Origin: Podarcis cretensis
Lineage: Eukaryota
Assembly: GCA_951804945.1 (NCBI GenBank)
Contig: OX638156.1
Span: forward strand, 10,788,001 to 10,852,000
DNA length: 64,000 bases
Direction: 5' to 3'
Shown here: one piece after another, positions 1-64,000 of the stretch
Layout of the letters: every line of letters begins with the position of its first letter
Position numbering within the stretch: the first letter of the stretch is position 1
Translations under genes and position numbers: made by a program
Notes under the pieces: generated by a model
What the model was told of the DNA's origin: nothing
Seen by the model: only the letters and a program-made list of their open reading frames with translations
Database searches by the model: none

Positions 1-383
1 CACTTCCTCTGATACCAACAGGAAGCTTGCACATGCCACTAAGCCTCTATATTTCCTTTGTAAATGCAAAGCCAGTTTTTGTTTACAAGCTGGTTTTATT
101 TTTTGTGTGGGGTCAGGATGGAATATGGTGCTGATTGTTACCCACAAAATCTCAGTTCTTTGTGAGATTTTACCTTCTGTCTTAAATCTTCTCTGGGAAG
201 CAAATTATCAACTGATAGTACAACACTCCCCCAGCAATGATTTTTCCAGTGGTCTCTTCCTTTGTCTGTCTGGGCCTGGTGCCTGTTTCTCTTAATATTG
301 GTTCTTTTCCAAATTGATCAAAACCCAGGGCTGTTGCACTACAAGAAACATGGAGCCCTTTTGCAACTTTTCTTTCTCAACAG

Positions 384-657
384 GAGAGGTACGTAATGTG
401 ACAATTTCCGGCCCCTCTAATGCCAAAGAAAACGATAGTGTCACTTTGAACTGCAGTGCTGCTGGCACCAATGTTTCGTATTACTGGCTGAAGGGAAGCC
501 AGCTGATTGAAGGAGGAGGTCATATCTCTTTAGACAACAACAACCAGAGGCTCATTCTCAACCCAGCCACCAGGAACGATTGAGGGCAACTACACCTGCT
601 TTGGGAACAACAGCTTCTCTGAAAGTTCCAGTGAACCACATTGGCTGCAAATCTTCT
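384..657 (+). CDS. IgC2 A-type exon, unit 1, disrupted (274 nt; 1-nt insertion gives TGA at 581-583)
   Basis: Acceptor ttctttctcaacag, donor t|gtaagt. Reads GAT-T-GAG-GGC where the other copies read GAT-GAG-GCC; sister exons are 273 nt. Confidence 0.75.
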
Positions 658-3600
658 GTAAGTCTAGACTGACTATGTGGGCAATGACAGGCAACTGGTG
701 TCCCATAGTCCAAATCCAGCCACAGTCAATCATAGGTTGCCCCATCACATTCTACTTTCTGTAGCAGACAAAAGTGGCTTTTTTAGCTCTTATCACAGCT
801 GGCTTCAGAAGGGAGTAGAAACTGCCAGAGTCTGTCCTATGCACACATTTGCTATAGCCACCCACTTTTCTGAGAGCAGTGTGGTTCTCCATTGTAGCTA
901 ATTGTGAGTATACTGGCTGCATGAAGTCAAGAAGAGTAAGAGATTTGACCCACACCTGGGACTTAAATATGAATTGGTCCACAGGTCAATCATATTGCTA
1001 ACCCCTAATCCTATTGTTACTGTTGGAGGGTTTTTTCTATTCTCCATTTCATCCAAGGAAGCCCCCCCCCCCCGACACGCTTCAAGTGCACAAATTTCAA
1101 ATACAAAATACAACTTCCTTATGGAGTTGAAAGGGTTATTTTAGGTAACCTTGTGTGTAGCATTCAGGGGAATTTGCCTGTTTGGGCTATCCCAACAAAA
1201 GACATAGAGAAAACTGAAATACTCATTGGTTTATAATACATCTGTCTTCTGATCAATAGGCTGATTGAAATATCATCTGCACCCTGATCAGGTTTCTGCT
1301 CCTTAATAGATTAATACCAAAGGAAAGCTCAAGAGCGGGTAGTGAGTGATTTACCCTGAAGTTCATACTCTTTGCATCTAAAAGAGTCATCTATTACCTA
1401 GAGCCAATTTTAATGATATACTGTATATCTTCCCAAATACCCTAGAGGTCATATATTCACTGATCATCCATTCCCAGGGTGGGGCATCCATTTTTCTCCA
1501 GGTCAGTAAGATTGCACAGGGACAGCAGGTTGCAAAAACAAAGGTTCCAAGGGCTCTGTGTTTTGGCATCAGTGTAGTGTGTAATAACATCTACACTACT
1601 TACTTACTTACACTTACTACTAGCACAGCCTGGCCCTTTCCAACATGTGGCTTTCCTATATTTGCTTCAGACGGGCCCGACAACCCTACAATCGACCCTC
1701 AGGACCCAGTTTATAGAGACCAATCCACCCTTAACCTCTCGTGTTCTGCCAAATCCAACCCACCTGCTAGTTATTCTTGGTATCATAATGAGAAACTTCT
1801 GGAAGCTCAGAATGAGTCCCAACTCCTGATCTCGCATCTTTCCCTAAATGATGCCGGCAAATATACTTGTAATGCCACCAATGATGTCACTGGCCTCTTC
1901 AGCCACACCAGCCTGGAGATCAGCGTCCTGGGTGAGTAGGTTGAATGGCCAGGCTGCATCCTAGGCAAACGTGTGCCTTCCTGTGGCTGATAAGACTGTC
2001 CTTGTAGTACCTGCTTCATCTGTACAATGGGGAATTGATTGCGCAAACTCTGTCTCGTGGCCATTTTGACTTCCAGGATGCATTCCTTGTATTCTGTCAC
2101 CTCACTGTCCCTTTGCAGTATCCATGGCAATCACTCCAGTTCAGTTCCTGAAGTACCATGAAGTTTCTCTTCTTCAGGTCAAATCCAGTTCCTGGTCTTG
2201 GAGTCTCTCTGTCTCTTACCATATTTCTGGACTCACACTACTTTTTTCCTGTCAATGAAAACTCCCAGATAACACAAAAAATGTGCCTCTCTCATCTGCC
2301 TCTATCCATTGTTGCCACATTCCTCACTTTCCTCATGGTGTGTTGCACATTCCAAGTCACAAACTCTCAGTCAATGGACCATTTCTGTTCCTTGTATACA
2401 GTCAACAATTTCAGGGTTCCAAAGTTTTGCTAGATGTCTTCCCACTTCCTCTGGTATCAACTGGAAGGTTTCACCTATCACTAAGTCTTTATATTTCCTT
2501 TATAATAACAAAGCTGATTTTCATTTCACTGTCTTTTCAAGGTGGGGTTTTTTGGGGAGGTAGAATATGGCTCTGATGTTTGGCCACAAAATCTCAGTTC
2601 TTTGTGAAGTGCTATCTTCTGTCTTAAATGTTGTCGAGGAAGCAAACCGTCAACTGGTAGTACAACACACTCCCGGCATTGATTTTTCCAATGGTCTCTT
2701 CTTTGTCTGTCTGGGCCCAGTGGCAGTTACTCTTAATACTGGTTCTTTTCCAAATTGATCAAAATCAAGGGCTATCGTGCTACAAGAAACATGGAGCCCT
2801 TTTGCAACTTTTCTTTCTCAACAGGAGAGGTACGTAATGTGACCATTTCCGGCCTCTCTAATGCCAAAGAAAACGATAGTGTCACTTTGAACTGCAATTC
2901 TGCTGGCACCAATGTTTCGTATTACTGGCTGAAGGGAAGCCAGCTGATTGAAGGAGGAGGTCATATCTCTTTAGACAACAACAACCAGAGGCTCATTCTC
3001 AACCCAGTCACCAGGAACGATGAGGCCAACTACACCTGCTTTGGGAACAACAGCTTCTCTGAAAGTTCCAGTGAGCCACATTGGCTGCAAATCTTCTGTA
3101 AGTCTAGACTGACTGTGGGCAGTGGCAGGCAGCTGGGGTCCCATAGTGCAAACCGAGCTGCAGTCAGTCTTAGTTTTCACCATCACATTCTACTTTCTGT
3201 AGCAGACAGAAGTGGCTCTTTCAGCCCTTATCACAGCTGGCTTCAGGAGGCTGGAGAAACTGCCAGAGTCTGCCCTGAGCACATGTTTGCTATAGCCTCC
3301 CTCTTTTTCTAAGAACAGTGTGGCTCTCCATTGCAACTAGCTATGAGTATACTGGCTGCATGAAGTCAAGAAGAGTAAGAGATTTGACCCACACCTGGGA
3401 CTCAACTATGAATTGGTCCGCAGGTCAATCGTATTGCTAACCCCTAATCCTGGTGTTATTATTAGACGGTTTTTTTCCTATGCTCCATTTCATCCAAGAC
3501 AGGCCCCTCCCTCACTCCCCCGGACACTCTCCAAGCACACAAATAGAAATTTCAAATAAAAAATACAACTACCTTATGGAGTTGAAAGGGTTATTTTAGG

Positions 3601-6600
3601 TAACCTTGTGTGTAGCATTCAGGGGAATTTGCTCATTTTCCAAAGGCCAGAAAGATGTAACTGAAGCTTGAAAGTCTAGTGGCCAATAGGGAGGAATACT
3701 ATAGAAGGGATCCGGTATTAGTTGCCTTGAGTCACCCAAATCTGCGAGGAACTTGGCTCACTGCCACACCCAGTTTTGACAATCCCAACAAAAGTTGTGG
3801 AGAAAACATAAAGAACTGTTTGGTTTTACTGCATCTGTCCCTTTGATCAGTGGCCTTTTGGAATATTATCTGCATCCTGATCAGCTTTCTGCTATGTGAA
3901 AGGCTAAATAATGAGGATTTAGCATTCCTACCCCCCAGCTCAAACCCTTGGGGCCTTATATTCTTCCAAACAACCCTGAGGTGATATATTCACTGAGCAT
4001 CCATTCCCAGGGATATTTCTCCAGGTTGGAATTGTTGCATGGGGACAGCAGGTTCGGGAAAAAAACGGTTCCAGTGGCTCTATATTTTGGCATCAGTGTA
4101 GTAACATCTGAGTAGCACCCTTACTACTAGCACAACCTGGCCCTTTCCAACATGTGGTTTTCCTATATTTGCTTCAGATGGGCCCGACATCCCCACAATC
4201 GACCCTCAGGACCCAGTTTATAGAGACCAATCCACCCTTAACCTCTCGTGTTCTGCCAACTCCAACCCACCTGCCAATTATTCTTGGTATCATAATGAGA
4301 AACTTCTGGAAGCTCAGAACGAGTCCCAACTCCTGATCTCGCATCTTTCTCTAAATGATGCCGGCAAATATACTTGTAATGCCACCAATGATGTCACTGG
4401 CCTTTTCAGCCAGACCAGCCTGGAGATCAGCGTCCTGGGTGAGTAGGCTGAATGGCCAGGCTGCATCCTAGGCTAACTTGCACCTTCCTGTGGCTGATAA
4501 GACTGTCCTTGCAGTCACTGCTTCATCTGTGCAACGGGGATTTGATTGCGCAAACTCTGTCTCGTGGCCATTTTGGCTTCGAGTATGCATTCCTCATATT
4601 CTGTCACCTCACTGTCCCTTTACAGTATCCATGGCAATCACTCCAGTTCAGTTCCTGAAGTACCATGAAGTTTCTCTTCTTCAGGTCAAATCCAGTTCCT
4701 GGTCTTGGAGTCTCTCTGTCTCTTACCATATTTCTGGACTCACACTACTTTTTTCCTGTCAATGAAAACTCCCAGATAACAAACAAAATTGTGCCTCTCT
4801 CATCTGCCTCTATCCATTGTTCCCTCACTCCTCACTTTTCCTCATGGTGTGTTCCACATTCCAAGTCACAAACTCTCAGTCAATGGACCATTTCTGTTCC
4901 TTGTATACAGTCAACAATTTCAGGGTTCCAATGTTTTGCTAGATGTCTTCCCACTTCCTCTGGTATCAACTGGAAGGTTTCACCTGTCACCAAGTCTTTA
5001 TATTTCCTTTATAATAACAAAGCTAATTTTCATTTCACTGTGTTTTCAAGGTGGGGTTTTTTTGGGGAGGTAGAATATGGCTCTGATGTTTGGCCACAAA
5101 ATCTCAGTTCTTTGTGAAGTGCTATCTTCTGTCTTAGATGTTGTCGAGGAACCAAACTGTCAACTAGTAGTACAACACTCTCCCGGCATTGATTTTTCCA
5201 GTGGTCTCTTCCTTTGTCTGTCTGGGCTCAGTGCCGGTTTCTCTTAATATTGGTTCCTTTCCAAATTGATCAAAATCCAGGACTCTCACACTACAAGAAA
5301 CATGGAGCCCTTTTGCAACTTTTCTTTCTCAACAGGAGAGGTACGTAATGTGACCATTTCCGGCCCCTCTAATGCCAAAGAAAATGATAGTGTCACTTTG
5401 AACTGCAGTGCTGCTGGAACCAATGTTTCGTATTACTGGCTTAAGGGAAGCCAGCTGATTGAAGGAGGAGGTCATATCTCTTTAGACAACAACAACCAGA
5501 GGCTCATTCTCAACCCAGCCACCAGGAACGATGAGGCCAACTACACCTGCTTTGGGAACAACAGCTTCTCTGAAAGTTCCAGTGAGCCACATTGGCTGCA
5601 AATCTTCTGTAAGTCTAGACTGATTATGTGGGCAATGGCAGGCAACTGGGGTCCCATAGTCCAAACCCAGCCGCAGTCAGTCATAGGGTGCCCCATCACA
5701 TTCTACTTTCTGTAGCAGACAGAAGTAGCTCTTTCAGCCCTTATCACAGCTGGCTTCAGGAGGGAGGAGAAACTGCCAGAGTCTGTCCTGGGCACACATT
5801 TCCTACAGCCTCCCCCTTTGAGAGCAGTGTGGCTCTCCATTGCAACTAGCTATGAGTATAATGGCTGCATGAAGTCAAGAAGAGTAAGAGATTTGACCCA
5901 CACCTGGGACTCAACTATGAATTGGTCCGCAGGTCAATCATATTGCTAACCCCTAATCCTATTGTTACTGTTGGAGGGTTTTTTCAGTGCTCCATTTCTA
6001 CCAAGAAAGGCCCCTCCCTCGCTCCCCCGGACACTCTCCAAGTGCACAAATAGAAATTTCAAATAAAAACCACAACTTTCTGATGGAGTTGAAAGGTTTG
6101 TTTTAGGTAACGTTGTGTGTAGCATGCAGGGGACTTTGCTCATTTTCCAAAGGCCAGAAAGATGTAACTGAAGCTTGAAAGTCTAGTGGCCAATAGGGAG
6201 GAATACTATAGAAGGGATCCGGTATTAGTTGCCTTGAGCCACCCAAATCTGCAAGCAACCTGGCTCACTGCCACACCCAGTTTTGACAATCCCAACAAAA
6301 GTTGTGTAGAAAACAGAAAGAACTGTTTGGTTTTACTGCATCTGTCCCTTTGATCAATGAACTGATTGGAATATTATCTGCATCCTGATCAGCTTTCTGC
6401 TATATGAAAGGCTAAATAATGGGGATTTAGCATTCTTACCCCCAAGCTCAAACCATTAGGGTCCTGATATTCTTTCAAACCACCCTGAGGTGATATATTC
6501 ACTGAGCATCCATTCCCAAGAATATTTCTCCAGGTTGGAATTGTTGCATGAGAACAGCAGGTTGCAAAAACAACAGTTCCAGAGACTCTATGTTTTGCCA

Positions 6601-9600
6601 TCAGTGTAGTAACAACTGAGTAGCACCTCTTCTACCAGCACAGCCTGGCCCTTTCCAACATGTGGCTTTCCTATATTTACTTCAGACGGGCCCGACATCC
6701 CCACAATCGACCCTCAGGATCCAGTTTATAGAGACCAATCCACCCTTAACCTCTCGTGTTCTGCCAACTCCAACCCACCTGCCAATTATTCTTGGTATCA
6801 TAATGAGAAACTTCTGGAAGCTCAGAACGAGTCCCAACTCCTGATCTCGCATCTTTCTCTAAATGATGCCGGCAAATATACTTGTAATGCCACCAATGAT
6901 GTCACTGGCCTTTTCAGCCACACCAGCCTGGAGATCAGCGTCCTGGGTGAGTAGCTTGAAAGGCCAGGCTGCATCCTAGGCTAACTTGCGCCTTCCTGTG
7001 GCTGATAAGACTGTCCTTGTGGTACCTGCTTCATCTGTATAATGGGGACTTGATTGCGCAAACTCTGTCTCGTGGCCATTTTGACTTCCAGGATGTTTCC
7101 TCGTATTCTGTCACCTCACTGTCCCTTTACAGTATCCATGCCGATCACTCCACTTCAGTTCCTGAAGTACCATGAAGTTTCTCTTCTTCAGGTCAAATCC
7201 AGTTCCTGGTCTTGGAGTCTCTCTGTCTCTTACCATATTTCTGGACTCACACTACTTTTTTCCTGTCAATGAAAACTCCCAGATAACAAACAAAAAATGC
7301 GCCTCTCTCATCTGCCTCTATCCATTGTTCCCTCACTCCTCAATTTTCCTCATGGTGTGTTGCACATTCCAAGTCACAAACTCTCAGTCAATGGACCATT
7401 TCTGATCCTTGTATGCAGTCAACAATTTCAGGGTTCCAAAGTTTTCCTAGATGTCTTCCCACTTCCTCTGGTATCAACTGGAAGGTTTCACCTGTCACTA
7501 AGTCTTTATATTTCCTTTATAATAACAAAGCTAATTTTCATTTCACTGTCTTTTCAAGCTGGTTTTTTTTTTTGGGGGGGGGGGTAGAATATGGCTCTGA
7601 TGTTTGGCCACAAAATCTCAGTTCTTTGTAAAGTGCTATCTTCTGTCTTAAATGTTGTCGAGGATGCAAACTGTAGACTGGTAGTACAACACTCTCCGGG
7701 CGTTGATTTTTCCAATGGTCTCCTCTTTGTCTGCCTGGGCTCAGTGCCGGTTTCTCTCAATATTGCTCCTTTTCCAAATTGATCGAAATCCAGGGCTGTT
7801 TCACTACAAGAAACATGGAGCCCTTTTGCAACTTTTCTTTCTCAACAGGAGAAGTACGTAATGTGACCATTTCCGGCCCCTCTAATGCCAAAGAAAATGA
7901 TAGTGTCACTTTGAACTGCAGTGCTGCTGGCACCAATGTTTCATATTACTGGCTGAAGGGAAGCCAGCTGATTGAAGGAGGAGGTCATATCTCTTTAGAC
8001 AACAACAACCAGAGGCTCATTCTCAACCCAGCCACCAGGAACGATGAGGCCAACTACACCTGCTTTGGGAACAACAGCTTCTCTGAAAGTTCCAGTGAGC
8101 CACATTGGCTGCAAATCTTCTGTAAGTCTAGACTGACTATGTGGGCAGTGGCAGGCAACTGGGGTCCCATAGTCCAAACCCAGCCGCAGTCAGTCATAGG
8201 TTGCCCCATCATATTCTACTTTCTGTAGCAGACAGAAGTGGCTCTTTCAGCCCTTGTCACAGCTGGCTTCAGGAGGGAGGAGAAACTGCCAGAGTCTGTC
8301 CTGGGCACACATTTGCTACAGCCTCCCCCTTTGTCTGAGATCAGTGTGGCTCTCCATTGCAACTAGCTATGAGTATAATGGCTGCATGAAGTCAAGAAGA
8401 GTAAGAGATTTGACCCACACCTGGGACTCAACTATGAATTGGTCCGCAGGTCAATCATATTGCTAACCCCTAATCCTATTGTTACTGTTGGAGGGTTTTT
8501 TCCTATGCTTCATTTCAGGCAAGACAGGCCCCTCCCTCACTCCCCCGGACACTCTCCAAGTGCACAAATAGAAATTTCATATAAAAACCACAACTTTCTG
8601 ATGGAGTTGAAAGGTTTATTTTAGGTAACGTTGTGTGTAGCATGCAGGGGGCTTTGTTCATTTTCCAGAGGCCAGAAAGCTGTAACTGAAGCTTGAAAGT
8701 CTAGTGGCCAGTAGGGAGGAATACTATAGAAGGGGTCCGGTATTAGTTGCCTTGAGTCACCCAAATCAGCAAGAAAACAGAAAGAACTGTTTGGTTTTAC
8801 TGCATCTGTCCCTTTGATCAATGGGCTGATTGGAATATTATCTGCATCCTGATCAGCTTTCTGCTACATGAAAGGCTAAATAATGGGGATTTAGCATTCC
8901 TGCCCCACCCTTAGGGTCCTGATTTTCTTCCAAACAACCCTGAGGTGATATATTCACTGAGCATCCATTCCCAAGAATATTTCTCCAGGTTGGAATTGTT
9001 GCATGAGAACAGCAGGTTGCAAAAACAACAGTTCCAGAGACTCTATGTTTTGCCATCAGTGTAGTAACAACTGAGTAGCACCTCTTCTACCAGCACAGCC
9101 TGGCCCTTTCCAACATGTGGCTTTCCTATATTTACTTCAGACGGGCCCGACATCCCCACAATCGACCCTCAGGATCCAGTTTATAGAGACCAATCCACCC
9201 TTAACCTCTCGTGTTCTGCCAACTCCAACCCACCTGCCAATTATTCTTGGTATCATAATGAGAAACTTCTGGAAGCTCAGAACGAGTCCCAACTCCTGAT
9301 CTCGCATCTTTCTCTAAATGATGCCGGCAAATATACTTGTAATGCCACCAACGATGTCACCGGCCTTTTCAGCCACACAAGCCTGGAGATCAGCGTCCTG
9401 GGTGAGTAGCTTGAATGGCCAGGCTGCATCCTAGGCAAACGTGTGCCTTCCTGTGGCTGATAAGACTGTCCTTGTAGTACCTGCTTCATCTGTACAACGG
9501 GGACCTGATTGTGCGAACTCTGTCTCGTGGCCATTTTGGCTTTCAGGATGCGTTCCTTGTATTCTGTCACCTCACTGTCCCTTTACAGTATCCATGATGA

Positions 9601-12600
9601 TCACTCCAGTTCAGTTCCTGAAGTACCATGAAGTTTCTCTTCTTCAGGTCAAATCCAGTTCCTGGTCTTGGAGTTTCTCTCTCTCTTACCAAATTTCTGG
9701 ACTCACACTACTTTTTTCCTGTCAATGAAAACTCCCAGAAAACAAACAAAATTGTGCCTCTCTCATCTGCCTCTATCCATTGTTGCCACATTCCTCACTT
9801 TTCCTAATGGTGTGTTGCACATTCCAAGTCACAAACTCTCAGTCAATGGAACATTTCTGTTCCTTATATGCAGTCAACCTTTCAGGGTTCCAAAAAATTC
9901 CTAGATGTCCTCACTTCCTCTGGTATCAACTAGAAGGTTGCACTTGTAACTAAGTCTTTATATTTCCTTTATAATAACAAAGCTAATTTTCATTTCACTG
10001 TCTTTTCAAGGTGGGGGGGGGGTTGGGGGGTGTAGAATATGGCTCTAATGTTAGGCCACAAAATCTCAGTTCTTTGTGAAGTGCTATCTTCTGTCTTAAA
10101 TGTTGTCGAGGAAGCAAACCGTCAACTGGTAGTACAACACACTCCCGGCCGGCATTGATTTTTGCAATGGTCTCTTCTTTGTCTGTCTGGGCCCAGTGCC
10201 AGTTTCTATTAATACTGGTTCTTTTCCAAATTGATCAAAATCCAGGGCTGTTGCACTACAAGAAACATGGAGCCCTTTTGCAACTTTTCTTTCTCAACAG
10301 GAGAGGTACGTAATGTGACCATTTCCGGCCCCTCTAATGCCAAAGAAAATGATAGTGTCACTTGGAACTGCAGTGCTGCTGGAACCAATGTTTCGTATTA
10401 CTGGCTGAAGGGAAGCCAGCTGATTGAAGGAGGAGGTCATATCTCTTTAGACAACAACAACCAGAGGCTCATTCTCAACCCAGCCACCAGGAACGATGAG
10501 GCCAACTACACCTGCTTTGGGAACAACAGCTTCTCTGAAAGTTCCAGTGAGCCACATTGGCTGCAAATCTTCTGTAAGTCTAGACTGATTATGTGGGCAA
10601 TGGCAGGCAACTGGGGTCCCATAGTCCAAACCCAGCCGCAGTCAGTCATAGGTTGCCCCATCACATTCTACTTTCTGTAGCAGACAGAAGTGGCTCTTTC
10701 AGCCCTTATCACAGCTGGCTTCAGGAGGGAGGAGAAACTGCCAGAGTCTGTCCTGGGCACACATTTGCTACAGCCTCCCCCTTTGTCTGAGAGCAGTGTG
10801 GCTCTCCATTGCAACTAGCTATGAGTATACTGGCTGCATGAAGTCAAGAAGAGTAAGAGATTTGACCCACACCTGGGACTCAACTATGAATTGGTCTGCA
10901 GGTCAGTCGTATTGCTAACCCCTAATCCTATTGTTGCTGTAGGAGGGTTTTTTCAGTGCTCCATTTCCACCAAGAAAGGCCCCTCCCTCGCTCTCCCGGA
11001 CACTCTCCAAGTGCACAAATAGAAATTTCATATAAAAAACACAACTTTCTGATGGAGTTGAAAGGTTTGTTTTAGGTAACGTTGTGTGTAGCATGCAGGG
11101 GACTTTGCTCATTTTCCAAAGGCCAGAAAGATGTAACTGAAGCTTGAAAGTCTAGTGGCCAATAGGGAGGAATACTATAGAAGGGATCCGGTATTAGTTG
11201 CCTTGAGCCACCCAAATCTGCAAGCAACCTGGCTCACTGCCACACCCAGTTTTGACGATCCCAACAAAAGTTGTGGAGAAAACAGAAAGAACTGTTTGGT
11301 TTTACTGCATCTGTCCCTTTGATCAATGAACTGATTGGAATATTATCTGCATCCTGATCAGCTTTCTGCTATATGAAAGGCTAAATAATGGGGATTTAGC
11401 ATTCTTACCCCCAAGCTCAAACCATTAGGGTCCTGATATTCTTTCAAACCACCCTGAGGTGATATATTCACTGAGCATCCACTCCCAAGAATATTTCTCC
11501 TGGTTGGAATTGTTGCATGAGAACAGCAGGTTGCAAAAACAACAGTTCCAGAGACTCTATGTTTTGCCATCAGTGTAGTAACAACTGAGTAGCACCTCTT
11601 CTACCAGCACAGCCTGGCCCTTTCCAACATGTGGCTTTCCTATATTTACTTCAGACGGGCCCGACATCCCCACAATCGACCCTCAGGATCCAGTTTATAG
11701 AGACCAATCCACCCTTAACCTCTCGTGTTCTGCCAACTCCAACCCACCTGCCAATTATTCTTGGTATCATAATGAGAAACTTCTGGAAGCTCAGAACGAG
11801 TCCCAACTCCTGATCTCGCATCTTTCTCTAAATGATGCCGGCAAATATACTTGTAATGCCACCAATGATGTCACTGGCCTTTTCAGCCACACCAGCCTGG
11901 AGATCAGCGTCCTGGGTGAGTAGCTTGAAAGGCCAGGCTGCATCCTAGGCTAACTTGCGCCTTCCTGTGGCTGATAAGACTGTCCTTGTGGTACCTGCTT
12001 CATCTGTATAATGGGGACTTGATTGCGCAAACTCTGTCTCGTGGCCATTTTGACTTCCAGGATGTTTCCTCGTATTCTGTCACCTCACTGTCCCTTTACA
12101 GTATCCATGCCGATCACTCCACTTCAGTTCCTGAAGTACCATGAAGTTTCTCTTCTTCAGGTCAAATCCAGTTCCTGGTCTTGGAGTCTCTCTGTCTCTT
12201 ACCATATTTCTGGACTCACACTACTTTTTTCCTGTCAATGAAAACTCCCAGATAACAAACAAAAAATGCGCCTCTCTCATCTGCCTCTATCCATTGTTCC
12301 CTCAGTCCTCAATTTTCCTCATGGTGTGTTGCACATTCCAAGTCACAAACTCTCAGTCAATGGACCATTTCTGATCCTTGTATGCAGTCAACAATTTCAG
12401 GGTTCCAAAGTTTTGCTAGATGTCTTCCCACTTCCTCTGGTATCAACTGGAAGGTTTCACCTGTCACTAAGTCTTTATATTTCCTTTATAATAACAAAGC
12501 TGATTTTCATTTCACTGTCTTTTCAAGCTGGTTTCTTTTTTTGGGGGGGGTAGAATATGGCTCTGATGTTTGGCCACAAAATCTCAGTTCTTTGTGAAGT

Positions 12601-15600
12601 GCTATCTTCTGTCTTAAATGTTGTCGAGGATGCAAACTGTAGACTGGTAGTACAACACTCTCCCGGCGTTGATTTTTCCAATGGTCTCCTCTTTGTCTGC
12701 CTGGGCTCAGTGCCGGTTTCTCTCAATATTGCTCCTTTTCCAAATTGATCGAAATCCAGGGCTGTTGCACTACAAGAAAACATGGAGCCCTTTTGCAACT
12801 TTTCTTTCTCAACAGGAGAGGTACGTAATGTGACAATTTCCGGCCCCTCTAATGCCAAAGAAAATGATAGTGTCACTTTGAACTGCAGTGCTGCTGGAAC
12901 CAATGTTTCGTATTACTGGCTGAAGGGAAGCCAGCTGATTGAAGGAGGAGGTCATATCTCTTTAGACAACAACAACCAAAGGCTCATTCTCAACCCAGTC
13001 ACCAGGAACGATGAGGCCAACTACACCTGCTTTGGGAACAACAGCTTCTCTGAAAGTTCCAGTGAGCCACATTGGCTGCAAATCTTCTGTAAGTCTAGAC
13101 TGACTATGTGGGCAGTGGCAGGCAACTGGGGTCCCTTAGTCCAAACCCAGCCGCAGTCAGTCATAGGTTGCCCCATCATATTCTACTTTCTATAGCAGAC
13201 AAAATTGGCTCTTTCAGCCCTTATCACAGCTGGTTTCAGGAGGGAGGAGAAACTGCCAGAGTCTATCCTGTGCACACATTTGCTACAGCCTCCCTGTTTT
13301 TCTGAGAGCAGTGTGGCTCTCCATTGCAACTAGCTATGAGTATACTGGCTGCATGAAGTCAAGAAGATTAAGAGATTTGACCCACACCTGGGACTCAACT
13401 ATGAACTGGTCCGCAGGTCAATCATATTGCTAACCCCTAATCCTGGTGTTACTGTTGGAGGGTTTTTTCAGTGCTCCATTTCTACCAAGAAAGGCCCCTC
13501 CCTCGCTCCCCCGGACACTCTCCAAGTGCACAAATAGAAATTTCAAATAAAAACCACAACTTTCTGATGGAGTTGAAAGGTTTATTTTAGGTAACGTTGT
13601 GTGTAGCATGCAGGGGACTTTGTTCATTTTCCAGAGGCCAAAAAGCTGTAACTGAAGCTTGAAAGTCTAGTGGCCAATAGGGAGGAATACTATAGAAGGG
13701 ATCCAGTATTAGTTGCCTTGAGTCATCCAAATATGCAAGCAACTTGACTCACTGCCACACCCAATTTTGACAATCCCAACAAAAGTTGTGTAGAAAACAG
13801 AAAGAACTGTTTGGTTTTACTGCATCTGTCCCTTTGATCAGTGGCCTTTTGGAATATTATCTGCATCCTGATCAGCTTTCTGCTATGTGAAAGGCTAAAT
13901 AATGAGGATTTAGCATTCCTACCCCCCAGCTCAAACCCTTGGGGCCTTATATTCTTCCAAACAACCCTGAGGTGATATATTCACTGAGCATCCATTCCCA
14001 GGGATATTTCTCCAGGTTGGAATTGTTGCATGGGGACAGCAGGTTCGGAAAAAACACGGTTCCAGTGGCTCTATATTTTGCCATCAGTGTAGTAACGTCT
14101 GAGTAGCACCCTTACTACTAGCACAACCTGGCCCTTTCCAACATGTGGTTTTCCTATATTTGCTTCAGACGGGCCCGACATCCCCACAATCGACCCTCAG
14201 GAGCCAGTTTATAGAGACCAATCCACCCTTAACCTCTCGTGTTCTGCCAACTCCAACCCACCTGCCAATTATTCTTGGTATCATAATGAGAAACTTCTGG
14301 AAGCTCAGAACGAGTCCCAACTCCTGATCTCGCATCTTTCTCTAAATGATGCCGGCAAATATACTTGTAATGCCACCAATGATGTCACTGGCCTTTTCAG
14401 CCAGACCAGCCTGGAGATCAGCGTCCTGGGTGAGTAGCTTGAATGGCCAGGCTGCATCCTAGGCTAACTTGCGCCTTCCTGCGGCTGATAAGACTGTCCT
14501 TGTAGTACCTGCTTCATCTGTACAACGGGGACTTGATTGCGCGAACTCTGTCTCATGGCCATTTTGGCTTAAAGGATGCATTCCTCGTATTCTGTCACCT
14601 CACTGTCCCTTTACAGTATCCATGCCGATCACTCCACTTCAGTTCCTGAAGTACCATGAAGTTTCTCTTCTTCAGGTCAAATCCAGTTCCTGGTCTTGGA
14701 GTCTCTCTGTCTCTTACCATATCTCTGGACTCACACTAATTTTTCCATGTCAATGAAAACACCGAGATAACGAACACAATTGTGTAGACGTTCCTGCCAT
14801 TTCTGCTTCTTTGTATGCCTTGTCTTCAAGAACCTTCCTTCTAGAAATTTGATTGATGTGGTGGTTCAAGTTGGCAAGGGTCCCTGGATGAACCCTTTCC
14901 CTCTAGTTGCTTGCCTTCCTTAACTTTATTCTACTTGGGCTTTATCTTGGTCCTCCGTCGATGATCATCTTTATTCCAAAACCTGGATCAGAAGATTTTC
15001 CACTGATTTGCGCTGAAATCCCAAATAACTCATTCCGAAAGAAGCAAACTCTGTTCTATTCTCTGTTGCCGAACCTTCAGATTTCATCACACCAGTTCCT
15101 TCACTGCTGTGGATTCCGTCTTCCTTGTGAAATGCATCAGAGATGGGATTGTAATTAATGTTCGCTGCAGTTCTTCTGTTTTTAGGTTATTTACTGTATC
15201 AACTATTTTCTTGTCCACTTCTTTTGCCTTGTTCCATGTTGACATTCATCCCAGACTGCACATTCATTTCACACTGACAACCTTTTGCAACCCATAATGT
15301 TGAAGTGTTTCTATGTGTCCCCTCCTGTTCTTTGCATCTGCCAACCTGTTCCTTTATGCTGCAGAATTTAGTTTATCGAAGCTTCCTAATTGAAAATAAA
15401 GAAGAGTTTCACCTCTCTGCGGCAAACGGATCACACGGCAGGACCCCTCCTTAAATGACAGATGGATATATTCAACTTCCAAGATGCAGAATGAAGAAAC
15501 GACTCTGAGGAGGCCTACTTACTTCTCCACTTTTACCTTGGATAACACCATCATTCCCTCTACTTCTCTCTCTTTTCTCTCTCTCCCTCTACAGGATATG

Positions 15601-18600
15601 TCACTAATATCACCATCAGTGACTCTGGCAAGGCCATCGAGAATAGCATCACAGTTCTGAACTGCACCTCCGCAGGCACTAACGTTTCCTACTCTTGGTT
15701 AAGAGGGAACGAGAGCCTGGTGGTTGGAGAGCGCATTTCTCTGAGCAACAACAACCAGGTCCTTACATTCAATCCAACGAGCCGGAATGACTCGGACAGC
15801 TACAGCTGCTATGGATATAACAGCTTCTCTAATGACAGCACCTCATACTTGCTGAATGTTTTGTGTAAGTCTGGTTCTACCATTGAGGGAGGGTTGGAGC
15901 AGTTCTGGGAGCGGAGCATTCAGGGGCTTGACTTAGGCCCTGAGAGTGCAAGACTGTAGCTTTTAAAGACAAGGATATCTGGCAAGCAGATTCAATAAGA
16001 CTGAAATACACAAAGGTAGAGAGACCCACCATGTGAGTTAACTCACTTCATGCAAAGTTAGCACTCACAACTTCTAAAAACATTACTTCATGCCCCCAAT
16101 CTACCTTCTTTTGGAACCGGATTGCCAGAAGTCTGTTGTTTTTAAAACTCACCCCCCACTTATTGCAGTGTAATAATAATAATAATTAATAATAACAATA
16201 ATTATTTATACCCCACCTATCTGTCTGGGTTTCCCCAGCCACTCCAGGCAGTTCCCAACAGAATATTATTATTATTATTAATAATAATAAAAGCAATAAA
16301 AAAATCAAACTTCAAAGACTTCCCTAAACAGGGCTGCCTTCAGATGTTTTCTAAAAGTCTGATAGTTGTTTATTTCCTTGACATCTGATGAGAGGGAATT
16401 CTACAGGGCAGGTGCCACTACTGGGAAGGCCCTCTGCTTGATTCCTTGTAACTTCGCTTCTCGCAGTGAGGGAGCCACCAGAAGGCCCACTGAGCTGGAC
16501 CTCAGTGTTGAACAATGGGGGTGGGGACGCTCCTTCAGTATATCTCAAAATATTTTGAAAGTACCATCAAAATCTCTAGGAGAGATAGAAGATCATTGTA
16601 GCGGCCCTTATTTGATCTAACTTGATTTCACACAGCACTTTCAACTCTTAAGAACTGCATCAGCCCCAAAGATAGTAAGTTGAAGTTCAGGGGTCTGCAT
16701 CATATTGAGCGAGATCTGTGGCCCCTGTGATCCAGAGCCAGTGTAATGTAATGATTAGAGTGTTAGGCTAGGACCTGGGAACCCAAGGTTCAAATTCCCG
16801 CTCAGCCATGAAGCTCACTGGGTGACTTTGAACCAGCCACTGTCTCTCATCCTAACCTCCCTCACCGGCTTGGTGTAGAATAAAATACAGAGGGGAGAAC
16901 CAAGCAGACTCCCTTGAGCTCCCTGGAGGAAAAGGTGAGATATAAATGAGAAATCAGAATAAATGAATGAATAAATAGAACTGCCTGGCCTAATCGGCGG
17001 CAAAGTAGCTGTCCAACATCGGAGGCAGATGTCATTTCTGGACTGCTGGAATCCTTCGCTGCAGATGGCAAGGACTAGATTTGTGGCCTAGTAAAGGCAT
17101 ACCATGTGCTTTAGCACATAGCTCCTTCCCAGTACGTATTGTGGAACTTCCTGTATGGTGATTGGCTGGCCGTGGTATGATGTAAAAGTCCAGCCTTGCT
17201 GCTCAGAAGTTAGCTGAGTCAATACTCCTTCCTTGTCTCAGATTTCACACAGAGACACACATTTTACTGGCAAAACCTAAGAAACCTTTCGAATGCTCAA
17301 ACTGCAACTGCTGCATATCTGGCCACATTGGGCTTCACGATGTTAGTTTGCTCCTCCTTGAGTTTTTGATGAGGGAGAGTTAAATAATGTCGCTGCCTCC
17401 TGTGTTACCTCGGAGCTATTAAAGCGACAGGCGCCATCTCCCAAGTCAAGACCTGCCGCTCGTAAGCTTGCAATTCCTTCTAGTCCTTAAGCAAAGTCAG
17501 CCACCCATCAAACTTCAGAAATCTTAGCTAATTGCATTTTTTAAAAAAAGAGGCCATGCTCACTTTATAGTGTATTGTTCTTTAATTGAGCTTATACGTT
17601 CCTCTTTTCATAAATTGCTCACGAATAAGCTGTAACAAGTTCCCAAAGATACCTTAAAAGCAGTGAACAAAATTATTGCCCGCATCCTGCCCAGCTTGCT
17701 CAACTTCCCATCTTAGGTTCACTGCTTCCTGCTTTCCTCTCTCTGATAACAGAGTCTGCAATATTGATTCCCAGATCACAAACCAGTAATTGGAAGTCAT
17801 GACTTCTACCAAGGATTTTTCCACAGTTTTGGGAAATCCTGAGAATTCTTTTGTCAGGATTCCCAGAGAAATGTAAGCATGCTCTAAGTAAGTAAACTTA
17901 TCCCGGATATGGAAGGGGCAGTCTAAACCTCCCAAGGCAGCTATTCTGCTGTCTCTGAACAAGCGCTTCTATCTGCAATTCAGCTTTCTTACACTTCACA
18001 TTCTGAACACACAGGCATGTGCCGGTCAATCTGACTCACGGTTCATTTTGCCAAAGGTGGCACCTGAGCCCTCCAGGATCTTACTGGCTTCCCCCAACTT
18101 CTGACTCTCCTGTATTTACTCCAGATGGGCCTGGTGTCCCTGAAATTGGCCCCAGTGAGCACTATTACGCAGAGGGCTCCAACCTCACTCTCTCCTGCAC
18201 TGCTGACTCCAACCCAGCCGCGCAATACACCTGGAGTTTCAATGAGACATCAGACATAGGGTCCGCCTCCCAGCTTTCTATCTACAATCTGCAGTTCCAC
18301 CACAGTGGAAATTACACCTGCAAGGCTTTCAACAATGAAACCAATGCTAGCTCCACCTCCGCAAGCCGGGAGATCTGGGTACTAGGTAAGTATCCACAGG
18401 GTTACACGCATCCATGGCTTACAAACGTGACTTCTAACTCGCTGGCATTTCTTTTGCCACGCTGGTCGTTTATACTCCTGTCCCACTTCCTGTTACCATA
18501 GAACTCTTCCTGGAGCCAAACCCAATGCTATCTTTTTGCCTCCTGCTTCTTTTTTTCTAATGAATGCTTGGGTATTCTGTCATTTTCTGCCTACCCAGCA

Positions 18601-21600
18601 GGCTCAGGTGCCCTTCTGTTATTGACTTGTCTCCCACGGGATATTGCATGGCTCACAGTGTCTCTTCGAATCTAATCAGTCCTCTGTCAATGAAGACCTT
18701 CAAATCAAGATCACCAATGGAATGCACCTTTGGTGGTGTTTTGCTGCCTTGGCAAACTTCTTGTATGTTTTCTGTTCATCTTATTCCCAGGACTCTGTCC
18801 TCTTTCGGATGCATCTCCTGAAACTGTATGAGGATCTTGATGCAACAGCTTACTGCTTCCCTTCGAAGCAATGGTGCTCACAGCCACTTGCTTCACTGTC
18901 TCTCCCTCTGGTGCCTTTTTGCAGCGACTGTAACTTCTATTTAGGACTGTCCACAAATAAAATAAAACAAAAATATCTCTTGTCCGTGGAAATTATCCAT
19001 CTGTCCCCAGTAAGGGCCTTGTTCATCACCTGTCACTCAGCACCTCTTTGGTATCTTTGAGGTCCTCCTTCTTCTTCTGTTGGTGAAAGCAGTCACATGG
19101 CTTTTAAACCACGTTTCTGTCCTCCTTGGAAGATTTCAAGGGAAGAGGGAGATCTTGCAGGCAAACCTGCAACACCCTTCCCTGCATCTGTTCACCATTT
19201 GTTCCTTGATAACCCTCTGCCTCCTCGTTATTCTTTCCTTACAGTGGAGGTTTCTGACGTTACCATTATGGGTCTGTCGGAAGCCATTGAGAACGAGTCA
19301 CTGATTCTGACTTGCACCTCCATTGGCAGCGAGGTCTCTTACTATTGGTTCAGAGGGAATCAGAGCCTGGATGATGGAGGGCATATATATCTGAGTCATG
19401 ATAACCAAAACCTCACAATAAACCCGGTCAGCCGGTCTGATGCAGGTTCCTACACCTGCCTTGGAGTCAACAGAATCAGCAAGAACACCAGTACCCCCTT
19501 CGAACTGACAGTGTTCTGTAAGTGTGGCGCCAATTCTTAGTTCATCCCTTCTAACACCTCCTCCCAGCTTCCCTCTCCCCTGTATGTACCTCCTAAAAAC
19601 TGAATGAGGAATATATCATTCTTTAGTCCCTTGAGCCACCTCTTCAGCCCTTCACCATGATGCCCAACTTGTGATTCTCCTCTGTTTGCTCCAGATGGGC
19701 CTGATGATCCTGTAATCAGCCCCCAAAACAATACTTACCATACGGGATCCAGCCTCAACCTCAGCTGCAGTGCCGACTCCCACCCGCCGCCTCAATACAC
19801 TTGGATTTTTAAAGAGGGAATAATTGGGAACACCTCTGAGCTGTTGATCTCGAATCTGTCTCTCAAGGACACTGGGGATTATACCTGCAGTGCTTTCAAT
19901 GTTGAGACTAATCTCAGCAAAAGTGCAAGCCTCCTTGTTGAGGTGTATGGTAAGTATTTCTTCAGGGAACCCAGCTTGGTGTTTTCCGCCGTGGCACCAA
20001 ATGCCACCAGTTTGTCTGCATTCTCTTTGGGGCAGCTCCCCATGCTGCCCACTGTCTCCTCATCTGTCCTTTCCAATGTCTACATTCATCAAGACTTCCA
20101 TGAATCTCTCAAGGAGAGATCATGCTGGCCTGTAGCTTGCAACTTCCTACACTGGGTGTGGCTGTTACCCTGGATTATACTTGGTTTACGGGAACTTCCT
20201 TTATTTTCTACTCAATTTGCCTGATGCCTGCAGCGAATGGTCAGACAGTACCCAAAAATGAAGCGTTAAATGATGACAAGAATCATGACTGGTGGTAGGG
20301 TGTCGCCGGCGCCGTTTTAATAACATATACACAGCTAACTTGATAGTTGAAACATGCCATGTAGTCTTAACTTGATAACCCAGAGTACTAACTTGGGTAT
20401 ATTATATTCCGTCTACATCTGGGAACGGGGGGTGGGGGAGAGAATCCCATATAATGTTCCTTTGTGTACCATGCTTATTTAGATTAGGAGGTGAGGAACC
20501 TTTCTTCTGTGGAGGCTGAGTTGCTTTTCCTTAGGAGTAATCTGTTGGCACATGGGTGGGTTAAACCACAAAGCCTAGGGCTTGCCGATCAGAAGGTTGG
20601 CGGTTTGAATCCCTGCGACGGGGTGAGCTTCTGTTGCTCAGTCCCTGCTCCTGCCAACTTAGCAGTTCGAAAGCACATCAAAGTGCAGGAATCATAGAAT
20701 CATAGAATCATAGAGTTGGAAGAGACCACAAGGGCCATCGAGTCTAACCCCCTGCCAAGGAAGGTAAACAGCGTTTCCGTGTGCTGCTCTGGTTTGCCAG
20801 AAGCAGCTTAGTCATGCTGGCCACATGACCTGGAAGCTGTCTGCAAACAAACACTGGCTCCCTCGGCCAGTAAAGCGAGATGAGCGCCACAAACCCAGAG
20901 TCGTCTGCGACTGAACCTAAAGGTCAGGGGTCCCTTTACCTTTACCTTTAATCTGTTTGTAGCTGGGGCTGCTCTTTTCTTCCTCCACACACATCGGGCT
21001 GCAGGGGGAGGGACAGCTTGAGCTCAGAGGTCTGAACACTGAGAGCTTTCAAAGCCCCCCCCCTTCCCTCCACATTTCTTCCATTAGCACGATCTCTATT
21101 GGCTCACCACCCACCCCTGTCCTGCCTCCTTCTCTTCCTCTAGGCACACATCCACAAAATTTGGCCGAGGGCCACTTGTCTCCCACCCCAGATCTTTAGC
21201 ATGTAAGTTTCTTATGCAACATAGATCGCACTGGAAGGTTAATGAGATTCTGTTAGCATAGCTTAGTGATGGGACTCTCACTTTGCATTGTGCATTGGAA
21301 TGATCTGCGTTATCCAAACTTCTAGGCCAGGGGTTCCCCAACTGTGGTCTGTGGACCACCCGTGGTCTGCAAGTTTCATTCAGGTGTTCTGCAGCGTGTT
21401 TATGGAAAAACACCATTTGAAAATTGCTGAAGGTTTTAGTGTGGACTCCAAAGCTTTCTCCACTTCTGTGATGAACTGGGAAAGAGTCACTCTGCAGCAT
21501 GTGGAGTGGTTGCTATCAGCCTCAGCTTAATAATAATAATAATAATAATAAAATTTATTTATATCCCACCCTCCCCAGCCGAAGCCGGGCTCAAGGTGGC

Positions 21601-24600
21601 TAACAACAATAAAACAGTACAAAAGTACAGCACAAACAACACTCTAAAATCATTCATTATAAAATTAATTAAATTCAAGCCACTGGCCACCATTGGGCCA
21701 GAGCTCCGCGAAGATTGCCAAGGGAGGGAGTCAGGCTGTGCCCTGGCCAAAGGCCAGGCTGAACAGCTCTGTCTTGCAGGCCCTGCGGAAAGATGTCAAG
21801 TCCCGCAGGGCCCTAGTCTCTTGTGACAGAGTTTTCCACCAGGTCGGAGCCACAGCCGAAAAGGCCCTGGCTCTAGTTGAGGCCAGCCTAACTTCTCTGT
21901 GGCCTGGGACCTTCAAGATGTTTTTATTTGAAGACCGTAAGTTTCTCTGTGGGGCATACCAGGAGAGGCGGTCCCGTAGGTACGAGGGTCCTAGGCCGTG
22001 TAGGGCTTTAAAGGTTAAAAACAGCACCTTAAACCTGTTCCTGTACTCCACCGGGAGCCAGTGCAGCTGGTATAGCACCGGGTGAATGTGATCTCGCAGC
22101 GAAGACCCTGTAAGGGCATTCTGCACCCGCTGGAGTTTCTGGGTCAGTCTCAAGGGCAGCCCCACGTAGAGCAAGTTACAATAATCCAGTCTGGAGGTGA
22201 CCGTCGCGTGGATCACAGTGGCAAGGTCAGGGCGAGAGAGGTAAGGAGCCAACTGCTTAGCTTGGCGGAGATGGAAAAATGCTGCCTTTGTTATAGCTGC
22301 AATCTGCGCCTCCATGGAAAGGGAGGTGTCAAAGATTACACCCAAACTCTTAACGGACGGTGCTGGCACTAATTGCGCCCCCGCAAGAGATGGGAGTTGC
22401 CCCCCCCCAATCCCATATCGTCCCGTCCCAGCCACAGGACCTCTGTCTTCGAAGGATTTAGCTTCAACCGGCTCCCACGTAACCATCCAGCCACAGCTTC
22501 CAAACATCTGATCAGTGTGTCAGGGGCCGACTCAGGATGGCCATCCATCAACAGACAGAGTTGGGTGTCATTGGCATACTGATGGCAACCCAGCCCAAAA
22601 CTCTGGACAAGCTGGGCGAGGTGGCGCATAAAGATGTTGAAAAGCATTGGGGAGAGTATCGCACCCTGAGGTACTCCACACACCAAGGAGTGGTGTGATG
22701 ATAATTCCCCCCCCAAGCGCCACCCTCTGCCCCCGACCAGAGAGAAACGAGCGCAACCATTGAAGGACTGTGCCCTGGATCCCCACTTCGGCAAGGCAGT
22801 GGTCCAGAAGTTCGTGATCGACCATGTCGAAAGCTGCTGACAGATCTAGAAGAATCAGCAGCCCCGACCCGCCTCGATCCAGCTGTCTACGAAGATCATT
22901 TGTTAGGGCAACCAGAGCTGTCTCGGTCCCATGACCAGCGCGGAAGCCGGACTGGAATGGATCCAGAGCCGATGTTTCATCCAGAAACCCACCAAGCTGT
23001 TCAGCAACCGCTCTCTCAATCACCTTACCCAGGAACGGAAGATTCGAAACCGGGCGGTAATTGGATAGATCTAAAGGATCTAATGATGTTTTCTTTAAGA
23101 GCGGGCGCACCACTGCCTCCTTCAGTTCCCCTGGGAATGTCTCCGTGCCAAGGGACAAATTGATAATATCCCCCAGGAGGGCCCGCACCTCGTCTGGACA
23201 CGCTCTAATCAGCCAAGACGGGCACGGGTCGAGAGGACAGGTGGTGGGCTTTCCAGCTCGGAGGAGTCTGTCCACATCGGCTGGGGATATCCGGTCGAAG
23301 TGGTCCAATACTGGACCCGAGGACAGTCGAGGGGCCTCCAGTTCCTTTACTGTATCCAAATTGGCAGGGAGGTCATGGTGGAGCAACAAGATCTTCTCCA
23401 CAAAAAAGCTCGCAAATGCCTCACAGCTGTGTGTCAAATTGTTATTTAAATTTGGCTGTCCTTCAAGGGACGTTAAAGACCTAATTATACTAAATAATTG
23501 TGCCGGGCGAGAGCTAGCGGCGGCAATGGAGGCCGAGAAGTAGGACTTCTTAGCAGCCTTCACCGCCATCTCGTAGGTTTTCATAAAAGCCCTATAAGAT
23601 GTTCTTGAGGCTCCGTCACGGGCACCCCGCCATACTCGCTCTAGCCGTCTGAGGTCCCGCTTCATTTTCCGGAGCTCCTCGGTAAACCAGGGAGCCCGGT
23701 TTCTGCGGGGTTGCAGAGGGCGCTTCGGTGCGATCTCATCGATGGCTGCCAGGAGCTGGATATTCCAGCCCTCAACAAGCTCAGTCAATGAGTCGCCAGG
23801 GGGAGCAAGGTCCCGCAAGGCTTGGCGGAATCTATCTATCAGCTTAGCCTGGTCTCTGTGCAGATCTTGGACTCCAAATACGAATGAGGTGCTGGGATTC
23901 TGGCAGTTTCGGGTGGGGAGGGAAGAAGCACTTTAGAGCATAATAGCATGGAGTACCAGAATAGTAACAGGAAGCAAACGGATCTGAAAAAGATCCAAGC
24001 CCTTGAGAAGACCGGCTCAGTGACTAAGCCAGGTTTAATTCTTTGTTTGTTTGCTGGCAGATCATATGCAACTGTTGCCTTGCCCTTTGGGCAGTGCCAA
24101 CTTGACAGTTTTAAACCAGTGTGAATGGGATTCCTTATCCTTCTCTGCGTCTTCCAAGCATGCATTCAGTGCATAGGAGTTACAAATTCACAAATTTTTC
24201 ATGGTTTTGCATGAACCATACACAAATACGCAACCATTGTATTTGAGATTTCACCTTCTTGGAAATGGCAACCATGATTATCCCCAGTTGGGGGTTCTCC
24301 TATAAAGAGTGCCAGATTGCCAGATTGCAAAGAGTGCCAGATTGCAAAGCTTTTAAAACAGTTTCTATCCCTTACTACTGCAACAATATGTCTGGGAGTT
24401 TTTGGTAGATAGTTGCTGAAATTTCAGAAGCCAGGGAGGTCACTAAATGAATGGTCGCCAATGCCTGGGGTTTGTCCTTACAGAGGAAAACATGAACCAA
24501 GAGATTATGCAGACCAATACAAATGAAAGGCTAAATTGTGCAAATCTGCGAAATAAGTTGAACCTGCGTAATTTCTTTTATGTCACAGAATTCAGGGTTT

Positions 24601-27600
24601 TTTGGAGCAGAATTGGGATTCCCTAGGTAGATGTAGATGTAGATTTGTTTGTTTGTTTGTTTGTTTGTTTGTTTGTTTGTTTGTTTGTTTGTTTTTAAAA
24701 CATGGAGAACACACAGCTCTGATTCTCGGATAACTAATTTATGCAAAGTGATTGTGCGAATGCCTCCTGATAAGTTTCGGTTGGTTACTAGGTTAATGTG
24801 TCACAGCTCTGCTCAGGTTCAGAGAGTCCTGTATCAAGGTCTGCTTCCAACCCCCACCAGCCATTGGGCGTTGAAGTTGTTGCTGGCTGTTTCTCTTGGT
24901 CACATTGTCACATGCCACCCAGAACTGTGAACTGTCATCAGCTCCATTGCTGCTTCCTGGCAGATGAGCTAGGCAAAAGCCTGCTCTTTCACATCTGTTT
25001 GCTCTGTAGAATTTGCAAATCACTTCTTTGTGCTGTCTCAGTCCACTCTTTCACTTGTACCGGTAATTTACCCTCATCTATCCAGCATCCATTGTCTATG
25101 AAAATGTGACATTCCAGGTGTGTTTGTGTCCTCCAGGTTCTTTCCGCATCATGCATCTCAAACACCTTTCTTTAGTTTCAGCATTTCCTTATTATGCCAA
25201 TAAAGCTCAACCCTTGAACTGAGATACAGCTTAGTGCTTTGTTTATCACCCTGGGGGATATCCTGGCTGAGTCATCTCTCTCAGTGATAACAACTCTGTG
25301 TAGTGCATCTGAGGTCTGTTCCTCATCTCTCTTATTCTCCCACCACCACCACCCTTCCACCCCACCTCTGACTTATGCGCTGCCCTCATCAGTATAAAAT
25401 CAGTATATCAGCCTTTCAAACCAATTTACTACTTGTGGTTCCCAGGGACTGTATCCTTGGAATTCTCTGAAAGGGTTCCTAATGAATTCTTCTCGTTTTC
25501 CTCCTAAAATTCAGTTCCCATTGCTCCTCGCTGGCGTCGCTTTGCTTTCTTTTAATTAATTGAATTCATTCCCAAGTCCAAGAAAACCAATTAAACAAGA
25601 GCACCCACACGTGTGATTTAATACAAAAATCAAAAGCATGTCTCTAAATCTGATAAATCCTGCTGCACCACCGGAGGCGTCCCAGGGAACCTTGAGCCAT
25701 GGGGTATTTTACATCTGTTCGTTTCCTCCTCCACTCCTTTTTTTTTTAAAAAAAAAACAAAACTGTTTTAACTACTTATTTATTTTACTTTACTTATAGG
25801 ACGGCTGAGTGCATTATGAAGTGCAGTCGTGGTGAGGAAACCCCAGCCTCTCAACATCTTAATTTCCCAGAGGCATCTCTACATATAAATGAACATATGC
25901 AGATTGCATGCAAATACGTGTCAGGGACCTGCACCCCTGTCCATTCAGTTCCCTAGCAGTGACCCCCCCACACACACACACCACCCAATAAACATCTTGC
26001 CCTTCCTCCTAGTGGTTAGGAGGACTCCTGAATAGGTGTCTCTGCAGCTTCTCCTGCTCTCTTCAAGCAAGCAATGAGAGGAGGTGGCTCACCCTGTCAC
26101 CGTCTTCCCCAATGCAGGTGACCTCCAGATGTTCTGGATTACAGCCCCCATCAACTCCTGCTAACACATCAGTGCTGGCTGGAGCTGATGGTACTTGTAA
26201 TCCCAAACATCTGGAAGGGCACCAGGTTGGGTTAGACTGCTTTGTCTTCTCTTTCTCTCTCTGAGAGGTGATGCCGATTTGGTCCAGGAGAGGAGACAAG
26301 CTAATGGTCAATGGGCAGGTTAAATGGTGCCTGTTCAGGAAGAGGGCCCAGCTAAGAGCATCCTGCCCCAGGACCCTTGGGAACCTCGAAGCATCACTGC
26401 GTGCAGTGCAATTGCACAGCCTCGTGGAAGAACCCTGGGAAAGCTTTCCTGCTTGGTCCTGCAAAGTGCATAAACTTCCCCGACACTTCATTAAAGCACT
26501 TAGCAGCACACGCCCCATATTAACATTCCCTTTACAAAAACCCCACAACACCCTATTATGTGATGCCATCAGCAACTGGTGTCCGACTACTTTTAAATGG
26601 GCAAGGGACGGACACCCGAGATTGAGCACTAATAGGGCTTAAAAGTGACCACAACAACATAGAGGTTGTAAAATAAAATATCAAATCACCTTGTTTTTGT
26701 AAAAAGTCTCTGGGTTATAGCAGTTGCTGGCGCCACTTAATTGTTAATTTCAAAGCATGAGGTCAGTCGCTGTCTCAGCTACTCTCATTTCAAAATTTCA
26801 TTAAATCACAGTTTGCAAATTCCATGTAAATTGCTGCTAAGAAGAGGCCTTTGGAGAGCAGCTGCAGGAAGCTTCTAGCTCACTTGCTTCCTCCTCGAGA
26901 TGTCTTGGCTGGAAATGTTGCCAAAATGTATCTCCTCCAACACACACACACACAAACATACACACACCCTTTCTGTGTGTTCTCTATAATGCAACAGAGA
27001 CAACGGTGCCCAAAACAACCCACGGCCCTAGCAATTCAGTACGTAATCCCTTGAACACTTTCGTATAGCAATCTCGAGCTATGCTTTCAAAAGAAGCAGG
27101 ATTCTGCTTTAAAAGTGACAGGATTTCTGACACACTCCAGGGACAAAGTGCTGCACTTTCCCTAATAACCACACTTGGAGAGACCCTGCCCAGGTTTAGG
27201 ACCCATGAGGACCCACAAAACATGACCCTCTTTCTGTTTTGTGTGCAGAAACCCTCTCCAGTCCAGTCCTGTGGCCTGCAGAAGCCATAGTGGCAGAGAA
27301 CGCAAACGTCTCCTTGCAGTGTAACACCTCCAACAGCCTCGATGTCAACATCACCTGGTTCAAGGACAGTAAACCTGTCCCAGATAAGGCTGTGCTTTTC
27401 AACAGGAACCGAACCCTCACTCTAACTGCCGTCTCCAAAGATGAGGAAGGGATGTATACATGTAAAGCTACCAACCCTGCCAGCAATGCCACAAGCAACC
27501 CCAGTAAGATTAGCTTGGCATGTAAGTAACCCTGGTTTGAAAATGCTTGGTGGCTCCTTTCTCCTTGCCGTTGCTGCATGCATTTGGCAGGGAGGGCATT

Positions 27601-30163
27601 TGTGAGTCCTAATGGGGATTTCCTCTCTCCCTTGATCTCCCCACCCCTGGTCTTTCTGAAATAAGGGGTGCTGGCGCTTGAATCATACTTGGAGGCTAAG
27701 AGCCCCCTATTCCCTAACCCTGATGTGTGGAAGTAGCTTGTGGGGAGGTGGGAAAAGTACTCTGCAAATGCTAGCAGATGCTGTCTCCTTTATTAATAAA
27801 GGCCTGCCTTCTAAAGCTAAGCCATTGAAAATGCCTTCGGAGAACTGAACCCCAGTGAACACTTTCTCATATTAACCCCTAAAGCTGGTTGGCCAGCTCT
27901 CTTGCTGCGTTTTGGGGTGGTGCACACACACGGAGGCAGGTGTGTGTACGGACGTGGGTGGCACTGTGGGTTAAACCACAGAGCCTAGGACAGAAGGTCG
28001 GCAGTTCGAATCCCCGCGACGGGGTAAGCTCCTGTTGCTCGGTCCCTTCTCCTGCCAACCTAGCAGTTCGAAAGCACCTCAAAGTGCAAGTAGATAAATA
28101 GGTACCGCTCCAGCGGGAAGGTAAACGGGGTTTCTGTGCGCTGCTCTGGTTCGCCAGAAGTGGCTTAGTCATGCTGGCCACATGACCCGGAAGCTGTACG
28201 CCGGCTCCCTCGGCCAGTAAAGCAAGATGAGCTCCGCAACCCCAGAGTCGGGCGCAGCTGGACCTAATGGTCAGGGTTCCCTTTACCTTTACCTTTACCT
28301 TTACACACAGGGGGGCAGGACGACACAAACGCACCTCACCCCTGTTTCCACCCGTTGGTCCTGATTCTACTTGCTTTCCTTTCTAGATGGGCCAAATAAC
28401 GTTAAGCTGAACCAAACAGGAACCATAACTCTAAAACTAGGTTCCCGTTTGGCTCTGCTGTGTACTGCAGAGTCCCTACCCGAACCCCAGTTTCGGTGGT
28501 TTTTCAATCATACTAATATGAATGTGACGGCGAGCACCTTCAACACAGCCTTAACAGCCTGGGAAGATGGAGGCAATTACACCTGCCAGGCTTACAACAG
28601 CGTCGTTAAGAAGCTGGCCTCAGCATCTGTCAATGTGAAATTGACAACGCAGGGTGAGTCCCTTGACAAGCCCACATTTGTCTCTTGTCCCACCAGCATT
28701 TTGAATGTCCCACAGTCTCCCCCTGGACCTGATTATTTGGAAATGTGGCCAATCCGAGTGGAATTAATAGAGGAGGACGCAACTCACTGTTTTTGCGAGC
28801 AGAAAAGGGTGGTATCTAAAGTCAGCTGCACCAAGATCTCATTGAAACCAGTTGAGTGAGTTCATCCTGACAACTCCCCGTGATCTCAGTGGAACTAGGT
28901 GGAACTGGATCCAACCCAAAGGTCTTGTTTAGGCTTCCCCTTGCTCCTGCGCCTTTCATTATTTAAAAAAACATATACCCTGCCTTTCTAGGCGAGATGG
29001 CTACGCAGGACTATTAACAGTGTCACAAAATAAAACACGACAAGCAAGATAAGATATAATCAAACAATAAACTGCGTTAAAAAAATTAAACTTTAACTAC
29101 AGCCTGAAAAACGTAATAGCTTCGGTTTCCCCCACCCTGCATTGTTGCAGCTCTTTACTAGCAAAAGCTTCACCTGCTGGGTTTCTGGGTGTCCAACTGC
29201 AGTTTAAAGGCACAGATTACGCAGGCCCAGGGTTAAGAAACAGAAGAGGCAGACCTTGTTATCTATTCTTGCAGCTGAATGCTAGGAAAAAACTTTGTGG
29301 CAAATTTCTGTAGTCTTTAGAATTGAGGGTTTTATGCAGCGATATGTTTTCTTTTGGAGAAGGAATGATGATCCGGAGATGCGTGGACATTGGTTTAGAA
29401 GCTGTTCAGAAGTACAAAAATGATACAGGTTGCTTAGGCATCGTAGAAGGGGTGCAGCAAGTGCAAGCCATGGGTTTTTTTATGCTTCTCATGGGGCTGC
29501 CCATGTTGCTTTATACACCTGGTCTTCCCACATTCTAAATCCCATAGGGAGCCCACATGGGTAGAAAGGGCTGCTGCTCCAGAAGTTGTCTTTCCACACA
29601 GGAGGAGCCACAGGTCATCCGGAATGGAGCCTCCACCCTTTGTATCTGTGTTGCCCCTGTGCATGTGATGTGTGAAGAGACCTACTGGTTTGCACGGTAC
29701 AGAGCTATTCTCTGTGCTGCAGCCTGAGAACCCCATTTCTTGTGGTGGTTCTGGTTTGCTGGTTTGCTTGCTTAGGCATGGCGTGAATTTGTTAATATTG
29801 ACTCACTACCAACCCCCTGGTTACAGGAACAAATTTAGACGTTTGTTAATTTTCGTCTTGGTTCTCGGCATTCGAAAAGTCCTGCAGCTTCCTCTTACGT
29901 GCATCAGACCTAAATGCGACAAAACCTCTCAGCTTAGAGCTGCAAATTTGAAGCAAATAAGAAACGGCCTTTAAGATGCAGAAAGATTGGAAACCTAAGT
30001 GTAATATAAGCAGCTGTATATTGCTTTTTATTAGATATTGTTATTTTTATTAAATCGTTTTTTGTGATTGTGTTTTTAGCGATTGTAAGTTTTTAAACTG
30101 TATCTAATGTTGTATTTTAAATTGTTGTAACCCGCCCTGGGATTGTAGGGTGAAGGGCAGATA

Positions 30164-30206
<43 letters not shown>

Positions 30207-33200
30207 GTCATAGAATAATATGAACCAGAAACAGATTCCCGTCTTCTCCTGTGAGTGTGCATCAGAGGGCTCCAAAATCATTTGACTGTGGTGTGTTTCA
30301 CACGGAATGCTAAGCCAAAATATGACTAAGTATTAATGAGCAAGCGTGTGGGTTGCTCAACACTAGGGTTGCCATATTTCAAGAGTTGTTGAGCTTTTTT
30401 TTTGGCAATGTCCAGGAAATTCCAGACATATGGCAACCCTACTCAACACTATCTAGAGCTAAGCCTTGGTTTGTCATAGCACATGGTCCATGACTTGTCT
30501 TCCTCTAACAAACCACAAGCTGTAAGCCAAGAGCAAACCTTGGCTACAGCCCATGGTTGGTTTGGAGTGAGACAAACCATCAGCCCAGGTACACACAAAC
30601 CATGACTTAGCTCCTGGTAGGAGAGCAGCAGCGGGGCTAGGGAGGGGGTAGCCATCACCAACTTGAATAACCTCTGAGTAGATATGGTTAGGGACTGCAC
30701 TGTTAGTTTCAATTTACAAAGCCCTATAGAGCTTGGGATGAGGATATTTGCAGCACTTCCTCCTCCCGAATAGGCTGCTCATGTCACTATGGCCTAAAGA
30801 TGGGAACCCCCTAACCATATCAGACCTTTATGAAGGTTACATTCATAAGAGTCGACACGACCTTTTCTGTTGTGGCTCCTACCGTGTGGACTGCTCACTC
30901 TCCCTATTAGGCCAGCCTGGCTGCTTTTGCCAGCCGTTAAAGATCTGTCTCTTTGCCCTGGCCTTGCCTGACCTCTAGTACTTGGCTGATTATTCCGGTT
31001 TTGTTGAATCCCATAAGGTTTCTGGGTTGTGAACCATTTTGCTATTATGGCAAATGAAAAGTGCTGTAGAATTTTAAAAAAATTAATCCAAAGACCATCA
31101 CTTGTGAGGAAAGGTGATATGAAGTGAAAGCTTGAGAAGCCTCTCTGCACCCACACCACATATAAACTTGGGGTAAAGCTGCCTCCTCTTTTTTCACTCC
31201 TGCCCCTTTGCTTTGTTAACAGTAGTCAGACCATACAGAAAACAAGCTGGTGAAGTTTTCCCCACCACCACTTACCTCCATGCCATTAAAAAGTTCACTG
31301 TCTGAATTTCTGTTCGTCAGAGTGACGTTGAAGGCACAGGAGCTAGGGACGCTAAAATAAACAAACAGATGGCAACCTTGGCTAGAGGTCCCAAAAGACT
31401 GATTTAGTAAAGGGAAAGGGGCATTGCGGTCATAGTTGCTTTTCTTTGGGGGGGGAGGAAACTTCTGCATATCAACCTAAGCATGTTGTGCTTCCTTTTC
31501 CTGGTTATTTGGCTATAACTTTTGACAGAATACAGATAATTGAACAAACTTTGTTGCATTACACTCTTCATTAAATTATCTTTCCATTGTTATATAATTT
31601 TATGGTATTACTCTCCCCCCCAAAAAAAATATGGTGTTATGAGACATCTCATCTCAGAAATATACTTTTCCCAAAAGGTTTCCATAATTTTGGCCACTAG
31701 TGTATACTCTACTTTCCAAAGTTCACGATTCCTCTTGTTCCCCTCTTCCAGAATCAACTCCATCAGGTTCGGGTCTCAGTCCAGGACAAATTGTTGGAAT
31801 TGTCATAGGTTGTGTGCTTGGAGTAGCACTCATTGGAGGTCTGGGCTATTTCCTGTTCACCAAGACTGCCTTGGGGTAAGTTTGCCATCTCGTTCATCTT
31901 GGATTGGGGTTCCCCATTTGCCATCTGAATTTGCCATCTCCCAGCTTCTCCAGGACCTTCCTGCTCTATTTACCTGGTTTGATTGGTCTCTCTGCTCACG
32001 CTCGGGGTTTGAGGCTGTCTCAGGGGTGCGGGTTTCTTTCCTGTCTCTCCAGCCTGGGTCGGGGCCCTGTCTTACACATCCCTTGGAAGAACCAAGTGTG
32101 CCCTGCTGTTCATGCCTCCCAGCCAAAGCACTGACACTAACCTGGGTTGCCAGAATCAAGATAGGGCAGGGGAAGAAACTTCTGCTTTTCTGCAAAGAAC
32201 TTGAATAAGTTGCAGCTGCTGAAATTCCCCGCTTCTTTATAGCCTGTCAAAAGACACAGAAGGCCTGCCCTCTGTTGAATCTGGTGACTCCAAAAGCACA
32301 CACATTTCATTTATTGATTTATAAAGCAATTTATTTATTATAACAAATATGTGTATACTGCTGCAATATAACAAATATATCAAAGCGGTGTACAGCAATA
32401 AAAGCATAAAATCATACAGTGAAACCACTAAAAGCGTTTAAAAAGTTTAAAACACACATATGGAGCGAATGGATAATTATGATTGGATGAACCCTTTTTA
32501 AAAAAGTGTTAAGTCTTACGCATTGTTTATGACATGTTTAGGCAACAATATTAAGTATGGACCTGCCAAACTTTCAGCTATCAGGGACCCTGAAAAGTCA
32601 AATGCATATATAAGTGGGGAGATTGTAAGGGGTGGGGTAGGATGATGATAGTGCCAAAATTTCAAAGATTGACAGTGTTCACGGGAGGAGAAAATTCGTC
32701 TCCTGAACTCAGAACAGACGTATAAAGGTCGGGGTGTGTGTCTGAAAGACAGAGAGACTGGGTGGGGGGGTGGTCTTCAGATCATCTCCAATACTTGCCA
32801 ATGAAGCCATAAGCAATGGAAGACAAAACAAGGCTAGCCCATGGCTACTGGTTTTTGCTCATAACCACATAGGGGTGTGCCCTAGGCCTATTCTCAGTTC
32901 ACACAGGGAAACAGCGAGGCCCCCCAAGGCCTTGCCAGTGCCCTTTTATTACCAGTTGAGGACCCTTCAACTCTGTAGATGTTGATGGACTACAACTTGC
33001 ATCATCCCTGACTAGTGGCCCTGTTAGCTGGGAATCATGGGAGATGTAGTCCAGCAGCATCTGAAGGGCCGGAGGTTGCCCATGAACTGAGTGCGCTCTT
33101 TAGAACGTGTCCCAGAATTCCCTGCAATTTACTGGGGTTTCCTTTGCTGGCACACGAGGGTTCCCTTTGCAAACAGGTCAATACGGGGAAGGTTCCGTCA

Positions 33201-36200
33201 GTGTAGAAAGTTTGGAAACCACCACTGGTGTGGCCAAGGGCAAGATAAAAATTGGATGGATGACAATGTGGCACAAAGAAAGCGAATGAGATTTATTATT
33301 TCACGTGACTGATCACTAGTATAGGACGAGGGGTAATGTGCTGGTTCTGTTGTTGGGGGAGAGACCCCCTGCTTGCTATAGGATCAAACAGTGTCTGCTG
33401 TTTACCTAGGAGGACGGAACAACACTCATCTAATGGAAACATACCCTCAGCTCCCGGCCGCAGTAAGTATCAGCCCAACGGGCTGGGCCGGGGTCTGTGT
33501 GACGCATGTTGTGTGCTCTATGTTACTCTCCCCGGCCACCATCACCCCATTTAGGCTGAGCCTTTATAGTTCACGAAGAAGGTAGATGGCCTTCCCGTAC
33601 ACTTCTGTGCCAAAGCATGGGCAAGTAGGACCACTCCATCCCCAACCCAGATGCATCATGGGAAACTCCTGCTTAATCCGTTTCATGGGAGCAGGGAGAA
33701 AGGACTTCACAGCTGCTCCAGCTCCCATTTCCAAGAGACTGGCTGGGGGAATCTCTTCCCTGACCCCTCCTGGGGAGGGGAAAGGAAGCTGCTGTTTTCT
33801 GTGGAGTGTGGGTATCTTCCTGTCTGCTGTCGCCCTCTCCGCCCACCCCACAAAAACCCTCCATCGTCTTTTTGGGATTCCTGCTGTGGCTCTGTAGCCA
33901 GCCTGGTGGTGGAATAGCTCACGAGAGGGGACTTGCAGGAGGTGATGGGGCTCGCCAGACTGGTCTCTCCAGAGAACGGCTATCTCTGCCCTCTGCACCG
34001 CCTCCGTAATTTTCCTGGAATCAAGTCTATCCAAGACCGTTCTTTGCCTGCCTCTTTAATCATGCTTGGGCTTCGGTGCGAAGCAAGGAACGGAAGTGAA
34101 GAATTGAGGGGTGAGGGTGGAAGCAGGTGGCTCCCTTCCTCTACTCCCTACATTGGCCTTGGAGTGCTCAGGTGGACTCAGCACAGGTAGGAAGATGCAG
34201 CAGGTGGGGCTGGAGCAAGGGGGAAGGGTGTGAGGTGGGGGAAAGACTGGAGTGAGGAGGGGACGGTCTACATGCACACACACATCCCCTCTCCTGTCCC
34301 ACCTGTCCAGCTGATGGACCATTACCTTGCTCACCTTTGGTCCCCACCCTGCATTCAGCTCTCACCTGGGGCTCCTAGAAGCTGTCAGCAGGCGACAGCA
34401 ACCACACCCTGGAAACGGCTTCAACTGGCCGGCTAAACCAGGTGAGGATAGCCAATGGGTCTCACACCCTCAGTGAGCTAGGGACTTTCCCCTGCATGCG
34501 AAGACAGACTCTGGCAGATGGAGCAGACGAGATCAAAAGCAGGTCCAACAGTGAAGAAGGCAGATGGGGCCCATCCATCTGGGATGGGAGACCATCTAGG
34601 AGAAGGAAAACTCTGATCCTAAACCTCTGCTGCCTTGTGGGATATCTTCAGGAGAAGAACAGACTCAGGAATAAACCCTACACAAATTCGGAGTGGAGTC
34701 CCTAAAACGGTTGGCGTTGTATGCCTCCTTCTGGCAACTCCTGCAGCCCAGGCACCTTCATTGCTTACCACATTACTAATCCAGCTCACGCCATTTGTCC
34801 TGTCTGCTTCCGCTAATCCAGTGGGAGTCCCCGCCCCACTGTGGTCCAAGGGCAGAGGGTTGTGGGTTTTCAGTGTCTCCTGCTTGGCTCCCGTGGGCTT
34901 GTGTTCAGGCTCTGTCTGTTGTACCTGCCAGTTCCCTGATACTCTCTCTCTGTCCTGTCTCTGTCATTTCAGACCAGGGCGTCACTGACACCAAACCCAC
35001 ACCGGTAAGGACGGAATCATGATATTGAAGTCCGTATCATGATAATTGGTTTCATAATTTTTGACCTGGCAATATCTTGCAAATCATGATGTGTGTGTGT
35101 GTGTGTGTGCGTGCTATCCAAAAATCACAATGTGGGGGAAACCGTGAAGCCAGCCAATGCCTCAACATAGCTCCACCCTTATTTCAGACATTGTGATATA
35201 TCGGTACATTGCGATGTTTAGCTGGTGATATATCACAGTGCTGAAAACCAGATATCGCCCAGTCCTAGAGGGGTCTGGGGGCTTCCTGAGCCCATTCCCA
35301 ATCCTGGAACAAGGAAGCAGCCCCAACTCTTTGACCTGCTAACAGCAGCTTCATCTGCAGAACGTAGCAATGTGACAATGACTCAAGTTCTTGATGGGGA
35401 CAAGATGTTTGGATTGCCTTGATGGTGGCAAACTGCCCTTCATTAGAGATGTCCAGGCAGAATCTGTACGGGTCCGCGTAGCATAGATGCTGTAGTAGTG
35501 GATTTCTTGCATCAGCAGGTCGTGTGATGGACGACCCCCGAGGCCCCTTCCAAATTTTCAGAAGCATTATCATGCTTAACAAACAATCTGCCTCTCCCCA
35601 TCCTTGTGATCTGGTCACTTGGTATCCTAGCCCTAATGTTCCAGGATTCTGGCCTGAGAGGTGAGTGGACTTTGGTGCCCAAACAGCCAAACTACCCTGG
35701 GGATGTCTTGCTTGCTCCAGGGTAAGTGAGGTAAGTCTGTACAATCTGCTGGTCAACGTAGAGTTTAATTTTACCACGCTTCTAGCACCTCCGAGGGAAT
35801 TAGATGTATCTCTCTCAGAGCAGGAGGAGAGGGCTCCCTAAAGGGGAACTAGGAGCTTGTTGCTAGGAGATTCATAAGCTTCTCTTTGGCCTCCACCTCA
35901 CCTGTTTGGAACGGCCTCCCCCAGGAGGTGGTGGACTCTCCTTCCTTGGAGGTTGGGTGGTCATCTGTCAAGGATGGTTTAGCTGACATTCCTGCATTAC
36001 AGGACCCTTGAGGTCCCTTCCGATTCTACAATTCTGAGATTCCCTCATCACATGCAAGGAGAATCGCCACCTTTTAAAATGGACCTGCTCATGTGCAGTG
36101 GGTAAGGGGCTTGGGGCTCAGGTGGTGCTGGCTAAAGGCTTAGCCACACTTACCTTTTGCCGTTCTCTTTCCAGGCGCAGGTCCACACTTTAAAATTCCG

Positions 36201-37029
36201 AGTCTGAGAGCTCCTCTTTCTTTTGCCCTGGAGCTTTCCCAGCAAAATCTAACTATTTGAAGCTGAAGCGCAACGAATGGCCATTCAAGTTTTCTGTAGG
36301 TTGCCATTTGCTCCAATTCAGCTTTAAAGAGCAGGTTCTTGTGCAGAAAGCTATGGATTAAAAAAAAAATAAAAGGATGCTTGGACAGAGAGCTTTAGAG
36401 TGTGGACCGTTCCTGGAAAGCATGGAGGAAAAGTTAAGTGTGGATAAGCTGTAAGTGTTGGCCAACAGAGGAGGAAGACCAGAGCAAAACAGCCAGAAGC
36501 AAAATACAGAGAACCTAGTAAGCTTAAAAGTAATCTTAATTGCGCAGATTGTTGAATTCCAAAGAAATGAAATGTGTTTCAAAATTTCAAAATAAGAATT
36601 TAATTCTTGGCTGTTACCCTGGTACTTTTGCACTCGCTGGCTGGATCACTGGAAGTTTGATGTTTCCTGAGTAACAGATTGATTATCGATTGCATGCTTT
36701 TCCTTATAACCTTGCAAGTGAAAAGGCCTGCGCCTCATTGTGTGTTGCTGTTTGCTTTTCTTAATTCCAATGAAAGCTGGAGATTCAGGGAAGGGCCTTT
36801 CAAGATCCCAGGAGGGGCTGCTCCCCCCACAGGCCCACCTGTGGCAAGGGCCCTGCCTTCAAACCTTCCTTTGCTCCCTCTGACTCCTTCTGATGGTCTC
36901 TTGCAGGGTGAAGAGGACATACAATATTCAACACTAGCCTTCAAGGCCAACCACCCTCCTCAGCCACAGCCAGCGGCCGCCCGGCCTTTGGAAAGCAACA
37001 TAATATACTCAGAAATCAAGAAGAAATGA
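384..37029 (+). CDS. CEACAM1-like: CEACAM1-like inhibitory Ig-superfamily receptor, 5'-incomplete, 22 exons in window (18 IgC2 + TM + 3 cytoplasmic)
   Basis: Spliced by hand. All junctions are GT-AG and phase compatible. A/B junctions give the CEACAM-typical F/L-Y-GP(D) motif. TM reads GLSPGQIVGIVIGCVLGVALIGGLGYFLF; tail ends IQYSTL...IIYSEIKKK*. Strict orthology to CEACAM1 is not established. Confidence 0.9.
1671..1931 (+). CDS. IgC2 B-type exon, unit 1 (261 nt)
   Basis: tttgcttcag|ac...ctgg|gtgagt; GPDNPTIDPQ...LSCSAKSNPPASYSW...DAGKYTCNA. Confidence 0.92.
2825..3097 (+). CDS. IgC2 A-type exon, unit 2 (273 nt)
   Basis: cag|ga...ttct|gtaagt; VTLNC...YYWLK...DEANYTC. Confidence 0.92.
4178..4438 (+). 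CDS. IgC2 B-type exon, unit 2 (261 nt)
   Basis: gcttcag|at...ctgg|gtgagt; open frame with both Ig cysteines. Confidence 0.92.
5336..5608 (+). CDS. IgC2 A-type exon, unit 3 (273 nt)
   Basis: Same splice sites and open frame as unit 2. Confidence 0.92.
6686..6946 (+). CDS. IgC2 B-type exon, unit 3 (261 nt)
   Basis: tacttcag|ac...g|gtgagt; open frame. Confidence 0.92.
7849..8121 (+). CDS. IgC2 A-type exon, unit 4 (273 nt)
   Basis: cag|ga...t|gtaagt; open frame. Confidence 0.92.
9141..9401 (+). CDS. IgC2 B-type exon, unit 4 (261 nt)
   Basis: tacttcag|ac...g|gtgagt; open frame. Confidence 0.92.
10301..10573 (+). CDS. IgC2 A-type exon, unit 5 (273 nt; VTWNC variant)
   Basis: cag|ga...t|gtaagt; open frame. 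Confidence 0.92.
11655..11915 (+). CDS. IgC2 B-type exon, unit 5 (261 nt)
   Basis: tacttcag|ac...g|gtgagt; open frame. Confidence 0.92.
12816..13088 (+). CDS. IgC2 A-type exon, unit 6 (273 nt)
   Basis: cag|ga...t|gtaagt; open frame. Confidence 0.92.
14169..14429 (+). CDS. IgC2 B-type exon, unit 6 (261 nt)
   Basis: tgcttcag|ac...g|gtgagt; open frame. Confidence 0.92.
15595..15864 (+). CDS. IgC2 A-type exon 7 (270 nt, diverged)
   Basis: Long pyrimidine tract then tacag|ga; YVTNITISDSGKAIENSITVLNCTSAGTNVSYSW...DSDSYSC...LLNVL; t|gtaagt. Confidence 0.92.
16170..16545 (-). mobile_element. L2-clade LINE 3' fragment
   Basis: (TAA)n tail then ttatttataccccacc...gggtttccccagccactc; same family as 62686-63048. 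Confidence 0.65.
16734..16978 (+). mobile_element. Old tRNA-derived SINE (Squam3/Ther1-like)
   Basis: tRNA-like head with ggttcaaattc B box, ctgggtgacttt core, AAAT-rich tail. Confidence 0.65.
18125..18385 (+). CDS. IgC2 B-type exon 7 (261 nt, diverged)
   Basis: actccag|at; GPGVPEI...LSCTADSNPAAQYTW...SGNYTCKAFN; g|gtaagt. Confidence 0.92.
19245..19517 (+). CDS. IgC2 A-type exon 8 (273 nt)
   Basis: ttccttacag|tg; EVSDVTI...LTCTS...YYWFR...DAGSYTC...ELTVF; t|gtaagt. Confidence 0.92.
19695..19949 (+). CDS. IgC2 B-type exon 8 (255 nt)
   Basis: gctccag|at; GPDDPVISP...LSCSADSHPPPQYTW...DTGDYTCSAFN...VEVY; g|gtaagt. Confidence 0.92.
20553..20949 (+). mobile_element. Sauria SINE with an internal CR1-type 3' fragment at 20689-20759
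   Basis: gggttaaaccac...agcagttcgaaagcac...(acctt t)n tail. Confidence 0.85.
21530..23838 (-). mobile_element. 5'-truncated L2-clade LINE with frameshifted reverse transcriptase
   Basis: Three overlapping minus ORFs: NYRPVSNLPFLGKVIE, FQSGFR, LLDLSAAFD, GVPQGAILSP, YANDTQL, SRLDYCN, LHWLPV. (TAA)n tail; candidate 8-bp TSD tcagctta at 21522-21529 and 23839-23846. Confidence 0.9.
24645..24693. repeat. (TTTG)n microsatellite
   Basis: Read directly. Confidence 0.95.
27249..27521 (+). CDS. IgC2 A-type exon 9 (273 nt, most divergent)
   Basis: gtgtgcag|aa; TLSSPVL...VSLQC...ITWFKD...DEEGMYTCKATNPAS; t|gtaagt. Confidence 0.92.
27950..28302 (+). mobile_element. Sauria SINE
   Basis: Near full length, (accttt)n tail. 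Confidence 0.88.
28387..28653 (+). CDS. IgC2 B-type exon 9, membrane proximal (267 nt)
   Basis: ctttctag|at; GPNNVKL...LLCTAESLPEPQFRW...DGGNYTCQAYN; g|gtgagt. Confidence 0.9.
30162..30206. repeat. (ATT)n microsatellite, tail of a degraded L2-type fragment
   Basis: Read directly. Confidence 0.85.
30364..30441. mobile_element. 78-bp hAT-type MITE
   Basis: TIR tagggttgccata/tatggcaacccta; perfect 8-bp TSD ctcaacac. Confidence 0.8.
31752..31875 (+). CDS. Transmembrane exon (124 nt, phase 1/2)
   Basis: ctcttccag|aa; ESTPSGSGLSPGQIVGIVIGCVLGVALIGGLGYFLFTKTALG; gg|gtaagt. Resembles human CEACAM1 GLSPGAIAGIVIGV. Missed by the ORF track. Confidence 0.92.
33410..33462 (+). CDS. Cytoplasmic exon 1 (53 nt, phase 2/1)
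   Basis: tttacctag|g ... a|gtaagt; RTEQHSSNGNIPSAPGR; same length as CEACAM1 exon 7. Confidence 0.85.
34973..35004 (+). CDS. Cytoplasmic exon 2 (32 nt, phase 1/0)
   Basis: tgtcatttcag|ac ... ccg|gtaagg; NQGVTDTKPTP; same length as CEACAM1 exon 8. Confidence 0.85.
36907..37029 (+). CDS. Terminal cytoplasmic exon with two ITIM-type motifs and stop
   Basis: tcttgcag|ggt; GEEDIQYSTLAFKANHPPQPQPAAARPLESNIIYSEIKKK*. Confidence 0.93.
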   Translation, partial: GEEDIQYSTLAFKANHPPQPQPAAARPLESNIIYSEIKKK

Positions 37030-37182
37030 CCAGAGATGAATCTCCCCTAATGGGCTCACCAGTGCAAACATCCCCTATGACTCACCTCTGCTTCATTTGC
37101 CTGGATTTTATTTTGGTTGGGGGGGGGGGGGTTAAAAAAAACTATTGCCTGTTCTGAAGATAAGACTATCGGTCCCTCCCTT

Positions 37183-37211
37183 ACACACACACACACACAC
37201 ACACACACACC
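37183..37211. repeat. (CA)n microsatellite in the presumptive 3' UTR
   Basis: Read directly. Confidence 0.9.
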
Positions 37212-39683
37212 ACTCAAATGGTTCTCCTCTACCAACCCGCCGTGATGAAAACAAAAAAAGCAGAAGTTTGTCTCCACGCCCTGCCACCTGCTGTAATTGA
37301 GGGTAGAGTTTGGAATGGAACCAATCCTTTCAAAAGCAGGCCGTTCTTCCACCCACCCTGCCGTGGCTGTCATGCATGCCAAGAGGGAGGCCTTTTCATC
37401 CTCGGATCTGTGTGGGGAGAAACTAGAAACATTTTAGATACCTCTTTTCCCTTTCTCTCTCTCTCTCTCCCCATCCTGCTACCGTTTCGCTTCCTGGCTG
37501 TGCCAAACCTCCCCTCTTTCTCCTGTCCCTCGGGTTGTGGTGTCGCTAGGCAGCGGTGTGGCTGCTGCTCCCCCAGGCCTACCCCAGACACCACAAGCCC
37601 TCCCTGAGGGAGCTGGATTCCAGGCACCGGCGAAGAAAGAGCTCAATATCCAGGAAAGAGTGCACTGGGAAGCAGGCTGGTGTGGCAGCTGTGTCCAGGG
37701 CCAGCCTGGACCGGAGAGGACCTTTGCTCCTGATGCCTCCATCTGACTCCAGATGCTTCTGAGCTTATTCTTTTTTGAGGAGGCATAAAAACTTGCTTGG
37801 GGGTCAGGCCAGACCTGTGGACCCCTCTTACTGTCCAGAATGAACTGGCAAAATCTCAACAAGACAGCAACACCACTTGCCCTGCAGTCTGGCTTTTGGC
37901 TTCAGCTATTCTTTTGCTCATGTGAATTTGAAAGTGTGGATATGGAACTCGGGGTGACGTGTGGGTGGGAGGGGGGGATTTGTGGTGGCAAAGCCATAAT
38001 TATTTCCCCTCTGCCTGGTAAGGCCACCAGTCATTATGCCTTCTCCACCACCACCACTCCATTTATCATGATTAACCCGCCAAATCCAGTCTATAATAGG
38101 AGGAAGGTGTTTTTGCAGAGCAGATTGGTTAAGCACATCAGGCTGCTATAGAACATGGGGTGAGTTGAAGCATCTTGAATAGATTCCCTTCCATGTTTCT
38201 CCATCTACGTGGTGTCTAGAAATGGAAGAGAACTGTGCCAAATGTCTGGAGGCTTAGAGCACTGGATAGGGGTTAGGAAGCCACCACTTGTGGAAGAGGA
38301 AGAGATCCAATGTCTCCCCGTGTCCCCTGGGCGACCGCAGAGCCAGTGGGCAAAGCACTGGGGTCAGTTGCAAGAACTGTGACGCTCACTGAGCAGCCTT
38401 GAGCAAGTTAACCACCCCTCAGACTAACCTCCTTTGCAGAATTGTTGTGGGGCTACAGTGAGATAAGGCTATAACAATAATAATGCCTCAAGCCAGCAGG
38501 AGGGGGGGGAGATGGGGTCTCAGGAGATTAATTTATTTTAATTGCAGGTGTAGAATCAGGGACAGCGGGGTCTGCATTCTAGATTAGCTCAACTCCCACG
38601 CGGCAAAAAAATGTCTCAGAACGGGCAGGCGAACTGCAAAATTCAACGAAGTGTGGCGAGGAAGAACGGAGGAGGGCGCTTTACAGCGAGCAGTTGTCCG
38701 TTTTGCCGGTTTCGCAACTAGCCAGCTTCTAGCTAATGGGGCAGACATGCCGGGCACTGTTGATGTTAGCCTGAGCCAAAGGCAGACCTCGTAAAATCTC
38801 TGATAGGAACGAGAGGGGAATCCCATGCCTTCTGCTCCCTCGTCGTGTTGTTTGGGTGTGCGTTTTCCTCCACCACCACCCCACGCCGAAAGTTTGTCAT
38901 CTTCGACTGAGAGTGCGCCTTTGCTGCGATAGCATCTCATATACTCTGGGCCTCGCTAATCGTTGGGTGTGGCTGAAAGACGGCATGTATTCACGTTAAG
39001 CTTCAGGACGGAAGGACAATGGAGCAGTGTTTGGAACAAGTGCAGGGCTCATCATGCCCCAGTTAACCCATGCGTCGTTCTCCCATCTTGAGGCACAGTC
39101 GTCTGCCATGAAGGAACCCCCACAAAAGAAAGCTTGTCTCCCTCTTGCATCCGGTTGGCACCGGGCCTTTGGAATGATTACTTGGTGTCCTGCGGGACAG
39201 GAGAAGCAGAGAAGGCCGGTCAGATCTGAGCAAGAGTGCAGAATTAGAGATGGAACGCAAAGCTGATGATTGTGGAAATTTGGGCTGTTATTCTGGTTGT
39301 AAAATGATGAATAATTTTGTTTTTAATAATAACGATAATAATAAATTGAGAATGGAAAAGACTTTTGTGTACATTGTGGAGGGGGAGGCAGGGCTGGCCG
39401 CCCGTGAGGCAAGGATACCCAGCGGCAACAGATCCAGCCTCCAAGGAATGTATCACCCGCTGTTACTGCTCCAGCTGCAGCACACCCCAAATTCAGTGGC
39501 CTCTTAGAGAACAGGAGGTGCTGCCAGTCTCCTTCCCTATGCTTGTTCCTGATGAAGGTCTTTATTCCCACCTTGTTCCTGATGTAGATCTTCACTCACC
39601 CTTCTTCCCTGGCCGGGGAAGGGGCACCATTTTGTGGTTTGCCTCAGGTGCCAAAATGTACTGTTGTAGCCCTGGGGGGGGGC

Positions 39684-40471
39684 CATAGCTGTCAACTTAC
39701 AGATTTGAAAATAAGGGACCAGCAGCCTCAAAAATAAGGGATCAGCAGCCAAAATAAGGGATTTTAGCCAACCAGCTCCTTTCCTTTCCCCCATAACAGT
39801 GCATGCCTGCCCTAGATCTTGTGCCGAGCAAGACCCTGCATATCTAGCTGTGCATGCTAAAGTCGTAAGGGATGTTTCGGGCGGCTGAAGCAGCGATAGT
39901 TCTCTCCTCGCTGGCCCTTTAAAGAAGGGGGTGGGCCCTGCCGCCCGACAGGATGGGCCGGACGCGGTTACCTCCTCCTGCTTAGAGCTCCCAAAGTCTC
40001 GCTGGAGTCCAGGGAAGGGGGGGGCTAGCTGGCCGCTTTTCGTTCGGGGAAGGAAGCCCCCAGATGGCACCACAGTCACGCCCCGTAGGCGGATCGCCGC
40101 CACCCCCGAGTGCACATCATCTTTGCAACTCCTGGTGCGCCCTGGGAGTTACGGGCTCTTGGGTGTGTTGGGTGGCAGGCACTGCGACTCTCCAACAAGC
40201 TGACATTCTCCCCCGAAGGCGCGCTCCTCCCTTATCTCCCAAGACAGACAGATGCTCACCGAGGCTCTGACGCGATGTAAGCAGACCCTTGTGGGGATGG
40301 GTCTTATCCCTGCGAGTGGGGATGGCTAGGAGGTGGAGGTAGTAGCCCTTTTCTCCTAGGCAGCATTGAAACCCGGGAAATCTACGGGATATCATCAGTC
40401 CGGGACAGCAGCGAGAAACGGCGCTGGGATAAGGGAGTTTCCCGCCAAATAAGGGACAGTTGACAGCTACG
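39684..40471. mobile_element. Non-autonomous DNA transposon (hAT-like) with GC/CpG-rich interior
   Basis: TIR catagctgtcaac/gttgacagctacg; imperfect 8-bp flanks gggggggc/ggggaagc. Confidence 0.55.
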
Positions 40472-41384
40472 GGGGAAGCATGAGGATCCCATAACTTGAC
40501 AGGGGATAAAAATAAGACTTTTCTTGTTCCTGGGCCTTTAGCAACAGTTTGATCAGCTGAAACTGGGCAGTGAGGCTTTTCACTCACATGATGACATGCA
40601 AATGAATCTCTGCAAATCAGGCTGCTGCTAAGAGTAACGGGAGCAGCAGCAATGCAGCAGGAAGCTTTGGTGAGAATGTGTCAGGCAGGCTGGCCTGCAC
40701 AACTCGTGACCCATTAAGAATGGCGGCCCGCCTGGAAGCTAGTTAACCTGCTTTTACTGCCTGCCTGAGACTGCAGACATGAGGGAGCGGTGAGATAGCA
40801 TCTCACTCTTTTGCAGGACACAATGCATGGGTGTTAGTTTGCATAAGCCTTTGTAGCTCAGACGTTTTATGGGTCGGGTGTGTGGTGGTATTCTGCTTGA
40901 CCAATCAACCAGGCAAGCGTTTTCCCCCACTTCCTGGCTATCCTGCAGCCCATAGATGCAGCTTGTCCTGCAAGGTCCCTGGTCTCTAGAATGTGATGCC
41001 ATCGCAACTCACCTTTCCCTGCTCCTCCTCATGCCCTCCCACCCATCAGAGGTGCTCCTCGGCGCCTTCCCTTAACCCTTGCAGTTACATCACAGTTTTC
41101 TGTCACTTTGCATCTTTGGGAGTTTGCATGAGCAAACTGAAAGTCAGCAGGGCAGCTTTTCTCGCTGCCGCACCTGCATGTCAGTAAAGATTTTGCATGT
41201 CAAATATCTTCCAGTGTTAGGTCTGTGAAGAGCAATTGCTGGAAATCACAAATGCGGGCCGGTGGGGGGAGAGAATGTGGTTAAATTAATGTCCTGGTGG
41301 ATTGGTGGGCTTCCCATAGGCATATTCCTATGTTCTTAAAAAACCCTTGGGTGTTTTTTTAGGGGGGTGCCCCAAGCCTTATAA

Positions 41385-41637
41385 CAAGGGTAGGCAACCT
41401 AAGGCCCGGGGGCCAAATCCGGCCCAATCGCCTTCCAAATCCGGCCCACAGACGGTCCAGGAATCAGCGTGTTTTTACATGAGTAGAATGTGTCCTTTTA
41501 TTTAAAATGCATCTTTGGGTTATTTGTGGGGCATAGGAATTCGTTCATATTTTTTTTCTTCAAAATATAGTCCAGCCCATCACATGGCCTGAGGGACGGT
41601 GGACTGGCCCATGGCTGAAAAAGGTTGCTGACCCCTG
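41385..41637. mobile_element. hAT (Charlie-type) MITE
   Basis: TIR caagggtaggcaacct/aggttgctgacccctg; perfect TSD ccttataa. Confidence 0.85.
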
Positions 41638-41751
41638 CCTTATAATAAATCCCATGCCACCCCTAGCATGCAGAGCCTCATTTCCCAGTTTTCTTTTTTT
41701 TTTTTTAGGCACATAATCACCTTGCTGCTTCTGTTCGGTGATGCTGGCTAT

Positions 41752-42153
41752 GTTGTTGTTGTTGTTTAGTCGTTTAGTCGTGTCCGACTCTTCGTGACCC
41801 CATGGACCAGAGTACGCCAGGCACTCCTGTCTTCCACTGCCTCCCGCAGTTTGGTCAAACTTATGCTGGTAGCTTCAAGAACACTATCCAACCATCTCAT
41901 TCTCTGTTGTCCCCTTCTCCTTGTGCCCTCAATCTTTCCCAGCATCAGGGTCTTTTCCAGGGTGTCTTCTCTTCTCATGAGGTGGCCAAAGTATTGGAGT
42001 CTCAGCTTCAGGATCTATCCTTCCAGTGAGCGCTCACGGCTGATTTCCTTAAGAATGGAGAGGTTTGATCTTCTTGCAGTCCATGGGACTCTCAAGAGTC
42101 TCCTCCAGCACCACAATTCAAAAGCATTAATTCTTCAGCGATCAGCCTTCTTT
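41752..42153 (-). mobile_element. Bov-B (RTE) LINE, 5'-truncated
   Basis: Minus ORF LEKTLMLGKIEGTRRRG...HGVTKSRTRLND; (CAA)n tail; 11-bp TSD atgctggctat. Confidence 0.92.
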
Positions 42154-42970
42154 ATGCTGGCTATACTATGCCTTTAAAAAGCAGCTGGCTGCTTACCTCT
42201 AAAAATGCCTAGAAAAGCTTCCCTTGCATAATTTCTCTGTTTCTTTTAAAAAAATAAAATAAAAAGGAGGGGTGGTGATTGCGCTGTGAGGGTTAACCCA
42301 GTTTAAAATCACTTGAGGTTTACAGTGTAAACACATGCCCTGAAACATTTCCCAGATGAAAATAGCCATGCTTGGAACAACAGCATTGACTCATGCCATA
42401 GTTCTCTTCTGGAATCCTGTTACCCCCCTGTGTTTTGCAAGCGTTGAAGAAAATCCTTCACACCCCTCTGGATGCAGCTTTTCTTTATTGCGAAACAGCC
42501 TGTTCTGTGCTCATTTCAAAGCCAGGATGATAATTGCTATTTTGGTAAAAGATACACTTTCTTTAAATAAAAAAAAAGAATTCCGGTGTGTCGCCAACAG
42601 TTCAAAACAGAGCACAGCAGTTCTTAAAATGGCAGACTGTCCACTGAGCTGCCTTATTCTGTATTGGACCTTTGGTCATTTTGCTCAATATTGTCTACCC
42701 TGAAGCAGCAGTTTCTCCAGGGTTTCAGAGAGAGTTCTCCACTAGCCCTAACTAAAGGTGCCGTGCTGGGATTGAACCTGACCACCTTCTGCTTGGCACG
42801 GCACCATGTAAACCTCTTTCACAAGAAAACCAGAACGAATGAGCAATAAACGGTCCCATAGGCTTCCTGAAAATTTGATGCAAAGAGATCAAGATTCATG
42901 CTCGGTTTGCGTGGACGTCTGGAAGCGAAGAATTTACACAGTCCAGAGCCCAAGGGTGCAATTTACAATA

Positions 42971-43195
42971 CAGTGGTACCTCGGGTTACATACGCTTCAG
43001 GTTACAGACTCCGCTAACCCATAAATAGTGCTTCAGGTTAAGAACTTTGCTTCAGGATGAGAACAGAAATCATGGTCCGGCGGTGCGGCGGCAGCAGGAG
43101 GCCCCATTAGCTAAAGTGGTGCTTCAGGTTAGGAACAGATTCAGTTTAAGAACAGACCTCCAGAATAAATTAAATACTTAACCCGAGGTACGCTG
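42971..43195. mobile_element. Tc1/mariner Tigger-type MITE
   Basis: TA-flanked; TIR cagtggtacctcgggtta. Confidence 0.8.
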
Positions 43196-43257
43196 TACTT
43201 TACTGAGGAATTTCTTATTGAAGGATGGGTGGGCGTCTTCTTCTCACTTCCCTTTCC

Positions 43258-45100
43258 GTTCCTGTGGTGTAGTGGTTAAGAGCGGTAGTCTTGTACTTCC
43301 GGGTCGGCGCCATCGCCGAATGGCGGACTCCCTCCGAGCTCCAGAGGGAGTCGGCTGGGTAGGGGTCGGGTCCTGCCGTGCCGGCGACGCGGGGACCCTC
43401 AAAAACCATGGGCGGAGATGCCCATGGACTTGGTGACTCGGCGGGCACCGTTTGCGCCCCCCCGACCCGCGAAGGAGCCTTTTTAAAGGCTGCGGAGCGG
43501 GTGACGGGGGGGTGTGGTGCTGTGAGTCCAATGCTTCCCCTGCCCAGCGAAGCCGCATGCCATTCGGCGGAGAGCAATGACTTCTTCTTTGAAAATTTCG
43601 GATTTGGACTAAAAGGAACAACCCGTGAGTAAATTGATTGGACTTAAAAGGGAAATTTGATCTTTGAATTTGGAGCGAGTGGGGGGAGTGCAAAAAGGAA
43701 GTCCGCCCCCCCCCCCCGTTGTAGATGGCTCAACGCAAGGATTTGACAACTAAGATCGAGAAATGAACTTGTTTACCTGAAAAAAAATTTTAACTTCACG
43801 AAGGGATATTACAATAATTGTGCTGGAGGAGAAGACTGATTTGTGGGAACTAAAATGCAACCCCCCCGGGAACCGGGAACGATCCGCTATGAGAGACTGG
43901 TGAAGAGACACAGAAACTTTGACAGCTGTCAAAGTAGCTGTCAAAGCAGGAAAATAAAAGAGAACTTTGTTACGATGGCTTTGCTGGTTAGATTTGTTAC
44001 AATTTGGACATAAATTATTGGAAATAAAGGCAACAAGTTATTTGACTTTTGGGTCTGATTTTGAAAGAAATTAAGTTACCATATTCCCTCTAGAGGGAGG
44101 CTGGGACATTGCAACAGTAGCAGCAAGTGGAAAAATACTATGAATTTGAGCAGGATCTGTTATCTCTTGGGAAAGCTGCAAAAACGAAGCATTATTTTGT
44201 CTACAGAGGTTTCTATACTAAAGGAGACAATGGATTTATCTATTGAAGAAGGGAAGGGACTTGACGCAAGTTATGTTCCTGAATAACAAAAGCCTCTGTG
44301 GAGAACAAGAAGTTTCTGAATTAGAAGGTTTCTGCAGCAGAACAGGAAAAAGCAACCTGAGGAATAATCAAAAGACGGCAAAGTGGAGTTGAGATATAGA
44401 CGTGGATACACCAGGCTGGCAGTAGACAGTGGATGAACTTTGGGGATTGGAACCGGGGAATGGGGGGGGAGGGGAGATTTGGAATCCAAAGGCTGTAAAA
44501 TTATATATTATTTCTTTCTTTTCTTTTTTCATGTTTATTGTTTGAAAATAGGGGAATTCGTGGAAGGGAAATGGGGTCGATCTTAGGGAATTATATAAAA
44601 TATAAGGAGAAATGGTTCATTAAGATAAATAAGATAAATTAATTTGGAATAAATGGGTTATTTAAAATTACAAATAAGGTTTTAAAATTTGGGGTAAGAA
44701 TCTGTGGAATCAATTTAAGGGAAATGGAATACAAGAGGGGGAGGGGGGGAAGTCCGGGAAAGATGCCACTGAAATCAAGTGTAAATCATATTTGTTTTTT
44801 CTTTCTTGCTTGCTATCTTTCCTTTTTATTCTGGAAAATTTTTAATAAATATTATTAAAAAAAAAAAAAAAAGAGCAGTAGTCTTGTAATCTGGTGAACC
44901 GGGTTCGCTTCCCCTCTCCTCCACATGCAGCTGCTGGGTGACCTTGGGCCAGTCACACTTCTTTGAAGTCTCTCAGTCCCACTCACCTCACAGAGTGTTT
45001 GTTGTGGAGGAGGAAGGGAAAGGAGAATGTTAGCCGCTTTGAGACTCCTTAAAGGGAGTGAAAGGCGGGATATCAAATCCAAATTCTTCTTCTTCTTCTT
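43258..45100 (+). mobile_element. Squam3-type tRNA SINE, split by a 1.57-kb insertion
   Basis: Head tgtggtgtagtggttaagagc at 43263. Body resumes at 44871 with ggttcgcttcc B box, ctgggtgaccttgggccagtcac core and (TTC)n tail. Confidence 0.8.
43296..44870 (+). mobile_element. Non-coding poly(A) retroelement inserted by L1-type machinery
   Basis: 18-bp TSD aagagc(g/a)gtagtcttgta; AATAAA at 44844; A-tail from 44857; CpG-rich 5' end. Confidence 0.8.
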
Positions 45101-45764
45101 CCTTTGCCACCGCAGTGGCGCTGAGACTCCTCCACACTGCCTTGGAGCAGCTGCTAGTTTGATGGAGATTTAAGCGCTTGGGAGATTAGATTTAGAAACT
45201 CCAAAATGTTCCAACACATCCCCCACGTGACCTGAAACCCAGCAGGGGTAATACAGATGGTCGGAATGCTGCTATTTTAAAAACACGCTTTATTTTTAAA
45301 CCAGATTATTTTGAAATGTGAAGGGGAAGCTTGCTGGGTTGGTGTGTTTTGGCCACGGCCTTCAACGTGGGAGCGAAAACAAGGCCAGATGAACATTGGG
45401 TGGAAGCTTATTATGAGTCCAGACTGCAGGTCCATCTAGCTAAGGTGGCCTGCACTGGCTGGCAGCAGCTGGTCAGGGTGTCAGGCATGCAGCAGACCCA
45501 GACCGACCAGGGGAGACCTGGAACTGTGCATGGCACCTTCTGCATGCCAAGCAGGTGTTCTAACCCACTGATGGGACAGGCCAAAGATGGATCTCTGGGG
45601 CAACATTTTGCCTCCATTAGGAGCAAGGGGCCTGTTCTTGGCCTAAGCATAGACAGACAGTGCGGACACTCGAGTTGCAGTCTGGAAAGCTGGTCTGGTC
45701 TGCGAACCCATTTCTGTGACTAAAACATTGAGACCATAGCTGGGAACACACCGTGCATTTAAAG

Positions 45765-45805
<41 letters not shown>

Positions 45806-45988
45806 AGAAAATAATGGTTTACCAGTCACAGAGCTACAATTCCGTGATAAACTACAGGTCCCAGGGTTCTCTGGGTGAGGTGGGTGCTTTAAATATATGG
45901 CATGTATACAGCCTTTATTGCAGATAGTGCTTGATTATGCATACCCTCCAACATTTCCCCAATGAAAATAAGGGCACCCTATTCAATA

Positions 45989-46182
45989 CAGTGGTACTTT
46001 GGGATGCGAACAGGATCCGTTCCAGAGCCCCGTTCGCATTCAGAAGCGAACGCAACCCACGTCTGCGCGTGCACGGGTCGCATTTCGCCGCTTCCGCACA
46101 TGCACTTGACGTCATTTTGACTGTCTGCGCATGCGCGTGCGGCGAAACCCGGAAGTAATGTGCTCCAGGTAACGCACTGACT
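45989..46182. mobile_element. Degenerate Tigger-type MITE
   Basis: ta-cagtggtact...gactg-ta ends. Confidence 0.5.
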
Positions 46183-46433
46183 GTATTTATTTATTTATTT
46201 ATTTATTTGCCACCCATTAAACATTTTTAAAAATCCCTATACAGGACTGCCTTGGGGTGCCTTCTAAAAGTTGCATAGTTACTTATCTCCTTGGCTCGGG
46301 GGTTGCATAACTCCATACCCTCCAACACTTCTCCGATGAAAATAAGACATCCTAAGGAAAAGCGGGACATTCCGGGATCAAATAAGAAACTGGGACGGCT
46401 TCTGGAAAATAGGGACACTTGGAGGGTCTGGAG

Positions 46434-46678
46434 TAGGGGTCAGCAAACTTTCAGCAGGGGGCCAGTCCACTGTCCCTCAGACCTTGTAGGGAGCTGGACT
46501 ATATTGGGGGGGGGATGAACGAATTCCTATGCCCCACAAATAACCCTGAGATGCATTTTAAATAAAAGGACACATTCTACTCATGTAAAAACACACTGAT
46601 TCCCAGACCGTCTGCAGGCCGGATTGAGAAGGCAATTGGGCCGGATCTGGCCCCCAGGCCTTAGTTTGCCTACCCATG
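46434..46678. mobile_element. hAT MITE, same family as 41385-41637, inverted
   Basis: Reverse-complement similarity; TSD gtctggag/gtctgggg. Confidence 0.8.
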
Positions 46679-47489
46679 GTCTGGGGTATGTTGATGCAAC
46701 TTGTTTCCCTGCATCAGTGGGTTTCTATGGGACGTGTGTTTCCTCAGATGGCCTGCAAGCAAGGCTTCCCCCCCCCCAGCCGGAACTCAGTTCTGGCACC
46801 TCTCAAATGGGCGCATGGCCATTCTAAGAGAACAAGGGAGGTGTTTGTGGTCAGTTCTGGCACCTCTTTTTCTAGAAAAATAGTACTGGCTGCAACTGAT
46901 CAAATAGCACAGAGGTGGAGAACCTGCAGCCTTCTGGAACACGGTTCATTGGCATGGCCAGTGGTCAGAGGCGATGGGCATTCGAATCCTACAAGCTATG
47001 GAGAAGCACAGATTCCTCGTCCCTAAAACAGCAGGCATAGTGAACTGGTGGCTGAACTCCGAATGCCCGTTGGTGAGATCCTGCTTTCAGGTTTCCCATG
47101 GTCACCTGGCTGGCCACTGTGAGAATAGGATGGTGGACTAGATGGGCCATTGGCCGGATTCAGCTTACGGCTCTTCTGATGTCCTTATGCATGCACCAGC
47201 CCTGCCCCTCCCATTACAGATTGGAGAGTCTCAGCTTCTCCCGCTATTCTGCCGAGAAAGTGATGGGTCGTCAGATTAAAAATATAGGCTTGGAAAACAT
47301 AAACTACCCTATAATAAGTTTCCAGGGTCTCAAAATACACCTTAACATTTAGAATGAGTTCATACTGTGGACCGCCCTGAGACCTCCAGGTATAGGGCGG
47401 AATATATATAAATTCAATAAATAAATACAGAATGTAGTAGGCTGTTAATATCTACATACGTGTTAAGATAATAACATCATATATATTTA

Positions 47490-47740
47490 TCTTCTTCTCT
47501 GGCGATCACTCGTAGCCAAGTAAGATTGTCTTCCATAAACATGGTTTTAACAAGGAGTCCATAAGTGACTGTGGAGGCCAATTCTGGATCCACACATCTT
47601 TCCACAGTGGGGACATTGGTTTCCAGGCAGGAGTTGATCACGGTTTGGATTTGCCAAGCGTGCCTTCCTCTTAGCACGTTTCTCCCTTGCGTCCTGAGTT
47701 CGAGTGTCTTCAAAGCCCATGACACCTTTGGTAAAGGCTG
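47490..47740 (-). mobile_element. RTE-clade LINE 3' end
   Basis: Homologous to 63380-63650; encodes a C-terminal C2H2-like CPHC...CGSRIGLHSH. Confidence 0.75.
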
Positions 47741-47830
47741 ATAATTTATGGGAGTATATTGTATTTGTTTCTTCTACACATTTTTCCCCCTTTCCTATTT
47801 TTTTCTATATATTTTTTCAATATCACCTTA

Positions 47831-48077
47831 CAGTGGTACCTCGGGTTAAGTACTTAATTCGTTCTGGAGGTCCATTCTTAACCTGAAACTGTTCTTAACC
47901 TGAAGCACCACTTTAGCTAATGGGGCCTCCTGCTGCTGCCGCGCCACCGGAGCACGATTTCTGTTCTCATCCTGAAGCAAAGTTCTTAACCCGAGGTACT
48001 GTTTTTGGGTTAGTGGTAAGTCTGTAACCTGAAGCGTCGTCTGTAACCTGAAGCGTATGTAACCCAAGGTACCACTG
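47831..48077. mobile_element. Tigger-type MITE, same family as 42971, inverted
   Basis: TA TSD; TIR cagtggtacc. Confidence 0.82.
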
Positions 48078-48127
48078 TATTTCTTAATCATTTAAATTCT
48101 TTCCACTACTTAATACTTTCAATAATA

Positions 48128-48728
48128 CAGTGGTACCTTGGTTTAAGAACAGTCCGGTTTACGAACGATTTGGTTTACCAGAAGTAGTGTCCCGGTTTGA
48201 GAACTTTACCTCGGTCTAAGAACGGAAGGGACGCAGGTGGCGCTGTGGGTTAAAGCCTCAGCGCCTAGGACTTGCCGATCGAAAGGTCGGCGGTTCGAAT
48301 CCCTGCGGCGGGGTGCGCTCCCGCTGCTCGGTCCCAGCGCCTGCCAACCTAGCAGTTCGAAAGCACCTCCGGGTGCAAGTAGATAAATAGGGACCGCTTA
48401 CCAGCGGGAAGGTAAACGGCGTTTCCGTGTGCGGCTCTGGCTCGCCAGAGCAGCGATGTCACGCTGGCCACGTGACCCGGAAGTGTCTCCGGACAGCGCT
48501 GGCCCCTGGCCTCTTAAGTGAGATGGGCGCACAACCCCAGAGTCTGTCAAGACTGGCCCGTACGGGCAGGGGTACCTTTACCTTTACCTTTAAGAACGGA
48601 AGCCGAACAGTGGAAGGGCACCGGCAGCAGGTGGCCTCATTAGGGAAAGCTCGCCTCGGTTTAAGAATGGTTTCGGTTTAAGAACAGACTTCCGGAACGG
48701 ATTAAGTTCGTAAACCGAGGTACCACTG
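48128..48728. mobile_element. Tigger-type MITE interrupted by a Sauria SINE
   Basis: TA TSD; TIR cagtggtacct/aggtaccactg. Confidence 0.8.
48228..48590 (+). mobile_element. Full-length Sauria SINE, distinct CpG-rich subfamily
   Basis: gggacgcaggtggcgctgtgggttaaagcc...(accttt)n; TSD taagaacggaa(g). Confidence 0.9.
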
Positions 48729-49929
48729 TATATTAATACCAAAATCTTAACAGCTGCAATAAATGAAACGGCAGACTGCTCCCTGCAGGATGCCTTCCCA
48801 TTGATGCCCCACAGAGAAGATACCACAGCTACTTGGCACTCTGAGTTTCAACTTCTAGGGAGCCTGTAGAGATAGCTGGACCCGTGAGGAACAAGGCCAG
48901 CAGCCCCTGCAAACAAAATGTTGGCAAGGCATCCCATTAGGGATAAATAAAGCAAAATTAACGGAGCAATTTACTAGAGACGAGGACCTGACAAACTGGG
49001 ACAGTTGCAGCATATGTATTTTTACCACCAGTTGGGTTGGATTTGGATTTTTATGCCTGGGGCCTCAAAATAGTTCAAGCTGTCTTTTAGAAGGCGGCCT
49101 TCATTATCTTGCGTGATGAGTGAGGAAAAGTTAAACGGAGACATTTTTAGAAACAAGAATGAAAGCGCAATCTGACCTCTGTTCTCAGGCATCTGTTGTG
49201 TGTGAGGATTATTTAAAACATATTCAAGAATATATTAAGGCAGAGCGTGCTTGTTTCCATCACTCCTCTGTCAAGCTAGAAAGGTTTGCTGCGTTTTCCT
49301 CCTCGCTCAAACCCCTCAAATGAAGGACCCTCCATTCTCTACCCCCATCTCGGTGCGATAAGAAATCACGTGGGACCATAAATGGATCCCAAAGTCCATA
49401 TTCCAGTGGGACTGCACAGGTGGGCTACAAGGGCTCTTGCATCGGTCTTACAACCCTATCAATCTCATACGGCTGGGTTGGTCAGCGGGCAAGTCCCAGA
49501 CCCGTCGGTGGTGTTTGTCAGAACACCCCTGTCAAAATAAAGTCAGAAATGAAGTCAAGTTACAGAAATGCACTCAGGTTACATGCTGTGTGGTGTGGTT
49601 TGCAAACTGTTTTCTAGGGAACTCTGAAGTTCCTCTGAAACTTCACCATAGTTCTTCCATTTCGACAGTCACATCTCCATCAAAGGCAGTTCGACTGCTA
49701 TCTGCAAACCACACAAGTTGCAACCAGAGGCCCTCATTGCGGCTGCTGAAGAGCGGGCGAGGCGGAGAAGGGGCTGTTACTGCCGGGGCCCAACCCTGAT
49801 GACACACCAGCTCTGAGGTGCAGGTGGAAGACAGGGTCACCCTGGACAGGAAAAAAGTAGAAACTGAGAGGAGCACAATGTGTATTAATTATTTCTTTTA
49901 AAAAATGCTTTGTGCATCTGCGTCTAATC

Positions 49930-51390
49930 CAGGAGTCGGCAACGTGCAGCCCACGGGCCAGATGCGGCCCACGAAGACCATTTTACTGGCCCACGAGCTG
50001 CTCCTGAACTGAGCCGCTGTAGCACCCTGCTTGTGGTTAACGCTTAGCTGGAATGAAATATTCAACGCAGCAATAGAGAAATTAAAATAATAATTTATTT
50101 GTCAGACAAATAAATATGAGGCACAGTGGTATATGGTTACCAAGCTCTGGCCTGGCCTCCTGCCATTCTGGCCAGCACTTATATTTCCTTAATCCAGCCC
50201 CCTTGCTCCTCCTGTGGCTGCCTCTGTCCAATCAGCCTGGTTGAAATTCCTATTGGCTGTTTGCTAGAACCAATCACAAAAGATACACCCATTTCCTTTT
50301 GCCCTTTTATGGGAAATAAAAGCCATATTTATAATTGGCAAACAAGTAGCCATTAACCTCTACAAGGCACCTTAATTACCAAATCACCTTTGCCCCCTTA
50401 ATTCTAAAATAGAGCAGATGGCTAAAACAGATGGTGGCTAATTCTATTTTAAACAGGTATCAAAGATCTTTTGTACGCATCATCAATGAAAGATCTCCTT
50501 CATTGGAGGTTCCTTTAAACAAAAACCTGACAACCATCTGTCTAGAGTGCTCTGATGGTGTTTTCCTGGTTGGCAAAGGGGGGGGGGGCTAGGCTGGTGG
50601 CTGATGGCCCCTGTGATCTCTTCCAACTATATGAAATAGGAATCTAGCATAAGGATTTAACATTTCTTAGCTTCTAATTCCTTTGCATAATTACATTTAA
50701 GCCAATATATTTTTAATACATAATATATATAATTTTTTATAAGCAAAGACGTTTTCGAAGTAAGAAAAAACTTAAAAACACTTTCTTTCCCTATTTCCAT
50801 TAGCTCTTGCCCTTAGGAAAATGTGGCTCAAGTCTCTAATGGTAGGCACAATAATTCTTACTATTTACCAACTTAATTGTAGCTTAATTGTACTCTGCAA
50901 TATGCAAGGTCGGTGACCTCGCTCAGCCTTTTATGACCGCAATAAACCAGAGGGCCTCTCTGGCGAAGAGGATGAACATCTGCCAATATCTTAGCCAGCC
51001 TAGTTTCTGCCTGGCATGAATCATTTGTGAATTTGAACTCATTTTTAAGATACAACCTTGATCAAAAAATATAAGCTTGATAAAAATGCAGGCTTATGAT
51101 TAGATGCCTCACCGCCTGTTTGGCGAGTCCCCTGCGTGCTGCACTAAACCAGCACAGTGCGGCACAGGGTCTTGCTGAGCGGCACTGGAAATCGCATCTG
51201 CGCACACGCAAATACCGGAAATCGCGTCTGTGTGTGTCCAAACGCCAAAAATCACTTCTGCGCCGGTGTGATTTTCGGCGTCTGGGCATGCGTAGACACG
51301 ATTTCCAGCATCACGCTGTGCCAGTCCGGCCCACAGACGATCTCCATGGGAGTGATCCGGCCCATGGCCAGTAAACTTTGCAAACCCCTG
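49930..51390. mobile_element. hAT MITE carrying a nested solo LTR
   Basis: Ends caggagtcggcaac/tttgcaaacccctg; perfect 8-bp TSD gtctaatc. Confidence 0.8.
50018..51111 (-). mobile_element. Solo LTR (ERV1- or Gypsy-type), 1094 bp
   Basis: TG...CA termini; 4-bp TSD ccgc; CCAAT, TATA-like and AATAAA motifs in order on the minus strand. Confidence 0.7.
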
Positions 51391-51418
51391 GTCTAATCTT
51401 TTCCCTTTATAAAATGTA

Positions 51419-51668
51419 CAGTCATGCCTTGGAAGTCAAACAGCTTAGTTCCCAAACGTTTTGGCTCCCAAACGTCGCAAACCCTGACGTGACTGTTCCG
51501 GTTTGCGAACTATTTTTGGAAGCTGAACGTCCGCCGGGGCTTCTGTGGCTTCCGATTGGCTGCAGGAGCTTCCTGCAGCCAATCAGGAGCCATGCTTTGG
51601 TTTTCGAACGTTTTGGAAGTCGAACTGACTTCTGGAATGGATTCCATTTGACTGCCAAGGTACGACTG
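51419..51668. mobile_element. Tigger-type MITE
   Basis: ta-cagtcatgccttgg...ccaaggtacgactg-ta. Confidence 0.72.
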
Positions 51669-51910
51669 TATTTACTGGTGTTTTATTCTTTTTCTTTTTG
51701 TAAATCCACTGAAGAATAAAATAAAAATCAGGATTAAGAGGTTTTCTCAGAACAGTGTGTGTGCTGTATCTGATTGCTGTCGTGATGGCTCCACTCGCCT
51801 TCTTCAGATAGGAAATGCTGGGGCGAGGGGGGAGACACAAAAATGGAGAGTTGAGGAGGGTCGGTTGTGGATGGGGGGCGGGGAGAGAAGGGCAGAAATG
51901 TCCCTATTCT

Positions 51911-52309
51911 TGGCCAGAGATGGAAATAAGATAAAGTCTCTACCAGAGAAGAATGGCAGGTGAACTTAATGGACTATGCTGAAACAGCTAAAATGACCAG
52001 AAGAGTCAGAAATCAGGAATACCAAAATTTTAACAAGGAATGGGGGGAAATTATTACTTACCTTAAAGACCGTTGTAAACAGTTAAAATCATTAGTAGGA
52101 TTGGAATATCACTTGCAATTTAAGGTTGAATTCTGGGCATAATGGAAGAGGTAAAGGGTTGCTTATCATAAAAGATGCAGGAGGAATGGATTAACAATAA
52201 GACCCACAAAGGGGAGGATGGAAGTCCAGGAGAGTCCTTGGAATCTTGCTTTTATGATTTATGTTTGATATCTCTCTGTAAAACCAAATAAATAAATTTT
52301 TAAAAAGAA
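51911..52309 (+). mobile_element. L1 3' fragment
   Basis: ORF2 C-terminal remnant (LMDYAETAKMT...FNKEW), AATAAA and A-rich end; 15-bp TSD aaatgtccctattct. Confidence 0.8.
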
Positions 52310-53371
52310 AAATGTCCCTATTCTCATCTGAGGAGTGTTGGAGGGCATGGGATATCATGTGCAATGATGAGCAAGGCTTCAAAAGGTAACTTTGAGATGC
52401 ATTTACAAGGCAGCCCTGCCCTAGACAAACATTGTATTATTCTCTCTGTAAAGCTACACACCCTGGTTCTTCAGTTTTTGCCCGTTTGGGCCTGGAAGCG
52501 GGTTAGTAGCTCAGGGTTTCCTCCAGACTTTCCAGGCCCAGGTCCTTAAAGCTCTGTGTCTGTGCCCTTTTTTCTGCACCAGAGCTTTCTCCAGTAAAAA
52601 ACACATTCCATAAGGCTCAATCGGAGCAAATGGCCATCCGTAGAAAACACAAATTGCCAGTCAGCTTTAAATAGCAGAGGAAATTATCGAAGTTTCGTTA
52701 CTCAGACCACTTGACAAAAAGGGGAAGTGGCCTACATATAGAGATTTGTTGAAGGATCAAGAAGGGAAATGGAAATTAAAAGATAATGAGGAAATTAAAG
52801 ATCATTTTCAGAGTTGGTTACACTACAGACAATTACATGAGATGTACAAGGAAGACAATAAGAAAGGGTTTAGTTATACAACTTCTAGATTTCAAAAGGA
52901 AGTTATAGAATAAGAAGTGAAGCTGCTGAAGAAAGCATATAGTATTTTGCTAGAATGGGAAACAAAAGATGAGGTCAAATCGGTCATGATCAAATGGGCA
53001 CAAGATATCGGACATAATATACAATTTGAGGACTGGGGAAAATTGTGGAAAGTAGATTTGAAATTTACGGATTGTTCTCTTTTGAAAGAAAATTATATGA
53101 AAATGATGTACATATCACACCAGTACAGATAGCAAAAATGTATAAAACCGGGTCAGACATATGATGGAAATGTAAAGAAAAAGAAAGGACTTTTTACCAT
53201 ATGTGGTGGGAATGTAGAGAAGTTAAAAAAAATTGGGAAATGATATACAATGAATTTTAAAAAATGCTCAAAATGACATTTGTAAAAAAAACCCAGAAGC
53301 ATTTTTGTTAGGGATTGTAGGACAAGACCTGCCAAGAAAAACAAAGAATTTATGTATGCAACAACAGCAGC

Positions 53372-53419
<48 letters not shown>

Positions 53420-53481
53420 TTATTATTTATACCCTGCCCATCTGTCTGGGCCTCCCCAGCCACTCTGGGCGGCTTCCATAG
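53372..53481 (-). mobile_element. L2-type 3' tail with (TAA)n
   Basis: Matches the tails at 16170 and 62686. Confidence 0.7.
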
Positions 53482-53583
53482 AAACCAAATAGTCTTGATA
53501 GCACAAGGATGGAAGAATGAGGAAGTCCCAACAGAAGAACAGTGGCAAGAAAAAAGGGGGGGAAATAACGTACTGTATGTGAT

Positions 53584-54060
53584 CACCTTGCCAACAAAGG
53601 TCCGTATAGTTAAAGCTATGGTTTTCCCAGTAATGATGTATGGAAGTGAGAGCTGGACCATAAAGAAGGCTGATCGCCGAATAATTGATGCTTTTGAATT
53701 ATGGTGCTGGAGGAGACTCTTGAGAGTCCCATGAACTGCAAGAAGATCAAACCTCTCCATTCTGAAGGAAATCAGCCCTGAGTGCTCACTGGAAGGACAG
53801 ATTGTGAAGCTGAGGCTCCAGTACTTTGGCCACCTCATGAGAAGAGAAGACTCCCTGGAGAAGACCCTGATGCTGGGAAAGATGGAGGGCACAAGGAGAA
53901 GGGGGCGACAGAGGACGAGATGGTTGGATAGTGTTTTCGAGGTTACCAGCATGAGTCTGACCAAGCTGCGGGGGGCAGTGGAGGACAGGAGTGCCTGGCG
54001 TTCTCTGGTCCATGGGGTCACGAAGAGTCGGACACGACTAAACGACTAAACAACAACAAA
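53584..54060 (+). mobile_element. Bov-B LINE, 5'-truncated
   Basis: TKVRIVKAMVFPVMMYGSESWTIKK...AFELWCWRRLLRVP; 7-bp TSD atgtgat. Confidence 0.92.
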
Positions 54061-54463
54061 ATGTGATTTTATGGTTTGATACTTTGTTATGTTGAAATTG
54101 CTTAATAAAAAATATTTTTTTAAAAAAATAGCAGAGGAAATCTCCAGAGGAGAAAAACAGGTGCTCAGACACAGAGCTTTAAGTCACAGACCTGGGCCTG
54201 CAAAAAGCAGGGTGAAAAAGGTCAATGTGGATAATCTTTTTAGATATTAAGCTGTGACACAGGAACTCGCCTGCCTGGAATTCATTTCTGCCACAAGCTT
54301 AGTAGGTAGATATTTAGGCTAGTGGTTCTATCTCAGCTGAGGAACCTCAAAGGTCATCCAGCCCAGCCCCCTCCTGCTACAGAAGACTCACATGCTAAGG
54401 CATCGCTGATAGATGGACCACCCACCCTCTACTTTTAAACATCTGACAAAGGAGCGCCTACCA

Positions 54464-54602
54464 CAGGCATAGGCAAATTCGGCCCTCCAGATGTTTTTTG
54501 GGACTACAACTCCCATCATCCCTGGCCACTGGTCCTGTTAGCTAGGGATGATGGGAGTTGTAGTCCCCAAAACATCCAGAGGGCTGAGTTTGCCTATGCC
54601 TG
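54464..54602. mobile_element. Palindromic hAT MITE
   Basis: Near-perfect inverted repeat; perfect TSD gcctacca. Confidence 0.85.
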
Positions 54603-55078
54603 GCCTACCATGTCCCTATTAGCATTTAGAGTTGAAGGCTGGCAAAAGCTGAATTGAGACAGAATGCTTTCCCTGGATAAAACCACCCAGAGACTCTGAG
54701 TTTTAGAAAACAAGCAGGTTAATAGTTATTAAAGGTAATACAAGTTGAAAGGAAAGATCCCTCGTTCTGTTTAGCTAAGGAGGATTTCCAATAATCCGTG
54801 CTTGCTCCTGCATCTCAAGAGAAGAGAGGTCCAAAATACGTCTCTGAAAAGGTATCTTGTGGTCAGCTCCACTCAGGAATGTCCCTGTGAGATTCTTGCC
54901 ACCTCTGTACCTCCCCAGGGATCTCCCACATTACAGAAAACACCCCAATCTCTTTTTTCTGCCATCAAAGACCACATTAACACATTTGAAGCACTGCGAT
55001 ACCACTTTAACAGTCATGGCTCACCCCAAGGGATCCTGGGAAGTGTAGTTTGTCAAGGGTGCTGCTGAGTGTTGTTAG

Positions 55079-55428
55079 AAGGTAAAGCGACCCCTGACTA
55101 TTAGGTCCAGTTGTGACCGACTCTGGGGTTGCGGCACTCATCTTGCTTTATTGGCCGAGGGAGCCTGCGTACAGCTTCCACGTCAAGTGGCCAGCATGAG
55201 TAACCCGCTTCTGGCGAACCAGAGCAGCCCACGGAAATGATGTTTACCTTCCCACTGGAGCAGTACCTATTTATCTACTTGCACTTTGACGTGCTTTCGA
55301 ACTGCTAGGTTGGCAGGAGCAGGGACTGAGCAACAGGAGCTCACCCTGTCACGGGGATTCGAACCACTGACCTTCTGACTGGCAAGCCCTAGGCTCTGTG
55401 GTTTAACACACAGCGCCACCCGCGTCCC
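55079..55428 (-). mobile_element. Sauria SINE
   Basis: Reverse complement of the consensus; 13-bp TSD tgagtgttgttag. Confidence 0.88.
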
Positions 55429-55787
55429 TACTCTCGTGAGTGTTGTTAGGAGACAGGAGACGCCTATTCCCCTCCCAGAACTACAATTACCAGAGTTCCC
55501 TGTGAAAAGGGATTGATGGTTAAATGGCTCAGAGAATTGTAGCTTGGGTTAGCAAATTGGGGATCTCTCCTGACAACCCTCAGTACCCTTAAAAGACTGC
55601 ACTTCCCAGTGGGGGGAGCCATGACTTTTTAAAGTAGTATCACAGTGCTTTAAACGTATAGTTTGAATGAGGCCAAAGTCTGGTTAAGGAGGAGCCATGA
55701 AGCTTCCAGTCTTCAGAGCTATTGGACGGCAGACAGACCAGGCACTCAGCCGACAGGTTCATAATATGGTATTTCTATGTATATCAT

Positions 55788-56071
55788 GTTCCTGAGTGCT
55801 CACTGGAAGGACAGATCTTGAAGCTGAGGCTCCAATTCTTTGGCCACCTCATGAGAAGAAAAGACTCCCTGGAAAAGACCCTGATGTTGGGAAAGATGGA
55901 GGGCACAAGGAGAAGGGGACGACAGAGGACGAAATGGCTGGACAGTGTTCTCGAAGCTACGAACATGAGTTTGACCAAACTGCGGGAGGCAGTGGAAGAC
56001 AGAAGTGCCTGGCGTGCTCTGGTCCATGGGGTCACGAAGAGTCGGACATGACTAAAGGACTAAACAACAAC
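55788..56071 (+). mobile_element. Bov-B LINE 3' end
   Basis: LKLRLQFFGHLMRRKDSLEKTLMLGK; 11-bp TSD atgtatatcat. Confidence 0.9.
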
Positions 56072-56805
56072 ATGTATATCATAGCAATGGTTTCAAAATC
56101 AGCAGCTGCACATATAAGCTAGCATGTTCAAATTTTATGCAAGTCTGCACCCTCTTTTGCATGTTTTCGAAGTGATGCGTTTTCTCTTCTTTTGGCAATG
56201 TGTAAGTGACCACCTTAATCTCTCCCCCAGTCACTTGTTAAGGCAAAGGTTCCTTGATCAAAAGTCTCATTTTGCCCAAGTTCCAGATTCAGGTAGGTAG
56301 CCGTGTTGGTCTGACGCAGTCAAAATATATTAAAAAATTAGATTGCATTCTAATTGTTGCCGTCGTTTTTGCTAATTCAATCATTTCAAAAAATTATTCA
56401 AAATCTCAAACAGGAATGGAAATGTGTAGAAGAATACATGATCAAAACATGCTCCAACAAGAATTTATTGATATGTATAGACTGATTTCACAAAGCTAAG
56501 CTAAGCAGATATATAAGACTCAATGTTTAATAATTAAGATACAAAAATACAATCTCAATAATAAAGTTATAAAATAATAACGAGGAAGTCACGCATGGGT
56601 GGAGGGAAGACACAGGGCAAGAAATAAGAAATGGATAAATGTTGGTACATAATGAAATGTGAAAAATGTGAATTTACGAATATAATGTATATGTATCATT
56701 ATGTAACGATTTCATATATGTATTGCAACAGAAAGGAAGGAAGGAAGGAAGGAGGGAGGGAGGGAGGGAGGGGGGAATTTTAAAAATTGTCCAATAGCAC
56801 CTTAG

Positions 56806-57249
56806 TAAAGGTAAAGGGACCCCTGACCATTAGGTCCAGTCATGACCGACTCTGGGGTTGCAGTGCTCATCTTGCTTCCGGGTCATGTGGCCAGCATGAC
56901 TAAGCGTACAGCTTCCGGGTCATGTGGCCAGCATGACTAAGCCACTTCTGGCGAACCAGAGCAGCACACGGAAACACCGTTTACCTTCCCGCCAGAGCGG
57001 TACCTATACTTGCACTTTGAGGTGCTTTCGAACTGCTAGGTTGGCAGGAGCAGGGACCGAGCAACGGCAGCTCACCCCGTCTCGGGGATTCATAGAATCA
57101 TAGAATCATAGAGTTGGAAGAGACCACAAGGGCCATCGAGTCCAACCCCCTGCCAAGCAGGAAACACCATCAGAGCACTTCGACCCACCGACCTTCTGAT
57201 CGGCAAGTCCTAGGCTCTGTGTTTTAACCCACAGCGCCACCTGCGTCCC
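56806..57249 (-). mobile_element. Sauria SINE with internal duplication and a CR1-type insert at 57092-57178
   Basis: 13-bp TSD aatagcaccttag; sits in a Penelope-like terminal sequence (gtagccgtgttggtctg...gcaccttagagaccaac). Confidence 0.85.
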
Positions 57250-58320
57250 AATAGCACCTTAGAGACCAACTAAGTTTGTTCTGGCTATAAGCGTTTGTGT
57301 GCATGCACACTTCTTCAGATGCCCAAGTTGTTTGCCCGGGCAAGTGAAGGGCACCATAAATGTGGCTGCTCAAGACCAGAAATCTTGTTTTTCAAGGGCA
57401 AGATGTTTTCAGAGAAACCTCATAAACCCTGCAAGGACCCACCCTCTGCTAACCACTGCTGATCAGAGTTATAAACCAGACTTGGCCACCCACTATGATT
57501 CAGGGCAATGTACCAGCCTATGGCCTGATAAGGAAAATCCTGGGGTGCGGATTTACTCCACTGCCCAGCTCATTGGGGTGCCACTCCCTGCGTGTCTCTC
57601 CAGTCAGCAAAAGAAGGAGTCTCTAGCCAATTTAAAGAAGCAAAGAGCGGTCAGCAGAGCTGATCTTTATTTGCGGGCACATGCTCTGCTTATTGCTACA
57701 ATTTTATAGACTGCTTTTCTGAGCCTCTTTGCTGTTGTGTATGTATGGTGCCTGTGTCAACGGTCATTCTCCTGGCCTTAGTTAGAGGCTGTGGTGGGGA
57801 CTTAGGACTTGGGGAAAGTTGTCTAACTGCCCCCCCCCCATTTCTGGTTTTAACAGCCCCATAGCTACCAAAGTATTACATGCTGTTGCAAGATGAGTGC
57901 AGTGGAGATTCGTGAACATGAAGTCCCGTGAACAGCTCCGTATGGCAGATTTCACGCCCTTCTCTCTGGCCACAGGGTTCCCAGGCCCTTAGTAGCTGCA
58001 CGACAGGCAGAAATTCTACTGGTGCAGCCCCGAAAAACTTAGATCCATGATACAGTATCTTAATGACCTCCAGAGTCCTTATATCCCACCATGATCCTTG
58101 AGATCATTGGGCTTAATTTCCCACTGGGACTCAACCAGAAGCCAGGCATGGAGTGCCGCCAGCCTCACGCAGCGGAACAGTCTTCCAGCAGAGATGGAAC
58201 AGGCACCCTCACTTTTCACTTTCAGGAACACCTTGCCAAAAGATCTTTGCAGCTGTTTAATCCGCCAGTTGTTTTGGTGATTATTTTTTCCTGTTTTAAT
58301 GATGCTTTATTGCTATACAC

Positions 58321-58671
58321 AGGAAGCAGGTGGCGCTGTGGGTTAAACCACAGAGCCTAGGACTTGCTGATCAGAAGGTCGGCGGTTCGAATCCCCGCGA
58401 CGGGGTGAGCTCCTGTTGCTCGGTCCCTGCTCCTGCCTACCTAGCAGTTCGAAAGCACGTCAAAGTGTAAGTAGATAAATAGGTACCACTCCAGCGGGAA
58501 GTTAAACGGTGTTTCCGTGCGCTGCTCTGGTTCGCCAGAAGCAGCTCAGTCATGCTGGCCACATGACCCGGAAGCTGTACGCCGGCTCCCTCGGCCAATA
58601 AAGCAAGATGAGCGCCGCAACCCCAGAGTCGGTCATGACTAGACCTAATGGTCAGGGGTCCCTCTACCTTT
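58321..58671 (+). mobile_element. Sauria SINE
   Basis: Full-length match to the other copies. Confidence 0.88.
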
Positions 58672-59197
58672 ATTGTTGTACATGGTCCTGATCTTATGAT
58701 ATGGCAGTGTAGAAACATGTTTATCAATCAACAAAAGGCTGAAATGAGCTAGGAGAAAAACCACCAATGCATGCAGCTTTCTATACCAACCACGGCTAGG
58801 AAGCTCTCCTTGCAGAAGTGCAGAAGGGGGAGAGAGATGATTAACCATTAACTGGTGTTGGATGAATCCGAGGGGAACGTCCCAAGTTTGACAGCAAGTC
58901 AGCTGTTCCCTCCTCCTCTTGTTCCTCTCTGTGCTGTTTGAACTGCAGATTCTCAGAGCAATGGAAACTGAACCCCACCTACCCTCCCCCACTTTGTTTA
59001 GCCTCTGGTTAAGGTTGGGCAGCCAGCAGTACTTTCCTGCTGAGTTTTATTTGGATCTGGCCTAACAAACGCTGCCAGTCATAAACTCCCAACAATGATT
59101 TTTCCAAGGACTACAAAGCATTTGCTTTTAAGAACAGCAGGAGATCGGGCCAATTGCTCCAGTATCCTGCTCCCACAGAGGCCAGCCCGATGCCTAT

Positions 59198-59845
59198 TGT
59201 AATAGGAATTTTATGGTCTTAGATATATGGTAATGTTCATAACCGCACGTACATAGATCAGCATAGGAAGGCCAACCTGGAACCATTTTGATTCCTAAAC
59301 TGAGCAAATGTTTTCTCTGCAAGGTCAAAGTGGAAAAGCTTCCCCATTGTCTTTTCCTTCACAAATCCTGTCTTAAGGGTATGTTTGTGTTTGAATAAGG
59401 TGTGAGCCTGTGACAGTGGCCCAGGAACTAAGTATCATTACAAAAGACTGGCCAGGCTCCCCAGGAAATCCAATCAAGTAACCTGCCAGACAGGAGATAA
59501 ACAACAAGAAGAGAAAAACAACATTCAAATTTCTGTTTAGACCGCCTTTTCTGTGATGTAGGTATGATGTTTCTGGGGGTGGTCTTGATCTACAGGGTGG
59601 CAATTTCAAAAGTATTTATAAGGCCTTGCGCACCATTTTTCTGGGTTCCTCCTCCTCTCCTGCGGGTGACGGGAGCACCCTGTTGCAACAGATCAATAAA
59701 GATCAAGCTTACTAGCTGCTTTGCTTCTCAATATTCTCTGGTTGGCCTCTGTTATTCTCTCCTACCAATAGGGAACCTATGTAAGGACTCTGTATGGGCT
59801 CTTGGATACCCCATAAGGGAAAAAGGGCAATTTTTGTTTACAACA
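59198..59845 (+). mobile_element. Probable solo LTR, about 648 bp
   Basis: TGT...ACA ends; TATA-like atttataagg near 59613; AATAAA near 59695; imperfect 4-bp flanks ctat/ccat. Confidence 0.55.
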
Positions 59846-60120
59846 CCATGCAAAGCTCAGAGGCACTACCTTCTCCTACAGTTTCCAGGATTCCTGGCTG
59901 TTAATTTAGTATTGTGTGGTGAGGAAATCAGACAAAGGTTGCCAGCTAGGTGTGGCATTCAGTACAGTGGCATCTCATTCGGGGGAAACAGAGCAGAGCA
60001 GCCACAGGTAAAAAAAACAGCAACAACCCCAACCCCTGTGCAACAATCCTTAAATCCTGCCAGCGTCAGCACCCAAAAAAATTACATTTCTTGGTGTTTT
60101 CTGTTAGGGGGAGGCAAATA

Positions 60121-60461
60121 CAGTGGTGCCTCGCAAGACAAAAAGAATCCGTTCCACGATTCTCTTCGTCTAGTGGTTTTTTCGTCTTGCGAAGCAAGCC
60201 CATTGACGGCTTAGCGGATTAGCGCTATTAGCGGATTAGCGGCTTTTAGCGGCTTATCAACTTAGTGGATAAGCAGATAGGCGGCTTAGCGGCTTAGAAA
60301 AGGGGGGGAGGGGGAAAAAGTCGGAAAAACTCGCAAGACATTTTCGTCTTGCAAAGCAAGCCCACAGGAAATTCGTTTTGCGAAGCACCTCCAAAACGGA
60401 AAACCCTTTCGTCTAGCGGGTTTTTCGTCTTGCGAGGCATTCGTCTTGCGGGGCACCACTG
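60121..60461. mobile_element. Tigger-type MITE with internal (TTAGCGG)-like repeats
   Basis: TA TSD; TIR cagtggtgcctcgcaagac/gtcttgcggggcaccactg. Confidence 0.82.
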
Positions 60462-61128
60462 TATACCTATTTCGGTTTCTCTCAGTTTCTCCTTTTCCCA
60501 GTCCAAAGTTCAGTTCTTTCTTTTTTTTCCAAAAAGAAATTATTCAATTTTCCACAATTATAACAAATACAACATAGAAAAGAAGAAGAAAAAACACAAG
60601 AGAAAACACATTACTAAAAAAAGAAAAAGAAAAAAGAAATCTTAAACACATATCCCTTGAAAACCCAATCTCTCTTACATTGTTAATTGACTTCCTAAGA
60701 TCCCTCCCTTCTGAATTTCATTATAACTGCATGTAACAGCTCTCCAATATCGTTCTTAAACTAAAATTATTTCCAGCGATTAACTATCTTATTCTCTTTT
60801 CTTACTGTTCTTAATTCAACTTACCAAAGTTCAGTTCTTGGCATTTCCACATCAGTTTGCAATAAAAGAAAAACAAAAGGTCCTCCAGAAAATTCATCCA
60901 CTTCTTAGTGTGAATTTCCTATGCCTGCCCTAGTGTTTGCACCTGTGTCTTGGCTGGAGAACTGCATTGCAAAATCTGGAGATTTCTCTTCGCATACACA
61001 CTTGCATGGAATTTCTCTTAATATATAGATTTTTGCAAAGCAATTTCCCCTAATAGAATGCATTTTCAATGCTACTTTCACTAAAATGTGCATGGGGGGG
61101 GAGAGAGTTTACCCTAGTATATAGATGT

Positions 61129-61349
61129 TGGCACCTCGGGTTACGTACTTAATTCATTCCGGAGGTCCGTTCTTAACCTGAAACTGTTCTTAACCTGAAG
61201 CAACACTTTAGCTAATGGGGCCAATGGAGCACGATTTCTGTTCTCATCCTGAAGCAAAGTTCTTAACCTGAAGCACTATTTCTGGGTTAGCGGAGTCTGT
61301 AACCTGAAGCATATGTAACCTGAAGCGTATGTAACCCGAGGTACCACTG
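61129..61349. mobile_element. Tigger-type MITE, same family as 47831, left TIR damaged
   Basis: Alignable to 47831-48077. Confidence 0.78.
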
Positions 61350-62685
61350 TACTCAGATGGAGGACCGCATTGCAAGATCCGGAGATGTACGAAGCTTTAA
61401 GGATGGTTCTCTGACCCTGCCAGAGCATCCAGGCTCTGATTTGGTGGGGGTGAGGTGTTGGTACTGCGAAACTGTGCGTACCGCCAGAAGAAGAAAAAGC
61501 ACTGTGCAGACGTCATGGGTTTTCAGCGCATGGAGAGAAGCAGTGGTAGCTGCCAAAACCTGCAAGTCAACTTGTTGTTTTAAGGCACTGTTACACAGCC
61601 TGGCTGAAAAGTTTGCAGTGCTTTCAGCAAACACACACAACACAATTTACCTGCAAGGCTTTGTGTTTCTGTGTCAGAAGCATAACTCGATAAAAGAGCG
61701 CATGCTCCTCTGCTTATATTTTGTTTCCCAAGTAACCTTGGCTCTTTCGGACCTGAAATAAAATGAAGTCTTGAAAGCTAGAGAACGAACAGTCTGAAGA
61801 GTGCGTCAGTAATGGGCTTGGGATTTATTTTTTATTTTTTTATAACCCCTTGATAAAAATGAAAGGAAGGAGAGGCAAGATCGTGACTTTCAAAGAGCTT
61901 TAAGTTCTGCCAGCATCTCTTCCTCTGCGTCATGTGATTCCGTTTTGCCATATATCAGCTGACCTCCACAAAACGACTAATGCAATTCAGGGAGGAAAAT
62001 TCCAGGCGGAGCTTGGAGACGACTGAAGCAGCTAGGGTTTTGTTTTCCTGAAAAGCCTCCTGTGCCCTGCAACAGATGCAGATATTCAACAGGTGAAGCT
62101 TCTTCATCAATGCCTCTCCATGACCCATAAAATTCCTGCTATAGAGGCAGAAGAGCTCTGCCAAAAAAAGACAGGGGCAACCTCAGTCCTCCTCCCTGTA
62201 CCATCAAAACAGAGTCTAATATATTTGTGGGAAGGGTGAGTCGTGCCAGGGATGAAGGACAAGTGTAGTAAACAAAGCTTGGCTTCTTTCCAGCAATCCT
62301 AGGGCTGTGGAAGTGGTGTGATGGCTCTGTTAGCAGCCTTTGAACCTTGCACTGAACCTTGTATCTGGCCTTCCCTGCTGAGATCTAAAGAGGTTAAGCC
62401 AATTTAAATGTTGTACTGAAGAGGAGAGTTTCTCACTGACCCAGTTAGGAAGAAAATGGCCTGGCCACCTCTTGTGTCTTCAAAAGCAGCTTAATCTTCA
62501 GGTGAGAAGTTCTTCCACCTGCTAATGTCAGCAGATCCAGCTGCTGTTAAATGCAGAAGAGCAGCAGTAAGCCAGAAATTTGGCAGCCTTGAGTTACAGT
62601 CCTGTGGGGCTTTTGGGCACTAAGGTTGTGAACTTTCTGAGGGCAATCTATCCTTAACACCAACTAGGATAAGCTGTTGTTTGCA

Positions 62686-62724
<39 letters not shown>

Positions 62725-63048
62725 TTATTTATACCCCGCCCATCTGGCTGAGTTTCCCCAGCCACTCTGGGCGGCTCCCAATCAAGTGTTAAAAACAGTA
62801 CAGCGTTAAATATTAAAAACTTCCCTGAACAGGGCTGCCTTCAGATGTCTTTTAAAGATAGGATAGCTGCTTCTTTCCTTCACATCTGAAGGGAGGGTGT
62901 TCCACAGGGTGGGCGCCACCACCGAGAAGGCCCTCTGTCTGGTTCCCTGTAACCTCACTTCTCTCAATGAGGGAACTGCCAGAAGGCCCTTGGAGCTGGA
63001 CCTCAGTGTCCGGGCTGAATGATGGGGGTGGAGACGTTCCTTCAGGTA
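62686..63048 (-). mobile_element. L2-clade LINE 3' fragment
   Basis: (TAA)n tail; minus strand encodes RAFSVVAPTLWNTLP. Confidence 0.8.
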
Positions 63049-63379
63049 TGATAAAGTTTATCTCCAGTACGGTGAAAGTCTGAAATTTCTACAAATCAAG
63101 CTGCTGTAACAGGCAGAGAGAACCACGTATTACTTATTCTTTTAACTTTGCCGGAAAATCAGAAAACTAGAACATGCAAATACTGAATCAATAAAATGCG
63201 TCTCTTCCGCCTCCTGCCCTTAACCCGTCAATAAATTGCATAGTCTGTAACCTCAATAACTTTGAGTCACCTCTAGATGACCTGTTTACTGAGCATACAT
63301 CCTGCTTTCTTTGCGCATAGTTTGTGGCATGTTATACAGCATTGACTGCTTACTGAGCATTCCTTCACATTTCTTTGTG

Positions 63380-64000
63380 CTTTTCTTTGGCGATCACTCA
63401 TAGCCGAGTAAGATTGTCTTCCATAAACACGGTTTTAAAAAGAGTCCGTAAGTGACTGTGGAGGCCAATTCTGGATCCACACATAAGGACACAAATCCAC
63501 ACACAATGTCCACAGAGGGGACATTGGTTTCCGGGTGGGAGTTTATCACGGTGTGGGTTTGCAAACTGTGCCTTCCTCTTAGCGCATTTCTCCCTTGTGT
63601 CCTGAGTTCGAGTGTCTTCAAATCCCATGACACCTTTGGTAAAGGCTGTTCTCCAACTGGAGCGCTCGCAGGCAAGTGTTTTCCAATTATAAATTATATT
63701 TTAAAAAATACTACATTTTTTAAGATTTGCCTTGAGACAGTCTTTAAACCTCTTTTGCTGACCACCAGCATTACGCTTTCCATTTTAAAGTTTGGAATAG
63801 AGTAGTTGCTTTGGAAGACGATCATCAGGCATCCGCATAACATAACCAGTCCAGCCAAGTTGTTGTTGAAGAATTATTGCTTCAACACTGGTGATCTTTG
63901 CTTCTTCCAGGACACTGGTATTAGTTCGCCTGTCTTCCCAAGTGATGTGTAAAAATTTTCAGAGACACCGTTGATGGAATCTTTTGATGAGTTGGAGATG
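63380..64000 (-). mobile_element. RTE-clade LINE 3' portion, runs off the window
   Basis: Minus-strand translation RFHQRCL.KILHITWEDRRTNTSVLEEA...RMPDDRLPKQLLYS, then C-terminal CPLC...IGLHSHLRT. Confidence 0.85.

What the first reader, a model, noticed from the sequence alone, without database searches (positions are those of the whole stretch)
384..37029. Giant CEACAM1-like inhibitory receptor with at least 18 IgC2 domains in a lizard
Seen: nine A-B exon pairs (about 1,600 codons of Ig domains) splice in frame to a CEACAM1-type TM exon and ITIM tail. Bases 1-383 are another copy of the B-to-A intron, so further domains and the IgV N-domain should lie upstream. Known: human CEACAM1 has 3 IgC2 domains and CEACAM5 has 6; sialoadhesin has 17 Ig domains but no ITIM. 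Inference: this is a rod many tens of nm long that lifts the ligand- or pathogen-binding N-domain above the glycocalyx while still signalling through SHP-1/2. That is unusual because inhibitory receptors are normally size-matched to close cell contacts. I know of no description of such a CEACAM, but cannot exclude one.
Basis: partly seen in the sequence, partly recalled or inferred. Interest (0 to 1): 0.85.

Follow-up and report, generated by a model that had tools for sequence, protein, structure and literature searches.

The report
Long lizard CEACAM1 gene, already described
This is the CEACAM1 inhibitory-receptor gene of a lacertid lizard, lengthened to 17-18 immunoglobulin-domain exons by recent tandem duplication; the structure is real, but a 2026 preprint already describes such genes in lizards.

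Summary
The observation largely holds. Bases 1-14,780 are a tandem array with a period of about 2.5 kb and about 6 copies. The array carries alternating CEACAM A-type and B-type IgC2 exons. It is followed by three diverged A-B pairs, a transmembrane exon, cytoplasmic exons of 53, 32 and 123 nt, and a tail with two ITIMs.

All 22 exons have AG/GT splice sites, and all Ig exons are phase 1-1. One correction is needed: the first A exon (384-657) has an extra T at 580/581 that creates an in-frame TGA. Only B1 to the stop codon reads as one open frame (1,619 codons, 17 Ig exons).

Bases 1-383 match only the "pre-A" part of the repeat unit. They do not prove that more Ig exons lie upstream.

The closest proteins are Podarcis muralis and Lacerta agilis CEACAM1 models, which NCBI names "hemicentin-1-like". 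They reach 1,857 aa and 18 IgC domains.

Zimmermann & Kammerer (preprint, June 2026, PMC13278318) already report lizard CEACAM1 with up to 16 IgC domains, recent A/B pair amplification and the long-stalk anti-pathogen idea.

What is new here is modest. This is another lacertid with a slightly higher exon count. Its array is an independent expansion of a different ("alpha") unit than in P. muralis.

The scan had already noted this same stretch twice.

The parts
1..14780 (+). Tandem array of A-B exon-pair units. The period is about 2,510 bp, with about 5.9 copies in the window. Each unit is about 550 nt of pre-A sequence, the A exon, a roughly 1,050-nt intron, the B exon, and about 350 nt of post-B sequence.
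   Evidence: Self-BLAST gives 93-96% identity over 2.5-5.9 kb. Per-part identity matrices show exons at 95-100% and introns at 82-99%. The 3' boundary of the array lies at about 14776-14784.
384..657 (+). A1 is an A-type IgC2 exon of 274 nt. An extra T at 580/581 shifts the frame and gives TGA at 581-583. The rest of the exon is intact in the shifted frame.
   Evidence: A1 is 97.4-97.8% identical to A2-A6, although its flanking introns are only 82-84% identical to theirs.
1671..1931 (+). B1 is a B-type IgC2 exon of 261 nt, phase 1-1.
2825..3097 (+). A2 is an A-type IgC2 exon of 273 nt.
   Evidence: Pfam Ig_3/ig/I-set hits. Best PDB match is the A domains of CEA, E = 1.5e-27.
4178..4438 (+). 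B2 is a B-type IgC2 exon of 261 nt.
   Evidence: Pfam Ig_2 at 1.1e-18. Best PDB match is the B domains of CEA, E = 5e-46.
5336..5608 (+). A3 exon, 273 nt.
6686..6946 (+). B3 exon, 261 nt. It is identical to B5 at the nucleotide level.
7849..8121 (+). A4 exon, 273 nt.
9141..9401 (+). B4 exon, 261 nt.
10301..10573 (+). A5 exon, 273 nt.
11655..11915 (+). B5 exon, 261 nt.
12816..13088 (+). A6 exon, 273 nt.
14169..14429 (+). B6 exon, 261 nt. It is the last exon of the array.
15595..15864 (+). A7 is a diverged A-type exon of 270 nt.
   Evidence: It is 97.8% aa identical to the matching P. muralis domain.
18125..18385 (+). B7 is a diverged B-type exon of 261 nt.
19245..19517 (+). A8 exon, 273 nt.
19695..19949 (+). 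B8 exon, 255 nt.
27249..27521 (+). A9 is a membrane-proximal A-type exon of 273 nt.
28387..28653 (+). B9 is the membrane-proximal B-type exon, 267 nt.
31752..31875 (+). Transmembrane exon of 124 nt, ending in phase 2. It encodes ...GLSPGQIVGIVIGCVLGVALIGGLGYFLFTKTALG.
   Evidence: It is 95-97.5% identical to the Podarcis CEACAM1 transmembrane segment.
33410..33462 (+). Cyt1 is the 53-nt cytoplasmic exon (RTEQHSSNGNIPSAPGR). Skipping it shifts the frame and gives the short tail ...GPGRH*.
   Evidence: Podarcis, Lacerta and Pogona orthologues have an identical or near-identical peptide. PMC13278318 describes a 53-bp Cyt exon in reptile CEACAM1.
34973..35004 (+). Cyt2 is a 32-nt cytoplasmic exon (QGVTDTKPTP).
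   Evidence: It matches the orthologue tails.
36907..37029 (+). Cyt3 is the last coding exon. It carries two ITIM-consensus motifs, IQYSTL and IIYSEI, and the stop codon at 37027-37029.

Best explanation
The window holds all of the CEACAM1 orthologue of a lacertid lizard except its 5' end. The species is close to Podarcis muralis and to a second annotated Podarcis species, and more distant from Lacerta agilis, but it is not any of the three.

The extracellular stalk has been lengthened by unequal crossing-over between introns. This repeatedly duplicated a 2.5-kb unit that carries one A-type and one B-type IgC2 exon. Every Ig exon is phase 1-1, so any number of units can be added, lost or skipped in splicing without breaking the frame.

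The predicted protein is a type I membrane receptor. It has an N domain (encoded upstream, outside the window), then up to 17-18 heavily N-glycosylated IgC2 domains, then a transmembrane helix.

The cytoplasmic tail has two forms. The long form has two ITIMs and would recruit SHP-1/SHP-2 after tyrosine phosphorylation. The short form, ...GPGRH, is made when the 53-nt Cyt1 exon is skipped.

Shown here: the exon structure, the domain types, the open frame from B1 to the stop, orthology, purifying constraint on the array exons, and a lineage-specific make-up of the array.

Inferred, not shown: that all array exons are in one mRNA, that the stalk is an extended rod of roughly 70 nm, that the tail signals through SHP-1/2, and that stalk length is selected by pathogens.
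For: - Array and exon structure.
- Open frame: 1,619 codons across 21 exons from B1 to the stop.
- Domain types: A and B exons match the A and B domains of CEA respectively, and Pfam finds Ig domains in all exons tested.
- Tail: the transmembrane and cytoplasmic exons reproduce the tails of annotated squamate CEACAM1 proteins almost residue for residue.
- P. muralis models: they join the array B exons to the A7 orthologue and run on to the ITIM tail. XP_028598084.1 has 14 IgC domains and XP_077788339.1 has 18.
- Constraint: array exons are 95-100% identical while their introns are 82-99% identical. pN/pS is mostly about 0.1-0.3 where differences are enough to judge (range 0-0.7), including pair 1.
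- Short tail: skipping Cyt1 gives GPGRH*, the same short tail as in annotated Anolis and Podarcis isoforms.
- Literature: PMC13278318 reports the same architecture in lizards.
Against: - No transcript evidence exists for this species.
- A1 is frameshifted in this assembly.
- One annotated model from another Podarcis species (CAI5780991.1, 789 aa) joins the N domain directly to A7 and skips the whole array.
- The preprint shows extensive IgC exon skipping in a snake CEACAM1. The full-length form may therefore be a minor isoform.
- The N exon is outside the window, so the 5' end of the gene was not seen.
Confidence: 0.78

Rival explanations
1. The array exons are cassette exons that are mostly skipped. 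The main protein would then be a short CEACAM1 (N domain plus about 6 IgC domains), and the giant form would be rare or absent.
For: The Podarcis model CAI5780991.1 (P0184) joins the N domain directly to A7. The P. muralis model X4 skips A8/B8. The preprint finds twelve snake CEACAM1 splice variants with 0-6 IgC domains. A1 is frameshifted, so at least that exon must be skipped to give a full protein.
Against: Array exons keep perfect splice sites and open frames. They are much more conserved than their introns, with pN/pS mostly about 0.1-0.3 where differences are enough to judge. That is not expected for exons that are never translated. P. muralis models from two annotation releases include all five array pairs.
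Confidence: 0.25
2. The array is an assembly artefact, a false expansion of one or two units.
For: Units 3 and 5 are very similar. Their introns are 98.4-99.2% identical and B3 equals B5. Long tandem repeats are prone to mis-assembly. This could not be checked against reads.
Against: Units differ by 1-17% in their introns, and intron lengths are unit-specific, from 1,013 to 1,081 nt. Related species also carry arrays of 3-5 pairs in independent assemblies. The preprint reports a quintuplication in P. muralis.
Confidence: 0.05
3. The array belongs to a different gene or pseudogene from the exons that carry the transmembrane segment and ITIM tail.
For: The first array exon seen is broken. The N exon was not seen.
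Against: The array and the later exons are on the same strand with the same exon phases. Only a 1,165-nt intron separates B6 from A7. No other Ig, leader or terminal exon was found in the window. Orthologous models in P. muralis and L. agilis run from array B exons into the A7 orthologue.
Confidence: 0.03

Closest known systems
Lizard CEACAM1 with amplified A/B exon pairs (Podarcis muralis, 16 IgC-like domains; Zimmermann & Kammerer, preprint PMC13278318, 2026). The NCBI models are XP_028598084.1 and XP_077788339.1, named 'hemicentin-1-like'.
   Same: Same gene and same architecture: an array of A-B pairs, then three older pairs, then TM, Cyt1 (53 nt), Cyt2 and an ITIM tail. Unique exons are 90-98% aa identical. 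The published functional idea is also the same: a long stalk keeps the N domain away from the membrane.
   Different: The window has six array pairs rather than five, so 18 Ig exons, of which 17 are intact. All six B exons carry the 'VYRDQSTLNL' (alpha) signature. In P. muralis four of the five, and in L. agilis two of the three, carry 'VYIEHFPLNL' (beta). The expansion here is therefore of a different unit and is lineage-specific.
Human CEACAM1 (CD66a, 4L/4S isoforms)
   Same: Same A- and B-type IgC2 domains, each from one phase-1 exon. Same order of TM exon followed by cytoplasmic exons. Same ...YSE[VI]KK C-terminus with two tyrosine motifs. The human exon sizes and tail are from my own knowledge. 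The A/B domain match was tested.
   Different: Human CEACAM1 has 3 IgC2 domains (A1, B, A2). The second human motif is ITSM-like, whereas here both motifs fit the ITIM consensus.
Human CEACAM5 (CEA)
   Same: It has repeated A-B pairs (three) that arose by exon-pair duplication. It is the best solved-structure match for both exon types.
   Different: CEA is GPI-anchored and has no ITIM tail. It has only 6 IgC2 domains.
Sialoadhesin (Siglec-1) and CD22
   Same: These are long Ig-rod receptors. Sialoadhesin has 17 Ig domains (own knowledge). CD22 has ITIMs.
   Different: The window exons match CEACAM far better than CD22 (5e-46 against 6.6e-11). The tail and transmembrane segment are of CEACAM1 type.

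Membership tests
CEACAM family, CEACAM1 orthologue | Alternating A-type and B-type IgC2 domains, each encoded by one phase 1-1 exon | tested here: met
   There are 18 exons of 255-274 nt with AG/GT sites and phase 1-1. A exons match the A domains of CEA and B exons match its B domains.
CEACAM family, CEACAM1 orthologue | N-terminal IgV-like N domain encoded together with part of the leader | not testable with these tools
CEACAM family, CEACAM1 orthologue | Transmembrane exon followed by three cytoplasmic exons, the first of 53 nt, whose skipping shifts the frame and gives long and short tails | tested here: met
   TM is 124 nt, Cyt1 53 nt, Cyt2 32 nt, followed by Cyt3. Skipping Cyt1 gives GPGRH*. 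The peptides equal the orthologue tails. The preprint mentions the 53-bp exon.
CEACAM family, CEACAM1 orthologue | ITIM plus ITIM or ITSM in the last exon | tested here: met
   IQYSTL and IIYSEI both fit [SIVL]xYxx[IVL], and the positions are conserved in 14 reptile orthologues.
CEACAM family, CEACAM1 orthologue | Closest relatives are annotated CEACAM1 genes of related species | tested here: met
   Identity is 90-98% aa to P. muralis and 80-97% to L. agilis in the unique exons. Other squamate hits are named CEACAM1/5-like.
CEACAM family, CEACAM1 orthologue | Synteny with the CEACAM locus (flanking LIPE, TOMM40, BCL3) | not tested
   No recognisable gene was found in 37-64 kb. Pfam found nothing in ten open frames, eight of them in 37-64 kb and two in the B8-A9 intron.
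Hemicentin (the name given by NCBI to the orthologues) | Secreted matrix protein with a VWA domain, more than 40 Ig modules, EGF repeats and a fibulin-type C-terminus | tested here: not met
   The gene ends in a transmembrane helix and an ITIM tail. The Ig exons are of CEACAM A/B type. The name is an automatic mislabel.
Siglec / CD22 | Ig domains and tail closest to Siglecs | tested here: not met
   CD22 d6-d7 scores E = 6.6e-11 against 5e-46 for CEA. The tail matches CEACAM1 orthologues.

The most novel reading that the evidence does not exclude
In this species the CEACAM1 stalk array is a young coding macrosatellite that is still unstable. It would be an independent expansion of the 'alpha' A-B unit, different from the unit expanded in P. 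muralis. Together with any exons upstream, it could give the longest CEACAM known (18-20 or more IgC domains). It may also vary in copy number between individuals, so that receptor length itself would be a polymorphic trait under pathogen-driven selection.
Probability: 0.3. Interest if true: 0.5.

Novelty: new member of a known kind. Interest (0 to 1): 0.3.

Why it matters
Very long inhibitory receptors raise a real question: how can an ITIM receptor work when its ligand-binding domain sits roughly 70 nm from the membrane? That question is no longer new. Specialists described lizard CEACAM1 with up to 16 IgC domains in 2026 and offered the same explanation.

This window adds three smaller things:
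- An exon-level map for another lacertid, with 17-18 Ig exons.
- Evidence that the array exons are under purifying constraint.
- Evidence that different repeat units were expanded in different lacertid lineages. This suggests repeated lengthening rather than a single event.

It also shows that NCBI's name "hemicentin-1-like" for these genes is a mislabel.

Tried and rejected
- **Reads.** There is no read-level evidence on expression, array copy number or the extra T in A1.
- **Related loci.** The P. muralis and other Podarcis loci, and the region upstream of the array, could not be fetched.
- **Joined model.** Exons were searched one by one by reference. Frame continuity was checked only inside a script, which printed split codons and stop counts.
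- **Tandem Repeats Finder.** It found nothing because the period exceeds its limit. Self-BLAST was used instead.
- **Earlier scan notes.** Word searches for CEACAM gave nothing useful on the upstream window.
- **Supplements.** The preprint's supplementary files are not held. The species list and the per-species exon counts could not be checked.
- **Other open frames.** Pfam found nothing in ten long open frames, eight in 37-64 kb and two in the GC-rich part of the B8-A9 intron. Rfam found no RNA family in the window.
- **Species.** The species was not pinned down. No database protein is identical to the window exons. The nearest are P. muralis and a second Podarcis species, at 90-98%.
- **B-domain tree.** The tree gave weak support for the alpha/beta split (83/39). 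The claim therefore rests on the discrete five-residue signature, not on the tree.
- **Structure prediction.** It was not run. It would need a joined sequence and would not change the verdict.
Full report
**1. What is in the sequence**

A self-comparison shows that bases 1 to about 14,780 form a tandem array with a period of about 2,510 bp and just under six copies. Long alignments between copies are 93-96% identical. The first copy is more diverged, at 87-88%. Tandem Repeats Finder missed the array because the period exceeds its limit.

Each unit carries two open exons. Alignment of all copies and a splice-site scan give these array exons:
- A-type exons: 384-657, 2825-3097, 5336-5608, 7849-8121, 10301-10573 and 12816-13088.
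- B-type exons: 1671-1931, 4178-4438, 6686-6946, 9141-9401, 11655-11915 and 14169-14429.

Three diverged pairs follow:
- A7 15595-15864 and B7 18125-18385.
- A8 19245-19517 and B8 19695-19949.
- A9 27249-27521 and B9 28387-28653.

All of these exons have AG acceptors with pyrimidine tracts, GT donors and phase 1-1. The split codons read Tyr at A->B junctions and Gly, Val or Glu at B->A junctions.

Pfam finds Ig domains in every exon tested. Against solved structures, the A exon matches the three A domains of human CEA best (E = 1.5e-27). The B exon matches the three B domains best (E = 5e-46), with about 55-60% identity in the GPDxPTI...LNLSC...SNPPAxYSW block.

**2. The 3' end of the gene**

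The transmembrane exon is 31752-31875. I located a 53-nt exon at 33410-33462 with a GTAAGT donor, a 32-nt exon at 34973-35004 and the last exon at 36907-37029.

Their translations reproduce the tails of annotated squamate CEACAM1 proteins almost exactly: LGRTEQHSSNGNIPSAPGRNQGVTDTKPTPGEEDIQYSTLAFKANHPPQPQPAAARPLESNIIYSEIKKK.

The tail carries IQYSTL and IIYSEI. Both fit the ITIM consensus, at positions conserved in 14 reptile orthologues. Geckos, snakes and turtles have an ITSM at the second site.

Skipping the 53-nt exon shifts the frame to ...TALGPGRH*. The same short tail is annotated in Anolis and Podarcis isoforms.

**3. The correction to the observation**

A1 is 274 nt long, not 273. An extra T at 580/581 shifts the frame and creates TGA at 581-583. 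Started from A1, every later exon is out of frame. Started from B1, the 21 remaining exons form one open frame of 1,619 codons ending at the stop.

Apart from that one base and a neighbouring substitution, A1 is intact in the shifted frame. It is 97.4-97.8% identical to A2-A6, while its flanking introns are only 82-84% identical to theirs. The lesion is therefore either very recent or an assembly error.

**4. Are there more domains upstream?**

The intron after B6 shares only its first 342-355 nt with the array's B->A introns. The repeat unit therefore consists of about 550 nt of "pre-A" sequence, the A exon, an intron, the B exon, and about 350 nt of "post-B" sequence.

Bases 1-383 align to positions 514-900 of the B->A intron, which lies wholly inside the pre-A part. 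That part is expected upstream of the first A exon of the array as well. So bases 1-383 do not show that another B exon lies upstream.

No N-domain exon and no further Ig exon exist anywhere in the window.

**5. Is the array functional?**

Within the array, exons are 95-100% identical while introns are 82-99% identical. Between copies pN/pS is mostly about 0.1-0.3 where differences are enough to judge (range 0-0.7), including comparisons with the old pair 1. The counts are small, but the direction is consistent in most comparisons. This argues that the array exons are, or very recently were, translated.

The Ig exons carry 85 N-glycosylation sequons and each has the two canonical cysteines.

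Units 3 and 5 are nearly identical. Their introns are 98.4-99.2% identical and B3 equals B5. A 5-kb two-unit duplication is also visible in the self-comparison.

**6. Relatives and species**

An exhaustive profile search with one B exon puts squamate CEACAM proteins among the top hits, alongside very long multi-Ig proteins that were not named. The named hits are Sphaerodactylus 1,457 aa, Pogona 1,450 aa and Eublepharis 1,233 aa.

Tail-directed searches found two lacertid proteins that NCBI names "hemicentin-1-like". One is Lacerta agilis XP_033014657.1 (1,501 aa). The other is a set of Podarcis muralis isoforms of 1,501-1,857 aa.

Mapping the window exons onto these proteins gives the following:
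- XP_028598084.1 is N + five array pairs + A7B7 + A9B9 + TM + long tail.
- XP_077788339.1 is N + two diverged IgC domains + five array pairs + A7B7 + A8B8 + A9B9 + TM + long tail, which makes 18 IgC domains.
- A model from another Podarcis species (CAI5780991.1, 789 aa) joins N directly to A7 and skips any array.

The unique exons are 90-98% identical to P. muralis and 80-97% identical to L. agilis. No database protein is identical to the window. It therefore comes from a lacertid close to Podarcis but is not P. muralis, L. agilis or the second annotated Podarcis species.

**7. A lineage-specific array**

All six window B exons carry the block VYRDQSTLNL, as do the first array B domains of P. 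muralis and L. agilis. P. muralis B2-B5 and L. agilis B2-B3 carry VYIEHFPLNL instead.

The second type is shared by two genera, so it is old, yet it is absent from the window's array. The window's array is therefore an expansion or homogenisation of a different unit from the one multiplied in P. muralis. Tree support is weak, so this claim rests on the discrete signature.

**8. What is already known**

Zimmermann & Kammerer (Research Square preprint, June 2026, PMC13278318) surveyed more than 100 reptile species. They report the following:
- Lizard CEACAM1 has from 4 (Komodo dragon) to 16 (common wall lizard) IgC-like exons.
- Closely related A/B exon pairs indicate recent amplification, a "quintuplication" in the wall lizard.
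- A rattlesnake shows alternative splicing of IgC exons and of the 53-bp cytoplasmic exon.
- The extended stalk may keep the adhesin-binding N domain away from co-receptors on the membrane.

**9. Mechanism**

The mechanism is inferred from homology. The product would be a type I receptor whose N domain sits on a stalk of up to 17-18 IgC2 domains.

At roughly 4 nm per Ig domain (general knowledge), the stalk would be about 70 nm if extended. The long tail would recruit SHP-1/2 through its two ITIMs. The short tail would not.

Because all Ig exons are symmetric in phase, both genomic copy-number change and exon skipping alter stalk length without breaking the frame. None of this was tested at the RNA or protein level here.

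**10. Limits**

- The preprint's supplements are not held.

**Verdict**

It is a new member of a kind that has already been described.

Noticed in passing
window 575-588: A1 carries an extra T (580/581) next to a C->G change at 586. Two changes within 7 nt of an otherwise well-conserved exon could be a local assembly error or a very recent lesion.
   Followed up: partly
window B exons, e.g. 4178-4438, compared with P0178 and P0164: Lacertid array B domains come in two types. 'VYRDQSTLNL' is found in all six window copies and in the first array copy in P. muralis and L. agilis. 'VYIEHFPLNL' is found in the later copies in those two species. The window lacks the second type.
   Followed up: yes
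P0164, P0168, P0169, P0171, P0173-P0183 (NCBI XP_033014657.1, XP_028598084.1, XP_0777883xx): NCBI names the lacertid CEACAM1 orthologues 'hemicentin-1-like', an automatic mislabel caused by the many Ig domains. The newer P. muralis isoforms use two different N-terminal leader/N sequences and carry an extra diverged IgC pair before the array. These may be alternative first exons or chimeras with a neighbouring CEACAM1-like gene.
   Followed up: partly
window 20556-20951, 27946-28297, 48227-48593, 55079-55431, 56805-57091, 58322-58672: An interspersed repeat of about 350 bp occurs in six copies in both orientations at 78-90% identity. Two copies lie inside CEACAM1 introns. It has no Rfam match.
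   Followed up: no
window 41756-42156, 53659-54059, 53777-54058, 55791-56072: A second interspersed repeat of about 280-400 bp shows 91-92% identity between copies. It has a long open frame on one strand but no Pfam hit.
   Followed up: partly
window 22000-24000: There is a GC-rich block (GC 0.54) inside the 7.3-kb B8-A9 intron. It has several overlapping open frames of 90-160 codons; Pfam found nothing in the two longest.
   Followed up: partly
window 37030-64000: No recognisable gene lies downstream of the CEACAM1 stop codon. The first AATAAA is at 39340, which would give a 3' UTR of about 2.3 kb if it is used.
   Followed up: partly

Follow-up and report, generated by a model that had tools for sequence, protein, structure and literature searches.

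We analyzed a 64,000-nucleotide stretch of the Podarcis cretensis genome (contig OX638156.1 of assembly GCA_951804945.1, positions 10,788,001 to 10,852,000; referred to here as the window), which contains the 3' end of a lacertid, Podarcis-like CEACAM1 gene on the forward strand. CEACAM1 is an inhibitory immune receptor, the long-to-short ratio of which matters in cancer, liver, and inflammation. We delineated 18 IgC-like exons in nine A/B pairs (384..28653) on the basis of 17 open exons, a tblastn map, and the raw sequence. Six of the A/B pairs recur at a spacing of approximately 2.5 kb, and the first A exon (from 384) has a frameshift near 580. No leader or N exon was found within the 64-kb window, and these exons presumably lie upstream of it. 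Synteny with LIPE and BCL3/TOMM40 is expected of CEACAM1; visual inspection of the 20 listed ORFs between positions 39400 and 64000 revealed no recognizable flanking gene.

The Ig exons are followed by a transmembrane (TM) exon and three cytoplasmic exons (Cyt1 to Cyt3), and all four have canonical borders. The TM exon (31752..31875; 124 nt) runs from phase 1 to phase 2, and read-through of its donor yields a Gly codon and then an immediate TAA. Cyt1 (33410..33462) is a 53-nt cassette exon of 17 whole codons that ends in phase 1 and corresponds to mammalian exon 7, while Cyt2 (34973..35004; 32 nt), the counterpart of exon 8, has a two-frame reading and ends in phase 0. The Cyt1 acceptor had 11 pyrimidines in 17 positions, which was the lowest value of the eight exons listed (others, 12 to 16), although this measure is too crude to be read further. 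The coding part of Cyt3 (36907..37029) ends with the long-form stop (37027-37029), and its sequence contains two ITIMs, i.e., IQYSTL (36919..36936) and IIYSEI (37000..37017). The 3' UTR likely spans approximately 2.3 kb (37030..39345) and ends near an AATAAA at 39340. Contig pieces from three of the public sources considered below end at 39335 (X22), 39327 (X1), and 39323 (X6), a weak hint of the 3' UTR end. No joint inside the putative 3' UTR was present among the 15 joints listed of 44.

With Cyt1 included, the frame remains open into a 68-residue tail with both ITIMs. Because Cyt2 opens in phase 1 and the TM exon closes in phase 2, a direct TM-to-Cyt2 junction moves translation into a frame offset by one base, where a TGA is encountered at Cyt2 codons 4/5 (34986..34988), composed of the last base of codon 4 (ACT) and the two leading bases of codon 5 (GAC). 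The tail then reads PGRH, the ITIMs are lost, and the stop lies 16 nt before the last junction. A second TGA in the short-form frame is located at the start of Cyt3 (36909..36911), and the corresponding site is where a Mauremys short isoform without the Cyt2 stop terminates. A preliminary description of this locus had proposed the 53-nt and 32-nt exons, an open frame through to the ITIM exon when the former is included, and a PGRH product without ITIMs, stopping at 34986-34988, when it is skipped; the exon coordinates proved exact, and translation bore out both products.

The tail aligns column by column with mammal-like CEACAM1-type tails, and three cytoplasmic exons after the TM exon, beginning with one of 53 bp, are as expected of CEACAM1. 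The final cytoplasmic exon carries two ITIMs that fit the consensus given in a preprint on reptile CEACAM1 (Zimmermann and Kammerer, June 2026; PMC13278318). The top four PDB matches of P0021, a near-identical full-length homologue, were CEA, CEACAM1, and CEACAM6 (E values, 2e-96 to 4e-45). The last Ig exon was 94% identical to that of P. muralis, and a second Podarcis protein matched the window at 97.6% in the TM exon and 100% in Cyt3. The lacertid RefSeq/GenBank entries (P. muralis XP_077788339-352, "hemicentin-1-like"; Zootoca CEACAM1, XP_034973283-285) are automatic models, and the name of the P. muralis gene hides its identity as CEACAM1. Hemicentin was rejected because the top PDB matches belong to the CEA family and the gene has a TM exon and an ITIM tail. 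CEACAM20, weighed for its many IgC domains, was rejected because the tail aligns to CEACAM1-type tails and because no CEACAM20 was found in reptiles in PMC13278318.

All three introns of the long form were present as GT..AG joints in public contigs. The TM exon was spliced to Cyt1 in X22, X1, and X4 (the only joint of the tail in X1), and the joint 35004>36907 was present in X22 and X4. X22 represents one run of unrecorded type, and the data are contigs without tissue labels, not raw reads. None of the runs listed was recorded as RNA, which was weighed neither for nor against the switch. With contig matching at a likeness of 85, the joint table was crowded by repeat matches, and 15 of 44 joints were listed. 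The skip joint 31875>34973 was not among these 15; with 29 joints outside the listing, it is neither seen nor excluded, and the evidence for skipping in this species is thus indirect. In X22, the contig containing TM, Cyt1, and Cyt2 spans 31846 to 35002, and its successor begins at 34973. Of seven simulated graphs, only that consisting of the long plus the short form reproduced all three X22 contig ends. For the contig ends in X4, the long form plus unspliced transcripts sufficed, without a short arm, and X6 had no cover of the tail exons, so its blank was left uncounted. The difference between X22 and X4 is only a hint regarding regulation.

Short isoforms are also annotated in other amniotes, although most of them are gene-model predictions for which read support is not visible. 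Of 26 lacertid proteins, 4 carry the PGRH tail (they come from P. muralis, a second Podarcis species, and Zootoca and include XP_077788345.1 and XP_034973285.1), as does an Anolis sagrei protein (XP_067317346.1), and one Logan-assembled protein ends in PGRY. Turtle short forms (Trachemys, Malaclemys, Chrysemys, and Lepidochelys) and isoform X2 of Panthera uncia likewise end four residues past the junction; the human short tail, as quoted in the preliminary description, presumably extends five residues past the junction codon. The skip-form count leaves out four turtle models (P0184, P0196, P0200, and P0258) whose last residue is that of the junction and which may reflect donor read-through or truncated models. 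Two-frame decoding gave a single solution in each of seven long/short pairs. In six of them, the stop fell at xxT|GAy in Cyt2 codons 4/5 (codon 4: ACT, GGT, TGT, or TCT), and Panthera isoform X2 and this lizard share the codon pair at which the stop lies. Among 43 hand-picked amniote long tails, codon 5 encoded Asp or Glu in 42, and in 23 nonsquamate rows it was the most constant Cyt2 column (22/23 versus 14/23 for the predominant residue in the runner-up column). A Cyt1 peptide of 17 residues was present in all 40 squamate long forms. The same shifted Cyt2 reading in lizard, turtle, and Panthera short forms, with this shared stop, supports the earlier proposal that the switch is older than the mammal-sauropsid split.

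Conservation of the 53- and 32-nt lengths and of the alternative-frame stop across sauropsids is not universal. The stop is shared by lizards and turtles, whereas the lengths vary; Cyt1 has 16 whole codons in turtles and approximately 13 in tuatara, and snake Cyt2 is one codon shorter. One Mauremys copy is without the Cyt2 stop, and in python the short form terminates right at the junction. Owls also differ, with a short tail in none of eight cluster members and no stop possible in the skip frame across 38 decoded codons. The alligator is without the Cyt2 Asp. The short-tail peptide varies as well (PGRH, PGCR, SGRL, SGPL, and none in python), and the conserved feature is ITIM loss, not any particular peptide.

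Taken together, we consider it quite probable that the 3' end of this lacertid CEACAM1 yields a two-ITIM tail when the 53-nt exon is included and a four-residue, ITIM-less tail when it is skipped; this lizard likely uses the switch, which likely goes back to the ancestor shared by mammals and reptiles. The short mRNA would be stable, with its stop less than 50 nt from the last junction, and the long form would recruit SHP-1/2 via its ITIMs as in mammals. The long:short ratio may then set inhibitory output by cell type.

A second squamate route, skipping both small exons, is annotated in Podarcis, Zootoca, Varanus, and Pantherophis. In the window, translation of TM joined to Cyt3 gives the tail VKRTYNIQH, closed by a TAG at 36935..36937. 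The Cyt3 third codon positions shared with this lizard numbered 10/10 in Zootoca, 10/10 in Varanus, and 9/10 in Pantherophis. The probability of 10/10 is 0.006 to 0.20 at identities of 0.6 to 0.85, i.e., for a neutral background that was assumed, not measured, and we treat it as a lead only. A tentative and somewhat doubtful extension is that the tail exons have been under two-frame selection for an off state for >300 million years. The Cyt2 Asp codon and the preceding T would be kept for the short-form TGA, and squamates would have added a conserved double-skip route that reads the ITIM exon in a third frame, with third positions nearly frozen; in owls the stop would have disappeared, and annotated isoforms skip the TM exon instead.

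How much the stop proves in a single genome bears on a less favored explanation, in which the short form is splicing noise, i.e., low-level skipping of small exons with automatic NMD escape, recorded by annotation pipelines and neither regulated nor selected. Synonymous recoding produced a skip-frame stop by chance with a probability of 0.43 and base shuffling with one of 0.14; of 631 same-frame windows taken from the Ig exons of this gene, 364 contain a stop. A stop thus occurs in 14 to 58% of null trials, and its presence in one genome proves little. The short mRNA had also been argued to escape NMD under the 50-nt rule; the 16-nt distance is correct, but any stop in a 32-nt penultimate exon lies within 28 nt of the last junction, whatever its position, so that escape is automatic and uninformative. 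The Cyt2 stop and NMD escape, each alone, are weak arguments for a switch. Annotation of all three possible frameshifting skips in P. muralis, the variable short-tail peptide, the owls without a skip-frame stop, and X4 without a short arm are also compatible with noise. Against it, both forms were reported from rattlesnake transcript assemblies in PMC13278318, and the alternative arm in X22 survived contig simplification (depth, 13.4 for the long arm versus 23.7 downstream, a poor measure). Moreover, cat, turtles, and lizards share one stop position, at which the codon 4 residue changes while its third base stays T. We regard noise as unlikely.

Cyt1 contains ACAC at nt 13 and ACAT at nt 30 to 33, and the latter, which we take to be an hnRNP L-type word, speaks against the least probable explanation, namely, that the exon layout is ancestral while regulated skipping arose separately in mammals and reptiles, the phases 2/1/0 giving an ITIM-less product for free. 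The stop position shared by squamate, turtle, and mammal short forms also argues against it, and one origin with later losses is favored because fewer events are needed. On the other side, the human hnRNP L silencer CACA, mapped at exon nt 29 to 32 (PMC11646291), is missing (nt 29 to 32 are AACA, and no CACA is present anywhere in the exon), the squamate columns read NGNIPS instead of the TEHKxS motif of the mammalian tail (PMC2832619), mouse and human short tails differ in function (PMC11646291), and the birds sampled are without the stop. The CACA silencer is a detail of the human mechanism and does not define the gene.

The architecture found here is like that of reptile CEACAM1 in PMC13278318 (N, A/B pairs, TM, and Cyt1 to Cyt3 with ITIM/ITSM), which also describes an Ig expansion in the wall lizard; 16 IgC exons were counted there in P. 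muralis, in comparison with 18 in the window, one of them frameshifted. It is also like mammalian CEACAM1-L/CEACAM1-S (PMC11646291, PMC2490704) in its 53-bp cassette exon, frameshift, proximal TGA, and loss of two ITIMs. It differs from mammalian CEACAM1 in a far longer ectodomain, a Cyt1 without TEHKxS and the CACA at nt 29 to 32, and the short tail PGRH. The reptile switch is not new. Long and short forms that differ in whether the 53-bp Cyt1 is retained or skipped were already reported for Crotalus viridis in PMC13278318, the main text of which covers splicing in this one snake and leaves aside where the stop lies, turtles, and how old the switch is. Given this preprint and the RefSeq models, the gain is confirmation, with some added detail on where the short form stops. 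Our searches found no published account of the common stop site, of short forms in turtles, or of the squamate double-skip route (the supplements of PMC13278318 and PMC5112662 were outside the scope).

If the switch dates to the amniote ancestor, the ITIM-less form would be an old, kept state of the receptor. The value of the short form would then lie in the absence of ITIMs and not in its peptide, which differs by lineage and is absent in python.

The transmembrane exon (TM; 31752-31875), a 53-nt exon (Cyt1; 33410-33462), and a 32-nt exon (Cyt2; 34973-35004) lie on the forward strand with AG/GT borders throughout, as the preliminary description had placed them, and are followed on the same strand by a last exon (Cyt3; start, 36907) encoding two ITIMs (IQYSTL and IIYSEI) before a stop codon at 37027-37029. 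Translation of these exons with Cyt1 included (long form) gave a tail of 68 residues. Skipping Cyt1 (short form) gave PGRH followed by TGA at 34986-34988, 16 nt 5' of the last junction, which confirmed the skip product proposed earlier. Skipping Cyt2 or both small exons (double skip; TM joined to Cyt3) also shifted the frame and removed the ITIMs. Read-through of the TM donor (31873-31879) would add Gly and an immediate TAA, giving another tailless form; the same residue ends four turtle models, and a rat CEACAM1 variant is described that includes the intron after exon 6 (PMC11646291).

Judged by its sequence, the gene is a lacertid CEACAM1. Its last Ig exon shared 94% identity with proteins of Podarcis muralis that are annotated as "hemicentin-1-like," and the closest solved relatives of a near-identical full-length homologue were CEA, CEACAM1, and CEACAM6. 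The last Ig domain was only 81 to 85% identical to those of Lacerta (81%) and Zootoca CEACAM1 (85%), unlike the Cyt1 and Cyt2 peptides (33410-35004), which were identical in Podarcis, Zootoca, and Lacerta (proteins P0005 and P0022). Upstream of TM, 17 open and 1 frameshifted IgC-type exons were arranged as A/B pairs, six of which recur, near-identical, at a spacing of about 2.5 kb (384-14429); no N exon was found within the 64-kb window. The 18 IgC exons of the window compare with 6 in the models for Zootoca and a second Podarcis species and with 16 given for the wall lizard P. muralis in a preprint on CEACAM1 in more than 100 reptiles (Zimmermann and Kammerer, June 2026; PMC13278318). The tandem A/B array is recent and probably variable. 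Its first A exon is frameshifted (about 575-590) relative to the five sister copies, through either an assembly error or the death of that copy. Three ORF fragments (41770-42177, 53321-54045, and 55701-56051) resemble what we take to be a Bov-B-type LINE.

The skip-frame stop in Cyt2 is, by itself, within chance expectation: recoding the exon synonymously produced such a stop in 43% of trials and shuffling its bases did so in 14%, and among 631 windows drawn in the same frame from the Ig exons of this gene, 364 contained one. A penultimate exon of 32 nt cannot hold a stop more than 28 nt from the last junction, so this distance is uninformative as an argument for escape from NMD.

Assembled contigs of four public sequencing runs (X1, X4, X6, and X22) were compared with the window. 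All three long-form introns were seen as GT..AG joints, and the skip joint (31875>34973) was absent among the best 15 of 44 joints (weakest listed depth, 11.6). Run X22, which has the same organism code as the best-matching runs, had zero depth in unique intron bins and, without a recorded run type, behaves like spliced RNA. Its TM-Cyt1 and Cyt1-Cyt2 joints (depth of 13.4 for both) are read as a single contig spanning 31846-35002; the one after it began at 34973 (depth, 23.7). Contig ends were compared with simulated 31-mer graphs under seven models, of which only long plus short forms gave all three X22 ends; under unspliced RNA or double skipping, the arm would start at 31847. Run X4, in which introns were covered, had ends at 31847, 33438, 33433, 35002, and 34976, as simulated for long plus unspliced RNA without a short arm. 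Run X1 contained the TM-Cyt1 joint only, at low depth, and the exons were not covered in X6. Thus, one of the four runs (X22) indirectly supports the short form, and X4 counts against it within its sample. In X4, intronic sequence on either side of Cyt1 and Cyt2 (33463-34972) had depths of 12 to 22 versus 68 to 94 at spliced joints and represents either retained introns or pre-mRNA.

Among the 26 lacertid proteins listed (one cluster being represented by 15 of its 22 members), 17 had long tails, 4 ended in PGRH (P. muralis, the second Podarcis species, and Zootoca), 4 ended in the double-skip tail VKRTYNIQH, and 1 had the Cyt2-skip ending. Long tails were found in 23 of 26 further squamate proteins, in which Varanus X5 and Pantherophis X2 had the double-skip tail and Python X2 terminated at the junction; we infer that the Trp junction codon of snakes and the first Cyt2 base form TGA in python. 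The Cyt1 peptide had 17 residues in all 40 squamate long forms, and Cyt2 was one residue shorter in snakes. A profile of 12 squamate tails matched 119 proteins, adding PGRH in Anolis sagrei X2 and PGRY in a Logan-assembled protein. A turtle query retrieved 107 additional proteins (29 with a CEACAM1-like TM), with short tails in Trachemys, Malaclemys, and Chrysemys (SGRL), Lepidochelys (PGCR), Mauremys (11 residues), and Panthera uncia X2 (SGPL). Four further models ending at the junction residue were set aside and not counted as short forms. Most short forms in relatives are automatic gene models, a kind of model that generally draws on aligned reads.

The second ITIM-less tail, VK[RK]TYNIQH (31875 joined to 36907), has been annotated for Podarcis, Zootoca, Varanus, and Pantherophis (proteins P0004, P0006, P0009, P0011, P0050, and P0051). 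As a tentative lead, the tails of Zootoca, Varanus, and Pantherophis imply that, of 10 third codon positions at the Cyt3 start, 10, 10, and 9, respectively, agree with the window. In three of five Varanus komodoensis isoforms (P0039, P0047, and P0048), 23 additional residues are inserted in frame where the Cyt2 peptide meets that of Cyt3, through either alternative splice-site use or an additional exon.

Each short tail was decoded against a long tail in two frames, with a single solution in all seven pairs (two cross species within a genus, and the turtle pairs may be paralogues). The skip removed 17 whole codons in lizards and Panthera and 16 in turtles. In six of the seven pairs, the stop fell at Cyt2 codons 4/5, codon 4 being ACT, GGT, TGT, or TCT; the Mauremys copy lacked Asp and stopped at the Cyt3 start, matching a window TGA near the start of Cyt3 in the short-form frame (36909-36911). 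When 48 long tails chosen by hand were aligned, Asp or Glu occupied Cyt2 codon 5 in 42 of 43 amniote rows, the mammal-like rows being mostly assigned through a TEHKxS-like motif, and in 1 of 5 rows judged non-amniote (including Xenopus) and excluded from that count. The alligator lacked this Asp. In two owls, TM-skipping isoforms fix the codons and make a skip-frame stop impossible over 38 codons; none of eight owl proteins had a short tail. The annotated TM-skipping isoforms of Strix owls (P0169 and P0171), with the tail read out of frame, are predicted soluble CEACAM1. On the conservation of lengths and stop in other sauropsids, posed as a check in the preliminary description, Cyt1 was shorter in turtles (16 whole codons) and tuatara (about 13) and Cyt2 was one codon shorter in snakes; the stop position recurred in lizards and most turtle pairs and differed in python, the Mauremys copy, and owls. 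On these alignments, the stop position is not universal, with alligator and owls counting against universality.

The core of the switch is already reported and annotated: PMC13278318 describes long and short transcripts of a rattlesnake (Crotalus viridis) that include or lack the 53-bp Cyt1 exon. Apart from that preprint, the searched literature (main texts, with few subscription journals) yielded no treatment of how the short form evolved. Candidate additions not found in print are the stop position apparently common to cat, turtles, and lizards and a putative squamate double-skip route. The proposal that the switch is older than the mammal-sauropsid split is probably right.

The TM-Cyt2 phase mismatch, read with its stop directly from the exons, removes both ITIMs, and the short mRNA would be stable; as a weak hint from the contigs, the last exon seems unspliced through to AATAAA at 39340. 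By analogy with mammals, the long form may recruit SHP and cell type may control the long:short ratio (PMC2490704 and PMC11646291). The window gene has neither the CACA silencer known from human (PMC11646291) nor a TEHKxS motif (PMC2832619). Short-tail partners already differ between mouse and human (PMC11646291). Because reptile short tails range from none to 11 residues, the kept function of the short form is most likely its lack of ITIMs.
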